This document shows positions 1 through 64,000 of a DNA stretch of 64,000 nt, in pieces. Within the stretch, counting starts at the first letter, position 1. Each line of letters begins with the position of its first letter. The DNA comes from Gammaproteobacteria bacterium (GTDB lineage Bacteria > Pseudomonadota > Gammaproteobacteria > Eutrophobiales > Eutrophobiaceae): positions 2,240,001-2,304,000 of the forward strand of contig OZ220696.1 of NCBI GenBank assembly GCA_965116495.1, read 5' to 3'. Below the pieces are notes generated by a model, which had not been told where the DNA came from, ran no database searches, and saw nothing but the letters and a program-made list of their open reading frames with translations. A program made the translations under genes and the position numbers.

Positions 1-1174
1 CTTCACCCCGGGCCTTGATGTAGTACGTGGGAAAAAAACGGCGATGATGGGTGATCACGGCGGCCTCGACCAGTCTTGACGTCCATTCCGGGTCCTGAAT
101 GAGCGGCAATACCTGCGCATTGTAAGGATCGGCAATGGGCTTGACCCAGGCATGTACGGCATGGAATATAAACGGGTCGCAGAACATCAGTTTTCTGGCT
201 TTTTTCGGTGCGCCAACCAGCTTGTCTTCCAGCAGGGCGGACTGCACGAATACGGCGTCCATGTTTACCAGCACATCAATATAATCGGACACGGTTTTGG
301 GGTGATCGATGGACAGGTCACGCGCCATGGCGTTCCAAGTGACCTGTGAAGTATAGCGTTTGATAATGGCTGCCATGATTTCACGCAGGTAATTTTCCTG
401 TTTACCGCGTTTCAGCACATCGCCTCTTATCCAGTCGGAGTATGTATTCAAGGTGGTTTTACTGATCAGTCCGTTTTCGGCCAGGTCGTTGATGGCTGTC
501 AAATATCCGCCATGCAGTAAATATTGATCAAACTCCCCGTAAATTGCATCGATAGTGCCTGCTTCAACCTCCCCGGGTTGACAAACGATATCATCAACAT
601 TGATGTCCGGGTTTTTCAGGTTGAAACACTCCCTGAATGAAAGCGGATACATGTGGAAATCCACCACCTCCGCGCTGCCGCGCCGCCCGGGAAAGCGCAT
701 GCGCGCATCCCTGATTAAACCCAGGTCCGAACCGGTCAGCACCAGGACGGTATGCTCCAGCAGGCCCGCATCTGCAGCGTATTTAACTGCCTTATCCCAC
801 TGCCGGATATAGGTAACTTCATCAATTATCAAAAAATTGACGGAATCTGTGTGCGAATCACCCAGTTGAGCCTGCATCAACCCGAGGAGGCTGTGATGGT
901 CATCGATAAGTTCGCCGGTAAAAAAACCGATCGATTGAGGCGCGACTCCCTGTACCAGCAATTCATTCATCCACTGTTTCAGCAGGGTAGATTTGCCGAT
1001 TTGCCGCCCTCCGCCTAAAGTGTAAATACCCGGTGATGCGGCAGCTAATTCATCCAGCAGTGCCGAGCGATATTGATATACCTGACGCTGCAGCAGGCGT
1101 AATTGAGGGTCCTGTTCAGCAAACCCGGCAGGGTTGTCAAGGTGACTGTTATGGGGCAGAAATCTTGGGTCCAT
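1..1174 (-). CDS. AAA-family ATPase with DUF4143-like C-terminus (3' end runs off the window)
   Basis: Manual translation from ATG 1174: MDPRFLPHN...GGGRQIGKSTLL (Walker A), LIIDEV (Walker B), VLVLTGS, FPGR, YLLHGGY, KARKLMFCDPF. Absent from the ORF track because there is no stop in the window. Confidence 0.85.
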   Translation of the reverse strand, partial: MDPRFLPHNSHLDNPAGFAEQDPQLRLLQRQVYQYRSALLDELAAASPGIYTLGGGRQIGKSTLLKQWMNELLVQGVAPQSIGFFTGELIDDHHSLLGLMQAQLGDSHTDSVNFLIIDEVTYIRQWDKAVKYAADAGLLEHTVLVLTGSDLGLIRDARMRFPGRRGSAEVVDFHMYPLSFRECFNLKNPDINVDDIVCQPGEVEAGTIDAIYGEFDQYLLHGGYLTAINDLAENGLISKTTLNTYSDWIRGDVLKRGKQENYLREIMAAIIKRYTSQVTWNAMARDLSIDHPKTVSDYIDVLVNMDAVFVQSALLEDKLVGAPKKARKLMFCDPFIFHAVHAWVKPIADPYNAQVLPLIQDPEWTSRLVEAAVITHHRRFFPTYYIKARGE

Positions 1175-1187
1175 GTGGCCAGACTGC

Positions 1188-1237
1188 CATAATGAATAAA
1201 ATTAGTCAATTATAAATGACTAAATTTATTCATTATG
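1188..1237. promoter_or_regulatory. Long AT-rich inverted repeat (probable operator) upstream of the AAA ATPase gene
   Basis: CATAATGAATAAAATTAGTCA-N8-TGACTAAATTTATTCATTATG, 21-bp arms with one mismatch, 14 bp upstream of ATG 1174. Confidence 0.6.
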
Positions 1238-1410
1238 TTGTGACTATATAGCAGCCCACCATCAACATTATCAAGGTTGGTCACGGAGTGAATTTCAGAT
1301 ACGAATCCTTGCATGGTAGTCATATACCTGGGCTGTAGTCTGCCGCTATAATCTAGCTTGGATTGGTTTCATTTTTTTCCAATATCACACAAAATATGGG
1401 GTAATAGTTC

Positions 1411-2472
1411 ATGTTTCTGGCTACGGATCATTCGACTCAGGTCACCTCCGATTTACCCCCTCACTGCACCTTTTCGGAAAGTGACTGGCACATACTGGCC
1501 GGTTTCTGGCACCCTGTTGCATTTCTCCATGATATCGGTGACAAACCTGTCGCCGCCAGGTTACTCGATGTGAACCTGGTGGTCTACCGTACCAGCGAAG
1601 GCATCACGGTGGCGCATGACCGGTGCATGCACAGGGGAACCAGGCTGAGCCTGGGTTGGATGCAGGAGGACCTGCTGGTCTGTCCCATGCACGGCTTGCA
1701 TTATGACGGTCAGGGTGTTTGTCGAAAGATACCGTCCATCGCCGATCCCGATGCGAGAATACCGGAGAAGTTGCGGCTTAAAACCTGCCGGACGGAACAA
1801 CGCTACGGCATTATCTGGGTCTGTCTGAAAGATGACCCGGCCTGGCCGTTACCTTACTGGTGCCACCTGGAAGATTCTCAATTTCAATCCATGTATGTTC
1901 CTCCAGGGAAGTGGCAGGTTGCAGCGGGCCGTCACGTCGAAAACTTTAACGACGTGGCGCACTTCCCCTGGGTCCATGGCGACACATTCGGCGGTGAAAT
2001 GGACGCAGCCTTTCCGTTATACCGGGTGGAACAGACTGATTACGGTCTCAGCTTTCGATTACCTTACCTGGAACTGGGCAACCGCTTTCCTGACGGGAGA
2101 GACGATTTGCAAAACCGTGAAGTCGTCTACAGTTACGAGTTAACGTTTCCGTTTTCCACCCTGCTGGAAGTCAATGTGCAGGAGTCCGATTATATACAAG
2201 TGATACTGGATACGGTGTGCCCTATCTCCGCGCATGAGAGCGGCATTTTCCAAATCCTGGCCGACAACTCCGGTGAGCCGGTCTTGGATAGGGTGATACA
2301 GGAAACGATAGACATAAATAAAGAAGACCAGCCCCTGGTGGAAGCGCAATCACCGGAATTTTTGCCGCTTGATTTGCGCGAGGAGATCCATATTCCTGCT
2401 GATCGAATGTCACTGGAATACAGGAAGGCGCTTGCCGGAAAATTTAACCTGGGTGCACCGGCTATAAGTTAA
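1411..2472 (+). CDS. Rieske non-heme iron oxygenase alpha subunit (VanA/NdmA-like)
   Basis: Rieske ligands CMHRG...CPMHG; mononuclear Fe motif ENFNDVAHFPWVH; distal Asp in EDQPLVEAQ. Confidence 0.92.
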   Translation: MFLATDHSTQVTSDLPPHCTFSESDWHILAGFWHPVAFLHDIGDKPVAARLLDVNLVVYRTSEGITVAHDRCMHRGTRLSLGWMQEDLLVCPMHGLHYDGQGVCRKIPSIADPDARIPEKLRLKTCRTEQRYGIIWVCLKDDPAWPLPYWCHLEDSQFQSMYVPPGKWQVAAGRHVENFNDVAHFPWVHGDTFGGEMDAAFPLYRVEQTDYGLSFRLPYLELGNRFPDGRDDLQNREVVYSYELTFPFSTLLEVNVQESDYIQVILDTVCPISAHESGIFQILADNSGEPVLDRVIQETIDINKEDQPLVEAQSPEFLPLDLREEIHIPADRMSLEYRKALAGKFNLGAPAIS

Positions 2473-2489
2473 ACCCGCGAGAAGACAAG

Positions 2490-3473
2490 ATGACCAACGA
2501 TGCAATCATGCTCAATGACTGGTATGCGGTAGCGAACGCCCGGGCACTCTCGGACGGTGATAAGATCGCAACACAATTGCTGGAACAGGACATACTTGTC
2601 TGGCGCAGTCACGGTGAGATACATGCCTGGCTGGACCGCTGTCCCCACCGTGGTTCCAGGTTGTCTTTGGGCGACATCAGGAATGGCGACACGGTCGTTT
2701 GTCCCTACCACGGCTGGCATTTTAATGCCGCCGGTCGCTGCATCTGGATGCCTGCCCATCCTGGTCACCCTATCTCGGAAAGGGCCAGGACGACCCGGCT
2801 GCATGTGCAGGAGAAATACGACCTGGTGTGGGTGTGCCTGGGTGAACCGGCCGGCGACGTACCGCTGTTTCATGGTGTGGATGAGGATTATCACCTGGTG
2901 ATCACCGGGCCTTACGACGTCGAGACCAGCGGCCCCCGGGCCGTAGAGAATTTTCTGGACCTGTCGCATTTTCCCTTCGTACATACCGGTTACCTGGGAG
3001 AGGAACCCTATACGGAAATGGATGAGTACGATGTCGAGGTGATTGACAGCGAAATCAGCGTCACCAACGCGACCGTCTATCAACCCCGGGCCAATGTGAC
3101 CAGCGAGGAAGGCACCAAGGTTGCCTATTCCTACCGGGTACTGCGGCCGTTGACCGTCATGCTCACCAAGGAGCCCGGCGCGGCCGGCGAAAAACCATCC
3201 GACTTGATAATGATGTCGATACAACCGAAGGAGGAAACCCGTATCCGCGCCTGGTTTGTCCTTGCAATGAACTATGGTCATGGCGACCCGGAAGAAAACT
3301 TCCGGGATTTTCAGGATACGATCTTCTACCAGGACAAGGCAGTGCTGGAATCACAGCGGCCCAGGTGTTTGCCGCTGGATCCCGGTGCAGAGTTACACCA
3401 GCCGGCCGACAAGGTTTCGAACGTGTACCGGCGCTGGCTGAAAGAAATGGGATTACGTTATGGAACGAGTTGA
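2490..3473 (+). CDS. Rieske non-heme iron oxygenase alpha subunit (SxtT/VanA-like)
   Basis: CPHRG...CPYHG; ENFLDLSHFPFVH; QDKAVLESQ; C-terminal YRRWLKEMGLRYG. Confidence 0.92.
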   Translation: MTNDAIMLNDWYAVANARALSDGDKIATQLLEQDILVWRSHGEIHAWLDRCPHRGSRLSLGDIRNGDTVVCPYHGWHFNAAGRCIWMPAHPGHPISERARTTRLHVQEKYDLVWVCLGEPAGDVPLFHGVDEDYHLVITGPYDVETSGPRAVENFLDLSHFPFVHTGYLGEEPYTEMDEYDVEVIDSEISVTNATVYQPRANVTSEEGTKVAYSYRVLRPLTVMLTKEPGAAGEKPSDLIMMSIQPKEETRIRAWFVLAMNYGHGDPEENFRDFQDTIFYQDKAVLESQRPRCLPLDPGAELHQPADKVSNVYRRWLKEMGLRYGTS

Positions 3474-3479
3474 GTAACA

Positions 3480-4616
3480 GTGCAGACCCGCGCGGATGAC
3501 CCGCTGAAATTTGTTATTGCGGTAATTGCCGCCCAGGTGGCCGGTGGATTGGTGACGCAGATGTCTCCCCTGGTGGTGGGCGGCGTTATCATCGGTCTTG
3601 AACTAACGGAACAACAGGCCGGTTTTGTCGCATTTGCAGAATTTATCGTTTTATCGCTCACCGCAATCGCGATAGCGCCGTTTCTGCCAAGACTGTCTTG
3701 TCGAGCACTGTGTTTCTGTGCCGCGAGCGTTGCCATTGCCGCCCAGGTTATCTCCATATTATTAACCGACTTGAATCTGATAGTGATCATGAGGTGTATA
3801 GCAGGCGTCGGCGAGGGCCTGGTGTATGCCGCATCGCTGGCCGCGGTGGCGTCACGTTCGGTCAACCCGGACAAGTTGTATGGTTATATCCAGGTGACCT
3901 GGGCAGTATTGAGCACCTTGTTGTTTACCGCAGGAGGCTACCTTACCGATATGTTCGCCCACCGTGGTATATACGGCATGATCGCCGGCATCACAATTGT
4001 CCTGATGATTTTTTTGCGCTGGCTGCCGGCCGGTGTTACGGCATCGGCTGAATCAGTCAATAAAAATCACAACGCTGCGCCGCCCTGGATGGGTATCGTC
4101 ACGTTAGCGGGAATTTTTATTTATCTGACCGCATCCGCGGCCATATATACTTTCACTGCGCCGTTGGGTGAACGGGCAGGGCTGTCAACGAACCAGATCG
4201 GCTATGCCCTGACCACAGGATCAGCCGTTGGTTTCAGCGGCGCAGTTCTGGCAACCTGGCTGAATATACGCAGGGGACGGGCCGTTCCTGTTTCGGTCTT
4301 CTCGGTTGCGTTCTCAATCATAGCCATCGTGTTATGTGTTAATACCCACCCTGTAATCTATGTGGTTACCCTGGTTCTGTCAGTCGTATTTTTCTATTTC
4401 TCTGTCCCCTACCTGTTCGGCCTGGCCGCGGCATTGGATGAGCAAGGCCGCTGGGCGGCGGCGGCGGGCTCTGCCTATTTGCTGGGTTTTGCCGTGGGGC
4501 CGGCCTTAGCCGGCACGATGATCGAGTGGTATGACTACATCGGACTGGGAGTGGCATCCGTTATAGCCACGATCATGGCCTGGATACTGTTGTTGGTGGT
4601 GGTCAGAAATTTGTAG
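3480..4616 (+). CDS. Major facilitator superfamily transporter
   Basis: About 12 hydrophobic segments; RCIAGVGEG motif; clear paralogue of 16277..17461. Confidence 0.88.
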   Translation: MQTRADDPLKFVIAVIAAQVAGGLVTQMSPLVVGGVIIGLELTEQQAGFVAFAEFIVLSLTAIAIAPFLPRLSCRALCFCAASVAIAAQVISILLTDLNLIVIMRCIAGVGEGLVYAASLAAVASRSVNPDKLYGYIQVTWAVLSTLLFTAGGYLTDMFAHRGIYGMIAGITIVLMIFLRWLPAGVTASAESVNKNHNAAPPWMGIVTLAGIFIYLTASAAIYTFTAPLGERAGLSTNQIGYALTTGSAVGFSGAVLATWLNIRRGRAVPVSVFSVAFSIIAIVLCVNTHPVIYVVTLVLSVVFFYFSVPYLFGLAAALDEQGRWAAAAGSAYLLGFAVGPALAGTMIEWYDYIGLGVASVIATIMAWILLLVVVRNL

Positions 4617-4642
4617 CCCACTACTATAGTCTGCAGTTAGTA

Positions 4643-5285
4643 AAAACTGGAACCCCCCAGCTTTGCTGCGGAGACGCGCACAGTTTGACAGTTGCGGAAA
4701 TCTCATGGTAACTCCCAAGTGTGAACCGCCAAGCATCACACGATGGAGGAACCATGACAGAGATAAGCAGTTTAAGTCATACCCGCTGGGAATGTAAGTG
4801 TCATGTGGTATTTATCCCGAAGTATCGACGGAAGATGTTATTCGGCCAGATACGGTGGGAGTTAGGCGAGGTGTTTCACCGCTTGACCCGGCAGAAAGAG
4901 AGTGAGATAGAAGTGGGTCACGTGATGCGGGATCATGTGCACATGATGTTGTCGATACCGCCGAAGTATGCGGTGGCGCAGGTGGTGAGGTACATCAAGG
5001 GGAAGAGTGTGATCCATATAGCATAGACATATATGGGTCGGCAGAGGAATTATGCAGGGTAACCCTTTTGGGCGAGGGGATATTTTGTCTCGACGATGGG
5101 TCGGGATGAGCAGGTTATCCGGGAGTATGTACGAGATCAGGAGCGAGAAGATCAACGTATTGAGCAATTGAACTTGGTGTAAGAGTTGACCCCTTCAAGA
5201 ATCTCAAGGAGCCGACAGGCTCCGTTCATTACCGCTTTGAGCGGTTCACAAACTAAAGCCCCCGGCTTTGCCGGGGGATATTTAC
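4643..5285 (+). mobile_element. IS200/IS605-family insertion sequence (tnpA-only IS200 type), inactivated
   Basis: Left subterminal hairpin CCCCCCAGCTTTGCTGCGGAG, tnpA pseudogene, right hairpin CCCCCGGCTTTGCCGGGGG followed by ATATTTAC; no terminal inverted repeats. Confidence 0.85.
4754..5182 (+). pseudogene. tnpA: Y1 (HUH) transposase pseudogene with two in-frame stops
   Basis: SLSHTRWECKCHVVFIPKYRRK, HUH motif DHVHM, IKGKS, FWARGYFVST, catalytic Tyr in EYVRDQE; stops TAG 5024-5026 and TAA 5060-5062. Confidence 0.9.
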
Positions 5286-5532
5286 TTGTGACCGTACCCC
5301 CTAATGTCGAATACAGATCCGGAACTTGAAGACTGGAAAGAACTTCCATGCCGCACCCCTCGCTCTGGCATTGATGCATTCGGTTGTCCCGGTTTCGCTG
5401 GGCTGACCGTTGGAATTTCACTGGAGGCATCAGTGCGGCCTGCATTCCGCGACGACACCTGACGCCTCGTTTGCTTCGTCGGTAGTGCATAATCTGTATC
5501 TTCGGGAGCACTATTCACTCGTATTTAAGCCA

Positions 5533-7836
5533 TTAGGGAATAGTGTCAAAGCGGACAAAAAATTCCTTCGCGCCATTAGAAATCTTGAACGCCGATTCAA
5601 GCTCTTTTGGAACAGGTACAAAGATTCGATCTTTGGTAATTATTGTTGTTGTCGGAAACATTGCGCCGCCTGTCGTGCCAGTCTCAAGCGGCTCCTTCAG
5701 TTTGAGGTCGTAATACAGGTTCAGTTCTCCAGTGCTGTCTGTAAAGATGTAGATTACACGGTGCGAGCCCCACATGAGCTTAGTCGTATGAGGCTGCCGT
5801 AGGAACTCGCCCTCTCTCCGAGCAAGACGCTCCGAGAGTGAAAGAAACATCTGAAAGCCATTAAGCTTCGAATGTGGCTCCCCAACTGTCAAAACCTTCA
5901 TGTCGCTGGTTAGCTCTAGTCGCAGAATAGGAGGTGACGCCTCATATGCATTGGCAGGTGGACCGTTATCTCCTGTACCAATAATGTCCGGTAACTCCTC
6001 CTCGACGGTGCCAATCTGATCCATTCGAACTTCCTGTCGTTGCCCGACCCCGTGCCCCGCAGATGATCTGATGACCTGTTCGAGATTAGCTTTTCCGGAG
6101 AGATAGTCAGCCAAGAGCGACTCTGCTTCGCCAAAGTCGCTTAAGTCGTATCTGAAGAGTTCCTCGTTCTCTTTAAGGCGACGATAGAGAGCGTCCCTTC
6201 CTTGCCTCGTGGAAGAAGGAACTTGATCGCGGATTTGCGGGTAAACGTGCTGCCTCACAAAATCGATCACGAACCCATGAAACACCTCCGGCGCCGATTG
6301 GTACGATTCAACGACCATACGTACCGCAGGCATATCACGTGCAAGCGAGATTTGAAGTCTATCGCCCTGACCTTCGATATGCAGGGACACGCTATGGCTG
6401 ATTGTGGCAAACGCGGCATCGACATCGGGCATGAAATAGTCATCAAGGAGGACACCTCTGAGACGCACCAAAAACATGGCTTCCTCCAGCGTAAGCTGTG
6501 TCTGGGGAAAACGCTCTACAAGAACTCTCTCCGGCACCTCCTCGACAGCCGAAATCTCGCGCAAGAAATGTAGTTGAAGTTTGCGTCTCGGATTAGCCTG
6601 ACTGACATGAAACAGGTTTGCTTCTTCACCAGAAAACCGTCGTTGAACTGTCGCGTCCTGTCCAGCGTAAAAAAGTTTAGACTTTACAGGCTCAAAGTCC
6701 CTTACGTCGCCAAGAGGCACCTGCCTATTACCTCCAGGAAGAACCGAGATCTTGATGTTCTTTGCAAGCGGAATAAGGCCATGGGAAAGAATATATCGTT
6801 GGAACTGCTGATTTTGATCTGCTGATACTGTTTGTGCGATGTCTTTTGACGCTTCAGCCTCGACCAAAGAGACGATATTATTGACAAACTGGATGCTTTC
6901 ACGGCTAAGTGCTTCCCGGCCGGCTGTAGGATTGAGGATGTTTAGGTTTACAAAACCACCAAAGTCATAAGCGCCCGAGATGGGAATTGGGGCAAGTCCG
7001 AACAAATTCCGAAAGCCGAGTGTCTGCTGGCCTCCCCCCTGCACAAAAAAAGCCTCACCCTTAATGGGATTGTTATTCAACGCAATATCCGTGATACGAA
7101 CAAGAACGCGCGCCTGCTCGTTAACGAACGTTCGAAGTATGCCAGATAACTGACCGTTAGATATGGTCCTTGAAGCGATTTCTTCAAAACCTTCAGCCTT
7201 GTTACCAAGTGTATCTTCAAACTGCTCCTGACTAATGATATTACCATTTACACGAACAGGAACAGGCAAAAAGCGGACATATTGTCTGAGATACTCTGAT
7301 GCCTCAGCCTCATTAATAGGAAAATCCGGATCAAGATCAGCCTTAATGATCGTGCCGGGCTCACGACCATCCTCAACGCGCTCAAGGTCGATGCAATTCT
7401 GTGCGATGCGCAAATCGGCGCGCTTGGCGGAGCTAATCAGTGTGACGCTGGTTTCGATGTTTCGGGACTCAACTTGCAAAGCAGTGCAGACACCGAAGTT
7501 GGCCATGGCCCCAATTCCGAATGTCCCAATTACCCCGGACCGTTGCGCAAGATCCGATTTCTTGCCGCTTGACCCTGCCTTCCAGAAGTTACTTCTCAAC
7601 ACTTCTTCCGTCATACCAATACCATCGTCGCGGACAGCTAGTTTTCCCTCACCTACGGTAATCTGTATCTCTCTGTCAGTAATCGGGAGATTATGGGCCG
7701 TACAGCGCATCAGAATGGCGTCATATGCATTCTGGACGTTTTCGCGTAAGAATGCCTTCGGAGAGTCATATATTTCAGACGAAAGAATCTGTAAGACTCT
7801 ATCGGTCGCGACATCAAATGCTATACGCTTTTTCAT
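5533..7836 (-). CDS. Divergent Hsp90/HtpG-like GHKL ATPase (767 aa) with unrecognised C-terminal region
   Basis: N-terminal FDVATDRVLQILSSEIYDSPKAFLRENVQNAYDA, DDGIGMT, IGTFGIG and GT motifs of the Hsp90 ATPase fold; remainder not recognisable as housekeeping HtpG. Confidence 0.82.
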   Translation of the reverse strand: MKKRIAFDVATDRVLQILSSEIYDSPKAFLRENVQNAYDAILMRCTAHNLPITDREIQITVGEGKLAVRDDGIGMTEEVLRSNFWKAGSSGKKSDLAQRSGVIGTFGIGAMANFGVCTALQVESRNIETSVTLISSAKRADLRIAQNCIDLERVEDGREPGTIIKADLDPDFPINEAEASEYLRQYVRFLPVPVRVNGNIISQEQFEDTLGNKAEGFEEIASRTISNGQLSGILRTFVNEQARVLVRITDIALNNNPIKGEAFFVQGGGQQTLGFRNLFGLAPIPISGAYDFGGFVNLNILNPTAGREALSRESIQFVNNIVSLVEAEASKDIAQTVSADQNQQFQRYILSHGLIPLAKNIKISVLPGGNRQVPLGDVRDFEPVKSKLFYAGQDATVQRRFSGEEANLFHVSQANPRRKLQLHFLREISAVEEVPERVLVERFPQTQLTLEEAMFLVRLRGVLLDDYFMPDVDAAFATISHSVSLHIEGQGDRLQISLARDMPAVRMVVESYQSAPEVFHGFVIDFVRQHVYPQIRDQVPSSTRQGRDALYRRLKENEELFRYDLSDFGEAESLLADYLSGKANLEQVIRSSAGHGVGQRQEVRMDQIGTVEEELPDIIGTGDNGPPANAYEASPPILRLELTSDMKVLTVGEPHSKLNGFQMFLSLSERLARREGEFLRQPHTTKLMWGSHRVIYIFTDSTGELNLYYDLKLKEPLETGTTGGAMFPTTTIITKDRIFVPVPKELESAFKISNGAKEFFVRFDTIP

Positions 7837-9290
7837 CGCCTTGTTGATTTGAGCCTTGAGCTATATTTATCTCGAATTTCAATCACTGAAGGATCAGCGG
7901 ATTCAGCGATTATAGAGATATCAATGATCTCGGCTAGTCGCTTTCGCCTTCCGACATCCCATAGCGCGTCCATCACGTGAATTGCTTCCGCTTCACTTGC
8001 GGGCGGATCAAAAGTCTTAAGAAGGGATTTTGTGTCATTGAGTTTGAGCAGACAATCCAGAAGTAATTGCCTAGAGAGCCCCTCCTGTTTGACGACAGCA
8101 ATAAGAAGATCAACCGCCTTCTTGTATTCGCCCCTGATATGTAAGTCCTGCGCTTCTATCAGCACATTCGTGGTGTCGTTCATGGTAGAGAACCGTGGTG
8201 GAGGCGGATCGTATTTAAATTCATAGTATGGATAGGCATGAGACGGAAGCGCGCGGCGCCCCCATATCGGCAAGCGGAGATTGTCGTTTTGCACTTCCCG
8301 GACATGTAAGCGTCCGGTTCTTTCGGCGGTGCTGAGTTCAATGACGTTGTAGGCGCGCCCATGTCGGAAATCGGGGCCACCACAAAGTGTTCCCGCACTG
8401 ATGACGGTGATCTTCCGTTCCATCCCATGTCGGAACCTCGTATTTAGATACTGCGGTCGGTGCTGGTGTCCGTGCAATCCAAGGCTGAAACCACGATCCA
8501 TGAGGTTTTGTACGAGGTCGGGGTCCATGTAGTCAGAACGGGCGGGGGGGCCTTCGGTATTATGATGCCAAACCGCCATTCGCAGGCGGCTAGCATATGG
8601 TCGGTGACGAAGCCGGATTCCTGCTTCGGCTATACATCCGGGGTGTATCGCTCCTTGCCTGTTGTAAAGGTCATTGTTGTAGCAGCTCGAAAAACCGACG
8701 ATAGTGAGGTCAAACTCGGGGTAGTCGAAAATGTCGATTTGCTTGGCCGGATCAAGGTCATAGGACCGTTTGCCTTTGTAAAACTTGCGATAGAATTGGG
8801 CGAAAGCGTCCATGCGCTTCATATACATGGTTTGATCTGCGATCTTGTAGAGTTTCAAATCATGCCAAGACCACCGAAACGACGACTCAGGCAAGAAGAG
8901 TTGGTCAATTAGATCCTTTTTCCCATCCGGCAGGATGTCAATAAGTTCGAGGCTCTTGGCCAGATGGTAAGTGCTCATGTCGTGATTGCCGGGTACGATG
9001 ACTACGCGTTCTCGATCACCTTCAACAAAGCGCTCAGCGAGCTGGATCAAGAAATCGGACGCCTCGTCATACTGTTCGAGCAGGCATTTATAAGGTTCTG
9101 GAACATCGGACTTGATTCCGTAAATAATGTCGCCGCTTACAACAATCAGATTAGGAGGGCGGACTTTCGGATCTTCTTCGGTAGAGAAGTGACGGCAATC
9201 ATTTTCAAGTGAATCAAGCAAAACATCATTCCGTATTGGATTGTTTCTATCACGGTGTAAATCAGAGATATGCAGAATGGAAAGGTTCAT
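7833..9290 (-). CDS. Calcineurin-like metallophosphoesterase with helical C-terminal extension
   Basis: Motifs HISDLH, VSGDI, VPGNHD, WHH, LHGHQH; stop overlaps the next start (ATGA 7836-7833). Confidence 0.88.
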   Translation of the reverse strand: MNLSILHISDLHRDRNNPIRNDVLLDSLENDCRHFSTEEDPKVRPPNLIVVSGDIIYGIKSDVPEPYKCLLEQYDEASDFLIQLAERFVEGDRERVVIVPGNHDMSTYHLAKSLELIDILPDGKKDLIDQLFLPESSFRWSWHDLKLYKIADQTMYMKRMDAFAQFYRKFYKGKRSYDLDPAKQIDIFDYPEFDLTIVGFSSCYNNDLYNRQGAIHPGCIAEAGIRLRHRPYASRLRMAVWHHNTEGPPARSDYMDPDLVQNLMDRGFSLGLHGHQHRPQYLNTRFRHGMERKITVISAGTLCGGPDFRHGRAYNVIELSTAERTGRLHVREVQNDNLRLPIWGRRALPSHAYPYYEFKYDPPPPRFSTMNDTTNVLIEAQDLHIRGEYKKAVDLLIAVVKQEGLSRQLLLDCLLKLNDTKSLLKTFDPPASEAEAIHVMDALWDVGRRKRLAEIIDISIIAESADPSVIEIRDKYSSRLKSTRR

Positions 9291-9638
9291 ATGACTCCCC
9301 TAGAAGGAGCGACAAAATCATTCTCGTCAAATGGCAACAATACGAAGATATCATGTAAGCAACCACTGTAGTATCGAGGCGAATACAGGTGTTATGCTTG
9401 TCAGATCCCGGAAACCTAGCTTGTGCCCCACGGTATCGCACAGGTTCAGATACGTTTTCTCTTCCATGGAGCGAACGTTGTCCGCCATCCTCATCTGCAA
9501 GTGGATCTTCATATCGTCGTCGAGATTGCGGATCGCTTGCCATGGGTGGGAGTTCCGTTCACCCGCAAACCCAATTTACGCGGCGATTGCATCGGTTTCA
9601 TGCAGCACCTATTACCTGTTTCTGTTACCCGCGACAGC

Positions 9639-11231
9639 CTACGCAACCGGTTCCTCAAACAACTCGACTTGCTTTTCCCGTTGCGGTCGCGCCCACTCGG
9701 GTAACAGTTTGGTGATCGCTTCCGCAGGGACATTCCCGAGTTCATTCGGTTCCAGCTTGTGCAGTCCGCCACCGTAGACGCGACCTTCCCTAAGCATCGC
9801 CTGCGGGCAAATCTCGTTCAGGAACTCCCAGACCTGTCGTTTCAGAGCTGGCCTATCTTGTAGAGCGCGCTTGATAGGTCCCTTCGGGTACAACATCAAA
9901 TACACGTTCGCAGCCGTTGCCTTCGAATTGTTCAGTATGAAACGAAACGGCTTGCCACTCTTTTTGTCACTTCGGCCGAGATAGGTACAGACGAACGGTG
10001 CCGGAGGCCGGTATTCCTGCGTGTACCACAGCGTCCGATGCCGGCAGAGATAGCGATCAGCGATGCCTTCCGTCTTGCCTTCTTCTAGATAGTCCCACAG
10101 CCTTGGATAGCGTTCCCTGATCTCGTTTTCCGTCCATGGAGGGTCAAGCAGGAACAAACGCCGTTCCAGCACTGGGTTACCTTGCCGATCACCTTTGATC
10201 TCGTCGTCCGGCACATAGCGAGGGCTCGGCAGGATCGGCTTGAATGCTCCCAGTGGCAGCCTACGTCGCTCAACCTCCTGCGCTGACAGAATGAAGTAGT
10301 TGTTGTTGCCCGTAGCTAGGCCCCGCTTGATCTTGAAGAAATCGCCCAGCACCAGCCCCTCAGCCGCTTCATAGCCCTCCTTCATCGGATAGCGTGTCCA
10401 TTTTGGATCGCGGCGCAATGTCTGGATCGGTATCAACCGTTCCAGTTTCGGTCGTTCCAGCGTTCCGCCATAGGTAAATCGCACATCATGTCCTATTTGA
10501 GGAGGTTTGTTGCGGAACCACACCACGGCCGACGACACAAGCGAGTCACCGAACTGCACATCGTTCGGATCGAAGCGATGAATGTGCAGAAGAGTCACCT
10601 TGTCAAGCAAGTAACGTTTTACCGAGATGCCGTAATTTACGTCCATAAACTCACTCGGGATCAACCACCCCGCTAGGCCACCCTCGGCCATCCACACATG
10701 ACTCAAGCCTAGGAAATAGCAATATAGACCGGCCAGTCCGTTGATCTCCACCCCAGAGAAGTCCAGCGTACGTAGCTTCAATCGTCGTTTCTCGCAGTTA
10801 ACGATATGATGGTGCCGCACATAGGGTGGATTACAGATCAGCAGGTTGAACTTTTCGGCAACCCCTGGCGCTTCAGCATGTGTGAAGTCTTCTAGGCGGA
10901 TATCCAGCCCCGTCTCACCCCATAGTTTCGCCGCCGGTCTGCCGTAATGCGGATCGACCTCAAACCCCAAAGCAGCAGCGATACGGGCCTGCGGAAACAC
11001 ATCCAGCAGCGCCGAGTAGAATGAGCCTGTTCCGAACGCCGGGTCCATGAACCGCACTTTCTCGTTCTTGGCGAGATGCGCCTTCGCGTAGCGCTGTATG
11101 TCGACAGCCAAGCCCGTCGGCGTCGCAAACTGCCCCATCCGGTTTCGCACCGTCGCGTCTCTATGTACGTCCAGTTCTTCCTGAAGGGCGAGCCGCCGCG
11201 CCTCCAACTCTGCGACTTCTTTCTTCATCAT
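9639..11231 (-). CDS. N6-adenine DNA methyltransferase (gamma class, Eco57I/TaqI-like) of a type II RM system
   Basis: MGQFATP, motif I FMDPAFGTGSF, motif IV ICNPPYVRH, C-terminal GRVYGGGLHKLEP; abuts the endonuclease gene. Confidence 0.92.
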   Translation of the reverse strand: MMKKEVAELEARRLALQEELDVHRDATVRNRMGQFATPTGLAVDIQRYAKAHLAKNEKVRFMDPAFGTGSFYSALLDVFPQARIAAALGFEVDPHYGRPAAKLWGETGLDIRLEDFTHAEAPGVAEKFNLLICNPPYVRHHHIVNCEKRRLKLRTLDFSGVEINGLAGLYCYFLGLSHVWMAEGGLAGWLIPSEFMDVNYGISVKRYLLDKVTLLHIHRFDPNDVQFGDSLVSSAVVWFRNKPPQIGHDVRFTYGGTLERPKLERLIPIQTLRRDPKWTRYPMKEGYEAAEGLVLGDFFKIKRGLATGNNNYFILSAQEVERRRLPLGAFKPILPSPRYVPDDEIKGDRQGNPVLERRLFLLDPPWTENEIRERYPRLWDYLEEGKTEGIADRYLCRHRTLWYTQEYRPPAPFVCTYLGRSDKKSGKPFRFILNNSKATAANVYLMLYPKGPIKRALQDRPALKRQVWEFLNEICPQAMLREGRVYGGGLHKLEPNELGNVPAEAITKLLPEWARPQREKQVELFEEPVA

Positions 11232-12197
11232 TTATAACCCAAACTCTGCGAGATCGTTGATACGGTGCTCCCAGACCCAATCGATGCCTTCCGCCGCCTC
11301 GTAACCGAGATAGCCGCTGTCGAAATACCCGCAAAGAAACAAGATGTAGCGAACGTTATGACCGTAGGTCCGGCGCAGCTGGTTCATCTTCGTAGCTTCT
11401 TCCTTACGTCGCTTGTTGACGTTTGTGAAATCTCCTGCTGACTTTGCCTCGATCAGCAACGGCAGATCACCTGCGTTCGCCGCTTTGGGCATCACTACCG
11501 CATCCACGGGGATATTGACGGTCTTGGCCGTACCTCCCTGCTCGACCGGCACGTTGAGCCGGAACGAATACGTCCCTGGCTGCAGCTCGTCATATTTCGT
11601 GCCCTCGCCTCGCGGTCGGTTTTCATACTCCAGAGCCGTCAACCATTCGTCGATCGCGGTGAGCTGACGCTTTTCCTGTGCGTTACGGATGATCGGATTG
11701 GCGACAGCCCCGCACAGGCGATCGGCCACGATCGTCGCGGCCCGGTACAGTTCCTGTTCGTGCGGCTCATCCCCGCGCTCCAGCCAAACGAAGACATCTG
11801 GATCGGCCATCTTCTCAATGATTTCCCCGATCTTCTCAAGGTCGCTGTCCAGCCCCCGCCGCGGCATTCGCTGCGGGAGCCTGTTGTCCTTCTCCATCGA
11901 CTTGACCAGATTACCGGAGACGCCAGAAAGACCGATCAGACGATCCACGGCCAACGGTGGGCAAGTAGACATCCGCAGTGATGGCAACACCGAGGGCTTC
12001 GCCTTCAACAGGTCCACCCCCACATCCGTCAGGTTCTTCGTCGCTTTAAGCGTCGCTTCGACATCCTTTGTGGTCTGCAGCCGCGTCTTCCGGTAGGCCT
12101 CCGGTGCAAAACGCATGAACCAGTCGTTGTACATGTCTACCGACTGCACAATGTCCTGTTTCCACCGGTCCGGCTTATCCCTGTTGGCTGCCATCAC
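11232..12197 (-). CDS. XamI-family type II restriction endonuclease
   Basis: PD-(D/E)xK core PVDAVV...LLIEAKSAGDFTNVNKRRKEEA, NPIIRNAQEKRQL, LCGYFD, WVWEHR, as recalled for the XamI family; adjacent MTase. Confidence 0.85.
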   Translation of the reverse strand: MMAANRDKPDRWKQDIVQSVDMYNDWFMRFAPEAYRKTRLQTTKDVEATLKATKNLTDVGVDLLKAKPSVLPSLRMSTCPPLAVDRLIGLSGVSGNLVKSMEKDNRLPQRMPRRGLDSDLEKIGEIIEKMADPDVFVWLERGDEPHEQELYRAATIVADRLCGAVANPIIRNAQEKRQLTAIDEWLTALEYENRPRGEGTKYDELQPGTYSFRLNVPVEQGGTAKTVNIPVDAVVMPKAANAGDLPLLIEAKSAGDFTNVNKRRKEEATKMNQLRRTYGHNVRYILFLCGYFDSGYLGYEAAEGIDWVWEHRINDLAEFGL

Positions 12198-12245
12198 TTG
12201 CTTTTCTCTGACTTGATCTGACCGCTTTGCCTGCCAGTAACGCCC

Positions 12246-12368
12246 TCATATCTCTTGAAAAAACTCGTTCAGGCACACATTTCGGCCTGCCGCCCCTTTC
12301 TTGAAAGCGTCCGCCGTCTGCTTCGGCAACCTGATCTGGATAACCTGCGTCGATTCTCGCGCCACCAT
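12246..12368 (-). CDS. Small putative ribbon-helix-helix DNA-binding protein (possible RM controller)
   Basis: SD AAGGAG then ATG; MVARESTQVIQIRLPKQTADAFKKGAAGRNVCLNEFFQEI has the beta-strand/helix/helix pattern of CopG/Arc proteins. Confidence 0.5.
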   Translation of the reverse strand: MVARESTQVIQIRLPKQTADAFKKGAAGRNVCLNEFFQEI

Positions 12369-12402
12369 CCCACTACTTTCTCCTTGGTTTGCTGCTAGTT
12401 TC

Positions 12403-12431
12403 ATTGTTGTCGACGAGTCGGCACTTGTCAA
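12403..12431 (-). promoter_or_regulatory. Sigma70-type promoter of the RM operon containing a GTCGAC site
   Basis: TTGACA-17 nt-AACAAT on the minus strand; the last six spacer bases are GTCGAC (12409-12414). Confidence 0.6.
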
Positions 12432-12574
12432 CAGCAGCAACGCTCACTCGAATCTCCTTCAGACGACTACGCGGAACGTGCTCGGAGATGATTCGCCGGT
12501 CATCTTGCCCAATCACCGCAACGGCTCCAACATCTTGCGACGCCGACGTTTAAAGCCGGTAGCATTGTGCAGAG

Positions 12575-12744
12575 CAACCCTTTTGGGCGAGGGGATATTT
12601 TGTCTCGACGATGGGTCGGGATGAGCAGGTTATCCGGGAGTATATACGAGATCAGGAGCGAGAAGATCAACATATTGAGCAATTGAACTTGGTGTTTGAG
12701 CGGTTCACAAACTAAAGCCCCCGGCTTTGCCGGGGGATATTTAC
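12575..12744 (+). mobile_element. Partial second copy of the IS200-family element (tnpA 3' end plus right end)
   Basis: Near-identical direct repeat of about 5060-5285 lacking about 55 bp of the post-tnpA spacer; identical CCCCCGGCTTTGCCGGGGGATATTTAC end. Confidence 0.9.
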
Positions 12745-12841
12745 TACGAGTTCATCGCAATATTGAAATGCTTGGCTCTCATTGATAGTGTCCGCTAAAA
12801 AGTGTTACATTTAGTCAACCCAGCCGATAATTTTTACTTTC

Positions 12842-13867
12842 ATGCCTGCCGACGATATAAAACAATTTATCCATGAGATACCGAAAGCAGAGTTGCATAT
12901 ACACCTGGATTCGGTTCCCCCGGAATTACTGCTGAGATGTGCACGGCGTAATAATGTGGAGCTTCCTTTTTCGGACGTTAAGGGCGCAATCGAGTGGTAC
13001 CGGTTCAATGACCTTGAAGAATTTTTACAGAAATGGGAAGTGACTACCGGCGTGTTATTTACAGAAACCGATTATTACGAGATAGCTCTGGAGTTGGGCA
13101 AGGACATGCAGCGACAGAACATCATTCGGCGGGAAGTGATGTTTACCTATGCGGCTGCCCATGAAGGCAGGGTGGAACTGGATACGATTATGCAAGGACT
13201 GGCCCGTGGCCGTCAGCAGGTAAAGGAAGAATTCGGTCTTGATCTTTATTTTATTGCCGACATTGATCGGACCATCAGTCCGGAACGAAGCCTGAACTAT
13301 GTTAATGAAATTGCAGCCTATAAAGACGAAGTCGGGATCCTTGGAATCGGATTGGATTGCCAGGAGGTGGGTTATCCTGCCGGTGTTCACAAAAATGCGT
13401 TTGCTCGCGCCAGGGAACTCGGCTTTAAATTATCTGCCCATTGTGGTGAGGAATATGCTGCGGGGCCTGAAGGCGTCTGGGATGTGGTTAACGACCTGAA
13501 CGTGGACCGGATTGACCATGGCAACCAGGCAATACGGGATAATGATCTGATCGAACATATTGTCGGGCATGATATTCCCATGACTCTTTGTCCGGTAAGC
13601 AATGTTTCGATCAATGTTTATGAGTCGATTGCAGAACATCCGATTATTGAATTGAGAAACAGGGGCGCTACCGTTACGGTAAACTCCGATGACCCGCCTT
13701 TTTTTCAAACGGATTTAAATACAAATTTCACTCAACTGGCTGAGGCGTTCAATCTTGGTGTGGACGACATCATTCAACTGGTCCGAAACAGTTTTTCCTG
13801 TTCTTATGCCTCAGACGAAGAAAAGACTGCTTATCTGGCCGGATTGGATGATTGGTGTCGTGGGTGA
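12842..13867 (+). CDS. Adenosine/adenine deaminase family amidohydrolase
   Basis: PKAELHIHLD, SAHCGEE, RIDHG, LCPVSN and NSDDP metal-binding motifs. Confidence 0.9.
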   Translation: MPADDIKQFIHEIPKAELHIHLDSVPPELLLRCARRNNVELPFSDVKGAIEWYRFNDLEEFLQKWEVTTGVLFTETDYYEIALELGKDMQRQNIIRREVMFTYAAAHEGRVELDTIMQGLARGRQQVKEEFGLDLYFIADIDRTISPERSLNYVNEIAAYKDEVGILGIGLDCQEVGYPAGVHKNAFARARELGFKLSAHCGEEYAAGPEGVWDVVNDLNVDRIDHGNQAIRDNDLIEHIVGHDIPMTLCPVSNVSINVYESIAEHPIIELRNRGATVTVNSDDPPFFQTDLNTNFTQLAEAFNLGVDDIIQLVRNSFSCSYASDEEKTAYLAGLDDWCRG

Positions 13868-13983
13868 ATCCAGGATATGATTTTGTGTATTCCAGGTATG
13901 TTACTTTAACGAGAATCTTTTTATTATAGGATACTGTATTATTCGATTATTACGATCCGGATTCCAAATTATTTGGGGGGCTT

Positions 13984-16224
13984 ATGAAGCTTAACCTGTG
14001 TTCTCGCATTTACGTCTGCATTCTCTGTTCCGTAATCTTTCTGAGCTTGGTTGTGCCGGTAAATGTTCCCGCCGATACTCTCGAAGAAGTGATTGTCACC
14101 GCAAAGAAGCGTGAAGAAAGCCTGCAGGATGTCAGCATTTCAATCACGGCATTTTCAGGTGAGGAAATCAGGAATCGCAACCTGATTACTTCCAACGAAC
14201 TGGGTCAATATCTGCCGGGTGTCCAGGTTGAAGCTGCATCGGGAAACCAGTTTGCAAAAACCATCATTCGTGGCTCAGGAAGCGTGGATTTTGCCGGAAA
14301 CGCGAATACGACAGTCGGTGTCTATTCAGATGAAGTTTACATGAGCAGCATTTTTGCCCATACGCTGGTGCCTTTTGACATGCAGCGTGTGGAGGTTTTG
14401 CGAGGACCGCAAGGCACGCTGTACGGGCGTAACGCCACCGCCGGCGCAATCAACTATATTACCAACAAGCCTGAGCAGGAGTTTCATGGGTACGGTACCA
14501 TCGGCTATGGTAACTATGACGCCGTGCGCCTCGAAGGGGCGGTGACGGGTGGGGTAACGGAAAATCTTTCCCTGCGAGTCGCGGGAACCTACCAGAATGA
14601 TGATGGCTGGATGGAAGGCAGGTCTACCATACCGGGGACGATTGGCGGTACGTTTAACGATACGGATCAGTATTACTGGCGTGGCATGGCCTTATGGACA
14701 CCGCAAGAGAACATTGAAATTCTATTTAACGTACATGGGTCCCAGGACCATTCCAGCGGATTTCAGTACCAGCAGGTCGGTACCGTGGACCCTAATACAT
14801 ATGCGACCAACTGTGATGCCACGGTAAGAGACGACTGTATCAATTTTGATGGTTACACGGACCCGGACGGAATTGAAGAACGTGGCGATCCTACTGCCGG
14901 TGACTTTGATCTCTTCGGTCCCAGCGATCTTGAAACCCTTGGCGGTTATATACGGATTGACGTGGACTTCGATGGTTTCAGGGCCACGTCCATAACGGCT
15001 TATGACAAGTTTCAGCGAGCTATAACAGGTGACGATGATGGAGGCCCCAGTGCAATCAGCCATAACATCTATCGGCATGAAACCAGAACGTTTTCAGAAG
15101 AGGTTCGACTGACATCGACAAGCGAAGGACCCTGGGACTGGATAGTGGGTCTTTATTATGCGTCGGAGGAATTGCCGTCGACGAACGAATACGAATTCTT
15201 TGGTTTCATCACGTATTCAAATTACAAACAGGAATCGGACCATTTTGCAGCTTTTGCAAACCTGGGATACCAAATCAATGAGTTATTCAAGGTCTATGGG
15301 GGTCTCCGTTACACGAGGGATGAAATCGAAATTTATCATAACAGCGATTTATTTGACCCGCCTTACCCTGTAGGCTTCGGAACAGGGTTAAGTGTGTTTG
15401 ATCCGGGCACCAGTGGTGAACGCACATACGATGACGTGACGTGGAAAGTGGGTGTTGATTTTACGCCTGATGACGATTTGCTGGTTTATGCACATGTCGG
15501 CACCGGTTACAAGAGTGGCGGGATCAATGTCGGTTTTGGTGACCCTGCAGAGTTCAACATCTATGATGAAGAGACCATTCTTGCTGTTGAAGGCGGGTTC
15601 AAATCAACCCTGTTTGATGGCAGGGCGCAACTGAATGTATCCGGATTTTATTATGATTATGAAGACCTTCAGGTGTTCGATAATTTCATCGGCTCATTCG
15701 GCAACCTGCTGATTGTGCTCGGCAATGCGGACCAGGCAGATTATTACGGTATGGAAGCGGAACTGAAGACACGCCTCATCGATAGATTGGATCTGAACTT
15801 TGGTGTCGCATACCTGGATACGGAATTCAAGCAATTTACACGTGCTGTCACGGGTCAGGATCTTGCCGGGCATAGCAATGTGTATGCGCCGGAGTGGAAA
15901 TTTGTCGGCAACCTGGCTTACGAGTGGCCGTTACAAACCGTAACTGAAGGTACCCTGGCATTCAATTTTGACTGGAGTTGGACCGATGAAATGTTTCACA
16001 GCGTGGAAAATCATCATGCCGTACGGTCAAAAGCCCGTTGGCTGGTTGGCGCCCGGATATCTTATCGAATGTTGAATGAAAAGCTGGAGATAGCTGGTTG
16101 GGGGCGTAACCTTTCGGATACCAAGTACCGTGTACAAACATTCGATTACACCAGCATCGGGCTCCAGACCTCTGTGCCAAACAGACCGCGTACTTACGGT
16201 GTTGAGATCAGTTATAACTGGTAG
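13984..16224 (+). CDS. TonB-dependent outer membrane receptor
   Basis: Signal peptide, TonB box LEEVIVTAKKRE, plug motif RVEVLRGPQGTLYGRNATAG, C-terminal RTYGVEISYNW. Confidence 0.95.
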   Translation: MKLNLCSRIYVCILCSVIFLSLVVPVNVPADTLEEVIVTAKKREESLQDVSISITAFSGEEIRNRNLITSNELGQYLPGVQVEAASGNQFAKTIIRGSGSVDFAGNANTTVGVYSDEVYMSSIFAHTLVPFDMQRVEVLRGPQGTLYGRNATAGAINYITNKPEQEFHGYGTIGYGNYDAVRLEGAVTGGVTENLSLRVAGTYQNDDGWMEGRSTIPGTIGGTFNDTDQYYWRGMALWTPQENIEILFNVHGSQDHSSGFQYQQVGTVDPNTYATNCDATVRDDCINFDGYTDPDGIEERGDPTAGDFDLFGPSDLETLGGYIRIDVDFDGFRATSITAYDKFQRAITGDDDGGPSAISHNIYRHETRTFSEEVRLTSTSEGPWDWIVGLYYASEELPSTNEYEFFGFITYSNYKQESDHFAAFANLGYQINELFKVYGGLRYTRDEIEIYHNSDLFDPPYPVGFGTGLSVFDPGTSGERTYDDVTWKVGVDFTPDDDLLVYAHVGTGYKSGGINVGFGDPAEFNIYDEETILAVEGGFKSTLFDGRAQLNVSGFYYDYEDLQVFDNFIGSFGNLLIVLGNADQADYYGMEAELKTRLIDRLDLNFGVAYLDTEFKQFTRAVTGQDLAGHSNVYAPEWKFVGNLAYEWPLQTVTEGTLAFNFDWSWTDEMFHSVENHHAVRSKARWLVGARISYRMLNEKLEIAGWGRNLSDTKYRVQTFDYTSIGLQTSVPNRPRTYGVEISYNW

Positions 16225-16241
16225 TGGTAAAGAAGGGTCGC

Positions 16242-16266
16242 TGGGGACAGACACATTCTGTCCCCA
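16242..16266. repeat. GGGGACAG...CTGTCCCC palindromic repeat (REP-like, possible terminator)
   Basis: TGGGGACAG-ACACATT-CTGTCCCCA; related copies at 20783, 42349 and 63561. Confidence 0.65.
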
Positions 16267-16276
16267 ATAGTTTAAA

Positions 16277-17461
16277 TTGAACGTGCCGGATTCTCCACAT
16301 AAATCCAGTGATAAATTATTTTTCGTATACGCAGTAATAGCTGCACAGGTAATTGGTGGTGTAATTACCCAGCTATCACCTCTGGTGATCGGGGGAGTGA
16401 TAACAGGACTGACGCTCTCCGCCCAGCAAGCAGGTTATATCGCATTCGCTGAATTTCTGGTGTTGTCCATTACGGCGATCCTGGTTGCACCCGTATTACA
16501 CAGATTCCCTTATCGTACTATATGCTTTTCTGCGGTTTGTCTCGCAATAACTGCAAATGTTATATCTGTCCAGGTGACTGCCCTGACTACCATGATCATA
16601 GTAAGATGCCTGGCCGGTATCGGCGAAGGTATAATTTATGCCATCTCACTGGCAGCAGTTGCCTCGCATTCCCGTAATCCGGACAAGGTTTATGGTTACT
16701 TTCAAGTCGCCTGGGCGCTGGTCAGCGTTATTCTTTTTTCTGCCGGCGGTTATCTGACAGATATGTATGCCCATCGGGGAATTTTCGGCCTGACCGCAAT
16801 CGTTATGATTATTCTGGTGTTTTTCCTGAGAGGTTTACCATCGGATAAGCTGGCGACAGTAAACAGCAAGCCTGTGGCCGGGAGCGAAATACCGACAATG
16901 CTGGGAATTTGTACACTAGCCGGAATATTTATATTTATAGCGGGAGGAGCAGCCGTTTACACGTTTTTTGAACAAATAGGTGTTCGCAGCGGATTGACTA
17001 CTACCCAGGTTGGGTTTGTATTAACGGTTGGCAGCGGTGTCGGAATAATAGGCGCCGGTCTGGCCACCTGGTTGAACGTGCGGAAAGGGCGATTTATTCC
17101 TGTTACAACTTTTTGTATCTGGTACGCCTCAACAAGTATGGTTCTTTGTTTGAACAGCAATGCAACGGTCTACATTGTTGCAGTTATGTCATCGTTTATA
17201 TCATTTTACTTTGCAGTTCCGTATTTGTTTGGCCTGGCTGCTGCATTGGATAAATTGGGCAGGTTGGCCGCCGCCGCAGGTTCGGTGTATTTACTGGGAT
17301 TCGCTTTTGGACCCATGATTGCGGGCAACCTGATCGAGTGGCATGGCTATGCCGGACTGGGGTTCGCCTCAGCGTCTACAACAATGCTGTCCTGGTTGAT
17401 TTTAGTATATATTGTATATCGCCTGGGCACACAAAAACCTGCAGCCGTGCAGAACGACTGA
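16277..17461 (+). CDS. Major facilitator superfamily transporter
   Basis: About 12 TM segments; shares AVIAAQVxGG, NPDKxYGY and VPYLFGLAAALD with 3480..4616. Confidence 0.88.
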   Translation: MNVPDSPHKSSDKLFFVYAVIAAQVIGGVITQLSPLVIGGVITGLTLSAQQAGYIAFAEFLVLSITAILVAPVLHRFPYRTICFSAVCLAITANVISVQVTALTTMIIVRCLAGIGEGIIYAISLAAVASHSRNPDKVYGYFQVAWALVSVILFSAGGYLTDMYAHRGIFGLTAIVMIILVFFLRGLPSDKLATVNSKPVAGSEIPTMLGICTLAGIFIFIAGGAAVYTFFEQIGVRSGLTTTQVGFVLTVGSGVGIIGAGLATWLNVRKGRFIPVTTFCIWYASTSMVLCLNSNATVYIVAVMSSFISFYFAVPYLFGLAAALDKLGRLAAAAGSVYLLGFAFGPMIAGNLIEWHGYAGLGFASASTTMLSWLILVYIVYRLGTQKPAAVQND

Positions 17462-17474
17462 AGAACTGTCAACG

Positions 17475-18497
17475 ATGAGTAATGACCATTGTATCCAGCC
17501 AGTAAGCAGTACTTTTTCTGAGAACAACTGGAACATACTGGCGAACTGCTGGCATCCTGTCGCCTTCAGCAGCGAGGTCACAGACAAGCCGTTCGCGGCT
17601 ACGTTACTTGATGTCCCATTAATAATATACCGTACCAACGGAGGTATTATTGTTGCAAAACGGAATTGTCCGCACCGTGGCGCAGACCTGAGTCAGGGAT
17701 GGCTAAAAGATGGCCAACTGGTGTGTGCATACCATGGTCTGCATTACGACAGTTCCGGGCAGTGTACGTTGATCCCGGCAGAGGGTCATGATGCGAAGGT
17801 TTCTCTTAAATTACGCTTGAGCACCTTTCAGGCAATCGAGCGCTATGGATTGATCTGGACCTGCCTGGGTTCCGAACCCCGATTTACGTTACCTGACTGG
17901 AGCGCGCTCGAAACATCAGAATACCAGGTCATCGAATTAAGCACGGAATGGCAAACCTCGGCAGCCAGACACACGGAAAATTTCCTTGATATCGCACATG
18001 CCGCATGGATACATGCTGATACATTTGCGCCCCGGGATTATCCGGAGATCGGTAAATTTGACGTAGAGCAAACAGCAGAGGGACTTTATTACCAAATTAA
18101 AACCATGTTTTTGGCGGCTAACACATTTGAATACAAAGGTACAGTAGAGGAATGCCTGTCAGAATATACCCTGACCATGCCTTATGCGATATGTTTGAAG
18201 GTGACATCATCCGTTGGTGTTGAGTATATTTTTGATGTGGCAACACCCGTTTCGACAGACAAAATACGAATCTTCATGCTGAAGGCGCGCAACTTTGATA
18301 AAGACAAACCGGTATCTGACTGGTTGCAATTCCAGGAAGTTGTCAATGAAGAAGACAGAAGGATAGTTGAGAACCAGTATCCGGCGTACCTGCCGTTGGA
18401 TTTGTCACAGGAATTCCATATCCGGGCCGATATTATATCTATTGCATACAGAAGGAAATTGTCAGAGTTGGGTATCCGGCAAGAAGGGGGGTATTGA
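17475..18497 (+). CDS. Rieske non-heme iron oxygenase alpha subunit (VanA/NdmA-like)
   Basis: CPHRG...CAYHG; ENFLDIAHAAWIH; EDRRIVENQ; start moved to ATG 17475 to avoid overlap with the MFS gene. Confidence 0.9.
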   Translation: MSNDHCIQPVSSTFSENNWNILANCWHPVAFSSEVTDKPFAATLLDVPLIIYRTNGGIIVAKRNCPHRGADLSQGWLKDGQLVCAYHGLHYDSSGQCTLIPAEGHDAKVSLKLRLSTFQAIERYGLIWTCLGSEPRFTLPDWSALETSEYQVIELSTEWQTSAARHTENFLDIAHAAWIHADTFAPRDYPEIGKFDVEQTAEGLYYQIKTMFLAANTFEYKGTVEECLSEYTLTMPYAICLKVTSSVGVEYIFDVATPVSTDKIRIFMLKARNFDKDKPVSDWLQFQEVVNEEDRRIVENQYPAYLPLDLSQEFHIRADIISIAYRRKLSELGIRQEGGY

Positions 18498-18598
18498 GCC
18501 TTTGTATGTATCTAAGGAATCTCTGATCAAGTCCGTCCGGGACTTGTCAGATGGCACATCCCTGTACCGTAGGAACCTCTGACTTAATCAGAGGTTCC

Positions 18599-19429
18599 CT
18601 AATAATGTATTTCAGGCACGTCATTATTAAACTTGAACGGATCCCGCTGCCTTGTTTGTTGTCTCAGGTTCATAGGAGACAAACCGTAATGTTCTTTTAT
18701 ATGGCGTGAGAAATGATGGGGAGATTGAAATCCACATTGCTCAGCTATATGGTTTACGCTCAGTTTGGACTGGTGTAACAGGTACACGCCTCTTTCTGCC
18801 CGTAAACGCCACAAATAGCGTATTGGTGTCATACCAACATGCCGTTTAAACAACCGCAGCAAATACCGAGGGTTTAAACCTACGTGAGCGCCAATATCGT
18901 TCAAATCGCAGGCACCGGTAAAATTGTTCTCAATAAATCGTTTTGACCTCGCTACCGCTGGAGGATAAATGCTGTCTTCTTCCTTAAGATTGGCCCGGTA
19001 GAAATACTCATTGAACACGGCTTCTCCCAGCGAATTTCGCAGTCTGCTTAAGTTGATACTCTCACCATGATCCAGGTTAATGCCTTCCTTTATCAATAGC
19101 ATCATTAAGTTCGATACGGGCTGCGCCTTGGTTATGGATTTGAGTTGGGGTTTGTATTTTTTCGGAATGGACAGTTCACCGGTATGACACCAGCATATAA
19201 TATGCCGTTTGCCTTTTGGCAGGGTCACTTCGAAGTATTCTTCTGAATAGGCAAATATTGCGGTACCGGATAAATAATGATTTTCTGATCCATCTATTAC
19301 AAATGTTGCTTCTCCCTCAAGAATCACAGAGATGTCCAGATGCTCATGGGTTACAGGACCATAACGGCCTCCGGCCGGAAAAACTGCATCGCCAAATTGA
19401 AATGGTTGGTCCTTGGTGAAAATATTCAT
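18599..19429 (-). CDS. AraC/XylS-family transcriptional regulator
   Basis: N-terminal cupin-like domain; C-terminal double HTH ending IAEQCGFQSPHHFSRHIKEHYGLSP. Confidence 0.93.
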   Translation of the reverse strand: MNIFTKDQPFQFGDAVFPAGGRYGPVTHEHLDISVILEGEATFVIDGSENHYLSGTAIFAYSEEYFEVTLPKGKRHIICWCHTGELSIPKKYKPQLKSITKAQPVSNLMMLLIKEGINLDHGESINLSRLRNSLGEAVFNEYFYRANLKEEDSIYPPAVARSKRFIENNFTGACDLNDIGAHVGLNPRYLLRLFKRHVGMTPIRYLWRLRAERGVYLLHQSKLSVNHIAEQCGFQSPHHFSRHIKEHYGLSPMNLRQQTRQRDPFKFNNDVPEIHY

Positions 19430-19458
19430 TTATACATTTAGTATAGATTAGGGAAATG

Positions 19459-19492
19459 TGACTTTCAGACAAATAATCTTCACTTGCAAACA
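19459..19492 (+). promoter_or_regulatory. Candidate AraC-type tandem binding site
   Basis: Imperfect direct repeat TGACTTTCAGACA / TCACTTGCAAACA with 21-bp period in the divergent araC-gcvT-like intergenic region. Confidence 0.5.
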
Positions 19493-19539
19493 TTCCTTTT
19501 TTATCAAGGATACATCAATAATTTATCAGGAGAAATGTC

Positions 19540-20766
19540 TTGAGCGTACATATACAAGCCACCGATTTTGTCGGCACACCGTTTAATGCCCGAACGGCAC
19601 CGTTAAATTATAACCAGCGCTGGGTTGCCTGGGACAAGTATCACATAGTGGATACATTTAACGGTTTTGACGCGGAATACCATGCCATCCGTAACGCCGC
19701 CGCAACCATAGACATGTCCCCGCTGGGGAAATACGACATTATCGGCCCCGATGCGAAACGATTCCTGGATTACCTGGTGACACGTGACATGACCGGTCAG
19801 CAGGTCGGACAGATCTATTATTCACCCTGGTGCAACGACAACGGAAAAACAGTGGGTGACGGCATGATATTCAGGTTGGAGAAGGATAAATTTCGCATTT
19901 CCACCGATCCCCAGTACCACTGGCTTAATAAACATGCACAGGGCTTCGATGTTGAGATTATAGATATCAGTCATGACTACGGCATACTGGCCTTGCAGGG
20001 GCCGAAATCACAACTTATCCTGGAAGCGTCGACGGGTGAGGACTGGTCCGATTTTGCCTTCTCGCGCATCCGCCATATAGATATTGATGGAGTTGCTGTT
20101 ACGGTCATGCGCCAGGGATTTACCGGTGAGCATGGTTATGAGTTGTGGGTGGAGAACGAAGATGCTGTCGCAGTCTGGGATGCCGTTTACCGGCACGCAG
20201 GACGCTTCGGTTTGCAGCCTGCCGGGTTCCACGCCCATGACGTGGCGCGCATGGAAGCAGGATTGATCATAGTAGGCCCTGACTACACAGGAGCAGGAAC
20301 CGACATGGATCGCGGCGCGGCTATCGAAGTGGACAGGCAGGACGAAAGGTCTCCGTATGAGATGCGTATAGGGAGTTTCGTACATCTGGATAAAGCCAGC
20401 TTCATCGGCAAGGAGGCGCTGAAGCGGGAAAAGGAAACGGGGGCAGCCAGGAAAATGCGGGGGTTACTGATTGATTGGGAGGGAATTGCCGGGTTATATA
20501 TAAAACAGGGGCTGCCGCCGGTGGTCGTGCCTGTACCGATCTGGTATCCGTTAAATATCACGATGAACAACAAAACAATCGGCCGGGCTACCAGCATTGC
20601 CTGGAGCCCCGCTGCAAACAGCATTGCCGGTTTCGCATTTGTTGACGCGGAATACAGTGAAGCGGGTACGGAGGTCTCGGTACAATTCGAAATCGGCCAG
20701 GAAACCGGCCTGGTGAATGCCACCGTGGCAACGCTGCCTTTCATCGATATTAAACGTACCGGATAA
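19540..20766 (+). CDS. GcvT-family (aminomethyltransferase / THF-dependent demethylase-like) protein
   Basis: EYHAIRNAAATIDMSPLGKY, LALQGPKS, RQGFTGEHGYELW, ARMEAG, FIGKEAL; SD AGGAG before TTG. Confidence 0.9.
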   Translation: MSVHIQATDFVGTPFNARTAPLNYNQRWVAWDKYHIVDTFNGFDAEYHAIRNAAATIDMSPLGKYDIIGPDAKRFLDYLVTRDMTGQQVGQIYYSPWCNDNGKTVGDGMIFRLEKDKFRISTDPQYHWLNKHAQGFDVEIIDISHDYGILALQGPKSQLILEASTGEDWSDFAFSRIRHIDIDGVAVTVMRQGFTGEHGYELWVENEDAVAVWDAVYRHAGRFGLQPAGFHAHDVARMEAGLIIVGPDYTGAGTDMDRGAAIEVDRQDERSPYEMRIGSFVHLDKASFIGKEALKREKETGAARKMRGLLIDWEGIAGLYIKQGLPPVVVPVPIWYPLNITMNNKTIGRATSIAWSPAANSIAGFAFVDAEYSEAGTEVSVQFEIGQETGLVNATVATLPFIDIKRTG

Positions 20767-20859
20767 TGACGCTCCATGGAAAGGGCACAGGTTTCAAATC
20801 TGTCCCCCGCGAAATTCGTAATCGATATCAAACGCGGCGGGTGACAGCGAGGTGAAATA

Positions 20860-21837
20860 ATGACTGAAGTGATCAAACAATATTGGCATCCTGTCGGGTT
20901 GGCCGGAAACTTGACCGATGAAAAACCCATCGCGGCAACGGTATTGGGAGAGGACCTGGTGGTCTGGCGTTCAAAGGACAAGCTCTGCGCCTGGAAAGAC
21001 CTCTGCGTGCATCGTGGAGTACGATTGAGCCTGGGGACTGTTTGCAACAACCGCCTCCGCTGTGCCTATCACGGCTGGGAATATAATGACGCTGGGCAGT
21101 GCGAGCATATCCCGGCCCATCCCGAGATCAGAATGCCGGCCAAGGCCAAAGCAACTGCTATTTACAAGGCCAGGGAATATGCCGGGTTGATCTGGGTAAA
21201 TCTCAGCGATACTTCACGCCCTTTGCCTGATCTGCCCCAGTTCAATGAACCTGGTTACCGGGTAATTCCCTGCGGCCCTTATGAAATCAACGCCGCCGCC
21301 CCGCGGGTAGTGGAAAACTTCCTGGACCTGTCCCACCCGCCGATCCTGCACGACGGCATATTGGGGGATTCAAGTCACGCAGCCATTGATGATTACCGGG
21401 TGGAAGATACGGAAGAGGGATTTTTTGTAAAGAATATACGCTATTACCAACCCGATCCGGATGGCACGGGAGTAGGAGGGGATGCCTGGTATGATTTCGG
21501 TATCCTGGCCCCGTTAACGGTTTACTTCGTGAAACACATTGGCTCGCCCGCAAATGAGGAAAAGTTTGTCCTCATGTTTGCTGTCAGGCCTGAGACCGAA
21601 AACAGGTCCTGGGCACATTTTATCGCCGCTTATAACTACGCTGCGGATTTGAGTGAGCAGGACATTGCTGACTTTCACAGCCTGATTATCGGTCAGGACA
21701 TTCCCATACTCGAATCCCAGCGCCCCGAATTATTGCCCGTGGACCTGAGCGAAGAACTGCACCTACGATCGGATTTATTTACCTCAAAGTACAGGCGCCA
21801 CTTGAAGGACATCGGCATGGATTTTGGAGTTGCATGA
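20860..21837 (+). CDS. Rieske non-heme iron oxygenase alpha subunit (SxtT/VanA-like)
   Basis: CVHRG...CAYHG; ENFLDLSHPPILH; QDIPILESQ; paralogue of 2490..3473. Confidence 0.92.
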   Translation: MTEVIKQYWHPVGLAGNLTDEKPIAATVLGEDLVVWRSKDKLCAWKDLCVHRGVRLSLGTVCNNRLRCAYHGWEYNDAGQCEHIPAHPEIRMPAKAKATAIYKAREYAGLIWVNLSDTSRPLPDLPQFNEPGYRVIPCGPYEINAAAPRVVENFLDLSHPPILHDGILGDSSHAAIDDYRVEDTEEGFFVKNIRYYQPDPDGTGVGGDAWYDFGILAPLTVYFVKHIGSPANEEKFVLMFAVRPETENRSWAHFIAAYNYAADLSEQDIADFHSLIIGQDIPILESQRPELLPVDLSEELHLRSDLFTSKYRRHLKDIGMDFGVA

Positions 21838-21838
21838 C

Positions 21839-22894
21839 ATGTATTTACCCCCCAGCCACTCAACCACAACAGATTATCCGGCCGGCAGCGGTATTTCTGA
21901 AAATGACTGGCATATCCTGGCTGCTTTCTGGCACCCGGTAGCATTTACCTCGGAGATCAAGGACAAGCCCCTGGCTGCCCGGTTGCTGGATACCGACCTG
22001 GTGATCTACAAAACCGCGGCGGGATTCACGGTTGCTAAAGATCAATGTGCTCATCGCGGCGCAAAACTCAGCCTGGGCTGGTTGGATGACGACGGGAACA
22101 ACGTAGTCTGCCCGTTTCACGGCCATCATTACAACCACCAGGGGACGTGTACAAAAATTCCGTCCTATGCTGATCGTGATATGCCTGTTCCTGCGAAGAT
22201 GCGTTTAACGGTCTATCAATCGGTTGAACGCTACGGCCTGCTATGGGTGTGTCTCAAGGACGAACCCGTGCGGCCGTTGCCCGACTGGCCATTGCTGGAA
22301 AATCACGACGCCGGCTGGCTCAGGATCGAAATACCCAAGGGAGTCTGGCAGGCCTCTGCCAGTCGCCACTGTGAAAACTTCAATGATCTTGCCCATATTT
22401 CCTGGGTACACATGAAGACATTCGGGAACCGCCAGCGCCCGCAGTTGGAGGACTATATTCTGGAGCGTACCGACTACGGCCTGCACATGGAACTGCCTTA
22501 TGTCGAAGTGGAAAGAGGATTTAACGACGACAATACCGGTGAGCGGGAAGTCTACTATACCCATGACCTGACCTATCCGTACGCAACTGATCTCAAGGTT
22601 GATTATACGGAAGACATGACCAGCCATTTTTATGATATAGCCTCACCCGTGAGCGCCGCGGAAACAGCCATCTACCAGATCTCACTCACCAATATTCAAG
22701 GGGCGACAGCAGAAGAATATGCCGAGTACCAACTGGTAACAAACTCGGAGGATGTCGTTGTCGTAGAAAGCCAGAGGCCCCTTTCAGTGCCGTTAAATCC
22801 CGGTGCGGAAGTCTCGATACCCGCGGACAAGTTCTCAATTCAATACCGGCGTGACATGGTGAATTTATTTGGTATAGGCCAATCCAGGGTTTAG
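21839..22894 (+). CDS. Rieske non-heme iron oxygenase alpha subunit (VanA/NdmA-like)
   Basis: CAHRG...CPFHG; ENFNDLAHISWVH; paralogue of 1411..2472 (DWHILAxFWHPVAF); GGAG SD before ATG 21839. Confidence 0.92.
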   Translation: MYLPPSHSTTTDYPAGSGISENDWHILAAFWHPVAFTSEIKDKPLAARLLDTDLVIYKTAAGFTVAKDQCAHRGAKLSLGWLDDDGNNVVCPFHGHHYNHQGTCTKIPSYADRDMPVPAKMRLTVYQSVERYGLLWVCLKDEPVRPLPDWPLLENHDAGWLRIEIPKGVWQASASRHCENFNDLAHISWVHMKTFGNRQRPQLEDYILERTDYGLHMELPYVEVERGFNDDNTGEREVYYTHDLTYPYATDLKVDYTEDMTSHFYDIASPVSAAETAIYQISLTNIQGATAEEYAEYQLVTNSEDVVVVESQRPLSVPLNPGAEVSIPADKFSIQYRRDMVNLFGIGQSRV

Positions 22895-22994
22895 TCCGTC
22901 CCCTACCCACCTGGCGCCGGCAAATTAGCAGGACATGATAGATTCAGAAAACGGACTTTGCGAATTATGTCTGTAGAGAGTAGCAATCAATGAA

Positions 22995-23071
22995 TGGCGC
23001 GCCCGGAGAGATTCGAACTCCCGACCGCCTGGTTCGTAGCCAGGTACTCTATCCAGCTGAGCTACGGGCGC
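22995..23071 (-). tRNA. tRNA-Arg(ACG)
   Basis: GCGCCCGTAGCTCAGCTGGATAGAGTACCTGGCT-ACG-AACCAGGCGGTCGGGAGTTCGAATCTCTCCGGGCGCGCCA; 77 nt cloverleaf with encoded CCA. Confidence 0.98.
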
Positions 23072-23088
23072 ACTTGAAACAATTTCCT

Positions 23089-23117
23089 ACTATAATGACT
23101 CACCCCCATGAAAGCAA
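23089..23117 (-). promoter_or_regulatory. Sigma70 promoter for tRNA-Arg
   Basis: TTGCTT-17 nt-TATAGT ending 18 nt upstream of the tRNA. Confidence 0.6.
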
Positions 23118-23119
23118 TG

Positions 23120-23274
23120 ATATTAGCCGGTGGGACATCCGGGAGTTCCTTGACATTGCCGCGGCAATTCCCATCCGACCAAAGACCGAGAGCTATGCGC
23201 TCGAAGATGCCAATAAAGCAATACTGGATTTGAAGTTCGAGCCGGTGAAAGGCGCGAAGGTGCTGTTGGTGTAA
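23120..23274 (+). pseudogene. C-terminal remnant of a zinc-binding alcohol dehydrogenase-family gene
   Basis: ISRWDIREFLDIAAAIPIRPKTESYALEDANKAILDLKFEPVKGAKVL resembles the MDR/ADH C-terminus; the rest of the gene is absent. Confidence 0.6.
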
Positions 23275-23506
23275 TTAACCAGAGATCGATACAAGAACTG
23301 TCAGTCATTAACCCGAGCAAATCCATCCCGAAAATCCGTGCCGGACTTGCCAGAGTGCGAAAAATAACAATACACTGCCATCGTTGATCAGCGGCGCGGC
23401 GCTGGGTGAGATGGCCTGTATCGATAACCTGCTCCCGGATTGCCGAAAACAGTTAAACTTCAACGGATTGATCAACAGACAGAAGAATTCATTGCGGGAG
23501 GGGCAC

Positions 23507-24457
23507 ATGAGCCGTTTGTATGTGGTTGTGACTATCGCCATCTTGATGCGGACCTTTATACCGGGCCTGGCGCAAGCCGACTCGGGGTTATACCTGAGCG
23601 GTGAGTTGGGGGCCAACTTTGCGCCGGGGCTGGGTATCGTCGGTGACGCCAACGACCGTGCCAGCGTGTGTGACGAGTTCATCAACCCCGACTACCAGTC
23701 CGTGTCGGGATATTTACCGAATATCAATTGCACCGGGCCCAGGCCCTTCGAGACCTGGATGAACGATTTCAATGCCGCAGAAGGCATCCTGGTCGGCGCC
23801 GCGCTGGGTTATCGACCATGGGACCCAGGCCATGTATGGGGGAGCGTGCGGCTCGAGTTGGAATATTTCTACCGGGAGTCGGCCTACAACGAGACTGCCG
23901 ACGCACTGGGCGCGACGGGAGCGAACGTCGACAAGCTCGCCCGGGAACTCATCACAGGGACGGACCGGGTCGACCGCGTCACCTCACACAACCTGTTCGG
24001 AAACCTGTATTTCGACTTTGCCAACAACAGCCGCTTCACCCCCTATATCGGAATCGGAGTCGGTGTTGGTTTCACGGACGTGGGTTATGGGTACCTGTGG
24101 GAAAGAAATGCCGACCCGACTGCGATTGCCACGGGCGAGGGGCTACCGAATGCGGATGTCATCCGCCGGAACTTGGCTGGAACGATAAGCAGCCACCACA
24201 CAGGACTCGCGGATACACTCTTTGGTTACCAGGTCCTGTTCGGGTTGGACTACGCCTTCACGGAATCCATGTCCCTGGGGGTGAAAGGACGCTGGGTCGA
24301 CTTCGATACCTTTCGTGAGGACGGGCTTGTCGGGGACCTGCTGCGCAGCCACGAGGTCAACCTGAGGCTGGACGGCAGCGAGCCGGTGTCATACGGTATC
24401 GAGACCGGCGACATTAAAATGCTCGGTGTCAGCCTGAACCTGAAATACCGTTTCTAG
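23507..24457 (+). CDS. Outer membrane beta-barrel protein (opacity/OmpW-like) with long loops
   Basis: Signal peptide LAQA-DSGLYLSGELG, RLELEY, NLYFDF...FTPYIGIGVG, FGYQVLFGLDY, terminal NLKYRF. Confidence 0.82.
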   Translation: MSRLYVVVTIAILMRTFIPGLAQADSGLYLSGELGANFAPGLGIVGDANDRASVCDEFINPDYQSVSGYLPNINCTGPRPFETWMNDFNAAEGILVGAALGYRPWDPGHVWGSVRLELEYFYRESAYNETADALGATGANVDKLARELITGTDRVDRVTSHNLFGNLYFDFANNSRFTPYIGIGVGVGFTDVGYGYLWERNADPTAIATGEGLPNADVIRRNLAGTISSHHTGLADTLFGYQVLFGLDYAFTESMSLGVKGRWVDFDTFREDGLVGDLLRSHEVNLRLDGSEPVSYGIETGDIKMLGVSLNLKYRF

Positions 24458-24467
24458 ACCGGATTTC

Positions 24468-26144
24468 TCAGAACAGGCCGGTAATATTGCCCTCGGAATC
24501 CACGTCGATCTTCTCGGCGGCGGGGACCTTCGGCAGTCCCGGCATGGTCATCATATTGCCGGCGATGGCCACGATGAAGCCCGCGCCGTTCGACAACCGG
24601 ACTTCGCTGACTTCCACGCTGTGCCCTTCCGGTGCGCCCCGGACCGTGGGGTCGGCGCTGAATGACATCTGGGTCTTTGCCATGCACACCGGGAAACTGC
24701 CGTAATCCCGGTTCAGTTTTTCAATTTCCGACCGCACCTTGCTGTTTGCGGTCACACTGCCGGCGCCGTAAATCTTCCTGGCAACAGCCTCTATCTTATC
24801 CCATAAGGGTGCATCGTCAGCATACACGTAGCTGTGGCTGCCGGGATTATTGTCCACTACGTCCGCGACGGTGTTGGCCAGTTCTTCGGCGCCGGCGCCG
24901 CCTGCGGCCCAGTGCCGGGCAACCACTGCCTTGCCGCCCAGGGCTTCAACCCGGCTCTTCAGCATGTCGATCTCGGCGTCGGTATCGTTGGTGAAGTGAT
25001 TGATGGAGACGATGCAGGGCAGGCCGTAGTGCTGCTGTATATTGTTCAGGTGCCGCTCCAGGTTGACCAGCCCCTTGTCCAGCGCCTCCAGGTTCTCCAC
25101 GTTCAGGTCTTCCTTGTTCACACCGCCGTGGTATTTCATGGCGCGGATGGTGGCGACCAGCACCACGGCCGCGGGGTTCAGGCCCGCCATACGGCACTTG
25201 ATGTCGATGAACTTTTCCGCGCCCAGGTCGGCGCCGAAACCGGCCTCGGTAATCACGTAATCCGCCAGCTTCAGAGCGGTTTTGGTGGCGGTCACGCTGT
25301 TGCAGCCATGGGCGATGTTGGCAAACGGTCCACCATGGACGACTGCCAGGTTGTTTTCCAGGGTCTGTACCAGGTTCGGCTTGATGGCGTCCTTCAGCAA
25401 GGCCGCCATGGCGCCGTGGGCGTTCAGGTCGCGGGCGTGCACGGGCTGTCTGTCGCCACGGGTGTATCCGATGACGATACGTCCCAGCCGTTCCTTCAGA
25501 TCCGCGAGAGAGGTGGCCAGACAGAATATGGCCATGACCTCTGAGGCAACGGTGATATCGTAGCCGTCTTCCCGCGGGAAACCGTTGGCAGTTCCGCCAA
25601 GGGAGACAACGACCTTGCGCAGGGCCCGGTCATTCATATCAACGACCCGCTTCCAGGCAATCAGGCGCGGGTCAAGGTTCAACCGGTTGCCGTGGTTGAT
25701 GTGGTTATCGAGCATCGCCGACAACAGGTTGTGCGCCGCGCCGATCGCATGAAAGTCGCCGGTGAAGTGCAGGTTGATATCTTCCATCGGCACGACCTGG
25801 GCATAGCCGCCGCCGGCGGCGCCGCCCTTGACACCGAAGCAGGGGCCGAGGGACGGTTCGCGCAGGCAGATCAAGGTCTTTTTACCGATCCTGTTCATGG
25901 CGTCGCCCAGGCCGACCGTGGTCGTGGTCTTGCCCTCACCCGCCGGCGTGGGACTGATGGCGGTGGTCAGGATAAGTTTGCCGTCGGCCTTGTCCTTGAG
26001 GCTGTCGATATAGTCCAGCGACAGCTTGGCCTTGTAATGGCCGTAGGGTTCCAGGTGCTCGCTGCCGATGCCGTACTGTTCCGCAGCGAGGTCGATGATC
26101 TGTGTTTTACTTGCCCGCTGGGCGATCTCGATGTCTGATAGCAT
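24468..26144 (-). CDS. fhs: Formate--tetrahydrofolate ligase
   Basis: [71 protein letters not shown]-terminus. Confidence 0.98.
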
Positions 26145-26293
26145 TGGGATGATCCTCAGTGATAATTATTGTTTTCCCGTCAATGGCATACTATATCCAT
26201 TAACGCAAATGATCGAGCATGAACATCATCCACTTCGCCATCTGTTAGTATACCACTTATGCTTTTATTTTTATCTACACTCAGGGGTAAATT

Positions 26294-27385
26294 ATGAGCC
26301 AGCGTGTTTTACCTGAATGGAGTAAAGACGAACTGGAATACGTGGAACCGACCCAGGTTGTACGCAGTTTCGGTTACGACGTGTTTGCCAACGAAGTCAG
26401 TGAAGAAACCCTGGGCTACAACGAACAGACCATAACCAGGGTCCTGCAGGTGGACGGTGAAGTAGCCGCTGAAAAGAGACGTTTTTCCAGTCTCGAAGAA
26501 GCGGCGGAGAGTATCAAGCAGGTCGGTCTGGAAGCAGGCGCGGAAATGGTCGGGATTACCGAAGTCAATCCGTATCACGTATACAAGGGAAATGATGTCC
26601 CGCATAAGTACGCCGTGATCCTCGCCAGCAGAATGGAATACGACGAAATGAAGTACGGCGCCACGGAGCGGCACGTCAGGGAAGTGCTGCGCAGTTATGC
26701 TGAAATGGGTTCGCTGTCAGCGAAGGTGGCTGAATTTATCCGCGCATCAGGCTATCCCGCGCGTGCGCACTCGCTGAGGTTCGAGCAAATAAACATGATC
26801 CCTCATGCCGTCCAGGCCGGTTTGGGACAGCTAGGTAAACATGGCTCTCTTATTAATGAACAACTCGGTTGTTCGTTCCGGTTGTCGGCCGTCACTACCG
26901 ATTTGCCCATGAGGCTGGATTCGTTCAGGGACTACGGTGTTGAAGATACCTGCAGGAATTGCAGCATGTGTGTCAAGCACTGTCCGGGTGATGCCATCGT
27001 CCACGACAAGCAGGAAGTAAGAGGCATTATGAAGTGGGTGGTCGATACGGAGGCCTGCGCACCGTACTGGGGCAGCTACCATGCCTGCGGGATCTGCCTT
27101 GAGATCTGTCCCGCCAATGTGAAGGCGTTTGACGGCAAGTATAAAAACTCATTTATAGAACGCATAAAACAGATTGACGTCAAGCAACGGCGGCAGGAGT
27201 TGGAAACAGGTTTGCAGCAACCCTGGGAGAACGCGATTGAACCGGACGACAAGTCAGAAGGCTGGCGCAACCGGGTCAAGGGACAGGGCCACGCCGCGTT
27301 CCTGATGCAAGGCATTCCGGCTGAGGGATTGCCGGACGAGGTCTACGAGATTCGCTCAGCGATGGGAATCGAACCGGGGATCTGA
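26294..27385 (+). CDS. Reductive dehalogenase/QueG-like corrinoid 2x[4Fe-4S] protein
   Basis: GAEMVGI, AVQAGLGQLGKHGSLI...RLSAVTTDLPM, CRNCSMCVKHCPGDAI, C...CGICLEICP. Confidence 0.78.
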   Translation: MSQRVLPEWSKDELEYVEPTQVVRSFGYDVFANEVSEETLGYNEQTITRVLQVDGEVAAEKRRFSSLEEAAESIKQVGLEAGAEMVGITEVNPYHVYKGNDVPHKYAVILASRMEYDEMKYGATERHVREVLRSYAEMGSLSAKVAEFIRASGYPARAHSLRFEQINMIPHAVQAGLGQLGKHGSLINEQLGCSFRLSAVTTDLPMRLDSFRDYGVEDTCRNCSMCVKHCPGDAIVHDKQEVRGIMKWVVDTEACAPYWGSYHACGICLEICPANVKAFDGKYKNSFIERIKQIDVKQRRQELETGLQQPWENAIEPDDKSEGWRNRVKGQGHAAFLMQGIPAEGLPDEVYEIRSAMGIEPGI

Positions 27386-27431
27386 ACTGCAGAATATATT
27401 CTTGACATACGGGAGAACATAAACGGCATAT

Positions 27432-27446
27432 TGGCGGAGGGAGAGG
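27432..27446. repeat. Degenerate direct repeat of the tRNA-Ser 3' end (candidate att site)
   Basis: TGGCGGAGGGAGAGG versus TGGCGGAGAGAGAGG at 34243-34257 (14/15), intergenic, same orientation. Confidence 0.6.
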
Positions 27447-27638
27447 CTGCCATTTCAAGGTTTTGTGCATTTCCTATTGTTCTCACTATTGTCAGGAACA
27501 AACCAGGGCAACCGCATACTTATATGCAGGCGAAAGACCTGCCTCGATTACGTACCACTCCTCTGCAAACGGGAGTCCAGTCAGACAACAGTCGCTTGCA
27601 ACACCTTATAACGTGTCCTGACAGGACACGTGTTCCAC

Positions 27639-27661
27639 TGGACTCCCGCTTTCGCGGGAGT
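27639..27661. repeat. REP-like palindrome (TGGA-stem-TTTC loop type)
   Basis: TGGACTCCCGCTTTCGCGGGAGT; related to the copy at 61019. Confidence 0.65.
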
Positions 27662-27867
27662 GGTATGAGATGTCTTCATACTTTTATTTCCTGCATATAT
27701 CAAGTATACGGTTGCCCTGTCACGTGCCTGAAATGATATTCGGTCGAGAGACGTCAAAGCAATAAATATGCTACGATAACTCATTGACAGAAAAATGTTT
27801 TCGTATGCAACAGGGCACGTGCCGCAGCACTTGACTTTCCGTAACTCGCAATCCTGCCCGTTCAATA

Positions 27868-28704
27868 ATGAGCCAGATGACGTCTGAACAAATCAATTTT
27901 TTCCTTCAATTCATCCACTTGGAAAAGTTGTTTGGCAATTTCCCCGGCGCAAGCGACCAGAACATAGCGCCGATATTCGGCCTTGACGCGGTTCGATACC
28001 GACAAATCAGGAACGATTTTAAGGAAAACGCTCGCGTTGCTGCTGAGACACTGCTGGCCGAGCCGGATTTTGCCAGCCTGGTCGACCGTCTGCCCTTCGC
28101 CCCTGACTCCACAATCCTGGCAGTGGGCGATAGCGTCACCGATGATGATCAATCCTGGCTAGAAATGCTGCGCCACCTGCTCAATATCAAGCGCCCTGAT
28201 AACCAGGTCCGGATTATCAATGCCGGTGTATCAGGCGATTCAACTACTCACGTCATCAGCCGCTTCCCTGAACTGACGTCGTCAGAACCTGACTGGATCC
28301 TGTTCATGATTGGCTTGAATGACGCGAGAAGGCACGGCAGGGCACCGGAGAAAACCCTGGTGAGCCTGGATGAAACAGGAAAAAACCTGAGTGAGTTACG
28401 ACGCCTCGCCATTGCGCAAACAAACGCCGAGCTTGTCTGGATAACGCCACCGACGCTGATTGAGCAAAAGGTTTTGGAATTCTGGCTGTTCAACGCCATG
28501 CAAACCTGCTGGACAAACACCGATGTTGACGCCGTCGCAAAGCTAATAAAACAATTGCCGGATAAAATCGTTGACGTGCATTCCGCATTCGGATTGCCGC
28601 CCATGCCTGAATTATTACTGGATGACGGCCTTCACCCGTCGTTACAAGGCCAGAAGACTATTGTAACCGCGTTGGTGGAAACTCTCGCTCGCAGCTCTCC
28701 CTGA
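27868..28704 (+). CDS. SGNH/GDSL hydrolase
   Basis: Blocks VGDSVT, NAGVSGD, IGLND, DGLHPS. Confidence 0.9.
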   Translation: MSQMTSEQINFFLQFIHLEKLFGNFPGASDQNIAPIFGLDAVRYRQIRNDFKENARVAAETLLAEPDFASLVDRLPFAPDSTILAVGDSVTDDDQSWLEMLRHLLNIKRPDNQVRIINAGVSGDSTTHVISRFPELTSSEPDWILFMIGLNDARRHGRAPEKTLVSLDETGKNLSELRRLAIAQTNAELVWITPPTLIEQKVLEFWLFNAMQTCWTNTDVDAVAKLIKQLPDKIVDVHSAFGLPPMPELLLDDGLHPSLQGQKTIVTALVETLARSSP

Positions 28705-28752
28705 GCCCAAGGCAGCCAGGATCGGAAAGGAGGGAAATTCCGGGTGCTCAGC

Positions 28753-30210
28753 TTACACGCCAAAATAGTCATGGAACGAGCTGTCCGGATCGTACTGCTT
28801 GCGCAAGGCTCGGAGCCTGGTCCAACTATCCGGCGTGAATGACCGCCGGTTTCTTTCCGGGTAGTTGACGACGTCCTCGTTGTTGATGTAATGCCCCAGG
28901 GAGAACGGTTCCAGTACCGACATGGTGTCGCGTAACCACCCCGCTACCCGGTTATCGTCTTTTGCATCCTGCCAGGTGAGCACCGACAGGATATTCGTGC
29001 TGCCGATCAGTGAAAAAGCCGCATCCTCGGGCAGTCTGGTATTGCCCATAAAACGAATGCTGACAGTGGTGACAGGCGTCACCGCTTCCCGCATGCGTTC
29101 GCTGAGCGCGGCGATGACCGTAGCGATGGAATTGCTCCAGACGCCTTCAGTGGCCATGCGCCCATGCGGGAAGGATTCCCCTGTTTCACCCGTCAGTATC
29201 TTGAGATTGGTCGGCTCGTATTCCGTTTTTTGCAGCGGGTTATGGCCCAGACTGCTTTTTGCAACGGGTTCCAGCAATGCTCGCGCTTCCTCCTCGTCAG
29301 CGCCGTAGGCGATAGCGTTCACTATGCAAACCTGCCCGGGAGCGCCGGCCGCAACCGCCTGCTTGTCCGGATTACCCGTCAGCAGCAGTATCAATTCAAG
29401 CCTGTGGTCACTGTTCGGCACAAGCTCTTCCAGCACGGCGGCCACTCCCGCATGGTTATCCAGAGAGTGGATATACTGTGACGTGGTGATCGCCCCCGGC
29501 AACGAATACGCACGAAGGTAGTATTTTGTCACCACCCCGAAAAATCCGGGCCCGGCTCCCCGCACGGCCCAGTAAACATCAGGGTATTGCCGTGCATTGA
29601 CCGTCAGCATCTCTCCACCGGCGGTGACCACATCGGCGCCGGTAACGGAAAAACAGGCAATCCCCCATGTGTTGGGATTGAAGCCGAGGCCGCCGCCCAA
29701 CAGGAACCCGCCAATGGCGACACTGCCGCCCCTGGCCACAGGAAATCCCATCCCGTGCGGCTCAAGCGCGTGCAACAGGGTCGGTCCCCAGGTGCCCGGT
29801 CCTGCCGTAGCCGTAAGGTTTTCCGGGTCCACCGTCACATCCCTCATTCCGAGCAGGTCAATCAGCATCCCGTCTTCACGCAGGAATGAACCCGGTATGC
29901 TGTGGCCGCCGCTCTTTGCAATCACCTTCAAACCATGACTGCGCGCATGGTTGACGGCAGCAACCACGTCGTTGGCAGAATTCGCCTGAACGATTAAATC
30001 AGGCCGCCGCGCCGGTTTGGCCCGTTGCCATACCAGACCCCTTCTTATCGCTTCATAGTCGGAATGAGCGCGGCCAACCATCTTCCCGTTGGGCGCTCGT
30101 GCCGAAGTTTCCCGGGGTCTGGAAAAAGTAAGCAGCGTCCCGAGAAATCCAAGCAGGTTGCGCAAAAACTGCCTTCGGCAAAGACTGTTCAGCGCGGCCT
30201 TGAAAGCCAT
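28753..30210 (-). CDS. Tat-exported FAD-linked oxidase (berberine-bridge / 6-hydroxy-D-nicotine oxidase-like)
   Basis: Twin-arginine CRRQFL signal, KSGGHS covalent-FAD His motif, WAVRGAGPGFFGVVT, BBE-type C-terminus HYINN...RKQYDP. Confidence 0.88.
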   Translation of the reverse strand: MAFKAALNSLCRRQFLRNLLGFLGTLLTFSRPRETSARAPNGKMVGRAHSDYEAIRRGLVWQRAKPARRPDLIVQANSANDVVAAVNHARSHGLKVIAKSGGHSIPGSFLREDGMLIDLLGMRDVTVDPENLTATAGPGTWGPTLLHALEPHGMGFPVARGGSVAIGGFLLGGGLGFNPNTWGIACFSVTGADVVTAGGEMLTVNARQYPDVYWAVRGAGPGFFGVVTKYYLRAYSLPGAITTSQYIHSLDNHAGVAAVLEELVPNSDHRLELILLLTGNPDKQAVAAGAPGQVCIVNAIAYGADEEEARALLEPVAKSSLGHNPLQKTEYEPTNLKILTGETGESFPHGRMATEGVWSNSIATVIAALSERMREAVTPVTTVSIRFMGNTRLPEDAAFSLIGSTNILSVLTWQDAKDDNRVAGWLRDTMSVLEPFSLGHYINNEDVVNYPERNRRSFTPDSWTRLRALRKQYDPDSSFHDYFGV

Positions 30211-30215
30211 TCAGG

Positions 30216-32657
30216 CTAATTAAAATTGCGGCGCAGACTCACGGACCAGGTGGCCGGCATACCGTACACGCCCTCTATTATACCCGAACCGGCAACGCCC
30301 GTAGTGACGTATGCCTCATCAGTGATATTGCGTCCCGCCGCGGTAAGCGACCACCTGTCATCAGCATCGCGCCAGGTCAGGGCAAGGTTCAACAAGGTAT
30401 ATCCAGGTTGGGTCAATAACGGCGTATTTTTTGCGTCATTATATACCTTGCTGGTGTAGGACAGATCCAGGCGTGGCGTCAACGACCCCATATCACCCAG
30501 GCTATACTCGTATTGAGCTGCCACAGTCACATTCCACTCCGGCGCATTGGTCAACTCACCATCTATATCGAATTCAACCACGTCATCATCCAGTCGAACG
30601 TACTTCGAATCCAGGTAGCCTATGCCGACCTGCAGTAACGCTTCGGCGACCGGCGCAGCGGTCATTTCCAGTTCAAAACCCCAGAGTTCTGCCTCTGCCG
30701 CGTTCTTGGTGGCAAGACCGATAACGGGCTGCTCCGGGGAACCCGTGCCGGTTGCCGCATTTACAAACACCTGTAAATCAGTGTAATCGGTGAAGAAACC
30801 CGTGCCGTTCAACCGCACCCGGTTATCTAACCAGGTGGACTTGAAGCCCAGTTCATACACCTTCACAAATTCAGGTCCGGCTGTCGGCGTTGCCGTCGCC
30901 GGCGGGAACACCCGCTGGGTAAACGCGCCGGCCTTGAAACCCTCCGAATAGGAGGCATAAGTCATTAAATCCCCGGTCCACTGGTAAGACAGGTTGACGT
31001 AAGGCTGCAACTCACTGGTATCTGAATTAGCCGGCTCGGGCGGTAACACACAGGCGCCGTCTCCGGGCAAGGGAATCGGATTATTCCGACAATCGGGCAA
31101 GCCCCTGACCAGGCCATTGTGGTCTATGCCTACTTTGGAATCCGCATTGAACTGCTTATCCTCATCCGTATAGCGCACACCAGCCGTCAATGACAACTGC
31201 TCAGTTATGCCGTAGGTCCCCTGGGCAAAAAATGCCTTGCTCTCATTCTTGATGGAGCCACCACTGTCAAACACGGTATTCAACACCAGTTCCACCACGT
31301 CCAGGTGTTTGCCGGTTTCTTTCAGGTAATAAAGTCCCAGGATGTAACCCAGACGGTCATCAAAGGCATTGCCCAGCAACTGAAGTTCCTGGGTGGTCTG
31401 TTTCTGCTCATAGTCATTGGTAGTGCGGGCCAGAACGTGGTTCTGATTACCCGAATGACCACTGTCCCGGGACCAGAAACCATCTTCCACCCGGCGGTGC
31501 GCGCTGATGGATTTGAAAGTGAGGTTATCATTGAAATCCCATTCAATGGTCCCGCTGACACCCCAGACGTTCAATTCGGACGCCGGCCGTACACTGATAC
31601 CAAAATGCTCGTCCGTTTGCAATTCAGGCGTGGAACTGTGGTGACTGCTGTGGGTCCTGAAGGGGCCTATTGCCCATTGGGCGTTATAGCAGTTGGGATT
31701 ATTTAATCTGCCCGGGTCAGAACTGGTGCATTGCGGGTCGCCCGACAACACATTGTTGAAGGGAGTAAACCCCGCAGCAGCGCCACTGTCAATCGTTCCA
31801 ATCAGGACATTGGGGGCAGGCGCCTCGTCGGTGGTCGAATAATCGCCTGTAACATCAACCGTCAAGGCATCGGACGGCGTCCAGCGCAGCGCAACGCGCC
31901 CGGATAAATCCTCGTTATCGCCGAGATCAGGCTCTTTGGGCGCCCCCGGCACACAGTTAAGAGTACAACCAAGGTTTTTCACGTAGCCGTCCCGGTTCCT
32001 GCTTGAGACCGAGACACTTCCCGCCAGGGTCTCGCCCATGGGAATATTGACATAACCATTTACGTCGATACGGTCATAACTTCCGGTCGTCACTTCCGCC
32101 CTGCCATGGAGGCTCTCAGTCGTCGGCTTTTTGGTGACCACGGAGATAGCGCCGCCGATGGTGTTGCGCCCGAACAAGGTGCCTTGGGGACCGCGTAATA
32201 CTTCGATTCGCTCGACATCCGCCGTATCCATCACCTGGCCGATACTGCGAGCAATATACACGCCGTCCAGGTAAACACCGACTCCCGGGTCAACCGGCAA
32301 GGCCCAGTCGGCGCTGCCTACGCCGCGAATCATGATAATGGCAGCCGAATTACCGGCAGCAATGGGGGAGGTGAAATCGAACACAACGTTAGGCGTAAAT
32401 TCCCCGAGATCGGCAAAATCCACCATGCCCCGTTGTTCTATGTCATCGGCCGTAAATGCGGCTACCGAAATAGGTGTGTCCTGCAAACTCTCCTCCCGCT
32501 TGCGCGCAGTCACTACAATTTCTTCCAGGGCGCCGGCTTGTGCCAGCAACTCGGTCGTTGCAGTTCCAAGCAGGCAGGCAAACAAGATGAGCTGGGCAAT
32601 ACCTGCTACGGTTTTTCCTGACACATTTGCGGTTTCATGATATATCATATCGGACAC
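30216..32657 (-). CDS. TonB-dependent outer membrane receptor
   Basis: LEEIVVTARKREESLQD, RIEVLRGPQGTLFGRNTIGG, C-terminal beta strand WSVSLRRNF. Confidence 0.95.
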   Translation of the reverse strand: MSDMIYHETANVSGKTVAGIAQLILFACLLGTATTELLAQAGALEEIVVTARKREESLQDTPISVAAFTADDIEQRGMVDFADLGEFTPNVVFDFTSPIAAGNSAAIIMIRGVGSADWALPVDPGVGVYLDGVYIARSIGQVMDTADVERIEVLRGPQGTLFGRNTIGGAISVVTKKPTTESLHGRAEVTTGSYDRIDVNGYVNIPMGETLAGSVSVSSRNRDGYVKNLGCTLNCVPGAPKEPDLGDNEDLSGRVALRWTPSDALTVDVTGDYSTTDEAPAPNVLIGTIDSGAAAGFTPFNNVLSGDPQCTSSDPGRLNNPNCYNAQWAIGPFRTHSSHHSSTPELQTDEHFGISVRPASELNVWGVSGTIEWDFNDNLTFKSISAHRRVEDGFWSRDSGHSGNQNHVLARTTNDYEQKQTTQELQLLGNAFDDRLGYILGLYYLKETGKHLDVVELVLNTVFDSGGSIKNESKAFFAQGTYGITEQLSLTAGVRYTDEDKQFNADSKVGIDHNGLVRGLPDCRNNPIPLPGDGACVLPPEPANSDTSELQPYVNLSYQWTGDLMTYASYSEGFKAGAFTQRVFPPATATPTAGPEFVKVYELGFKSTWLDNRVRLNGTGFFTDYTDLQVFVNAATGTGSPEQPVIGLATKNAAEAELWGFELEMTAAPVAEALLQVGIGYLDSKYVRLDDDVVEFDIDGELTNAPEWNVTVAAQYEYSLGDMGSLTPRLDLSYTSKVYNDAKNTPLLTQPGYTLLNLALTWRDADDRWSLTAAGRNITDEAYVTTGVAGSGIIEGVYGMPATWSVSLRRNFN

Positions 32658-32696
32658 CCTAGTGTTGGTTGAAGATATTCAAGAGTTATTCTAACA

Positions 32697-32720
32697 TGGT
32701 ATGTAGTATACAGTATACCA
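32697..32720. promoter_or_regulatory. Candidate GntR/FadR-type operator
   Basis: TGGTATGTAGTATACAGTATACCA: outer TGGTAT/ATACCA inverted repeat with internal GTATAC repeats, between the divergent receptor and regulator genes. Confidence 0.6.
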
Positions 32721-32780
32721 AAACTTCACATTTAAATTTTACCACACTGAATTTTGCAACCATGAGGTTTGCCCCGGCTC

Positions 32781-33440
32781 ATGTCTCTCAAGAAGATCCC
32801 TCAAAAAAAATCGTTGCGTGACAAGGCTTATGCATCATTAAGAAAAGCCTTGTTCCAAGGCGTTTTCAAGCCCAACCAGAAAATTACGGAATACGAGATT
32901 GCAAAAGCGCTGGGTGTTTCCCGCACGCCGGTCAGGGAGGCGCTGAACCTGTTCAGGAGCCAGGGGATATTAAGGCAAAATCGTGGAGGATCGTATGTTT
33001 TTATTCTCCCCACCCTTGAGCAAATTGAGGACATATTCGAAATGCGACGGGTTTTAGAACCCCTGGCCGCAAAAAAGGTCATCGGAAATTGCACTGAAAC
33101 TGATATAGACAGACTTGAAGTAATCGTCGGTAAGGAAGAGGAGGCGCTCGATGTAAAGGACTCATCCGGTTTTTTTCAACTCAACATGGAATTCCGTACG
33201 ACACTGTTTAATCTGTGTGGCAATGAGAGCCTGGCAAAAACAATTAATAGTTTTATGGAGTACATCTATTTTATCGGCATGCTTACCCTGAAAAAGAAAT
33301 CGGTACGCGAACTGGTTATTCAAATCCATACAAAAATTATCCAGGCCTTGAGAAAAAACGATGAGACAACCCTGGTTGTAGTCATCAATGAACACCTGGA
33401 CCATGCCATTGATGCCATCAGAAAGGAATTGACTGCGTAA
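32781..33440 (+). CDS. GntR-family regulator with FCD domain
   Basis: IAKALGVSRTPVREAL winged HTH; FCD pattern (MRRVLEPLA...NMEFR...H..II.AL...HL). Confidence 0.93.
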   Translation: MSLKKIPQKKSLRDKAYASLRKALFQGVFKPNQKITEYEIAKALGVSRTPVREALNLFRSQGILRQNRGGSYVFILPTLEQIEDIFEMRRVLEPLAAKKVIGNCTETDIDRLEVIVGKEEEALDVKDSSGFFQLNMEFRTTLFNLCGNESLAKTINSFMEYIYFIGMLTLKKKSVRELVIQIHTKIIQALRKNDETTLVVVINEHLDHAIDAIRKELTA

Positions 33441-34094
33441 CGTGGAGATTATTCCCATGCGCAACATGAATTCCATAGTAGAACCATCTGGTGCTTGCCG
33501 GGAATGCCGGTAATGAGGTCAGGTCGGCGGACTTCGGCGCTTTTGACCACCACTTAGCATCTGCTGGTTTTCAACTGGCCGGACAGGTCTGTCCGGACCG
33601 TGAGGAAACAGCGTTAATCGGTCACATCGAGAAGGCGCTCAAGTTCACTGATTATTGCGAGCGCCGCTCGGGCCTTTGAAGAACGAATATCCGTTACTTG
33701 CTGAGGAACACTACTGTGACAATAATCACCCTTCAGGGACAACCGCATTATCTATCTGATAGCCATGCATTGATAAGTCCAGACTGCATGTCACCAGGCC
33801 GCTTGCCAGCCGTCCAGGCTGGCCGTTGAACTTGCTTTGTCGCGGCTGATACGAAGAAAAGTGCGTCTTGACGACAGGCCTAATCCACGCCACCGTCGAT
33901 AAGTATTCCGCAATCGCAACGTTTCAGCCTCAAGAATTGCAACACTATTCCTTGCCGTTCTAACTAGATATCCTGAATCGCCACGGGAATTCCGGAGACC
34001 CGTTAGTGTGAGTTATGCGGCTTTGCATGACCGGTTATTCTCATCACAGTACATCTGTTCGAATTCAGCCGGTGGCACATTGCCGATGGACCGC

Positions 34095-34190
34095 TCCCCT
34101 CAAAAGCCTCCGAGGCGCGGGCCGGCAACCGGCTCTTCCATTGTGTGCTCTGGTTGGCGTGTATATCGACGTGTTCCGATAATTCCACGA
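34095..34190 (-). pseudogene. IS3-family transposase OrfA remnant
   Basis: ELSEHVDIHANQSTQWKSRLPARASEAF resembles the IS3 OrfA HTH (ELAxxFDVHPNQIxQWK); next to the tRNA-Ser 3' end. Confidence 0.55.
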
Positions 34191-34242
34191 GCGTTTTATC
34201 GCCTTACTTTATCTATATTATCAATAAGTTATACAATTAGAC

Positions 34243-34333
34243 TGGCGGAGAGAGAGGGATTCGAACCCTCGATGGGCTTTCAACCCATACTCCCTTAGCA
34301 GGGGAGCGCCTTCAGCCACTCGGCCACCTCTCC
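34243..34333 (-). tRNA. tRNA-Ser(GCT)
   Basis: GGAGAGGTGGCCGAGTGGCTGAAGGCGCTCCCCT-GCT-AAGGGAG, long variable arm, GGTTCGAATCC, CCA end; 91 nt. Confidence 0.98.
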
Positions 34334-34412
34334 GTGTTTACGCGTAAATAGCCATCCCAAGATGCAAGGACCAGGGGTCTGAACCCCCCTGTACAAGATG
34401 ACCAGGTGCTGA

Positions 34413-34649
34413 TTACGTGTTTACGTCATCGCCCTCCGGTTCGTCCATGTATTCCTGAGCGAGTTGGGCTTTCGCCTGCTTTACCTTTTCCAGTTGGATA
34501 CGTTCGTAAATTTCCTCCCGGTGTACTGCAATTTCCTTTGGAGCATTTACCCCGATCCGAACCTGGTTCCCGCGTATTCCCAGTATGGTCACATTGACGT
34601 CATCCCCAATCATGAGGGACTCGCCAATTCTGCGTGTTAATATCAGCAT
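34413..34649 (-). CDS. csrA: Carbon storage regulator CsrA/RsmA
   Basis: [17 protein letters not shown]...[20 protein letters not shown]. Confidence 0.98.
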
Positions 34650-34769
34650 CTCTATTTCTCCTGTTTTTTCCCTAGGTAATTATTATATTAGCTTTTTCCG
34701 ACGACAATTTCCGTATTTTTTGATGCAACCCATTGAGGAACCGCTGATTAAATCAGAGTTTCCCCCTGA

Positions 34770-36014
34770 CTACCCCGCCGCATCATCGACTATGTCGCCA
34801 TCGCCTTCCAAGCCGAATGCAGAGTGTAACGTCCTTACGCCCAATTCCAAATACTTTTCGGCAACAACTACTGAAATTTTTATTTCGGACGTGGATATCA
34901 TCTGTATATTGATACCCTCACCAGCCAGGGCGGAAAACATCCTGCTGGCGATCCCGGCATGGGAGCGCATGCCCACTCCCACCACGGAAATCTTGACAAT
35001 CCGGTCATCCCCCTGGACTTCCTTGGCGCCCAGGCCCCGGGCAGTTTTATCCAGTAACGCCATGGCCCTGTTGAAATCAGTCCGGTGTACGGTGAAGGTA
35101 AAATCCGTCGTATTGTCCACCCCGACATTCTGTACGATCATATCTACCTCGATACCGCCATCTGCGATGGGACCCAGTATCGCGCCGGCAATGCCGGGCT
35201 CATCCGGTACACCAAGCAGCGTCAACTTTGCCTCGTCACGATTGTGGGCAATACCTGCAATTAGCGCCTGTTCCATTTCTTCATCCTCATCTGCAATCAG
35301 CGTGCCCGGTCCCTCCGTAAAAGAGGAGAGGACCCGTAATGGTACTTTATATTTATTGGCAAATTCCACAGAACGTATCTGCAGCACTTTCGCCCCCAGG
35401 CTGGCCAGTTCCAGCATTTCCTCGTAGGAAATCTTGTCCATGCGTTTCGCCTCCGGAACGATCCGGGGATCCGCAGTATAGACTCCGTCCACGTCCGTAT
35501 ATATCCTGCATTCATCGGCACCAAGCGCCACTGCCATGGCAACGGCAGTGGTGTCCGTACCGCCACGCCCAAGCGTGGTGATATTACCGTTTTCGTCAAT
35601 ACCCTGAAATCCCGCGATGACGACGATTTTATGGCCGGCCAGATCTTTTTTTACACGCGCCGACTCGATATCAACAATGCGGGCCTTGTTGTGAACGTTG
35701 TCCGTGAGGATATGAACCTGGCCGCCGGTGTAGGAAACGGCGGTATAATTTCTTTCCTGTAACACCATGGTCAACAGGGCTATGGTCACTTGCTCGCCGG
35801 TGGACAACAACACATCCAATTCACGGGAATCCGGATTTTTTGCCACCTGGCCTGCCAGGTCGATGAGCCGGTCCGTCTCACCTGCCATGGCCGAAAGAAC
35901 CACTACCACCTGGTATCCCTGTTTGCGCGTGGCTATAACGATATCGGCAACCGCCTTGATCCGTTCGATCGTAGCGACCGATGTACCGCCGAATTTTTGA
36001 ACGATAAGGGACAT
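34770..36014 (-). CDS. lysC: Aspartate kinase
   Basis: MSLIVQKFGGTSV, TTLGRGG, YTDVDGVYTADPR, two ACT domains; start corrected to ATG 36014. Confidence 0.97.
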   Translation of the reverse strand: MSLIVQKFGGTSVATIERIKAVADIVIATRKQGYQVVVVLSAMAGETDRLIDLAGQVAKNPDSRELDVLLSTGEQVTIALLTMVLQERNYTAVSYTGGQVHILTDNVHNKARIVDIESARVKKDLAGHKIVVIAGFQGIDENGNITTLGRGGTDTTAVAMAVALGADECRIYTDVDGVYTADPRIVPEAKRMDKISYEEMLELASLGAKVLQIRSVEFANKYKVPLRVLSSFTEGPGTLIADEDEEMEQALIAGIAHNRDEAKLTLLGVPDEPGIAGAILGPIADGGIEVDMIVQNVGVDNTTDFTFTVHRTDFNRAMALLDKTARGLGAKEVQGDDRIVKISVVGVGMRSHAGIASRMFSALAGEGINIQMISTSEIKISVVVAEKYLELGVRTLHSAFGLEGDGDIVDDAAG

Positions 36015-36024
36015 GGCTGGAATT

Positions 36025-38664
36025 TTACCTGAATTTCTGCGCCACCCAACCGGGCACGCTTGCCAGCGCGCTTTGCAGGCCGGACGGATTATTGCCGCCG
36101 GCCTGGGCAAGGTCCGGGCGGCCGCCGCCCCTGCCACCGACTTGTTGTGCGACATAATTGACCAGGTCGCCGGCTTGCACTCTATCCGTGCTGTCTTTTG
36201 TCACCCCCGCCACCAGGCTGACTTTATCGCCCTTGACCGTACCCAGGACGATAACGGCCGTACCCAGCTTGCTCTTCAACTGGTCGACCGTATCCCGCAA
36301 TGCCTTCGGGTCGGCGCCATCCAGTCTACGCGCCAGGACGTGAATACCGTTGATGATCTCAGCCTGCCTGCTCAATTCCGCGCCTGCCTGGCCGGCCATT
36401 TTTTCCTTTACCTGTTCCATTTCCTTTTCAATACGTCTCGAGCGTTCCAGCACCTGCTCCAGCTTTGCCGTGAGTTTGTTCCGATCAGACTTCAACAACC
36501 GGGCCAGGTCGTCCAACTGCGCTTCTTCGGCTTCAACCAGTGCCAGCGCGCCCAGACCGGTGACGGCCTCTACCCGCCGTATGCCGGCGGCGATCCCGGT
36601 CTCCGCGACGAACTTGAACAAGCCGATGTCTCCGGCGCGCGCCACGTGGGTGCCGCCGCACAACTCCACCGAAAAATCGCCGCCGATGTTCAATACCCGA
36701 ACCTGTTCGTCGTATTTCTCACCGAACAATGACATGGCGCCGGACTTGAGCGCCTGATCCAGGGGCATCATGCGTATTTCAGTATCGATGTTTTCCAGTA
36801 TCTTGCGGTTGACAAGCCGTTCTATCTGCAACAGTTGCTGTTCCGAAACCGGTTCCGGATGGGAAAAATCAAAGCGCAGGCGATCTGGCGCCACCAGGGA
36901 ACCCTGCTGGGTTACATGCTCGCCCAGTACTTCCCGTAACGCGGCATGCAGCAGATGTGTGGCCGAGTGGTTGCGTACCGTATTGATGCGCGTTGACCCA
37001 TTCACCTGTGCACTGACCTGCTGGCCGGTTTGTAATGTACCACTGGTTACCCGGCCCAGGTGAACACAGACATTACCCTGCTTTTTTGTGTCATCGACGT
37101 TGAATACACCCGAATCCGAAACCAGTTCGCCCTGGTCTCCTACCTGGCCGCCGGACTCCGCGTAGAACGGGGTCTGGTCAAGCACAATAGCGCCTGTCTG
37201 CCCCTCTTCAAGCCGGGTAACAGCCTGGTTATCCAGCATCAATGCAGTGACTTTCCCGTTAACGCGCAGTGCATCGTAACCTTTGAAAACGGAGGCAGGG
37301 ATATGGGTGACGGTAGGCTCAGGGACATGGATGCTTACATTCACGCCGTCCGCATCTACGGCAAATTTATTCGCCCGCCGTGACCGTTGGCGTTGCTCCT
37401 CCATACACTGTTCAAAACCCGCCTGGTCCAATTCAAGACCCTGCTCGCGGGCAATATCGGCGGTCAGGTCCACGGGGAAACCGTAAGTATCATACAACTT
37501 GAAGACAACATCGCCCGGGATAGTGCCGGAGACAAGTGTGCCGACGGCTGCCTCCAGGTGTTTAAGACCTTGCTGTAGGGTCTCGGCAAACCGTTCCTCT
37601 TCCTGCTTCAGGGTGTTCGTCACGGACTCTTTTGCCCGGGTCAACTCAGGGCAGGCACCTCCCATGACATCATCCAGGGGCTCTACCAGCTTATGAAAGA
37701 ACGGTTCATTGAAACCCAGTTTGGCCCCATGCCGTATTGCGCGACGGATGATACGCCGCAGTACGTAACCCCTGCCCTCATTGGTCGGTATAACCCCGTC
37801 TGCGACCAGAAAAGCGCAGGAACGGATATGATCGGCAATCACCCGGGTGGAGACGAGGTCCGTCGTATGTTCTCCCGCCAGGGAGTGCACCGCGTCGATC
37901 AGGGGACGGAACAAGTCCGTCTCGTAGTTGTTGCTGGCACCCTGCAACAGCGCCGCGGCCCGCTCGAGGCCCATGCCTGTATCGACGGACGGTCTTGGCA
38001 GGGGATGCAGTTCACCCTGGGCGTCACGGTTGAATTCCATGAAGACCAGGTTCCAGATTTCAACATAGCGGTCACCGTCCTGATCGGCACTGCCAGGGGG
38101 ACCGCCCGGCACTGCCTCGCCGTAATCATAAAAAATCTCGCTGCACGGCCCGCAGGGACCGGTATCTCCCATCGACCAGAAGTTGTCTTTATCTCCACAA
38201 CGGCTGAACCGGTCTTTAGCGACTCCGATCTGATGCAACCAGATGGCCTCCGCCTCGGCGTCATCCCGGTACACGGTGACCCAGAGCCTGTCCTTCGGGA
38301 TGGCCAGTTCGCCGGTGAGAAACTCCCAGGCATAGTGGATGGCCTGTTCCTTGAAATAATCGCCGAAGCTGAAATTGCCCAGCATCTCGAAAAAGGTGTG
38401 GTGGCGGGCAGTGTAGCCCACGTTCTCCAGGTCGTTGTGCTTACCGCCGGCGCGTACACAGCGCTGGGCGGTGACGGCGCGCGGGCAGGCGCGCTGCTCA
38501 AGCCCGAGGAATACCTCCTTGAACTGCACCATGCCGGCATTGGTGAACAACAGCGTCGGATCGTTGGCAGGCACCAGAGGCGAGCTTGCCACCACTTCGT
38601 GCCCTCTGCGCTCGAAATATTCCAGGAACCGCCGGCGAATGTCGTTTGCTTGGATGTACTTCAT
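36025..38664 (-). CDS. alaS: Alanine--tRNA ligase
   Basis: [65 protein letters not shown]. Confidence 0.99.
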
Positions 38665-38672
38665 CCCGTTAA

Positions 38673-39125
38673 TCAGTCACTTGTATTGAATACCCTCTGG
38701 GTCTGTTCGGAGGTAAAACCGCGATACAGCAGAAAACGGGACTGTCTTGCCTGCTCCCTGAAATCGGCCGGTGCCTGCCGGCCGAACTTTTTCTTCCGGA
38801 CTGACTGGATGCGTTCATCCCAATCCAGATCCATTCCGGCCAACACCTGCTTTACAAGCGTCCCGGTAATGCCTCGCTCGTACAGTTCCCGGGAGATCCG
38901 CACCGGTCCATACCCTTTAGCCACACGGCTGAGGATATACGCCTCGGTATAGCGCACATCATCCTGCACCCCCGCTGTTTTAAGCCCTACCAGGACTTCC
39001 CCGACAGCTTCCGGACCGTATCCACGCGCCTGCAGTTTTTGTTGCAACTCCTGTTCGGAATGCTCGCGCCGGGCGAGCAGGTCTATTGCCCGCTTCCTGA
39101 TCTCCGTTGTCCGACCGTAACTCAG
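38673..39125 (-). CDS. recX: Regulatory protein RecX (probable CTG start)
   Basis: [16 protein letters not shown] (upstream of the ORF-track start), [22 protein letters not shown]; directly after recA. Confidence 0.9.
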
Positions 39126-40165
39126 GTCCGGGGCTCCTCCGCCGTTTCCGCCACAGCAGGCTGGGGCAGGATTTTACCTCTCACTGCGTGCTCAATTTCC
39201 GCTGCAATCTCGGGATTCTCCTGCAGGTAATCGCGCACGTTGTCTTTTCCCTGGCCTATGCGCGAGCCGTTGTAGCCATACCAGGCGCCGGTTTTTTCAA
39301 TGATGCCGTGTTGTACGCCCATACTGATAATTTCACCTTCACGGGAGATGCCACGGCCATACAGGATATCGAATTTTGTTTCCTTAAACGGCGGCGCCAC
39401 CTTGTTCTTGACCACCTTGACGCGGGTTTCGTTGCCTACGACTTCATCGTTTTTCTTTATGGCGCCGATCCTGCGGATTTCCATACGCACGGATGAATAA
39501 AACTTCAGTGCGTTACCTCCGGTAGTCGTTTCCGGGTTGCCGAACATCACGCCGATCTTCATGCGGATCTGGTTGATAAAGATTACCAGCGTGTTGGAGC
39601 GTTTGATGTTTGCCGTGAGCTTCCTCAGGGCCTGGGACATCAACCGGGCCTGCAAGCCCATGTGGCTGTCACCCATTTCCCCTTCAATTTCCGCCTTGGG
39701 TGTCAATGCCGCGACGGAGTCGATAATGATCAGGTCTGTGGCGCCGGATCGAACCAGCATGTCGGTGATCTCCAGGGCCTGTTCACCCGTATCCGGCTGG
39801 GAGACCAGCAGCTCTGCAATTTCGACCCCAAGTTTCCCTGCGTAGCTCGGGTCCAGGGCGTGTTCCGCGTCCACAAACGCTGCCGTACCGCCGGCTTTCT
39901 GTATTTCCGCGGCCACGTGCAGGGCCAGGGTGGTCTTGCCGGATGATTCCGGGCCGTAAATTTCGACGACCCGCCCCCGGGGCAATCCGCCTATCCCCAG
40001 CGCCAGGTCCAGTCCCAGTGATCCCGTGGATACGGCGCTTATGTCATGGATAATGGACCCGTCCCCCATGCGCATGATTGAGCCCTTGCCGAATTGCTTT
40101 TCAATTTGCCCCAAGGCAATGTCCAGGGCCTGTTTTTTCTTCTCGTCCACTGAATCTCTCGTCAT
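39122..40165 (-). CDS. recA: Recombinase RecA
   Basis: [50 protein letters not shown]. Confidence 0.99.
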
Positions 40166-40235
40166 CAGTCAGTTAATCAACGTATACATTATCCCATAAA
40201 TCACATCTCGTCTGGTATTTCTTATATGCCCTGCA

Positions 40236-40529
40236 TCACTTCAGATTATTGATAACCAGGGACAGGTTGAAGATTACCAGTAATACCATGATCGCCCGGA
40301 AGACAATGCCAAGAGCGCCACTCTTCGGCGCATACGCCCACATCACGCCGCCAACGACAATGGAGCCGACCAGGAAGGCCAGCGCTGCCGGTCCGGTCAA
40401 AAAATCCACCACCGTCTGAAACGCGTTGGTGATAAAATCCAGCGGCCCTCCAGTCGTGCCGATATCAAATTCGGCGCGCAGGGTACCGGGGGAAACAAGC
40501 AATCCAAGCAAATAGATACAATCACGCAT
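40236..40529 (-). CDS. TrbC/VirB2-like T4SS pilin
   Basis: 97 aa; signal peptide, amphipathic VVDFLTGPAA motif, two hydrophobic helices; SD AGGAG. Confidence 0.7.
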   Translation of the reverse strand: MRDCIYLLGLLVSPGTLRAEFDIGTTGGPLDFITNAFQTVVDFLTGPAALAFLVGSIVVGGVMWAYAPKSGALGIVFRAIMVLLVIFNLSLVINNLK

Positions 40530-40550
40530 CTTACATCTCCTGATTTGGTA

Positions 40551-40859
40551 TTAGTCGGTAAACATGAACGGTCTGTCAGCGACCCGGTCTGCACACAGGC
40601 AGGTAATCCGTTTCAGCAACCTTTTTCTGATTACATACAACCATACTGCTATACCGTTCGGGTCATTCCGGCAAACGAGGTTAAGCACCAGCAGGCCGAA
40701 ACTGAAAATCACTGAAAACAGTACTAACGAGCGCAACTGCACTCCCAGTAAGGCAGACGCGGCAAAAAGGAATAAAACTGCATTGGCGGGATAGCCAAAG
40801 TACCGCTTATGCGCGGTTAAGGACGACCTGTTACTGTAAGCATCTTCCCTGGTATCCAT
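40551..40859 (-). CDS. VirB3/TrbD-like small membrane protein
   Basis: 102 aa; SSLTAHKRYFGYP, two TM helices, then RNDP, matching the VirB3 pattern; SD GAGG. Confidence 0.6.
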   Translation of the reverse strand: MDTREDAYSNRSSLTAHKRYFGYPANAVLFLFAASALLGVQLRSLVLFSVIFSFGLLVLNLVCRNDPNGIAVWLYVIRKRLLKRITCLCADRVADRPFMFTD

Positions 40860-40925
40860 AAACTTCCCTCAAACTCAGTATTGCTTAAATCTCCCTGTCT
40901 GTGTCGGTGTGATACTGCCGATGTA

Positions 40926-40954
40926 TTTATAAACAATTTCCGGCGGGGAGTCAA
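40926..40954 (-). promoter_or_regulatory. Sigma70 promoter upstream of the virB3-like gene
   Basis: TTGACT-17 nt-TATAAA; -10 overlapped by the palindrome TGTTTATAAATACA. Confidence 0.55.
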
Positions 40955-41004
40955 ATTATAATGCCGGTAACGAACCCGGTACCACGGGGAAACGGGTAAA
41001 ACAG

Positions 41005-42300
41005 CTACCCCAGGTTTTTCGCCTCCCTGGCGGCAGCCAGCAATGCGAGCCGGGCTATGACGCCGTAGGAATAAAACCGGTTCGGATGGGCATCCGGTGA
41101 CTGCTCCTTGTCAGGTGAAATACAACACTCATCAAAGGCCAGCCGTTCGAAATACATGCCCGGGGAATTGAGGTTCTCATTCGTGGCCCGTTGCGGATGC
41201 ACCCGGTAAAAACCTCCTACTACGTTCTGGTCTACCAGGTAAACGACCGGTTCCGCCACCATACCGGGACTACCCCAGGTTTCATGGGTGTATATGCCTT
41301 CCTGGGTGATCGCCTTGGTCACTTTTTGTCCTTCCTTGATGGTGGCCATTTTCGTCCTCTGTTTTCGGTTCAGTTCCGAGATATCCTCGGCGCTGTGGAC
41401 GGGCATCACGCCCATGCCGTAAGTGCCGGAATCCGCCTTGATCATTACGAACGGCTCATTGTTTACGCCGTACTCATCATATTTTTTCTGGATGGCATTA
41501 AGCAGTGAATCAACGTTCCTGGACAAACAGGATTCGCCTTCACGTTTCATGAAGTCCACTTCCCCGCAGTTGCGGAACATGGGATCGATCAGCCACGGAT
41601 CAATATCCAGCAACGCGGCAAATTCCTGGGCGATGTCCCGGTAAAACCCGAAATGCACGGACTTGAGCCGATCCGACCAACCCAGGCTGAGCGGCGGCAT
41701 GACCATTTGATCCGCTCCCTGCAGGAACTCCGGTATCCCGGACGATAAGTCATTGTTCAGTATCAACAGTTCCGGCCGGAAGTCGTTGACGACCAGGCTG
41801 GTACCCTCTCGCCGCAACGGTTCCAGGTGGATGGATGAACCGCTGTCCAAATCGATTTGTATTCCCTCGCCCAGGTCCTGCAGCAGCGAACCCAGCCGGG
41901 CCTCGAAGCCGGCCTTTTCAAGTATTCTCTGCAGGACGGCAAGGTTCTCGAGATAATGCCTGTTCCGGGTATGGTTCTCAGGAATGATTAAAATACGGTC
42001 CACTGGCCCATCCACTCGCTCCAGCGCCGATTGCATCGCCTGTATGCACAGGGGCTCGAAAGCCGGGTTAAGATTGTTAAACCCCGCGGGGAACAGGTTG
42101 GTATCGATGGGGGCTATCTTGTAACCCGCGTTTCTCAGGTCGACGGAAGCATACAGCGGCGCCGGTGTCTTACGCCACTGCGACCGGAACCAGGATTCAA
42201 TCCTCACCTGATAGTCCAAAATGGTGCTCTCTATGATGTTCAACGGACCGGTCAGGGCCGTTGTCAGGTGTGGTACCGCTTCTGCTGCAGTTGCAACCAT
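41005..42300 (-). CDS. gshA: Glutamate--cysteine ligase (divergent GshA type)
   Basis: VPHLTTALTGPL, YASVDLRNAGYKIAPIDTNLFPAGFNNL, PENHTRN, KADSGTYGMG, NRFYSYGVIARLA. Confidence 0.93.
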   Translation of the reverse strand: MVATAAEAVPHLTTALTGPLNIIESTILDYQVRIESWFRSQWRKTPAPLYASVDLRNAGYKIAPIDTNLFPAGFNNLNPAFEPLCIQAMQSALERVDGPVDRILIIPENHTRNRHYLENLAVLQRILEKAGFEARLGSLLQDLGEGIQIDLDSGSSIHLEPLRREGTSLVVNDFRPELLILNNDLSSGIPEFLQGADQMVMPPLSLGWSDRLKSVHFGFYRDIAQEFAALLDIDPWLIDPMFRNCGEVDFMKREGESCLSRNVDSLLNAIQKKYDEYGVNNEPFVMIKADSGTYGMGVMPVHSAEDISELNRKQRTKMATIKEGQKVTKAITQEGIYTHETWGSPGMVAEPVVYLVDQNVVGGFYRVHPQRATNENLNSPGMYFERLAFDECCISPDKEQSPDAHPNRFYSYGVIARLALLAAAREAKNLG

Positions 42301-42394
42301 ATTCTAATCTTCCGGGTAGAAAGATTCATTATATCTTAAAGTCTCGCTGGGGACATATTTGAAATCTGTCCCTGCTACCGGCAGAGTCCATACC

Positions 42395-42449
42395 AATTTG
42401 GGACACCCATAAATTTGCGCGTTTCGGTAATTTATGGGTGTCCCAAATT
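42395..42449. repeat. Perfect 21-bp inverted repeat between rsmE and gshA
   Basis: AATTTGGGACACCCATAAATT-N13-AATTTATGGGTGTCCCAAATT. Confidence 0.75.
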
Positions 42450-43184
42450 TCAGCGTAAATCGCCCCAGAGCACTTGCAGTGCGGTGATAGCAGCAACCGC
42501 GGCGGTTTCCGTGCGTAGCGTTCGGGGGCCGAGTTTAATCGGGATATATCCCAGTTTTTCGGCGCTGGTCTGCTCTGCTTCCGTCAGGCCGCCTTCCGGC
42601 CCTACCAGGATGCTGACTTCCCGGTCATCCATCACGTTAAATCCGGCCAGGGTTTGCCGTGCTGCCGGCACCAGTAACAAGCACGTTCTATTGCGATCAT
42701 TCGAGACCCACTCGTGCAGCGGCCGCGGGGCACATAACACGGGCAGGGTATTTCTGCCGGACTGCTCACAGGCATGGATCATGATTTTTTCCCAATGCTT
42801 AAGACGCGTCCCCGCACGTTTATCGTCTAGTTTGACGTTGCTGCGTTCAGTAAAGAGGGGAACAATAGCGGATATGCCTAATTCAACGGACTTTTGTATG
42901 GCATAATCCATATGCAGACTGCGTGAAATACCAAGCCCCAGCGTGATAAACAGGGCAGGTTCGGACATGTCCGGCTCAAAACCCAGGATTTCAACTTCAA
43001 CCTCACGAGTGGAACCGGATATAATCCTTCCCCTGTAACTTCCTCCGTGGCCGTTGAACAGGGTAATATCATCATTGCGCCGGCAACGCAGGACCCGCAG
43101 CAAGTGGTGTGACGCCTCTTGGGACAATATAACCCGTGCGGAAACCGCTAACGGGGTATCCGTAAATATTCGGATATTGCGCAT
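42450..43184 (-). CDS. rsmE: 16S rRNA m3U1498 methyltransferase
   Basis: HHLLRVLR, IQKSVELG, ACEQSGRN, VGPEGGL, LGPRTLRTETA. Confidence 0.97.
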   Translation of the reverse strand: MRNIRIFTDTPLAVSARVILSQEASHHLLRVLRCRRNDDITLFNGHGGSYRGRIISGSTREVEVEILGFEPDMSEPALFITLGLGISRSLHMDYAIQKSVELGISAIVPLFTERSNVKLDDKRAGTRLKHWEKIMIHACEQSGRNTLPVLCAPRPLHEWVSNDRNRTCLLLVPAARQTLAGFNVMDDREVSILVGPEGGLTEAEQTSAEKLGYIPIKLGPRTLRTETAAVAAITALQVLWGDLR

Positions 43185-43235
43185 AATCTGCCAGTGTTTA
43201 AAATAGAGCGATAGAACGGCCCGGATACAGGAAAG

Positions 43236-43553
43236 ATGACATTACAGCACGCCAAATTCAATATCGGTCAACTTATCAAACATAAATTATTCGATTACAG
43301 GGGGGTAATTGTCGACGTTGATCCGGTTTTCGAGGGCTCGGATGAATGGTATGACGAGGTCGCGCGCTCCCGCCCGCCCAAGGACAGACCCTGGTATAAA
43401 GTGCTGGTCCACGATTCCGACCAGGAAACCTATGTCGCCGAAAGAAACCTGGATAACGACTTCTCACATGAGCCGGTGGACCATCCGATGATAGAGTCTT
43501 ATTTCAAACGCTTCAACGACGGCCATTATCTCCATACCCAGGATAGAAATTAA
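43236..43553 (+). CDS. hspQ: Heat shock protein HspQ (YccV-like)
   Basis: AKFNIGQLIKHKLFDYRGVIVDVDP, PPKDRPWYKVLV, TYVAERNL. Confidence 0.92.
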   Translation: MTLQHAKFNIGQLIKHKLFDYRGVIVDVDPVFEGSDEWYDEVARSRPPKDRPWYKVLVHDSDQETYVAERNLDNDFSHEPVDHPMIESYFKRFNDGHYLHTQDRN

Positions 43554-43595
43554 CGCTACCCGGATCAACCCGGGGTATTCTGCATTACACCTTAA

Positions 43596-44060
43596 ATGCT
43601 TAAATCCATAAAAGAATTCTTTGAACGGGGCATTCAGGACAGCGCCGACCAGGGTATGCCGGGCACCGACAGCCGGGTTGAACTGGCCGCGGCCGTACTG
43701 ATGATAGAGATCAGCCTGGCAGATTCATCCATTGATAACGATGAACTGGCTGTTATCAAAAAAGCGTTGATTGCCCACTTCAATATCGGCACCGGACAGG
43801 TGGATGAATTGATAGACCTGGCCCGCCGGGAAGTCGACCTCGCCGTTTCCCTGCATGACTTTACCCGTATGCTCAATGACAACCTGGACACATCGGAAAA
43901 AATCCAGGTCATTGAATTGCTCTGGCAGGTTGCCTTCGCCGATGCCGTCCTGGACAAATATGAAGAATATTACATCAGGAAAATTGCCGATCTGCTCTAT
44001 ATCTCTCACAAGGATTACATCAGGACAAAACACAGGGTGGCCGACAGGTACGATTCCTGA
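43596..44060 (+). CDS. TerB-family (tellurite resistance-like) protein
   Basis: LAAAVLMIEISLAD...E, LWQVAFADAVLDKYEEYYIRKIADLL. Confidence 0.85.
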   Translation: MLKSIKEFFERGIQDSADQGMPGTDSRVELAAAVLMIEISLADSSIDNDELAVIKKALIAHFNIGTGQVDELIDLARREVDLAVSLHDFTRMLNDNLDTSEKIQVIELLWQVAFADAVLDKYEEYYIRKIADLLYISHKDYIRTKHRVADRYDS

Positions 44061-44078
44061 CCGGAAGGCAGGGATTTG

Positions 44079-44138
44079 TGGGGTCAGAGTAAAAACTCTT
44101 GAGATTCACCATTTCGACAAGTTATTACTCTGACCCCA
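44079..44138. repeat. GGGGTCAGAGTAA...TTACTCTGACCCC inverted repeat (REPIN-like)
   Basis: 14-bp perfect arms flanking a 32-bp spacer, intergenic. Confidence 0.7.
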
Positions 44139-44169
44139 TACATCCCTGACTGGAAGGGGACGGGTTATT

Positions 44170-44631
44170 ATGATAGAAAAAATCATTTCCGGCGGACAGA
44201 CGGGGGTGGATCGTGCTGCCCTGGACGTCGCCATCGAATTGCATATCCCCCATGGGGGCTGGTGCCCTGCCGGGAGAAGAGCCGAAGACGGCGGGTTGAA
44301 TTATCGCTACCGCCTGGCAGAACTGGACTCTGCGGAATACGCTGACAGGACCAGGAAAAACGTCGAGGACAGTGACGGCACCCTCATACTGAACAGGGAA
44401 AACCTGGAAGGGGGGACTGCTGTGACCCTGGCCTTCGCCAGGAGTTTCAACAAGCCGGTTATGCTCGTCGATCTCGGCAACCCGCCCGAAGCGGACGTTA
44501 TCCGCAACTGGCTCCTGATACATAAAATAAAACAATGCAACGTGGCCGGCCCGCGCGAAAGTAAACAGCCGGGTATTTACCGCCAGGCATGCCGTTTTCT
44601 CAACCTGCTGCTTGCGCCGGCCGGGGACTGA
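44170..44631 (+). CDS. Putative molybdenum carrier protein (SLOG superfamily)
   Basis: KIISGGQTGVDRAALD, GGWCPAGRRAEDG, RTRKNVEDSDGTL, NVAGPRES. Confidence 0.88.
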   Translation: MIEKIISGGQTGVDRAALDVAIELHIPHGGWCPAGRRAEDGGLNYRYRLAELDSAEYADRTRKNVEDSDGTLILNRENLEGGTAVTLAFARSFNKPVMLVDLGNPPEADVIRNWLLIHKIKQCNVAGPRESKQPGIYRQACRFLNLLLAPAGD

Positions 44632-44697
44632 CCCCTGCTTATAACCCTGCCTCGGGGGCCAGGGCAGGCATGCGGGGGCATGCTTAAGTCCGTCCCC
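44623..44697. repeat. Dispersed GGGGAC-type repeat (second copy 53118..53169)
   Basis: Both copies share GGGGACxGACCCCxGCTTAxAAC...CATGCGGGGGCATGCTT...TCCxTCCCC. Confidence 0.7.
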
Positions 44698-44719
44698 ATT
44701 GTCTGAGTATCACCAAATC

Positions 44720-45505
44720 TCAGTGTTCCGTATATTCGCCGTTCGCCGTGTCTGTTACCTGCCGACTGTTGCCCGGTAACCGGCCGCTGCCTCTCACACA
44801 GCGTAAAAAGGCCTGTTCAAGGTTGACTGCGTTGAAATGCCGGCAACAGGCGGCGGGCGATCCGACATAGTGGATTCTGCCCTGGTGCAATATGGCTATG
44901 CTGTCGCATAGTTTTTCCGCGTCCGCCAGCAGGTGGGTAGTGAAAAAACAGGTAAGACCCTGCCGTTTCAGCTCCGGCAGGTGGGATTGCAGATAGACCC
45001 GCACCCCCGGGTCAAGGCCGCTCATCGGTTCATCCATGATGAGCAGCCTTTTCCCGCTCACCAAACAGGCAGCCAGGCCCAGTTTCTGCGCCGTTCCTTT
45101 TGACAGGCGCACAGCGGGTTTATCCAGCTCTGCAATCTCCAGGTCCAGGATGTCCATCACATCCTTTATCCGGTTGAGCTTGAATTCATTGCCATGCAGC
45201 GCGCCCAGGTAACGCAGGAACTCCCAACCGGTGAGGTAACCCGGCGGCCGGAACTTTTCCGGCAGGTAAGCCAGGTGCGCCCTAGCTGTGACCAGGCTGT
45301 GTTTCCTGTTGAAGACGGCAATCTTTCCCGAGGTTGCCCTGTCGAGGTCCAACAGGCACCTCAACAAGGTGGTTTTGCCGGCGCCGTTAACCCCCACCAG
45401 ACCCATGCAGCCACCCTCCGGCACCACAAGATCCAGGTCTGATAACACGGCTCTCCCGCCACGCTGTTTTGTCAGTCCTTGTATCCGTATGGCCGGAACC
45501 GGCAT
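44720..45505 (-). CDS. ABC transporter ATP-binding protein (PilH-like)
   Basis: GVNGAGKTT, signature LSKG, IMDEPMSGLDP, TTH. Confidence 0.92.
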   Translation of the reverse strand: MPVPAIRIQGLTKQRGGRAVLSDLDLVVPEGGCMGLVGVNGAGKTTLLRCLLDLDRATSGKIAVFNRKHSLVTARAHLAYLPEKFRPPGYLTGWEFLRYLGALHGNEFKLNRIKDVMDILDLEIAELDKPAVRLSKGTAQKLGLAACLVSGKRLLIMDEPMSGLDPGVRVYLQSHLPELKRQGLTCFFTTHLLADAEKLCDSIAILHQGRIHYVGSPAACCRHFNAVNLEQAFLRCVRGSGRLPGNSRQVTDTANGEYTEH

Positions 45506-45551
45506 GGATTAATCCCCTCCTTGCTTCGGCTGATGAAAGACCCTGGTCCGG

Positions 45552-46352
45552 TCAATACAGGAACACCGCATTACAGCGGGTATTGTCGCTGTCCACGTTC
45601 CAGGAAGAACCTGTCGTATCCGCATTATTGATACAGGGCGCGCCGGTCGTAGACGACCACAGTATGACTTCGCTCCCTGCGGTACCGGCGCCGAAGTCAT
45701 CGCCCCCCACCACACTCTCGCCGGTTTTTGCCGTATTCACCGTGCCGCGTACCACACCGCTGCCCGGATCGCCGTCATCCAGTTTTACGTCCAGTTCGCG
45801 CAACAGGGTCGGGGTCACGCCGGCCCCGAACACGTAAGCCAGGCGCACGGTCGATCCGGCTATGGCGCCGCCGTCGTCGTAATCATCGGTAAACCCCAGC
45901 AGGACGGGCTGCTGAAAGGCATTGCCCGGCACCTGTCCCGTCAATACCCCGGACTCATACTGTGCAACCGTGGTTGTGTTCCCGTTGTAACTCCCATTGA
46001 GGAGACGGGAATGTGCCAAGTGCGCCCAGACTGCGCCGGCTTCCTCCCACCGGTCGATCCGCCCATTCTGGTTGCCGCCTATGGTAGGAGTTCCGCCACA
46101 GTTGTCATCCACTTCAGCCGTGATGGCCCTGCACGCCAGTACTGCGGGCATATCGCCCGGGACTTGCCGGAAGCGGTCGATAAAACCGTAATACGCTGCC
46201 TGGATGCCGGAATTCTGGTCAGCCATATTGCGCACCCTGGCGCTGCTGATCAATTGCTGGCCTTTGAGGATGCCGCCCAGCAGGAGTCCGATAAGGACCA
46301 GGACGACTGCGATTTCCACCAGGGTAAAACCTGATTGTTTACGTGATTTCAT
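45552..46352 (-). CDS. Prepilin-type (type IV pilin-like) protein, candidate major subunit
   Basis: KQSG/FTLVE class III signal, GGILKGQQLISSA motif; own SD GGAGG. Confidence 0.9.
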   Translation of the reverse strand: MKSRKQSGFTLVEIAVVLVLIGLLLGGILKGQQLISSARVRNMADQNSGIQAAYYGFIDRFRQVPGDMPAVLACRAITAEVDDNCGGTPTIGGNQNGRIDRWEEAGAVWAHLAHSRLLNGSYNGNTTTVAQYESGVLTGQVPGNAFQQPVLLGFTDDYDDGGAIAGSTVRLAYVFGAGVTPTLLRELDVKLDDGDPGSGVVRGTVNTAKTGESVVGGDDFGAGTAGSEVILWSSTTGAPCINNADTTGSSWNVDSDNTRCNAVFLY

Positions 46353-46380
46353 AAAGATATCCTCCATGAATTGTTACTGT

Positions 46381-47124
46381 TTAATTGTTATCTCTATTTA
46401 TCAGGTCAGGGCTGATTTCCTGTTCGAGTAGCGCCAGTTTGTTTTTCAAAAACCGCAACTCATTATCATTGCCTGCCAGTTTGCCGCTTGCCAGCAGGCC
46501 GCCGATGATGATTCGTGCGCTCTCGATCTCGCCCAGGTCTTCCAGTACGAATATCTCCATTTGTGTTACCCAGGGGGGAGCGGTGCCGCTGCTCACGTTC
46601 AGACGCAGGGCGTTGGCGTATTTCAAAGCCAGTTGCAAATCCTTGATTCGGTGTTTTGCCACGTAGACTGCATGGGCCAACCAAGGCCAGCGGCGCTCGG
46701 GATCCTCCAAAAAGCGCCGGTGCACGAACTCCAGCATTTGCCGCTTCCCGGCGTCATCCGGCGTTTCCGTGTAGACGCGGCTGGCGGATAGCAGCGGGTA
46801 TTGAAAACGGCCGTCAAGGTCGAGTAACGCGTCCAGCCAGTTTACGACCCTGGCATAGTCCAACCTTGCGAATGGAATACTGACGCCGGGTTGATTATCG
46901 AAAGCCTGCAGCCACAACATCAGGATTTTCGCCAGTGTGTCTGGTTCTCCCAGGCCGTACAGGTGCAGCAGCCGGGTATCGGGTGCGTTCGGCAGGGCTT
47001 CAGCCGTTGCCGCCGCCTGGGGTCGTGCATGGCTCCAGCACACCTGGATTACCAGGCTGGCTATGAATACCGCCAGGACCGGAAGCGGGACCGTTGACAG
47101 TGGTCTTGCTGCGCTATCGTTCAT
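46381..47124 (-). CDS. Membrane-anchored helical protein of the pilus ABC module (PilG/XapA-like)
   Basis: N-terminal TM, WLDALLDLDGRFQYP and TPR-like helices; directly after the ABC permease. Confidence 0.55.
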   Translation of the reverse strand: MNDSAARPLSTVPLPVLAVFIASLVIQVCWSHARPQAAATAEALPNAPDTRLLHLYGLGEPDTLAKILMLWLQAFDNQPGVSIPFARLDYARVVNWLDALLDLDGRFQYPLLSASRVYTETPDDAGKRQMLEFVHRRFLEDPERRWPWLAHAVYVAKHRIKDLQLALKYANALRLNVSSGTAPPWVTQMEIFVLEDLGEIESARIIIGGLLASGKLAGNDNELRFLKNKLALLEQEISPDLINRDNN

Positions 47125-47158
47125 AAGTCGCCCTTGTCTGTCCTGTCGCGTTACTCAA

Positions 47159-47914
47159 CTACAGGTTCTTCCGGTACAGGTCGAACAGGCTGGCGGATAG
47201 CAGGACGGGCAGGTAAACCAGGGTATGGATCAGTACTGTCCCTACGGCGTCGGCATCGACCCCATAGACCAGCCATTCGCTGCGAGTAAACGCGTGCAGG
47301 TCGGGCAGCAGTAGCGTCAGTGCATTCACCACGATATTCATGAAGTCCTGTGAAATAGTGTCGAGTGTGAAAACCGGGCCGGTGCTTAACAGGCGCAACG
47401 CCTCCGTGCTGCGCGACAACAGGTAAAATGCCATGGCTGATGTGAAAGCCAGGCTGATATTGGCAAATGTCAGCAGGCACAGCAGGCTGAAGGCAGCCAG
47501 CAACAGTTGTTCGCAGAACAGGGAGAGCATCCAGCAGCCGACCGCTACGGCGGGGGCATACAGGAACAACGGCAGAGCAGCAAGGATAGCAACGCATAAT
47601 GAGAAACCTGCAAATCCGGTTAATTTCCCGAACAGGTACGCGTGCCTGGGCAGGGGCAGGGACAGGATCAGCTCAAGGCCCTTGTCGTCCAGTTCCCTCA
47701 AGACACTGCTTATAACAAACAGGCAGGTAGCGCAAATCGAGAAAACCCGCAATAAAGAAGCCGTCACAGCGGCCTGCGCCTGCTTGGTCTCCGTGATGCT
47801 TAATTCACCCAGGAACTCCGCTAGGCCGAACGCTACGGCCATGGCTGCAATCACTGCAATAAGCAAACGGCAGCGTACAGCTTCAAGCAAGGTATAGCGG
47901 GCTATTGTGAACAT
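47159..47914 (-). CDS. ABC-2 type permease (PilI-like)
   Basis: IARYTLLEA, ELILSLPLPRHAYLFGK, six TM helices. Confidence 0.88.
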   Translation of the reverse strand: MFTIARYTLLEAVRCRLLIAVIAAMAVAFGLAEFLGELSITETKQAQAAVTASLLRVFSICATCLFVISSVLRELDDKGLELILSLPLPRHAYLFGKLTGFAGFSLCVAILAALPLFLYAPAVAVGCWMLSLFCEQLLLAAFSLLCLLTFANISLAFTSAMAFYLLSRSTEALRLLSTGPVFTLDTISQDFMNIVVNALTLLLPDLHAFTRSEWLVYGVDADAVGTVLIHTLVYLPVLLSASLFDLYRKNL

Positions 47915-47928
47915 ATTTCTGTTCCCTG

Positions 47929-48687
47929 CTACGGCAACCGGCCTGCCGTAACCATCCTGTTAAACAGGCGCGGTCGTGACATCCACACCAGCACGTCATC
48001 AAAAATGGCGCCGGCGCCGGACACATCGCCTCCCTGGTACAAGGGCTCGCCGTCAGGGCAGGATGTGCCGCTTCCCGCATCATAGCCGCTGACGTTTCCA
48101 CAGGGCGCGCCTTCAAAAAGAGTATTCTCCCCATCCGGGGTCAGGTTTGCACCGGTGGAAAAGATAATCGCTACCGGGGTTTCCGTCGGCGCAGTCAACA
48201 GCCTGCCCAGGTTGTCCACAACGCTCAGGTTATCGGCCGATGCCGTCTTCATGCTAATCAAGTCTGCGGAATTGCTGAAATTACGGTCGACGCGGTAACG
48301 CCAATAGCCATTGAACGAGTCTGTATCTGCGCTTCTCGGCACTCCCCACGGATCAACTTCGGGCACGCCCAGGGTTCGCCAGGGAATATACCCTTCCGCC
48401 GCCGAATCACTGTGACAGGCGTCGTTTTCAAGACCATACGTATCGTTGTCCGGGTCAGTGGCCGTTGCCGGACAGGGAAGATACCCGTTTATCATGGCGA
48501 ATCCCACCAGCGCCTCCCTGATCCGTTCCAGTTCGGTGCCCGCCTGCGCCCGCTGTTTTCTCTCCAGTAACGAACCGAGGGGATTAAGCATCCCTCCCAG
48601 CACCAGCGCGATGATCATCAACCCAATCGCAAGCTCGAGCAGGGAGAACCCCGTTTGTCTGGTACTCTTTCCAGGTGATATTGACAT
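47929..48687 (-). CDS. Prepilin-type minor pilin/pseudopilin, start codon supplied by MITE
   Basis: RQTG/FSLLE signal, GYLPCPA, DPWG motifs; original ATG at 48934 separated by the MITE. Confidence 0.85.
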   Translation of the reverse strand: MSISPGKSTRQTGFSLLELAIGLMIIALVLGGMLNPLGSLLERKQRAQAGTELERIREALVGFAMINGYLPCPATATDPDNDTYGLENDACHSDSAAEGYIPWRTLGVPEVDPWGVPRSADTDSFNGYWRYRVDRNFSNSADLISMKTASADNLSVVDNLGRLLTAPTETPVAIIFSTGANLTPDGENTLFEGAPCGNVSGYDAGSGTSCPDGEPLYQGGDVSGAGAIFDDVLVWMSRPRLFNRMVTAGRLP

Positions 48688-48927
48688 GTTCAGCGGGTCG
48701 GGAAGCGGTTGAGCGCCAGGCGCGCCGTGCAGGTAATGGCGCGCCCTTGCCAAGCGGCGCAACACCGCGGGCGACCGCTTCCCGACCCGCCCGCAGGGAG
48801 CCAAGCAGCGGCGCCAATACAGCGTTGCAGTCCTTGACAACGACTCGCCATTCTCTGCGGACTGCGCCTTGTCTTGGCGCCGCTGCTTGGCTCTGAACAT
48901 GTCAATATCACCTGGAAAGAGTACTAG
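48659..48927. mobile_element. MITE with 32-bp perfect terminal inverted repeats
   Basis: GTACTCTTTCCAGGTGATATTGACATGTTCAG at 48662-48693 and its reverse complement at 48893-48924; CTGG/CTAG boundaries; two long internal hairpins; no transposase. Confidence 0.88.
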
Positions 48928-48948
48928 TAATCATGGCTGGCCCGGATT

Positions 48949-51900
48949 TCAGGGTGAGGCAACGGCGACCTGGTCGTTGAAGGTCGCTGTGATACCGGCG
49001 CGGGTGAAGATGTCATCGCCGGACAATGTTGCATTCTCGCCCTCGTAATAATCGGTAATGGCACCGGTCGAACGATCCTGCGCAGCCAAGGCCATTCCGG
49101 CAGAGACCACCAGCGCTTCCGTGTCATCGGCATGGCCTTGGATAACCAGGCAATCCGATCCGGCTGTGCAATGATTGCCGCCGCCGGGGGCGAAACCACT
49201 GCTGTAAGCGATGTAAAGGAGGTGGTGCCACTTGTTTTTTATGAACCAGGCAGGTAGTTCTGCGGTGGACTCGGACAAGAAATAATCTATGCCGCTGGTG
49301 CTGATGGCACCCGGCGCGCCGCCCTGCAGCACAGTCAATCCGGTCCTGGCCACCATGCTTGCATCCCGTAAGTCCTCGATGATCAGCATCGGCCTGCTGA
49401 TCCGATAGGTATCACCTGCCTCAAACTGGTTATCGTGGCCGCCGTCAAGCGCTCCGGCCGTCAGGAAATGGCGGTTTACCGCCATAACCATCCCCGCCGA
49501 ACCGTCAGTCGTGTCAGACAGCGTATCGCCGGGGACAACGCCGAGTTGAGGAAAGTCCGTGCTCGTATCTTCCAGGGTGAGGCCGGTTGTTGCAGAACCT
49601 GCCTGACCACTGACACCGGTTTCGTAATACGGCAGGGTTGCGGCAACCGGGGCGCCGGTACAATCGGCCCCATAACCCCGGCACACATCACGCCGGCGGA
49701 TGCCGCCGGCTGAGCGGACAGCCAGGTCTCCCCGGTAACGCAGGTTGAATCGGTAGCGGCGCCGGTTTACATAGGCGTAGTACACATTGTATTCATCGCC
49801 TGCCTGGAAGGAATTATCTCCCCCGCCATGCAGTGTGGTGCTGATAATTGAACCGTTGACACCGGTAACCATGCCGAAGGAACCATCGGTTGCGTTTTCC
49901 ACGGTATCACCGGCCAAAACACCCGCCGCACTGAAGTCCTGTTGCAAGTCCTGCAACCGGTTGCCACCGGAAACGCCGGCAGTACCATTCAGGAGCCGGG
50001 TGGCTGTCCGGATGCGGTAATGTTCACCCTCTGCCAGGCCGGGTGGCGTGGGCGCCAGCTGTCCCAGGTTCAATGCCGTCGCGGCAGCGACCCGGGTAAC
50101 GACCGCGGTATGCGGCTGTTCCACCAGGTCGCCCGGTTTTATCCCTGCTGAGATGAAATCCTGCGCGCCGTCCACCAGCATGGAGGCAGACGAGCCGGGA
50201 CCCGTAATCCCATCAAGGAGGGGTGTCACAGCGCTGGCGCCCGTACACTCGACCACCTGCGCATTGAGCCAGGTACAATACCCGTTTTCGCGATCGGCGT
50301 TGATGCTGCCCGCAGGTGCAGAAGATTGCAGCGATCGAATAACTGCCGCGGCATACGCGGATTGCGTATCCGGGGTAAACCCCGTAATTACGTACCGGCC
50401 AAGGTCCGGAATCCTCCACTCCACCTGGAAACCGGTGGGAAAACGCTTGCCCGGTTGATGAACGGCTAACAAGCCTTTCCTGATGTGGTCCCCGGCATTG
50501 AATCGGGGTAACCGGTAAACGTCACTTTGTCGGAATTGGTTATTCCTGCCGAAATTCAGCCCGGACACGGTCAGCAGCGTCGGGCCGGCCACAGTGTCCA
50601 CGCGGCCAACTGAACCATCGCTCAGGTTCTCCACAATGTCACCGCTGGCAATCCCCCTGGCGATGAAGTCCGTGTGTCGGTCAACTAATGTCAAACCCAG
50701 GCTGCCCGGCGCAGCAACGCCGGTATTGGTACGCAGGCGGTAATGTTCGCCGAAATCGAAATCATTTTCCAGCCCGCCGCTGAGCCTGCGTACCGTTATC
50801 GCCGCCTTGTGTACGGTGCTGACCGTGCCGCTGGAACCATCACTCAGGTTTTCAATCACGTCTCCGGGCACAACACCCAACTGCTTGAAGTTGCGGCTGG
50901 AATCGTTAAGGATGAAATCCCTGCTGCCGGCAGTGGCCGTGCCCTGCACGGCCTGTGCAAGGCCGCGCCGTTCGATAAAATAGACGTCCCCCTTATCAAA
51001 ATCGTTTTCCATCCCCGTCCCATGGCCGACCACTTCCAGCGTTTTTTTCGTTACCGATTTCACGGCGGCAACCGAGCCGTCGCTGACATTCCTGACGAGA
51101 TCGTTGGGACCGACTCCCCACTCATTGAAATCCTTGCGTTTGTCGGTGAGTATTGCCGCATTATTATTCCCCGTATGGGAACCGCGTAATATGCGGTTAT
51201 CGGCATGCGGGTCGGCAAACGGCGTTAACCAGGGGTAGGCGGAATGCTCCGCTCTGTAACGCGCAAGTACCGCACGCATTTCATTGACCACGCGTCGCTC
51301 GACCACTGACATCAGTTCCGCCCGGTCGATGATTGCCAACTGATCATTGCCGGCGGTCGTGGAAAATGCGCCATCGCCAACGTCGGCATTGTCACCTTCC
51401 AGGTAATCGGCAGCAGCATTGCCCGGGCGGTCAAATTGACTGGAAACGGGTGCGCCCGGGGCGATGACAACCGCTACTACGTCACCCACGCCATCAACAC
51501 TCAGTTGTCCCGGTGTTTCACTGTTGATAACCGCCAGGTTTGATTGGCTGTTCTTGAAATCAGGCGACAAGGCGTACCATAATCGTTCACCGCTGCTGTC
51601 CCGCGGGTCATCGAGGCCCAGTATGGTAAACGGCAATCGGCCCAATGTTGTCCCCGTACTCATTGCGCAATTCGTTTCCGGCCTGCCGTCGTTATTCCGA
51701 TCGGGACAGGGTAAAAATCCCGGCCCTTTCTCCGGGTTGACGCGCAGGTCGGGATAATTCATTGCGTAATGCAACAAGGCCTTTTTTGCCCGGCTCAACG
51801 CGATTTCAGTGTCTGCGCGACGACTATAAACCCTGGTGTGCCCGTTCAGGTCTGACAGCAACAGCCATGTAGAACTGAGGATCAGCACCAGTATGAAAGC

Positions 51901-51963
51901 CAGCAATGCAGCGCCGGTCGATGATCGGACGCCCGGACCCCGGTTGGAACCAGCATACTTCAC
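48949..51963 (-). CDS. Large PilX/GspK-like minor pilin with six ~70-aa internal repeats (candidate tip adhesin)
   Basis: STG/AALL pilin-like N-terminus, PGFLPCPD, GRLPF, DSSGERLWY; six LxDxxxDFxxxGVxxGDxVENxxDGS repeats. Confidence 0.75.
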   Translation of the reverse strand: MKYAGSNRGPGVRSSTGAALLAFILVLILSSTWLLLSDLNGHTRVYSRRADTEIALSRAKKALLHYAMNYPDLRVNPEKGPGFLPCPDRNNDGRPETNCAMSTGTTLGRLPFTILGLDDPRDSSGERLWYALSPDFKNSQSNLAVINSETPGQLSVDGVGDVVAVVIAPGAPVSSQFDRPGNAAADYLEGDNADVGDGAFSTTAGNDQLAIIDRAELMSVVERRVVNEMRAVLARYRAEHSAYPWLTPFADPHADNRILRGSHTGNNNAAILTDKRKDFNEWGVGPNDLVRNVSDGSVAAVKSVTKKTLEVVGHGTGMENDFDKGDVYFIERRGLAQAVQGTATAGSRDFILNDSSRNFKQLGVVPGDVIENLSDGSSGTVSTVHKAAITVRRLSGGLENDFDFGEHYRLRTNTGVAAPGSLGLTLVDRHTDFIARGIASGDIVENLSDGSVGRVDTVAGPTLLTVSGLNFGRNNQFRQSDVYRLPRFNAGDHIRKGLLAVHQPGKRFPTGFQVEWRIPDLGRYVITGFTPDTQSAYAAAVIRSLQSSAPAGSINADRENGYCTWLNAQVVECTGASAVTPLLDGITGPGSSASMLVDGAQDFISAGIKPGDLVEQPHTAVVTRVAAATALNLGQLAPTPPGLAEGEHYRIRTATRLLNGTAGVSGGNRLQDLQQDFSAAGVLAGDTVENATDGSFGMVTGVNGSIISTTLHGGGDNSFQAGDEYNVYYAYVNRRRYRFNLRYRGDLAVRSAGGIRRRDVCRGYGADCTGAPVAATLPYYETGVSGQAGSATTGLTLEDTSTDFPQLGVVPGDTLSDTTDGSAGMVMAVNRHFLTAGALDGGHDNQFEAGDTYRISRPMLIIEDLRDASMVARTGLTVLQGGAPGAISTSGIDYFLSESTAELPAWFIKNKWHHLLYIAYSSGFAPGGGNHCTAGSDCLVIQGHADDTEALVVSAGMALAAQDRSTGAITDYYEGENATLSGDDIFTRAGITATFNDQVAVASP

Positions 51964-52478
51964 GGGGCATCATCCTTCAGGTCCGTGACTGCACCTGAAT
52001 GCAGGTGATAAGACTGCCCGGGTTTTAATTTCACTGATTTACCGGTGAACGGCACACGGATAGTGACCCCGTTGTCGAGTATCCGGCCTGAGCCCGGTTC
52101 CCGGAAATCCAGAGCAGCAGTCCCCTCGTTTGCATCGACCCAGGCCTTGCGCGCCCTGTCCTTTTTGTATATCAGGCCCTTAAGGGTAATAACGGGTGAA
52201 TTTTTCTTCCCTTGTTCCGTCCCGGGGAAAAATCCGGCCCGTGTTTGCCCGGGCCTCCCTCTGTCGATCAATCCGTGAACACCTGTACCGGTATTATTCC
52301 GCGCCCCCGCGGTGCGCATGTTTTCCTCCCTGACCTCCTGCAGCCGTTGGCGCTCCTCCCCGGTGGTAAACAATCGTCCGAATTGTTGCTCATCGGCTGA
52401 ATAGCAATAACCGGATACAGAGATCACCACGATAAGTACCCACCTCCCGGTTACGCCGGACAGCCGGGCCAGGTTCAT
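51960..52478 (-). CDS. Exported pilus assembly protein (PilP/GspC-like position)
   Basis: Signal peptide, FGRLFTTGEERQRL, C-terminal VKLKPGQ; translationally coupled on both sides. Confidence 0.6.
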   Translation of the reverse strand: MNLARLSGVTGRWVLIVVISVSGYCYSADEQQFGRLFTTGEERQRLQEVREENMRTAGARNNTGTGVHGLIDRGRPGQTRAGFFPGTEQGKKNSPVITLKGLIYKKDRARKAWVDANEGTAALDFREPGSGRILDNGVTIRVPFTGKSVKLKPGQSYHLHSGAVTDLKDDAP

Positions 52479-53095
52479 ACCTTTATCTCCGGGTCATCCT
52501 TCGGCCTGATGGAAAACCATTCCAGCAGACAGGTTGCAGTCAGGTTGCCCGCTCCGGGGTTATCCGTCAGTTCCACAAAATTGCGCGTCAATTCACAACC
52601 CGAAACGGTATAGAGACCCCTGGCATGCTCATTCAGCAGGTCCAGCAATGCAAATAAATCCCCTTCATGCAGCAATTGCATTTTCAGAATCATTTCACTG
52701 GCAAAAATTTCATACCTGCCCGGTGGCGCCGGAAGTTGCGGGTGGCGGGGTTTCTGCGCTCTTATCTCATAAGTCAGGGATGGTAGTCCGAGTCCGTCCC
52801 CCGCATCCTGCAGGACTTCAATCCAGTTCAGCCTTTGTTCCTCGCCCAGCAGACCGGTTTTATGCAGGTCCATGAAGCGGGGGAGATACTCCTTTATTAC
52901 ATCCACTTCCTCATCCACTGCCAGGTAACGGCGACTGAGTGCGCGCAACTGATCACTGTTGTCCAGGTAATCCTGTTCCATCCGATTCTCAAAGTAAGCG
53001 CTTCCCGACAGCAACGCGGCAGTGAGTGTACTGGCGCTGATAAACAGCGTTACCGCGCCACGCAAATATTGCCAATCGATATTGTCAGGTTTCAC
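52475..53095 (-). CDS. PilO/GspM-like alignment protein
   Basis: N-terminal TM, coiled coil, EEQRLNWIE, LLHEGDL; operon position. Confidence 0.65.
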   Translation of the reverse strand: MKPDNIDWQYLRGAVTLFISASTLTAALLSGSAYFENRMEQDYLDNSDQLRALSRRYLAVDEEVDVIKEYLPRFMDLHKTGLLGEEQRLNWIEVLQDAGDGLGLPSLTYEIRAQKPRHPQLPAPPGRYEIFASEMILKMQLLHEGDLFALLDLLNEHARGLYTVSGCELTRNFVELTDNPGAGNLTATCLLEWFSIRPKDDPEIKV

Positions 53096-53185
53096 GCCTG
53101 TTCTCTAAATCGGGCAAGGGGACGGACCCCCGCTTACAACATGCGGGGGCATGCTTGAAATCCATCCCCGCTGTCGTCGACATGG

Positions 53186-54790
53186 CTAGGTTTCACGCCT
53201 GAACTCCAATACAACCCTGATGGTAAATTCTGCCCGGCGTTGAAGAGATTGCGTGTTGCCCTGCAAATCCGTATCGGAACTGACGTCAAGGGGCAGGGAA
53301 ACGATACTGACATCATGCACCGCCGCGCGGGTGCGCAGATCCTCGGCAAACCGGTTTATTGCATCCATGGCTTCCCTGAAATTACCGTTAAAAGGTTCGA
53401 TACGCCCTTCCAGCAGGGCCACCTGGTATACCGCCCCGGCAGAGCCGGCGCCGGAAATATCCAATGCGACCCGTATGTCTGCGCCAGCCGGGGAATCGTT
53501 CGCGGCTGCCCCCGGATTATCGGCAGCAGCCCATGCCAGGCTGCTTAATTGTATGGAAGGAAACCGGTCCAGACCGGCGCTCAGCACGGACACCATGTCG
53601 ATTGGAGACGATTTGTATAGCGCCAGACTATCCGCAATCCGGACTGCCGTTTTCAAATCTGACGGTTCAACCGGTATGTCCGGGAGGCGTTTTCTGGCCA
53701 ATTCATACTTCGCGGCATATATTTGCGTCTGCTCTTTTGCCGCATCGTTTTGCCGTTTGAAGGCCAGGCCTCCCAGCAAGTTCTGCCCGCTCCAACCGGC
53801 GCTGCCCAGCAACAGCACTGTCCCGGCGATCCTTACCGAGTCGCGCAGCCGCCACAGGCTGAAATAGCGCCTTTCCGCCGCCGCTGCATAACAATTTCGC
53901 GGCCTGATCTTCAACAACTGCTGCATGAAATACCGGTCACTGAACGGGCTTGGCGCCGGCTTGCCCGGAGCGGATTCAGCGGGCAGTTCGCCCAGGTCGC
54001 AGAAATGGTACCTGATGGACTCCTGTTGTCCGTATGCGGACTTCAGTTCCCGTAACAAGGCGCCTGCCAGGAGAAAATGGACATGTAACGGTTCCGCGGA
54101 AGTAAGCAGCCGCCGGCTGTTCAGGTAACGCTGGATTTTTTCCACTTCGTCACGGATAAACGCAGTGTATGACGCAGGGTCCGCGCGGGGCGGCTGTACC
54201 AGGCGACTGAGTTGAAATTCCCCATTGTCAAAGTAAGTCTGACGCAATCCGCTGATGCTTTGCATGCTGACCAGCAATCGGCGCCCGTCACTCCGGCCGG
54301 TAATGGGTTTCAGCAGCTTCTCCGTGAACAGGGGCAGTGAACAGATTCCTGCCAGGGGCGCCTTGGCTTCATCCATAAGGGCGACCCACTGCTTGATGAC
54401 GGCAGGATTGGCAAGCGCGGTCAGTAGTACCCGGTCATACCTGCGACCCCCGATTTCCCGGCCCGTCACCTTGTAAAAACAATAAGCGGTGTCCTTGAAG
54501 AGACGCCCGGCCTTGCGCCTGAGCAATGCCCGCCGGTCGCGCCCGGACACATGCGGAACGGTGTCCTGACGATACTCTTCATCAAACACGTCCACCAGCA
54601 CGTAGAACGGAATATCCGCTGTTTCAGTGAGATAGCGCCGAAAGTTTTGCCGCCCCGCCTCTCCCGCGTCATACACCGAAGCATGGCCGGGTCCATTACT
54701 CTCCCAGTGGTATACGCCCACCTGTTGCGCACCGATAAACAGCGCCCTGCGGGCCCTGAAATTAAATCCTGAGACCGGTAATGAGATCAT
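53186..54790 (-). CDS. PilM-PilN/GspL-like fusion protein
   Basis: Cytoplasmic actin-like region, single TM (IAGTVLLLGSAGW), coiled coil and periplasmic domain; operon position. Confidence 0.65.
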   Translation of the reverse strand: MISLPVSGFNFRARRALFIGAQQVGVYHWESNGPGHASVYDAGEAGRQNFRRYLTETADIPFYVLVDVFDEEYRQDTVPHVSGRDRRALLRRKAGRLFKDTAYCFYKVTGREIGGRRYDRVLLTALANPAVIKQWVALMDEAKAPLAGICSLPLFTEKLLKPITGRSDGRRLLVSMQSISGLRQTYFDNGEFQLSRLVQPPRADPASYTAFIRDEVEKIQRYLNSRRLLTSAEPLHVHFLLAGALLRELKSAYGQQESIRYHFCDLGELPAESAPGKPAPSPFSDRYFMQQLLKIRPRNCYAAAAERRYFSLWRLRDSVRIAGTVLLLGSAGWSGQNLLGGLAFKRQNDAAKEQTQIYAAKYELARKRLPDIPVEPSDLKTAVRIADSLALYKSSPIDMVSVLSAGLDRFPSIQLSSLAWAAADNPGAAANDSPAGADIRVALDISGAGSAGAVYQVALLEGRIEPFNGNFREAMDAINRFAEDLRTRAAVHDVSIVSLPLDVSSDTDLQGNTQSLQRRAEFTIRVVLEFRRET

Positions 54791-55967
54791 AAATTGGTCC
54801 CAGGACGGAAAACACGACCCAGCCGATAATGGCACCCAACACCAGCGTCATCAGCGGCTCTATCATCGATTGCAGTTTGCCTATGGCCTCCCGCACATCG
54901 CGAGTGTAGAAATAAGCAACGTTCTCCAGGGATGGCGCCAGGGCGCCGCTGGTTTCGCCGACACGGATCATGCGCAGGATCAGGGGCGGGAACAACCCGC
55001 TTGCCGTAAAGCTGTCAGCCAGGCTTTCGCCGTCCGCCACAGCCCTGCCGACTTTGTTCATCGCCTTCCCGATGGCAAGATTGCCGGCGCTGCGCTCGCC
55101 GGCACTGATGCAGTCAATAACCGTTATACCTGATGAATACATCATGGCAAAGAGGCTGGACAGCCGCGCCAGGATGTGTTTCTCCAGCACCGGACCGAAT
55201 ACAGGCACAGCTAACTTGACCCGGTCCAGCGCGAGCCTGAAGCCGGGACTGGTTCTGCCTCCGACAACCACGAGAATGAGAAGCAAAACCGGTACAAACA
55301 GGATGGCGTACCAGTATCGGGTAATTACCCCGGATAGCACGATCAAAAGCACGGTATGGGCAGGTAATTCCGACCCTGTTGTGCTGACGAACGCGAGCAG
55401 TTCGGGCACCAGGTAGATCATCAGAAAAAACACCACGCCGCCGATGACAGTGCCGGCAAAAACCGGATACATGATCAGCTTGCCGGCCAGGGCTGCCTGT
55501 TCGTCCTGCCATTTCAGGTTCGCCCCCAGCCTGTCCAGTATGTCACCCAGCTTGCCGGTTTGCTCGCCCGCCCGGACCAGGTTGACGAATACCTCGCTGA
55601 ATACGTCGGGAAACTCGCGCATGGCTTCCGATAAGGTCTTGCCGCCCTCGATAGATTCAAGCATTGCTGCACAAACCTCCCGCAACCGGGGGTTGTCCGC
55701 GCTGTCGCGCAGGTCCTGCAGGCTTTCCAGTACAGGCACACCGGCCCCCAGGGTCTGTTCCAGGTGAAAACAGAATAAAATCAGGTCACGCTTTTTCACC
55801 CGGCGCAGGGGCAAGCGTATACCCGGCGACCGCGCTGTCTTGTAGCTGATCAGTTCCAGCCCCATTTTCCTCAGTCGTATTTCCAGGTCCGCCCCGTTGG
55901 AAGCCCTTGTTTTGCCCCTGTTCACACGGCCGCGGGTATCGATTCCCTTGTATTTGTAAAAACCCAT
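54762..55967 (-). CDS. Type II secretion/type IV pilus platform protein (GspF/PilC/MshG family)
   Basis: AGVPVLESL, GKTLSEAM, AGEQTGKL, YP, VGETSGAL, IEP. Confidence 0.95.
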   Translation of the reverse strand: MGFYKYKGIDTRGRVNRGKTRASNGADLEIRLRKMGLELISYKTARSPGIRLPLRRVKKRDLILFCFHLEQTLGAGVPVLESLQDLRDSADNPRLREVCAAMLESIEGGKTLSEAMREFPDVFSEVFVNLVRAGEQTGKLGDILDRLGANLKWQDEQAALAGKLIMYPVFAGTVIGGVVFFLMIYLVPELLAFVSTTGSELPAHTVLLIVLSGVITRYWYAILFVPVLLLILVVVGGRTSPGFRLALDRVKLAVPVFGPVLEKHILARLSSLFAMMYSSGITVIDCISAGERSAGNLAIGKAMNKVGRAVADGESLADSFTASGLFPPLILRMIRVGETSGALAPSLENVAYFYTRDVREAIGKLQSMIEPLMTLVLGAIIGWVVFSVLGPIYDLITGLRI

Positions 55968-55969
55968 GG

Positions 55970-57667
55970 CTATGCGTACTTGTCGCCGAGGTCCACCACG
56001 CGCGCGACCTCTTCGGGGCTGGTCGCGCCTTCGATCACCTTGCCCATCCCGGCATCAGCCAGGGACCTGAAACCTTTTTCCAGGGCCATGCAGTAGAGTT
56101 CCCGGGGTGTACCGCGACGGGCAACCAGTTCGTCCATGTCCGGCTCAAACAGCAGGATTTCCACCAGCGCCATGCGGCCCTGGTAACCCTGGTCTGCGCA
56201 GGCCGGACAACCTGTGGGCCGGTAAACAATGGATTGTTTATCGGCCGCCCGCGAGTCAGTGAGAGGACCTTTCATTTCTGCCGGTTTCTTACAATCGCCA
56301 CACAACTTGCGCACCAGTCTCTGCGCCACAACGCCGATGATATTTCCGGCCAGAATTTCAGGTCTGATGCCAATATCCAGCATGCGCGGGATAGCACCGA
56401 CCGCAGAATTTGAATGCAGGGTGGAAAACACCAGGTGACCGGTCATGGCGGCGCGCAAGGCCATGGCGGCAGTATCCTCATCGCGTATTTCCCCAACCAG
56501 GATGATATCCGGGTCCTGGCGCAGTATCGAACGGATGCCGTCAGCAAAACCGAGTTTGGTTGTTGCATTGGCCGGGGTCTGCCTGATCATGGAGGTGGGA
56601 TATTCAACGGGGTCTTCCAGGGTCATGATATTGACGGATTCGGTGTTCAGGTAATGCAAAATCGAATACAGGGTGGTGGTCTTGCCGCTGCCGGTAGGAC
56701 CGGTTACCAGGATGAGCCCTTCCGGACGCGTGACCATGCGTTTCAGCATCGCAAGGTCCGCGTCCGGCAGACCCAGTTTATCCAGAGCAACGACACCTTT
56801 TTGCCGGTCCAGGACTCGCAGGACTATATTTTCACCATGCAGGGTGGGCAGGGTGGACACGCGAAAATCCACCTGCCGGCCCGATAGGGACAGCGAAATA
56901 CGGCCGTCTTGCGGCGCGCGGGTTTCGGCAATGTCCAGCCCCGCCATTACCTTCACGCGCACGGCAAGTGCCGACCAGTAGTCTTTATGCAGGCTGCGTA
57001 CCTGCCGGAGAACGCCGTCTATGCGGTAGCGAAAGCGAAGAAACCCCAGTTCCGGCTCAAAATGGATATCGGAAGCGCCGCACTTGACCGCATCGGATAG
57101 CAGTGCATTGACGAGCCTGACAACCGGCTGGCTGTATTCATTGCTCTGCGCGGCAAGGCTCCGGTAATCGAGTTCGCCCGTTTCTATTTCGTTCAGGATG
57201 CCGTCAACGGACAACTCATATCCGTAGAACCGGTCGAGGGATGTTTCAATTTCCGCCTCAGCGGCGAGTACCGGGACGACGTCCGCCGCGCCGCCGAGGT
57301 GGGCATTAATCCGGTCCAGGGCAACAATGTTAAATGTATCCACCAGCGCCACTTTCAGCAATTTGCGCACCGGTTCATAACTGACAGGCACGGCATGCAG
57401 ACTCCTCGCCATTTCTTCCGGAACCATGGCCAGCGCTTCACTGTCGGCTACACTGGATTGCAAATCAACCCGTTGCTGTCCGAACGCGCCACTGATGACA
57501 TCATGGATGATCGTTTCGCTTGCGAACCCCAGGCGCACCAGTATTTTCCCCAGCAACTCGCTGTTCTTCTTCTGTTCCACCAACGCAATTTCAAGCTGGT
57601 CGGGTGTAATGATGCCTTTGCTGACGAGCATCTCGCCCAGGCGCAGGTGTGGATTGGATATGGACAT
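55970..57667 (-). CDS. GspE/PilB/MshE assembly ATPase with N-terminal MshEN c-di-GMP-binding motif
   Basis: RLGEMLVSKGIITPDQLEIALVEQ; GASDIHFEP, GPTGSGKTTTLY, LRQDPDIILVGEIRD, TGHLVFSTLH, tetracysteine motif. Confidence 0.96.
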   Translation of the reverse strand: MSISNPHLRLGEMLVSKGIITPDQLEIALVEQKKNSELLGKILVRLGFASETIIHDVISGAFGQQRVDLQSSVADSEALAMVPEEMARSLHAVPVSYEPVRKLLKVALVDTFNIVALDRINAHLGGAADVVPVLAAEAEIETSLDRFYGYELSVDGILNEIETGELDYRSLAAQSNEYSQPVVRLVNALLSDAVKCGASDIHFEPELGFLRFRYRIDGVLRQVRSLHKDYWSALAVRVKVMAGLDIAETRAPQDGRISLSLSGRQVDFRVSTLPTLHGENIVLRVLDRQKGVVALDKLGLPDADLAMLKRMVTRPEGLILVTGPTGSGKTTTLYSILHYLNTESVNIMTLEDPVEYPTSMIRQTPANATTKLGFADGIRSILRQDPDIILVGEIRDEDTAAMALRAAMTGHLVFSTLHSNSAVGAIPRMLDIGIRPEILAGNIIGVVAQRLVRKLCGDCKKPAEMKGPLTDSRAADKQSIVYRPTGCPACADQGYQGRMALVEILLFEPDMDELVARRGTPRELYCMALEKGFRSLADAGMGKVIEGATSPEEVARVVDLGDKYA

Positions 57668-57671
57668 TTTG

Positions 57672-58358
57672 CTAGGGCCGTCGCAGGGAATGGATGCGCC
57701 TGATAACCGGCCTTATATCCAGGTCGGAAGCGCCTGACTCCACCAGTTTCAGGGTGCTACGATAATAATTCAGCGCCTCCTCCCCGTGCCCCATCCTGTC
57801 CAGGCTGATAGCCAGGTTAAGGGTATAAACCGGGTTGGCGGGGTCAATCCGGTGGGCTGCAGAAAAGGCTTGTCGCGCCTCGGGCCAGCGTGTCTGCGCA
57901 GCCAGGAGTTGACCCAGGCTGGCGTACAGAAACGGGTTATCCGTTTGCCTTGTCAACAGTTGCCTGATTACCGGCTCTTCCTGCCGGTTCTGCTGCAGGC
58001 CAACCAGTGCAGCCCTGGACAAGGCATCCTGCGGAAAGGCGCGGATTATCCGCTGATACATGCTTGTGGCAGACCTGGTATCACCTTCCCTGACCGCACA
58101 TGCCGCCAGCCCCAGCATGGCGTCGCGATTGTCCGGATAGACCTGTAACACGTCCGTATACCCGGACTTTGCCGCCATCAGGTCGCCGGCCTGGTAAGCC
58201 CGGTAAGCCGTATTCACCCGGTCATCCATGTCTTCGGCTGCTCCCGTGCGTATGACGCTGATCGGCGCGGCATCCGCTTCGGCCTTGACGGGTCGGAGCA
58301 CTGAGGAAATTGCACAGGCGCCGAAAACAATCAACACAGGGACAATCAAATCTCCCAT
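57672..58358 (-). CDS. TPR protein (MshN-like)
   Basis: TPR helices (AYRAYQAGD..., WPEARQAF...PVYTLNLAISLD); between secretin and ATPase. Confidence 0.75.
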   Translation of the reverse strand: MGDLIVPVLIVFGACAISSVLRPVKAEADAAPISVIRTGAAEDMDDRVNTAYRAYQAGDLMAAKSGYTDVLQVYPDNRDAMLGLAACAVREGDTRSATSMYQRIIRAFPQDALSRAALVGLQQNRQEEPVIRQLLTRQTDNPFLYASLGQLLAAQTRWPEARQAFSAAHRIDPANPVYTLNLAISLDRMGHGEEALNYYRSTLKLVESGASDLDIRPVIRRIHSLRRP

Positions 58359-58395
58359 CCTTAACACCGGTGCACTGCCGGGTATTCCTGGCGAG

Positions 58396-60066
58396 TTAAT
58401 CACTGATTTGTCCCGGAAAGAACTGCTTATAAGATCTGAAATCACCCTCCAGACTCGGGTTGCGGACGATAAGCGGGCGCAGAAATATAACCAGTTCGGT
58501 CTTTTCGTACTCGCGCAGCGCCATCTTGAAGGCATTCCCCAGGACCGGGATCCGGGACAGCCCGGGAATGGCGTTATCGTTTTTGCGATTGTCATCCTGC
58601 ATCAACCCGCCCATGACCGCGATCTCGCCGTTTTTCAACTGCAACATGGATTCCATCTCGCGTACCCTGATTTCAGGAACCGGACTGGAGATCGACAAGG
58701 CCGGATTCGGGTCGTTGACGAACCGGTTGATGCGGGAAATGCTGGGCCTGATATTCAGGATGATGGAATCGTTTGCCTTGATGTGCGGGGTGATGGTCAT
58801 GACGATGCCCACCGGTACCGTTTTTACGATAGTCTCAAAGGTACTGGCCGCTACGCCCTGGGTGATGTTGCTTTCCTGTTCCACCTCGAAATAGACCACG
58901 TTATCGACCACCTTCAGGATGGCCGACTGATTGTTCAGTGCCATGATCTGCGGACTCGACAACACGCTTACGTCTCCGAACTCCTCCAGCAATTCCAGGG
59001 CGGCGCTGAGCACTCTTTCCCGGTCCGGCTCGGTATCGTCATAACTCAGGGAAAACAGTGAAGCGGCATTGACGGGGTTGGCCGTGATTGTCTTCGTCAT
59101 CAGGTTGAACCCGTCAAGACCGGCCTGGTTGAGCACCTGCCAGTCGATGCCGGCCTGGAACTGGTCGGTCAGGCTCACTTCGACAATAGTCGCCTGAATC
59201 AACACCTGGCGATTGGCGTTGGTCAACGTCTGGCTGATCAGTTTCTGCAGTAATTCATGCTGTGCATGGGTTGCTTTTACGGTCAACACGCCCGATTCGG
59301 GATGAGGGATGACGGCATTACCGGCCATTGGCCTGCCATCGACTGAGCCATCCGAATCCAGGATGGCGGACACGTTCGCTACCAGGCTGTCCCAGAAATG
59401 GTTGGACATGGTGCTGCCGATAGTGGTGGTCGAGTTATTCGTTCCGCCTCCCCCTTCCGTGTTGGTGCCGGTTCCGGCAATCTGTGTCCCAACCTGTACG
59501 ACGTGGGACGTATCCCGCGCCATGTTCAGGTAATCAATCCGGTAGGTACGGAAATACGGCTCATCCGGCGCGATGAATATGTTGTCTTCCTCTACCGAGT
59601 GGCGCAGGCCCGCCTGCCGGGCTATGCGCTGCAGTAATTGCGGCAAGGTCTGTTCCACCGCGTTCATGGTCACAAGGCCGCTGATACCCGGGGCAATATC
59701 GACATTCACTTGCGCATCCCGCGCCAGGGCAAATAACAATTCTGTTACGGGGACTTCATTAACGACTACCGTGTACCTTTCCTCGTGCTGCAGCGGCGCA
59801 GGCTCGGGAACGGGTGGAGGTTGGTTGACGATCGCGGGAATATCGCCGGACAGGTTCGTTCCGGCTGCTACGGTAAGATGCCCTGTGGAAGGCGCCGGCG
59901 GTTCGGGAGTGAATTCTGCGCACGCGGCGCAGACAGTGAGGAAAAACAGACAGGTGACAATGCGCGCCTGTGCGCACCCGTCCCTGAGTACCCGTCCCGT
60001 CCAAATGCGGCATCCCGTCGGGGCCAGCCTATCCGTAAACACGTGAATCCCTTGTGACAACTCCAT
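58396..60066 (-). CDS. Secretin, MshL/GspD-like lipoprotein type
   Basis: Lipobox-like VCAAC, STN-like N domain, QVLIQATIVEV...GIDW, LSSPQIMALNNQ, IPGLSRIPVLG, ELVIFLRP. Confidence 0.93.
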   Translation of the reverse strand: MELSQGIHVFTDRLAPTGCRIWTGRVLRDGCAQARIVTCLFFLTVCAACAEFTPEPPAPSTGHLTVAAGTNLSGDIPAIVNQPPPVPEPAPLQHEERYTVVVNEVPVTELLFALARDAQVNVDIAPGISGLVTMNAVEQTLPQLLQRIARQAGLRHSVEEDNIFIAPDEPYFRTYRIDYLNMARDTSHVVQVGTQIAGTGTNTEGGGGTNNSTTTIGSTMSNHFWDSLVANVSAILDSDGSVDGRPMAGNAVIPHPESGVLTVKATHAQHELLQKLISQTLTNANRQVLIQATIVEVSLTDQFQAGIDWQVLNQAGLDGFNLMTKTITANPVNAASLFSLSYDDTEPDRERVLSAALELLEEFGDVSVLSSPQIMALNNQSAILKVVDNVVYFEVEQESNITQGVAASTFETIVKTVPVGIVMTITPHIKANDSIILNIRPSISRINRFVNDPNPALSISSPVPEIRVREMESMLQLKNGEIAVMGGLMQDDNRKNDNAIPGLSRIPVLGNAFKMALREYEKTELVIFLRPLIVRNPSLEGDFRSYKQFFPGQISD

Positions 60067-60493
60067 GATGCTCCGTTACTTTCCTGCATCTCCTTCCTTA
60101 CAGCCCGCGGACCGCAAGCCAGCGACCAGCGGACTACCCTTTGACTATGAGGATATACACTGATGCGGCATATTGCAAACAAAATTTTTCAGTTTGTCAG
60201 GCAACCCTCAAACGCGCCTCCCACAGGTCATATTCCGCCTGCACACGGACCCACATCTCGGCGCTGGTATCCAAGCGCGGATACATGCGTAAAACATCGT
60301 AGTCCACCTGTTTCTCCGAGACTTTCGCTGTCGCTACTCGCCCCGGCTTTTATTCCTCCCCGCGCTATTTGTCCGGACATCCTTCCTCCAGGCTCATTTC
60401 ATATTGGAAAACACTCCCAGTTTGAGGTCGTGGTCAGTGTCGTAAGATTATATTGTCAATAAAGCGCCCTGCTTCAAGGTATTATTCACCATG

Positions 60494-60985
60494 CTATTTC
60501 CGGCAGGCGGCATACATGCCGGGACAGGCGCGCTCCAGCATATTGAGCACCACCTCAAACCCCTGTGGGCCGCCGTAGTAGGGGTCCGGAACCTGGGGCG
60601 CCTGTTCAGGATTGCCCTGGTGCTCCGGGAGAAACGAGCCCAACAGTCGAATATCGGTTTGCGGCCCGCCTGCAAGCTCTTCCAGGTACCACAGGTTGTC
60701 CCGGTCCATGGCCACGATGAGCTCGAATTCCTCCATATCTTCAGGAGTGACCTGGCGCGAGAGGGACGTCAGCGTGTAACCGCGGTCGGATGCAGCAGCG
60801 CGCATGCGCGGGTCGGCGGGTTTGCCGCTGTGGTAGTCAATGGTGCCTGCGGAATCGATGTGAAAGTTTTCCGCGGCGCCATGCTGATTGACGTAATACC
60901 GGAATACACCTTCCGCCGCCGGCGAACGGCAGATATTGCCCATGCAGACGAATAGAACAGAGACATGTTTTTGTTTCCCGGTCAT
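60494..60985 (-). CDS. Low-molecular-weight protein-tyrosine phosphatase
   Basis: VLFVCMGNICRSP P-loop, DSAG, VPDPYYG. Confidence 0.96.
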   Translation of the reverse strand: MTGKQKHVSVLFVCMGNICRSPAAEGVFRYYVNQHGAAENFHIDSAGTIDYHSGKPADPRMRAAASDRGYTLTSLSRQVTPEDMEEFELIVAMDRDNLWYLEELAGGPQTDIRLLGSFLPEHQGNPEQAPQVPDPYYGGPQGFEVVLNMLERACPGMYAACRK

Positions 60986-61018
60986 CAGGACAAAATCATG
61001 ACAGGATAGATTTGCGAC

Positions 61019-61153
61019 TGGATACCGGCTTCCGTCGGTATGACGATGTTTGCGGGTATGGCGTTGTTCGTCGGTATGGCGTTGTTCGTCGGCATGACGT
61101 TGTTTGCCGGTGTGACGTTGTTTGCCGGCATGACGATGTTTGCGGGCATGGCG
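61019..61153. repeat. REP-like palindrome followed by an 18-bp tandem repeat (about 6.7 units)
   Basis: TGGATACCGGCTTCCGTCGGTATGAC; units such as GTCGGTATGACGATGTTT / GCCGGCATGACGATGTTT from 61034 to 61153. Confidence 0.88.
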
Positions 61154-61162
61154 GTTTCAGGA

Positions 61163-62014
61163 TCAACGCAGGTCAAGCGCGTCCCAGATCGCTTCCGATG
61201 CCTCGGCCTTGTTCATCGTATAGATGTGCAGGCCGGGAGCGCCGGCATCCAGCAGTTGTACGCATAGTCGGATGGTGACATCGATGCCGAAACTGCGTAT
61301 GGAGTCAAGATCGTCCCCGAAATCATACAGGCGCTTCAGGATCCAGCGTGGTATTTCAGCGCCGCACATCTCCGAGAACCTGACAAGCTGGGTACGGTTG
61401 GTGATGGGCATAACACCGGGGACAATCGGGATATCTATCCCCATACCGATGCAGCTTTCCAGGAACCGGAAATAGGCGTCGGCATTGTAAAAGTACTGGG
61501 TAATGGCGCTGTCGGCGCCGGCATCCACTTTTCTCTTGAAATTTTCCAGGTCTTTCCCGGCGCTTCGCGCCTGGGGGTGGAATTCCGGATAGCATCCCAC
61601 GTCGATATGGAAGTGCCTGCCGGTCTCAGCGCGGATGAACTCAACCAGTTCGCTTGCGAAGCGTAGCGCACCCGTTCCGGCGAGACCGGAAGGCAGGTCG
61701 CCGCGTAAGGCCACCAGGTGATCAAAACCGTGGTCTTTGTAATTGTGGATGACCCCCCTGAGTTCCTCCCTGGAAGAGCCGATACAGGATACATGGGGCG
61801 CCGCTTCTATCCCGGTCGTGTCATTGACAAACTGCGCTGTCTCGAAAGTCTTGTCCCGGGTACTGCCCCCGGCGCCGAAGGTGACCGAGAAATAATCCGG
61901 GCGCAACGGTTTCAACCTCGCAACGGTCGCGTGCAGGTTTTGCTCTGCCGCAGGCGTCCTGGGAGGAAAAAACTCGAAGCTGAGTTTGAGGGCGTTACGA
62001 TCCAACCGGTTCAA
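61163..62014 (-). CDS. metF: 5,10-methylenetetrahydrofolate reductase
   Basis: [46 protein letters not shown]. Confidence 0.97.
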
Positions 62015-63426
62015 TAGCGATAATGTTCCGGCTTGAAGGGCCCTTGCCCGGGGACTCCCAGGTAAGCAGCCTGCTGCTCGGTGAGAGAAGTCAGTTGCAC
62101 ACCGATACGTCCCAGGTGCAACCGGGCCACTTTTTCATCCAGGCGTTTGGGCAGGACGTAGACGTCCGCCCGGTAGTTATCCCGGTGGCGATATAATTCG
62201 ACCTGCGCCATCACCTGGTTGGTAAACGAGTTGGACATGACAAAGCTGGGATGGCCGGTGGCGCAACCCAGGTTTACCAGGCGTCCTTTTGCCAGCAGGA
62301 TGATGCGCTTGCCGTCCGGGAAGATGACATGGTCCACTTGGGGCTTGATTTCCTCCCAACGGTAATCCTCTAATGCGGCCACATCAATTTCGTTGTCGAA
62401 ATGACCGATATTGCAGACGATGGCCTGGTCTTTCATGGCCAGCAGGTGTTTATGGGTGATCACGTGATAATTGCCGGTGGCGGTGACGAAAATATCCGCA
62501 TCAGCGCAGACGTCGTCCATCCTGACCACCCGGTATCCTTCCATGGCTGCCTGCAGGGCGCAGATGGGATCCACCTCGGTCACACACACGGTGGCGCCGA
62601 GACCGCGCAGGGATTGTGTGCAACCCTTGCCCACGTCGCCGTAACCGAGGACCACCGCGGTCTTGCCGGCGATCATGACATCGGTGGCGCGCTTGATGCC
62701 GTCAACCAGGGATTCCCGGCAGCCGTACAGGTTGTCGAACTTGGACTTGGTGACTGAATCATTCACGTTGATGGCCGCGAACGGCAGGGTGCCGTTCTGC
62801 TTCATCTGGTAGAGACGGTTCACGCCCGTGGTGGTTTCTTCCGTGACACCGATAATATTGTCCCGGATACGGGTATACCAACCCGGTTTTGAACCAAGCC
62901 GTTTTTTGATCGCGGCAAACAGGTATTGCTCTTCTTCACTGGCCAGGTTATCCAATACCGACGGGTCCTGTTCCGCCCTGGCGCCCAGGGTAACCAGCAG
63001 GGTGGCATCGCCGCCATCATCCAGGATCATGTTGGGCGTACCCCCATCGGGCCACTCCATGATTTTATGGGAGTATTCCCAGTACTCCTCCAGGCTTTCC
63101 CCCTTGTGCGCGAACACGGGAATGCCCTGGTCGGCAATCGCGGCCGCGGCGTGGTCTTGGGTGGAAAAGATATTACAGGATGCCCAGCGGACTTCCGCGC
63201 CCAGGGCAACCAGCGTTTCGATCAATACCGCGGTCTGTATCGTCATGTGCAGGGAGCCGGCGATACGGGCGCCCTCCAGGGGTTGCTCTTCGGCAAATTC
63301 ATTGCGCACCGAAACCAGGCCGGGCATTTCAGTTTCAGCAATTCGGATTTCCTTGTGTCCCCACTCTGCCAGGGACAGGTCGGCTACGTGATAATCGGAA
63401 AATACGGTCTGGACTGCTACGCTCAT
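62011..63426 (-). CDS. ahcY: Adenosylhomocysteinase
   Basis: [58 protein letters not shown]; start corrected to ATG 63426. Confidence 0.99.
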
Positions 63427-63447
63427 CTTTATATTCCTCAAAGTCAA

Positions 63448-63518
63448 GCGAGCGCCGTTATGGATCATGGTAGGTCTGAGCCTGGTGGGACCGTCCCATC
63501 GCAACGCTCCTCAGACCT
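63448..63518 (-). ncRNA. SAH riboswitch
   Basis: GGTCTGAGGAGCGTTGC-hairpin-CCAGGCTCAGACC...AACGGCGCTC matches the SAH aptamer consensus; directly upstream of ahcY. Confidence 0.93.
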
Positions 63519-63560
63519 GTGCCTGGCGGAGGATTATAGCACATCTCTTTTAACGGAAAA

Positions 63561-63585
63561 GGGGACAGAATTCAATTCTGTCCCC
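63561..63585. repeat. GGGGACAG palindrome (REP-like, possible terminator)
   Basis: GGGGACAGAAT-TCA-ATTCTGTCCCC. Confidence 0.7.
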
Positions 63586-63596
63586 GGCTGGCAGTA

Positions 63597-64000
63597 TCAG
63601 ATATTCCTCAAGAATGACAGGGATGCAGCAGTGAATTGTTGCGGCTTTTCTATCATCGCCCAGTGGCCGCATTCGGGGATGATGTAACCCCAGGAGTTTT
63701 CCACCAGTTCCAGCAACCTGTAAGCGCTGCCCAACGGCACAACCTTGTCCAGTTTGCCGTTCACAACCAGCGTCTTTTGGGTGATACGGGCCATATAGTC
63801 ATCTTCATAATAAAGACCTCCCTGGTCCCGTATCCAGCCCATCACCGCGTTATACGCCTGTTTGGTATCCTCTCGTATCGACAGGCCGTGGCGATAATTG
63901 ATGAGTTCATTATCAAACATGAAATCCGGATTGGTCAAGCCGCGCACGATCCTGACCATCCCGTCAGTGGTGTAGTCGTAATTCATTATCGCCTTCAACT
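63597..64000 (-). CDS. Alpha/beta hydrolase, meta-cleavage-product hydrolase-like (5' end outside the window)
   Basis: KTLVVNGKLDKVVP (catalytic Asp), IPECGHWAMIE (catalytic His). Confidence 0.82.
   Translation of the reverse strand, partial: LKAIMNYDYTTDGMVRIVRGLTNPDFMFDNELINYRHGLSIREDTKQAYNAVMGWIRDQGGLYYEDDYMARITQKTLVVNGKLDKVVPLGSAYRLLELVENSWGYIIPECGHWAMIEKPQQFTAASLSFLRNI

Follow-up and report, generated by a model that had tools for sequence, protein, structure and literature searches.

In a 64,000-nucleotide window (the whole stretch of DNA that was analysed) of a gammaproteobacterial genome, we identified a locus where five Rieske oxygenase genes are grouped with genes for a deaminase-family enzyme, transporters, a GcvT-like enzyme and a regulator. 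This clustering is not due to chance, since the 4.34-Mb genome has ten NdmA/SxtT-clade Rieske genes, five of them in this locus, and the gene order is shared with five other genomes. The locus is likely a self-regulated accessory catabolic cluster, for a pathway of methylated purine-type bases not yet described. More specifically, we tentatively propose, with a probability of about 0.4, that it would take up methylated purine-type bases, remove their N-methyl groups or hydroxylate them one step at a time, and deaminate the product; both the identity of the substrate and the sequential character of the route are what we infer from sequence.

Gene content and organization

The segment 1411-22894 holds on its + strand five intact Rieske + VanA_C oxygenases by Pfam (R1-R5), laid out as two A/B pairs and one extra A-type gene (A-type, R1, R3 and R5; B-type, R2 and R4). 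The features are:

1288..1301, + strand: 14-nt box GTGAATTTCAGATA, 123 bp upstream of R1
1411..2472, + strand: R1, A-type (NdmA-like) Rieske monooxygenase, 353 aa; Rieske + VanA_C; NdmA 147.6 bits
2490..3473, + strand: R2, B-type (SxtT/GxtA-like) Rieske monooxygenase, 327 aa; SxtDIOX 218 bits
3480..4616, + strand: MFS1, inner-membrane transporter (MFS_1)
4721..12745, no strand: inserted island, outside the pathway, with direct repeats at its bounds
12842..13867, + strand: deaminase, a diverged adenosine/adenine-deaminase-family hydrolase, 341 aa; A_deaminase 235 bits
13984..16224, + strand: TonB-dependent outer-membrane receptor (plug + barrel)
16277..17461, + strand: MFS2, inner-membrane transporter (MFS)
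17412..18497, + strand: R3, A-type Rieske monooxygenase, 361 aa; NdmA 131 bits
18599..19429, - strand: AraC-family regulator (HTH_18 + HTH_AraC), divergent from the GcvT-like gene
19458..19471, + strand: second copy of the box, GTGACTTTCAGACA, 82 bp upstream of the GcvT-like gene
19540..20766, + strand: GcvT-like tetrahydrofolate-binding enzyme, 408 aa; GCV_T + GCV_T_C
20860..21837, + strand: R4, B-type Rieske monooxygenase, 325 aa; SxtDIOX 196 bits
21824..22894, + strand: R5, A-type Rieske monooxygenase, 356 aa; NdmA 130 bits; 14-nt overlap with R4
22995..23071, - strand: tRNA-Arg(ACG), right-hand edge of the locus

Every gene listed for this span in the preliminary description was confirmed, namely five intact oxygenases, all on the + strand (Pfam; metal ligands complete), the deaminase-family gene, the TonB receptor, two MFS paralogues (55.7% identity), the GcvT-like gene and the AraC regulator; what it had overlooked is the defence island at 4721-12745. 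This IS200-flanked island of ~7.5 kb splits the locus and encodes an IS200 transposase fragment, an HSP90-like ATPase, a metallophosphoesterase, and, as a type II restriction-modification pair, a methyltransferase and a XamI-type endonuclease, bounded by direct repeats at 5049-5185/12564-12700 (95%) and 5236-5286/12695-12745 (100%). The island is absent from five full-locus relatives, where the gap between MFS1 and the deaminase gene is ~115-124 bp. Moreover, the locus has no reductase gene, and four Fer2-FAD-NAD reductases are encoded elsewhere in the genome. For a base of only ~200 Da, uptake through a TonB receptor would be out of the ordinary.

Oxygenases

R1-R5 each have the full set of Rieske ligands (Cys-His-Cys-His), together with the bridging Asp and an intact His-His-Asp iron triad. 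Among solved structures, NdmA is the best match of R1, R3 and R5 (148, 131 and 130 bits), while SxtDIOX/GxtA and SxtT are those of R2 (218 and 215 bits, over residues 2-326) and R4 (196 bits). DdmC reaches 48-90 bits with R1-R5, whereas NdmA or SxtT/GxtA reach 130-218 bits, which places these enzymes with NdmA/NdmB and SxtT/GxtA and not with DdmC-type O-demethylases and in this respect supports the preliminary description. Likewise, the resemblance of the R2 and R4 termini to SxtT/GxtA, first noticed by eye, proved real: the strings NDWYAVA and YRRWLKEMGLRYG are present in R2, and R4 has the variants YWHPVGLA and YRRHLKDIGMDFG. Characterised members of the NdmA/SxtT Rieske clade are few.

Like NdmA/NdmB, which work with the reductase NdmD in Pseudomonas putida CBB5, the locus enzymes are alpha-only Rieske + VanA_C monooxygenases occurring as several paralogues per locus, and the purine-stacking Phe of NdmA (F168) is retained in 10/10 NdmA/SxtT-clade paralogues of the genome; SxtT has Ser at this position in the alignment. 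Furthermore, the neighbouring A- and B-type genes are reminiscent of the alpha3-alpha'3 assembly given for NdmA/NdmB in Table 1 of PMC12445004. However, identity to NdmA/NdmB is only ~30%, and R1 keeps three of the seven NdmA pocket residues, with the selectivity residues Asn282 and Phe286 replaced by Thr and Asn; no methylxanthine-enzyme orthologue was found among the locus oxygenases. Unlike the Ndm system, the locus lacks an NdmD-type reductase and the GST-like NdmE, but it also encodes a deaminase, a GcvT-like enzyme, MFS carriers and a TonB receptor. R2 and R4 share with SxtT/GxtA (SxtDIOX), the cyanobacterial saxitoxin C-H hydroxylases, a short alpha-only form (~330 aa) with end-to-end alignment and the C-terminal YRRWLKE-G-YG motif, but they carry ENF in place of DNS at the purine-stacking position and belong to a catabolic setting with importers instead of a biosynthetic cluster. 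Judged by their residues, none of the five oxygenases is an orthologue of NdmA or SxtT.

Deaminase

The deaminase scores 268.7 bits with TIGR01430 (cut-off 216.55), and its HxH, His, His and Asp-Asp metal/catalytic motifs are intact. Its best solved matches are 3RYS and 3OU8/3PAN (195-200 bits; 3OU8/3PAN, 195 bits over residues 8-320), with 3PAO also close; 3OU8, 3PAN and 3PAO are structures of the Pa0148-type adenine deaminase. Similarity to known adenine deaminases is nevertheless weak and, unlike them, the enzyme is encoded inside an oxygenase/importer locus. Identity is 33-34% to the two other paralogues of the same genome (33.5% to the copy adjoining xdhABC), and at most 39% to any protein of the 400 scored genomes of the class. 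The locus deaminase is thus a diverged paralogue, not the housekeeping gene.

GcvT-like enzyme and regulatory box

The GcvT-like protein falls below the gcvT equivalog cut-offs, and its solved matches are GcvT (150 bits), the C-terminal part of TMAO demethylase (134), dimethylglycine dehydrogenase (105) and 3TFH, deposited as 'GcvT-like aminomethyltransferase' (102 bits). Exact matches to GTGAMTTTCAGAYA in the 4.34-Mb genome are two only (1288 and 19458), a count that is not independent because the motif was built from those two sites. Relatives also have the box in front of the corresponding orthologues, and we regard it as a candidate operator of the AraC regulator.

Conservation and genomic neighbourhoods

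Among the loci of 11 relatives surveyed for synteny, five have the full order R1-R2-MFS1-deaminase-receptor-MFS2-R3-AraC-GcvT-R4-R5, with proteins 84-97% identical (TonB receptor, 92-95%), three have a reduced core (G005, G006 and G011) and three have remnants. Four genes (deaminase, MFS2, R3 and GcvT-like) have no counterpart in the reduced locus and are therefore an added module outside the core; deamination is accordingly dispensable for the core function. The AraC regulator is kept in all eight relatives with both oxygenase pairs. The deaminase is co-conserved with the Rieske genes, being in-locus in six of the nine genomes having both pairs. An FTHFS gene adjoins the locus, a positional association only, absent beside the full locus in five relatives.

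Elsewhere, we inspected 32 loci of B-type (SxtT-like pair) relatives, 36-47% identical, with 14 loci of more distant homologues as control. A nucleoside/nucleobase transporter or adenine deaminase adjoins the B-type relatives in 7/32 loci: a PnrA/Bmp-type ABC transporter in L032, L086, L117, L118 and L123, a xanthine/uracil permease at L034 and an adenine deaminase at L106. Such neighbours occur in 0/14 control loci, and the nucleobase link is absent in 24-25 of the 32 B-type loci (about three quarters). Neither a deaminase nor a GcvT homologue adjoins any of 48 more distant loci.

Expression and habitat

The source is an uncultured marine gammaproteobacterium with a genome of 4.34 Mb. Two metatranscriptome runs yield contigs that match parts of eight locus genes (deaminase, receptor, MFS2, R3, AraC, GcvT-like, R4 and R5) and span the deaminase-receptor, MFS2-R3 and R4-R5 junctions, although carried-over DNA is possible in RNA libraries. 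In a run labelled 'sponge metagenome', an 11-kb contig is ~98% identical to 12839-17767. Possible substrates of the proposed route are on record: Table 4 of PMC2763108 lists poly-N-methylated guanines, isoguanines and adenines from sponges and ascidians.

Proposed route and alternative explanations

In the proposed route, passage of the substrate across both membranes would fall to the TonB receptor together with MFS1 and MFS2, and the five Rieske monooxygenases, each position-specific, would hydroxylate N-methyl groups that are then lost as formaldehyde, as in NdmA/NdmB, with electrons drawn from one of the four reductases encoded elsewhere. The A/B oxygenase pairs may form alpha3-alpha'3 hexamers, as reported for NdmA/NdmB. 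The C1 unit would be captured on tetrahydrofolate by the GcvT-like protein, and the deaminase would convert the amino-purine to an oxo-purine, a possible input for the xanthine dehydrogenase and urate oxidase encoded at 0.10 Mb. The AraC protein would switch on the gene set via the box. In favour of this reading we count the family and stacking Phe of the oxygenases, the synteny, the deaminase and its third paralogue near further A-type oxygenases, the neighbours of the B-type relatives, the box, the RNA-library contigs and the known methylated bases of sponges and ascidians. Against it stand the small number of characterised clade members, the divergent pockets, the loss of the deaminase from the reduced locus, the setting of the third deaminase paralogue described below, the B-type loci devoid of a nucleobase link, the result for the 48 more distant loci and the TonB receptor.

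Alternatively, the substrates may be methylated amines, betaines or guanidino compounds (e.g., N-methylated taurines and similar osmolytes) instead of purines, which we consider rather unlikely. The oxygenases would then resemble betaine/carnitine N-demethylases, the GcvT-like protein would process methyls, in keeping with the folate domains that it resembles in TMAO demethylase and dimethylglycine dehydrogenase, and hydrolysis by the deaminase-family enzyme would be directed at an amidine or guanidine group. Indeed, at 2.707 Mb a third deaminase paralogue shares an apparent operon with a class-III aminotransferase, and no more than 13 kb away are two more A-type oxygenases together with genes for a TonB receptor and MFS proteins. 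The surrounding genes are typical of taurine breakdown (a TPP enzyme, Pta and, with a cytochrome c, a molybdenum sulfite oxidoreductase); amine or guanidino compounds would suit this setting no less than purines. Moreover, the DNA-binding part of the AraC protein scores best with the choline/betaine regulator GbdR (70.6 bits, far under the cut-off), the B-type homologues of L101 and L102 have MtmB-type methyltransferases and a B12-binding protein as neighbours, and six genome proteins of ~800-1000 aa, the size of dimethylglycine dehydrogenase/sarcosine oxidase, carry a GcvT-like part. However, the betaine/carnitine/stachydrine Rieske enzymes (CntA 6Y8J; 3VCA) match the Rieske domain only (34-39 bits), the deaminase passes the adenosine/adenine deaminase model, and the commonest specific neighbours of B-type homologues are nucleobase/nucleoside transporters.

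That the oxygenases are VanA/DdmC-like O-demethylases for methoxylated aromatics, the deaminase being a bystander, seems improbable. The VanA_C catalytic domain in 5/5 oxygenases would suit such a role, as would the 76-87 bits of the GcvT-like protein with the LigM and DesA models, folate-dependent methyl handling being known in aromatic O-demethylation; yet the far lower DdmC scores, a locus devoid of ring-cleavage or aromatic-acid genes, and the in-locus retention of the deaminase in six genomes argue against it.

The preliminary description had also included guanidinium toxins among the candidate substrates, a part that is not supported. Hydroxylation of saxitoxin-type guanidinium alkaloids by R2 and R4, in the degradation or modification of paralytic shellfish toxins, is very improbable even though SxtDIOX/GxtA and SxtT are their top solved matches at full length: at the seven SxtT ligand contacts given in PMC7293229 (Arg204, Gln226, Ser230, Asp239, Met255, Tyr273, Thr276), R2 has Ala, Val, Lys, Ile, Phe, Phe and Thr, retaining one of seven and losing both guanidinium-binding residues (Gln226 to Val, Asp239 to Ile). 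Furthermore, many uncharacterised proteins are much closer to R2 than SxtT is (>320 bits, 45-49% identity), and the window contains no sxt-type genes. Finally, the juxtaposition of independent genes by chance, conceivable in a genome with 46 Rieske-like ORFs and 69 ORFs matching the TonB receptor, and with the FTHFS adjacency being positional, deserves hardly any credence, contradicted as it is by the same gene order in five other genomes and its core in three more, by the box common to R1 and the GcvT-like gene, and by the gene junctions bridged by RNA-library contigs.

Gene content and proposed function

Judged from sequence comparison, the locus (window 1411-22894) appears to be an Ndm-like Rieske demethylation system with new features, and the best-supported reading is that of an AraC-controlled import-and-dismantle system for N-methylated purine-type bases, all chemical steps of which are predicted. 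The gene set named in the preliminary description (five Rieske oxygenases on the + strand, a deaminase, a TonB receptor, two MFS transporters, a GcvT-like enzyme, and an AraC regulator) agreed with the ORF listing and with Pfam and NCBIfam searches.

Features of the locus in window coordinates
1411-2472, +, oxygenase R1 with Rieske and VanA_C domains (Pfam)
2490-3473, +, oxygenase R2 with Rieske and VanA_C domains (Pfam)
3480-4616, carrier MFS1, 55.7% identical to MFS2
12842-13867, adenosine/adenine-deaminase-family protein (PF00962, TIGR01430)
13984-16224, TonB outer-membrane receptor
16277-17461, carrier MFS2, 55.7% identical to MFS1
17412-18497, +, oxygenase R3 with Rieske and VanA_C domains (Pfam)
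18599-19429, -, AraC regulator
19540-20766, GcvT-like protein
20860-21837, +, oxygenase R4 with Rieske and VanA_C domains (Pfam)
21824-22894, +, oxygenase R5 with Rieske and VanA_C domains (Pfam)

In the proposed route, the TonB receptor and the MFS carriers would import the substrate, and five specific Rieske monooxygenases, supplied with electrons by a shared reductase encoded elsewhere, would carry out N-methyl hydroxylation/demethylation or ring hydroxylation. The GcvT-like protein would capture the C1 unit on tetrahydrofolate, and the diverged adenine-deaminase-like enzyme would perform a hydrolytic deamination, with the oxo-purine product passing to a xanthine dehydrogenase/urate oxidase route. 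Five enzymes of this clade together with a diverged purine-type deaminase offer a concrete, testable route for bacterial use of methylated purine bases, possible substrates of this kind being host alkaloids and modified bases derived from the turnover of nucleic acids; moreover, R1 to R5 would be candidate biocatalysts for regioselective N-demethylation. Sponges and ascidians are listed as sources of poly-N-methylated guanines, isoguanines, and adenines (PMC2763108, Table 4). Equally plausible, and more general, is a substrate pool of modified bases released when nucleic acids turn over; such a source would suit the relatives from soil and freshwater as well. Literature searches returned no published pathway for bacterial use of methylated purine bases, and nothing linking Rieske oxygenases to methylated amino-purines or PnrA-type transporters.

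The GcvT-like protein scored under the equivalog cut-offs (TIGR00528, 152.9 vs 235.85; NF001567, 207 vs 300). Although no ORF of the window's own genome (G000, closed, 4.34 Mb) passes the TIGR00528 gcvT equivalog cut-off, GcvH is encoded at 1.62 Mb. The Ndm cluster encodes NdmD, a reductase that itself carries a Rieske domain, and the GST-like NdmE, whereas in window 1-26144 Pfam searches found neither a reductase nor a GST domain, and thus no dedicated NdmD-type reductase or NdmE counterpart. In G000 there are five NAD_binding_1 proteins, all outside the locus and all devoid of a Rieske domain, four of them being Fer2-FAD-NAD reductases of 339-360 aa; in one reductase, at G000 4161443-4162525, the domain order is FAD-NAD-Fer2. 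For SxtT, VanB has served as a working reductase (PMC7293229).

Regarding regulation, a 14-nt box, the candidate AraC operator, occurs as GTGAATTTCAGATA 123 bp upstream of R1 (at 1288) and as GTGACTTTCAGACA 82 bp upstream of the GcvT-like gene (at 19458). No other site in the 4.34 Mb matches the pattern GTGAMTTTCAGAYA exactly, a count that is circular because the pattern was derived from those same sites. The box is kept at orthologous places in four relatives (G019, G014, G020, and G005). In the spacer between deaminase and receptor (13868-13983), a degenerate copy (11/14) precedes the receptor. Counts of consensus promoters and terminators showed no excess over shuffles. Between the AAA_14/DUF4143 gene and R1, positions 1188-1237 form a near-perfect palindrome of 50 nt, whose 25-nt arms are 92% complementary and directly adjacent. 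The hairpin GGGGACAGA...TCTGTCCCC between the receptor and MFS2 was discarded as a locus signal, being a genome-wide repeat with 31 copies; this REP-like element is found at window 16243-16265 and 63561-63585 and at 29 other genome sites, often intergenic, and a diverged variant occupies the GcvT-R4 spacer (20767-20859).

Conservation in the genus and the inserted island

An R2 orthologue (76-94% identity) was found in at least 12 of the 23 genus genomes searched, G000 counted, and an R4 orthologue in at least nine. The synteny search proposed in the preliminary description, for which 20 kb around R2 were taken from 11 relatives, recovered the full order R1-R2-MFS1-deaminase-receptor-MFS2-R3-AraC-GcvT-R4-R5 in five (G019, G014, G001, G020, and G002; 84-97% protein identity) and a reduced core, R1-R2-receptor-MFS-AraC-R4-R5, in three (G005, G006, and G011). 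The reduced core is devoid of the deaminase, MFS2, R3, and the GcvT-like gene, and its receptor is only 55-58% identical to that of the window. Hence, the earlier expectation that the deaminase is co-conserved with the Rieske genes held for the five full loci and failed for the three reduced ones. In the remaining three relatives (G015, G016, and G022), remnants consisting of R2 alone or R1-R2 adjoin the FTHFS gene. The locus constitutes an accessory island of modular build, with a G+C content of 0.44-0.54 vs 0.55-0.61 for much of the remaining window and a tRNA-Arg gene at its right edge. When 21 window proteins were compared by tblastn with 48 loci from beyond the genus, neither a deaminase nor a GcvT homologue turned up beside the distant Rieske genes. 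A further ARAGORN call, a tRNA-Met (+) at 52737-52808 within a 206-aa ORF (-) of a pilus gene block, may be false.

Three neighbouring ORFs were rejected as pathway parts. Since FTHFS (24468-26144) adjoins R2 only in the remnant loci and is missing beside the full locus of the five relatives, it is considered a positional neighbour; the AAA_14 ORF (2-1174) flanks only the G016 and G022 remnants, and no full or reduced locus; and the OMP-like ORF (23384-24457) had no match in the loci of any of the 11 relatives.

An island of about 7.5 kb (4721-12745), overlooked in the preliminary description, splits the window copy; the five full-locus relatives lack it, and their MFS1-deaminase gap is just 115-124 bp. 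Its edges are IS200 3'-end repeats, with direct repeats at 5049-5185/12564-12700 (95%) and 5236-5286/12695-12745 (100%), and it carries a fragment of an IS200 transposase together with genes for an HSP90-like ATPase, a metallophosphoesterase, a type II methyltransferase, and a XamI-type endonuclease. The Eco57I-like methyltransferase and the endonuclease form a restriction-modification pair (PADLOC, 439 and 362 bits). The genes for the ATPase (767 aa) and the metallophosphoesterase (485 aa) overlap, and because their scores against anti-phage models are weak (NCBIfam DS9_1, 56 bits; PADLOC, 27-28 bits), these proteins are only a possible, uncharacterised defence pair.

Part of 12900-22800 was present in 20 of the 22 sequencing runs listed, including one labelled 'sponge metagenome' (X8), in which an 11-kb contig matches 12839-17767 at about 98% identity. 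Two metatranscriptome runs from one study (X19 and X20) yielded contigs for eight genes (deaminase, receptor, MFS2, R3, AraC, GcvT-like, R4, and R5), and three contigs bridge deaminase-receptor, MFS2-R3, and R4-R5; these contigs carry neither strand nor level, may reflect DNA carry-over, and cover 12700-23100 partially, gaps being no sign of silence.

The deaminase and its genomic paralogues

By its profile scores (Pfam, 235 bits vs a cut-off of 27; TIGR01430, 268.7 vs 216.55), the window deaminase is assigned to the adenosine/adenine deaminase family. The best solved matches, at 195-200 bits, were 3RYS and 3OU8/3PAN/3PAO, the latter three presumably representing the Pa0148 adenine deaminase, and the HxH, His, His, and Asp-Asp metal/catalytic motifs were intact in the alignment. 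Nothing closer than 39% was found in 400 scored genomes of the class, and the three full-length paralogues of G000 are mutually only 33-35% identical; therefore, the window copy is a diverged, locus-specific paralogue.

The paralogue at 0.101 Mb (L081, G000:C1:97001-117000) adjoins xdhABC, a membrane urate oxidase, and two phosphoribosyltransferases. A GcvT-like paralogue (53% identical) lies 10 kb from it, beside guaB, and a putative deaminase remnant upstream of the latter paralogue (G000 112589-112756) was dismissed because its identity to the window deaminase is just 27%. The paralogue at 2.707 Mb adjoins a class-III aminotransferase and has two oxygenases of the NdmA-like A type, a TonB receptor, and MFS genes within 13 kb, so that the pairing of deaminase and A-type oxygenase is a recurring one; in a PF00962 scan of five genomes, five further full-length paralogues were not near any oxygenase among the matches listed. 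Genes for a TPP enzyme, Pta, and a molybdenum sulfite oxidoreductase surround the 2.7-Mb set, and the cluster, with the same oxygenase/deaminase pairing, looks taurine-type. This setting suggests the main rival to purine-type bases, in which the substrates would be methylated amines or guanidino compounds. The same region (G000:C1:2700001-2735000; L079 and L080) also contains a MocR-type regulator, a cytochrome c with the sulfite oxidoreductase, and one MFS gene split by an integrase-type insertion.

Oxygenases R1 to R5 and known Rieske enzymes

All five oxygenases keep the Rieske CxH...CxxH Cys/His ligands, the bridging Asp, and the His-His-Asp (2-His-1-Asp) iron site, and all scored above the Pfam Rieske and VanA_C cut-offs, as members of the VanA_C (alpha-only) type. 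On HMMER bit scores against solved-structure chains, NdmA was the top match of R1, R3, and R5 (147.6, 131.1, and 130.0 bits; A type), while SxtDIOX/GxtA and SxtT were, end to end, the top matches of R2 (218/215 bits) and R4 (196/196 bits; B type), confirming the resemblance previously noted by eye. DdmC scored 48-90 bits, well under NdmA and SxtT, and carnitine and stachydrine-type enzymes aligned to the Rieske domain only. To our knowledge, only two functions, caffeine demethylation and saxitoxin hydroxylation, have been assigned in this Rieske branch.

In G000, 46 ORFs match R1 to R5 (E <= 1e-5), ten of which constitute the NdmA/SxtT-like group; the A type comprises R1, R3, R5, and two paralogues at 2.71 Mb (mutually 38-48% identical), and the B type comprises R2 and R4 (39% identical), the locus therefore consisting of two A/B pairs plus one extra A. 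Since NdmA/NdmB is given as an alpha3-alpha'3 hetero-hexamer (PMC12445004, Table 1), the A/B pairs could possibly assemble likewise. Tandem unlike VanA_C-type pairs recur in unrelated taxa (L042-L047, L055-L057, and L071, from Acidimicrobiales, Chromatiales, and Rhodospirillaceae MAGs), and therefore paired alpha/alpha' oxygenases may be a general arrangement.

Active-site residues differ from those of both known systems, and R1 to R5 are classed as non-orthologous to the Ndm and SxtT/GxtA enzymes. Of the NdmA pocket (F168, F174, F223, L248, N282, V285, and F286; bioRxiv 10.1101/2021.12.17.472166), R1 keeps three of seven positions (F, F, S, L, T, I, N), and the methylxanthine pocket is also altered in R2 to R5. 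All ten G000 paralogues retain Phe168, the residue that stacks on the purine, where SxtT has Ser; the remaining positions vary among R1 to R5, as expected if each enzyme handles a different position or substrate. The SxtT ligand contacts (Arg204, Gln226, Ser230, Asp239, Met255, Tyr273, and Thr276; PMC7293229) correspond to Ala, Val, Lys, Ile, Phe, Phe, and Thr in R2 and to P, V, K, L, F, F, and L in R4. Consequently, a saxitoxin or other guanidinium-toxin substrate, entertained in the preliminary description on the strength of the SxtT/GxtA likeness, is not supported, with one of seven contacts kept and both guanidinium contacts lost in R2, and with none of the genes of the saxitoxin biosynthetic cluster, from which SxtT/GxtA originate, among the 49 window ORFs scanned.

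Relatives of the B-type oxygenases outside the genus

R2 falls in a large, unannotated family (3614 proteins at E <= 1e-20), with members from Caldilineaceae, Noviherbaspirillum, and others being 45-49% identical to R2, nearer than SxtT. We scanned the neighbours of B-type oxygenases in four genome-contig loci (33/44 ORFs) and in 28 of the 80 metagenome loci listed (131 ORFs), the 28 being those >5 kb among L085-L132, with L085 a same-genus copy. In five loci (L032, L086, L117, L118, and L123), the oxygenase is flanked by genes for PnrA/Bmp-type ABC transporters, a xanthine/uracil permease is directly upstream in L034 (Bacillus sp. B1-b2), and an adenine deaminase (Adenine_deam_C) directly adjoins in L106; L086 also encodes a cytidine-deaminase-fold protein. 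A nucleoside/nucleobase link was thus seen in 7/32 loci (8/32 with L121, which has the permease type only), the majority being without one; the same families appeared in 0/14 more distant homologue loci (25-35% identity; 81 ORFs; three near-duplicates left out), one of which, L038, has a xanthine-dehydrogenase-family enzyme. In addition, MtmB-type methyltransferases adjoin L101 and L102, and class-III aminotransferases adjoin L036, L101, and L103. The SxtT-like subfamily is linked to transporters of nucleosides or nucleobases across unrelated bacteria, which suggests that this large unannotated family has a general function.

We give a chance of roughly one in four to the reading in which the locus would be the first catabolic pathway for poly-N-methylated amino-purines (methyl-guanines, methyl-isoguanines, and methyl-adenines) of sponges or other marine invertebrates, run by uncultured gammaproteobacterial associates, where paired A/B Rieske N-demethylases would act as hetero-hexamers, a new branch of the adenine deaminase family would remove the amino group, and the B type would represent a widespread, unrecognised nucleobase/nucleoside oxygenase family associated with PnrA-type transporters in bacteria of soil and water.

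At the genome level, G000 is heavily invested in oxygenase-based and methyl-group catabolism; besides the oxygenase matches, at the same threshold 69 ORFs match the TonB receptor, and six proteins of about 800-1000 aa contain a GcvT-like part.
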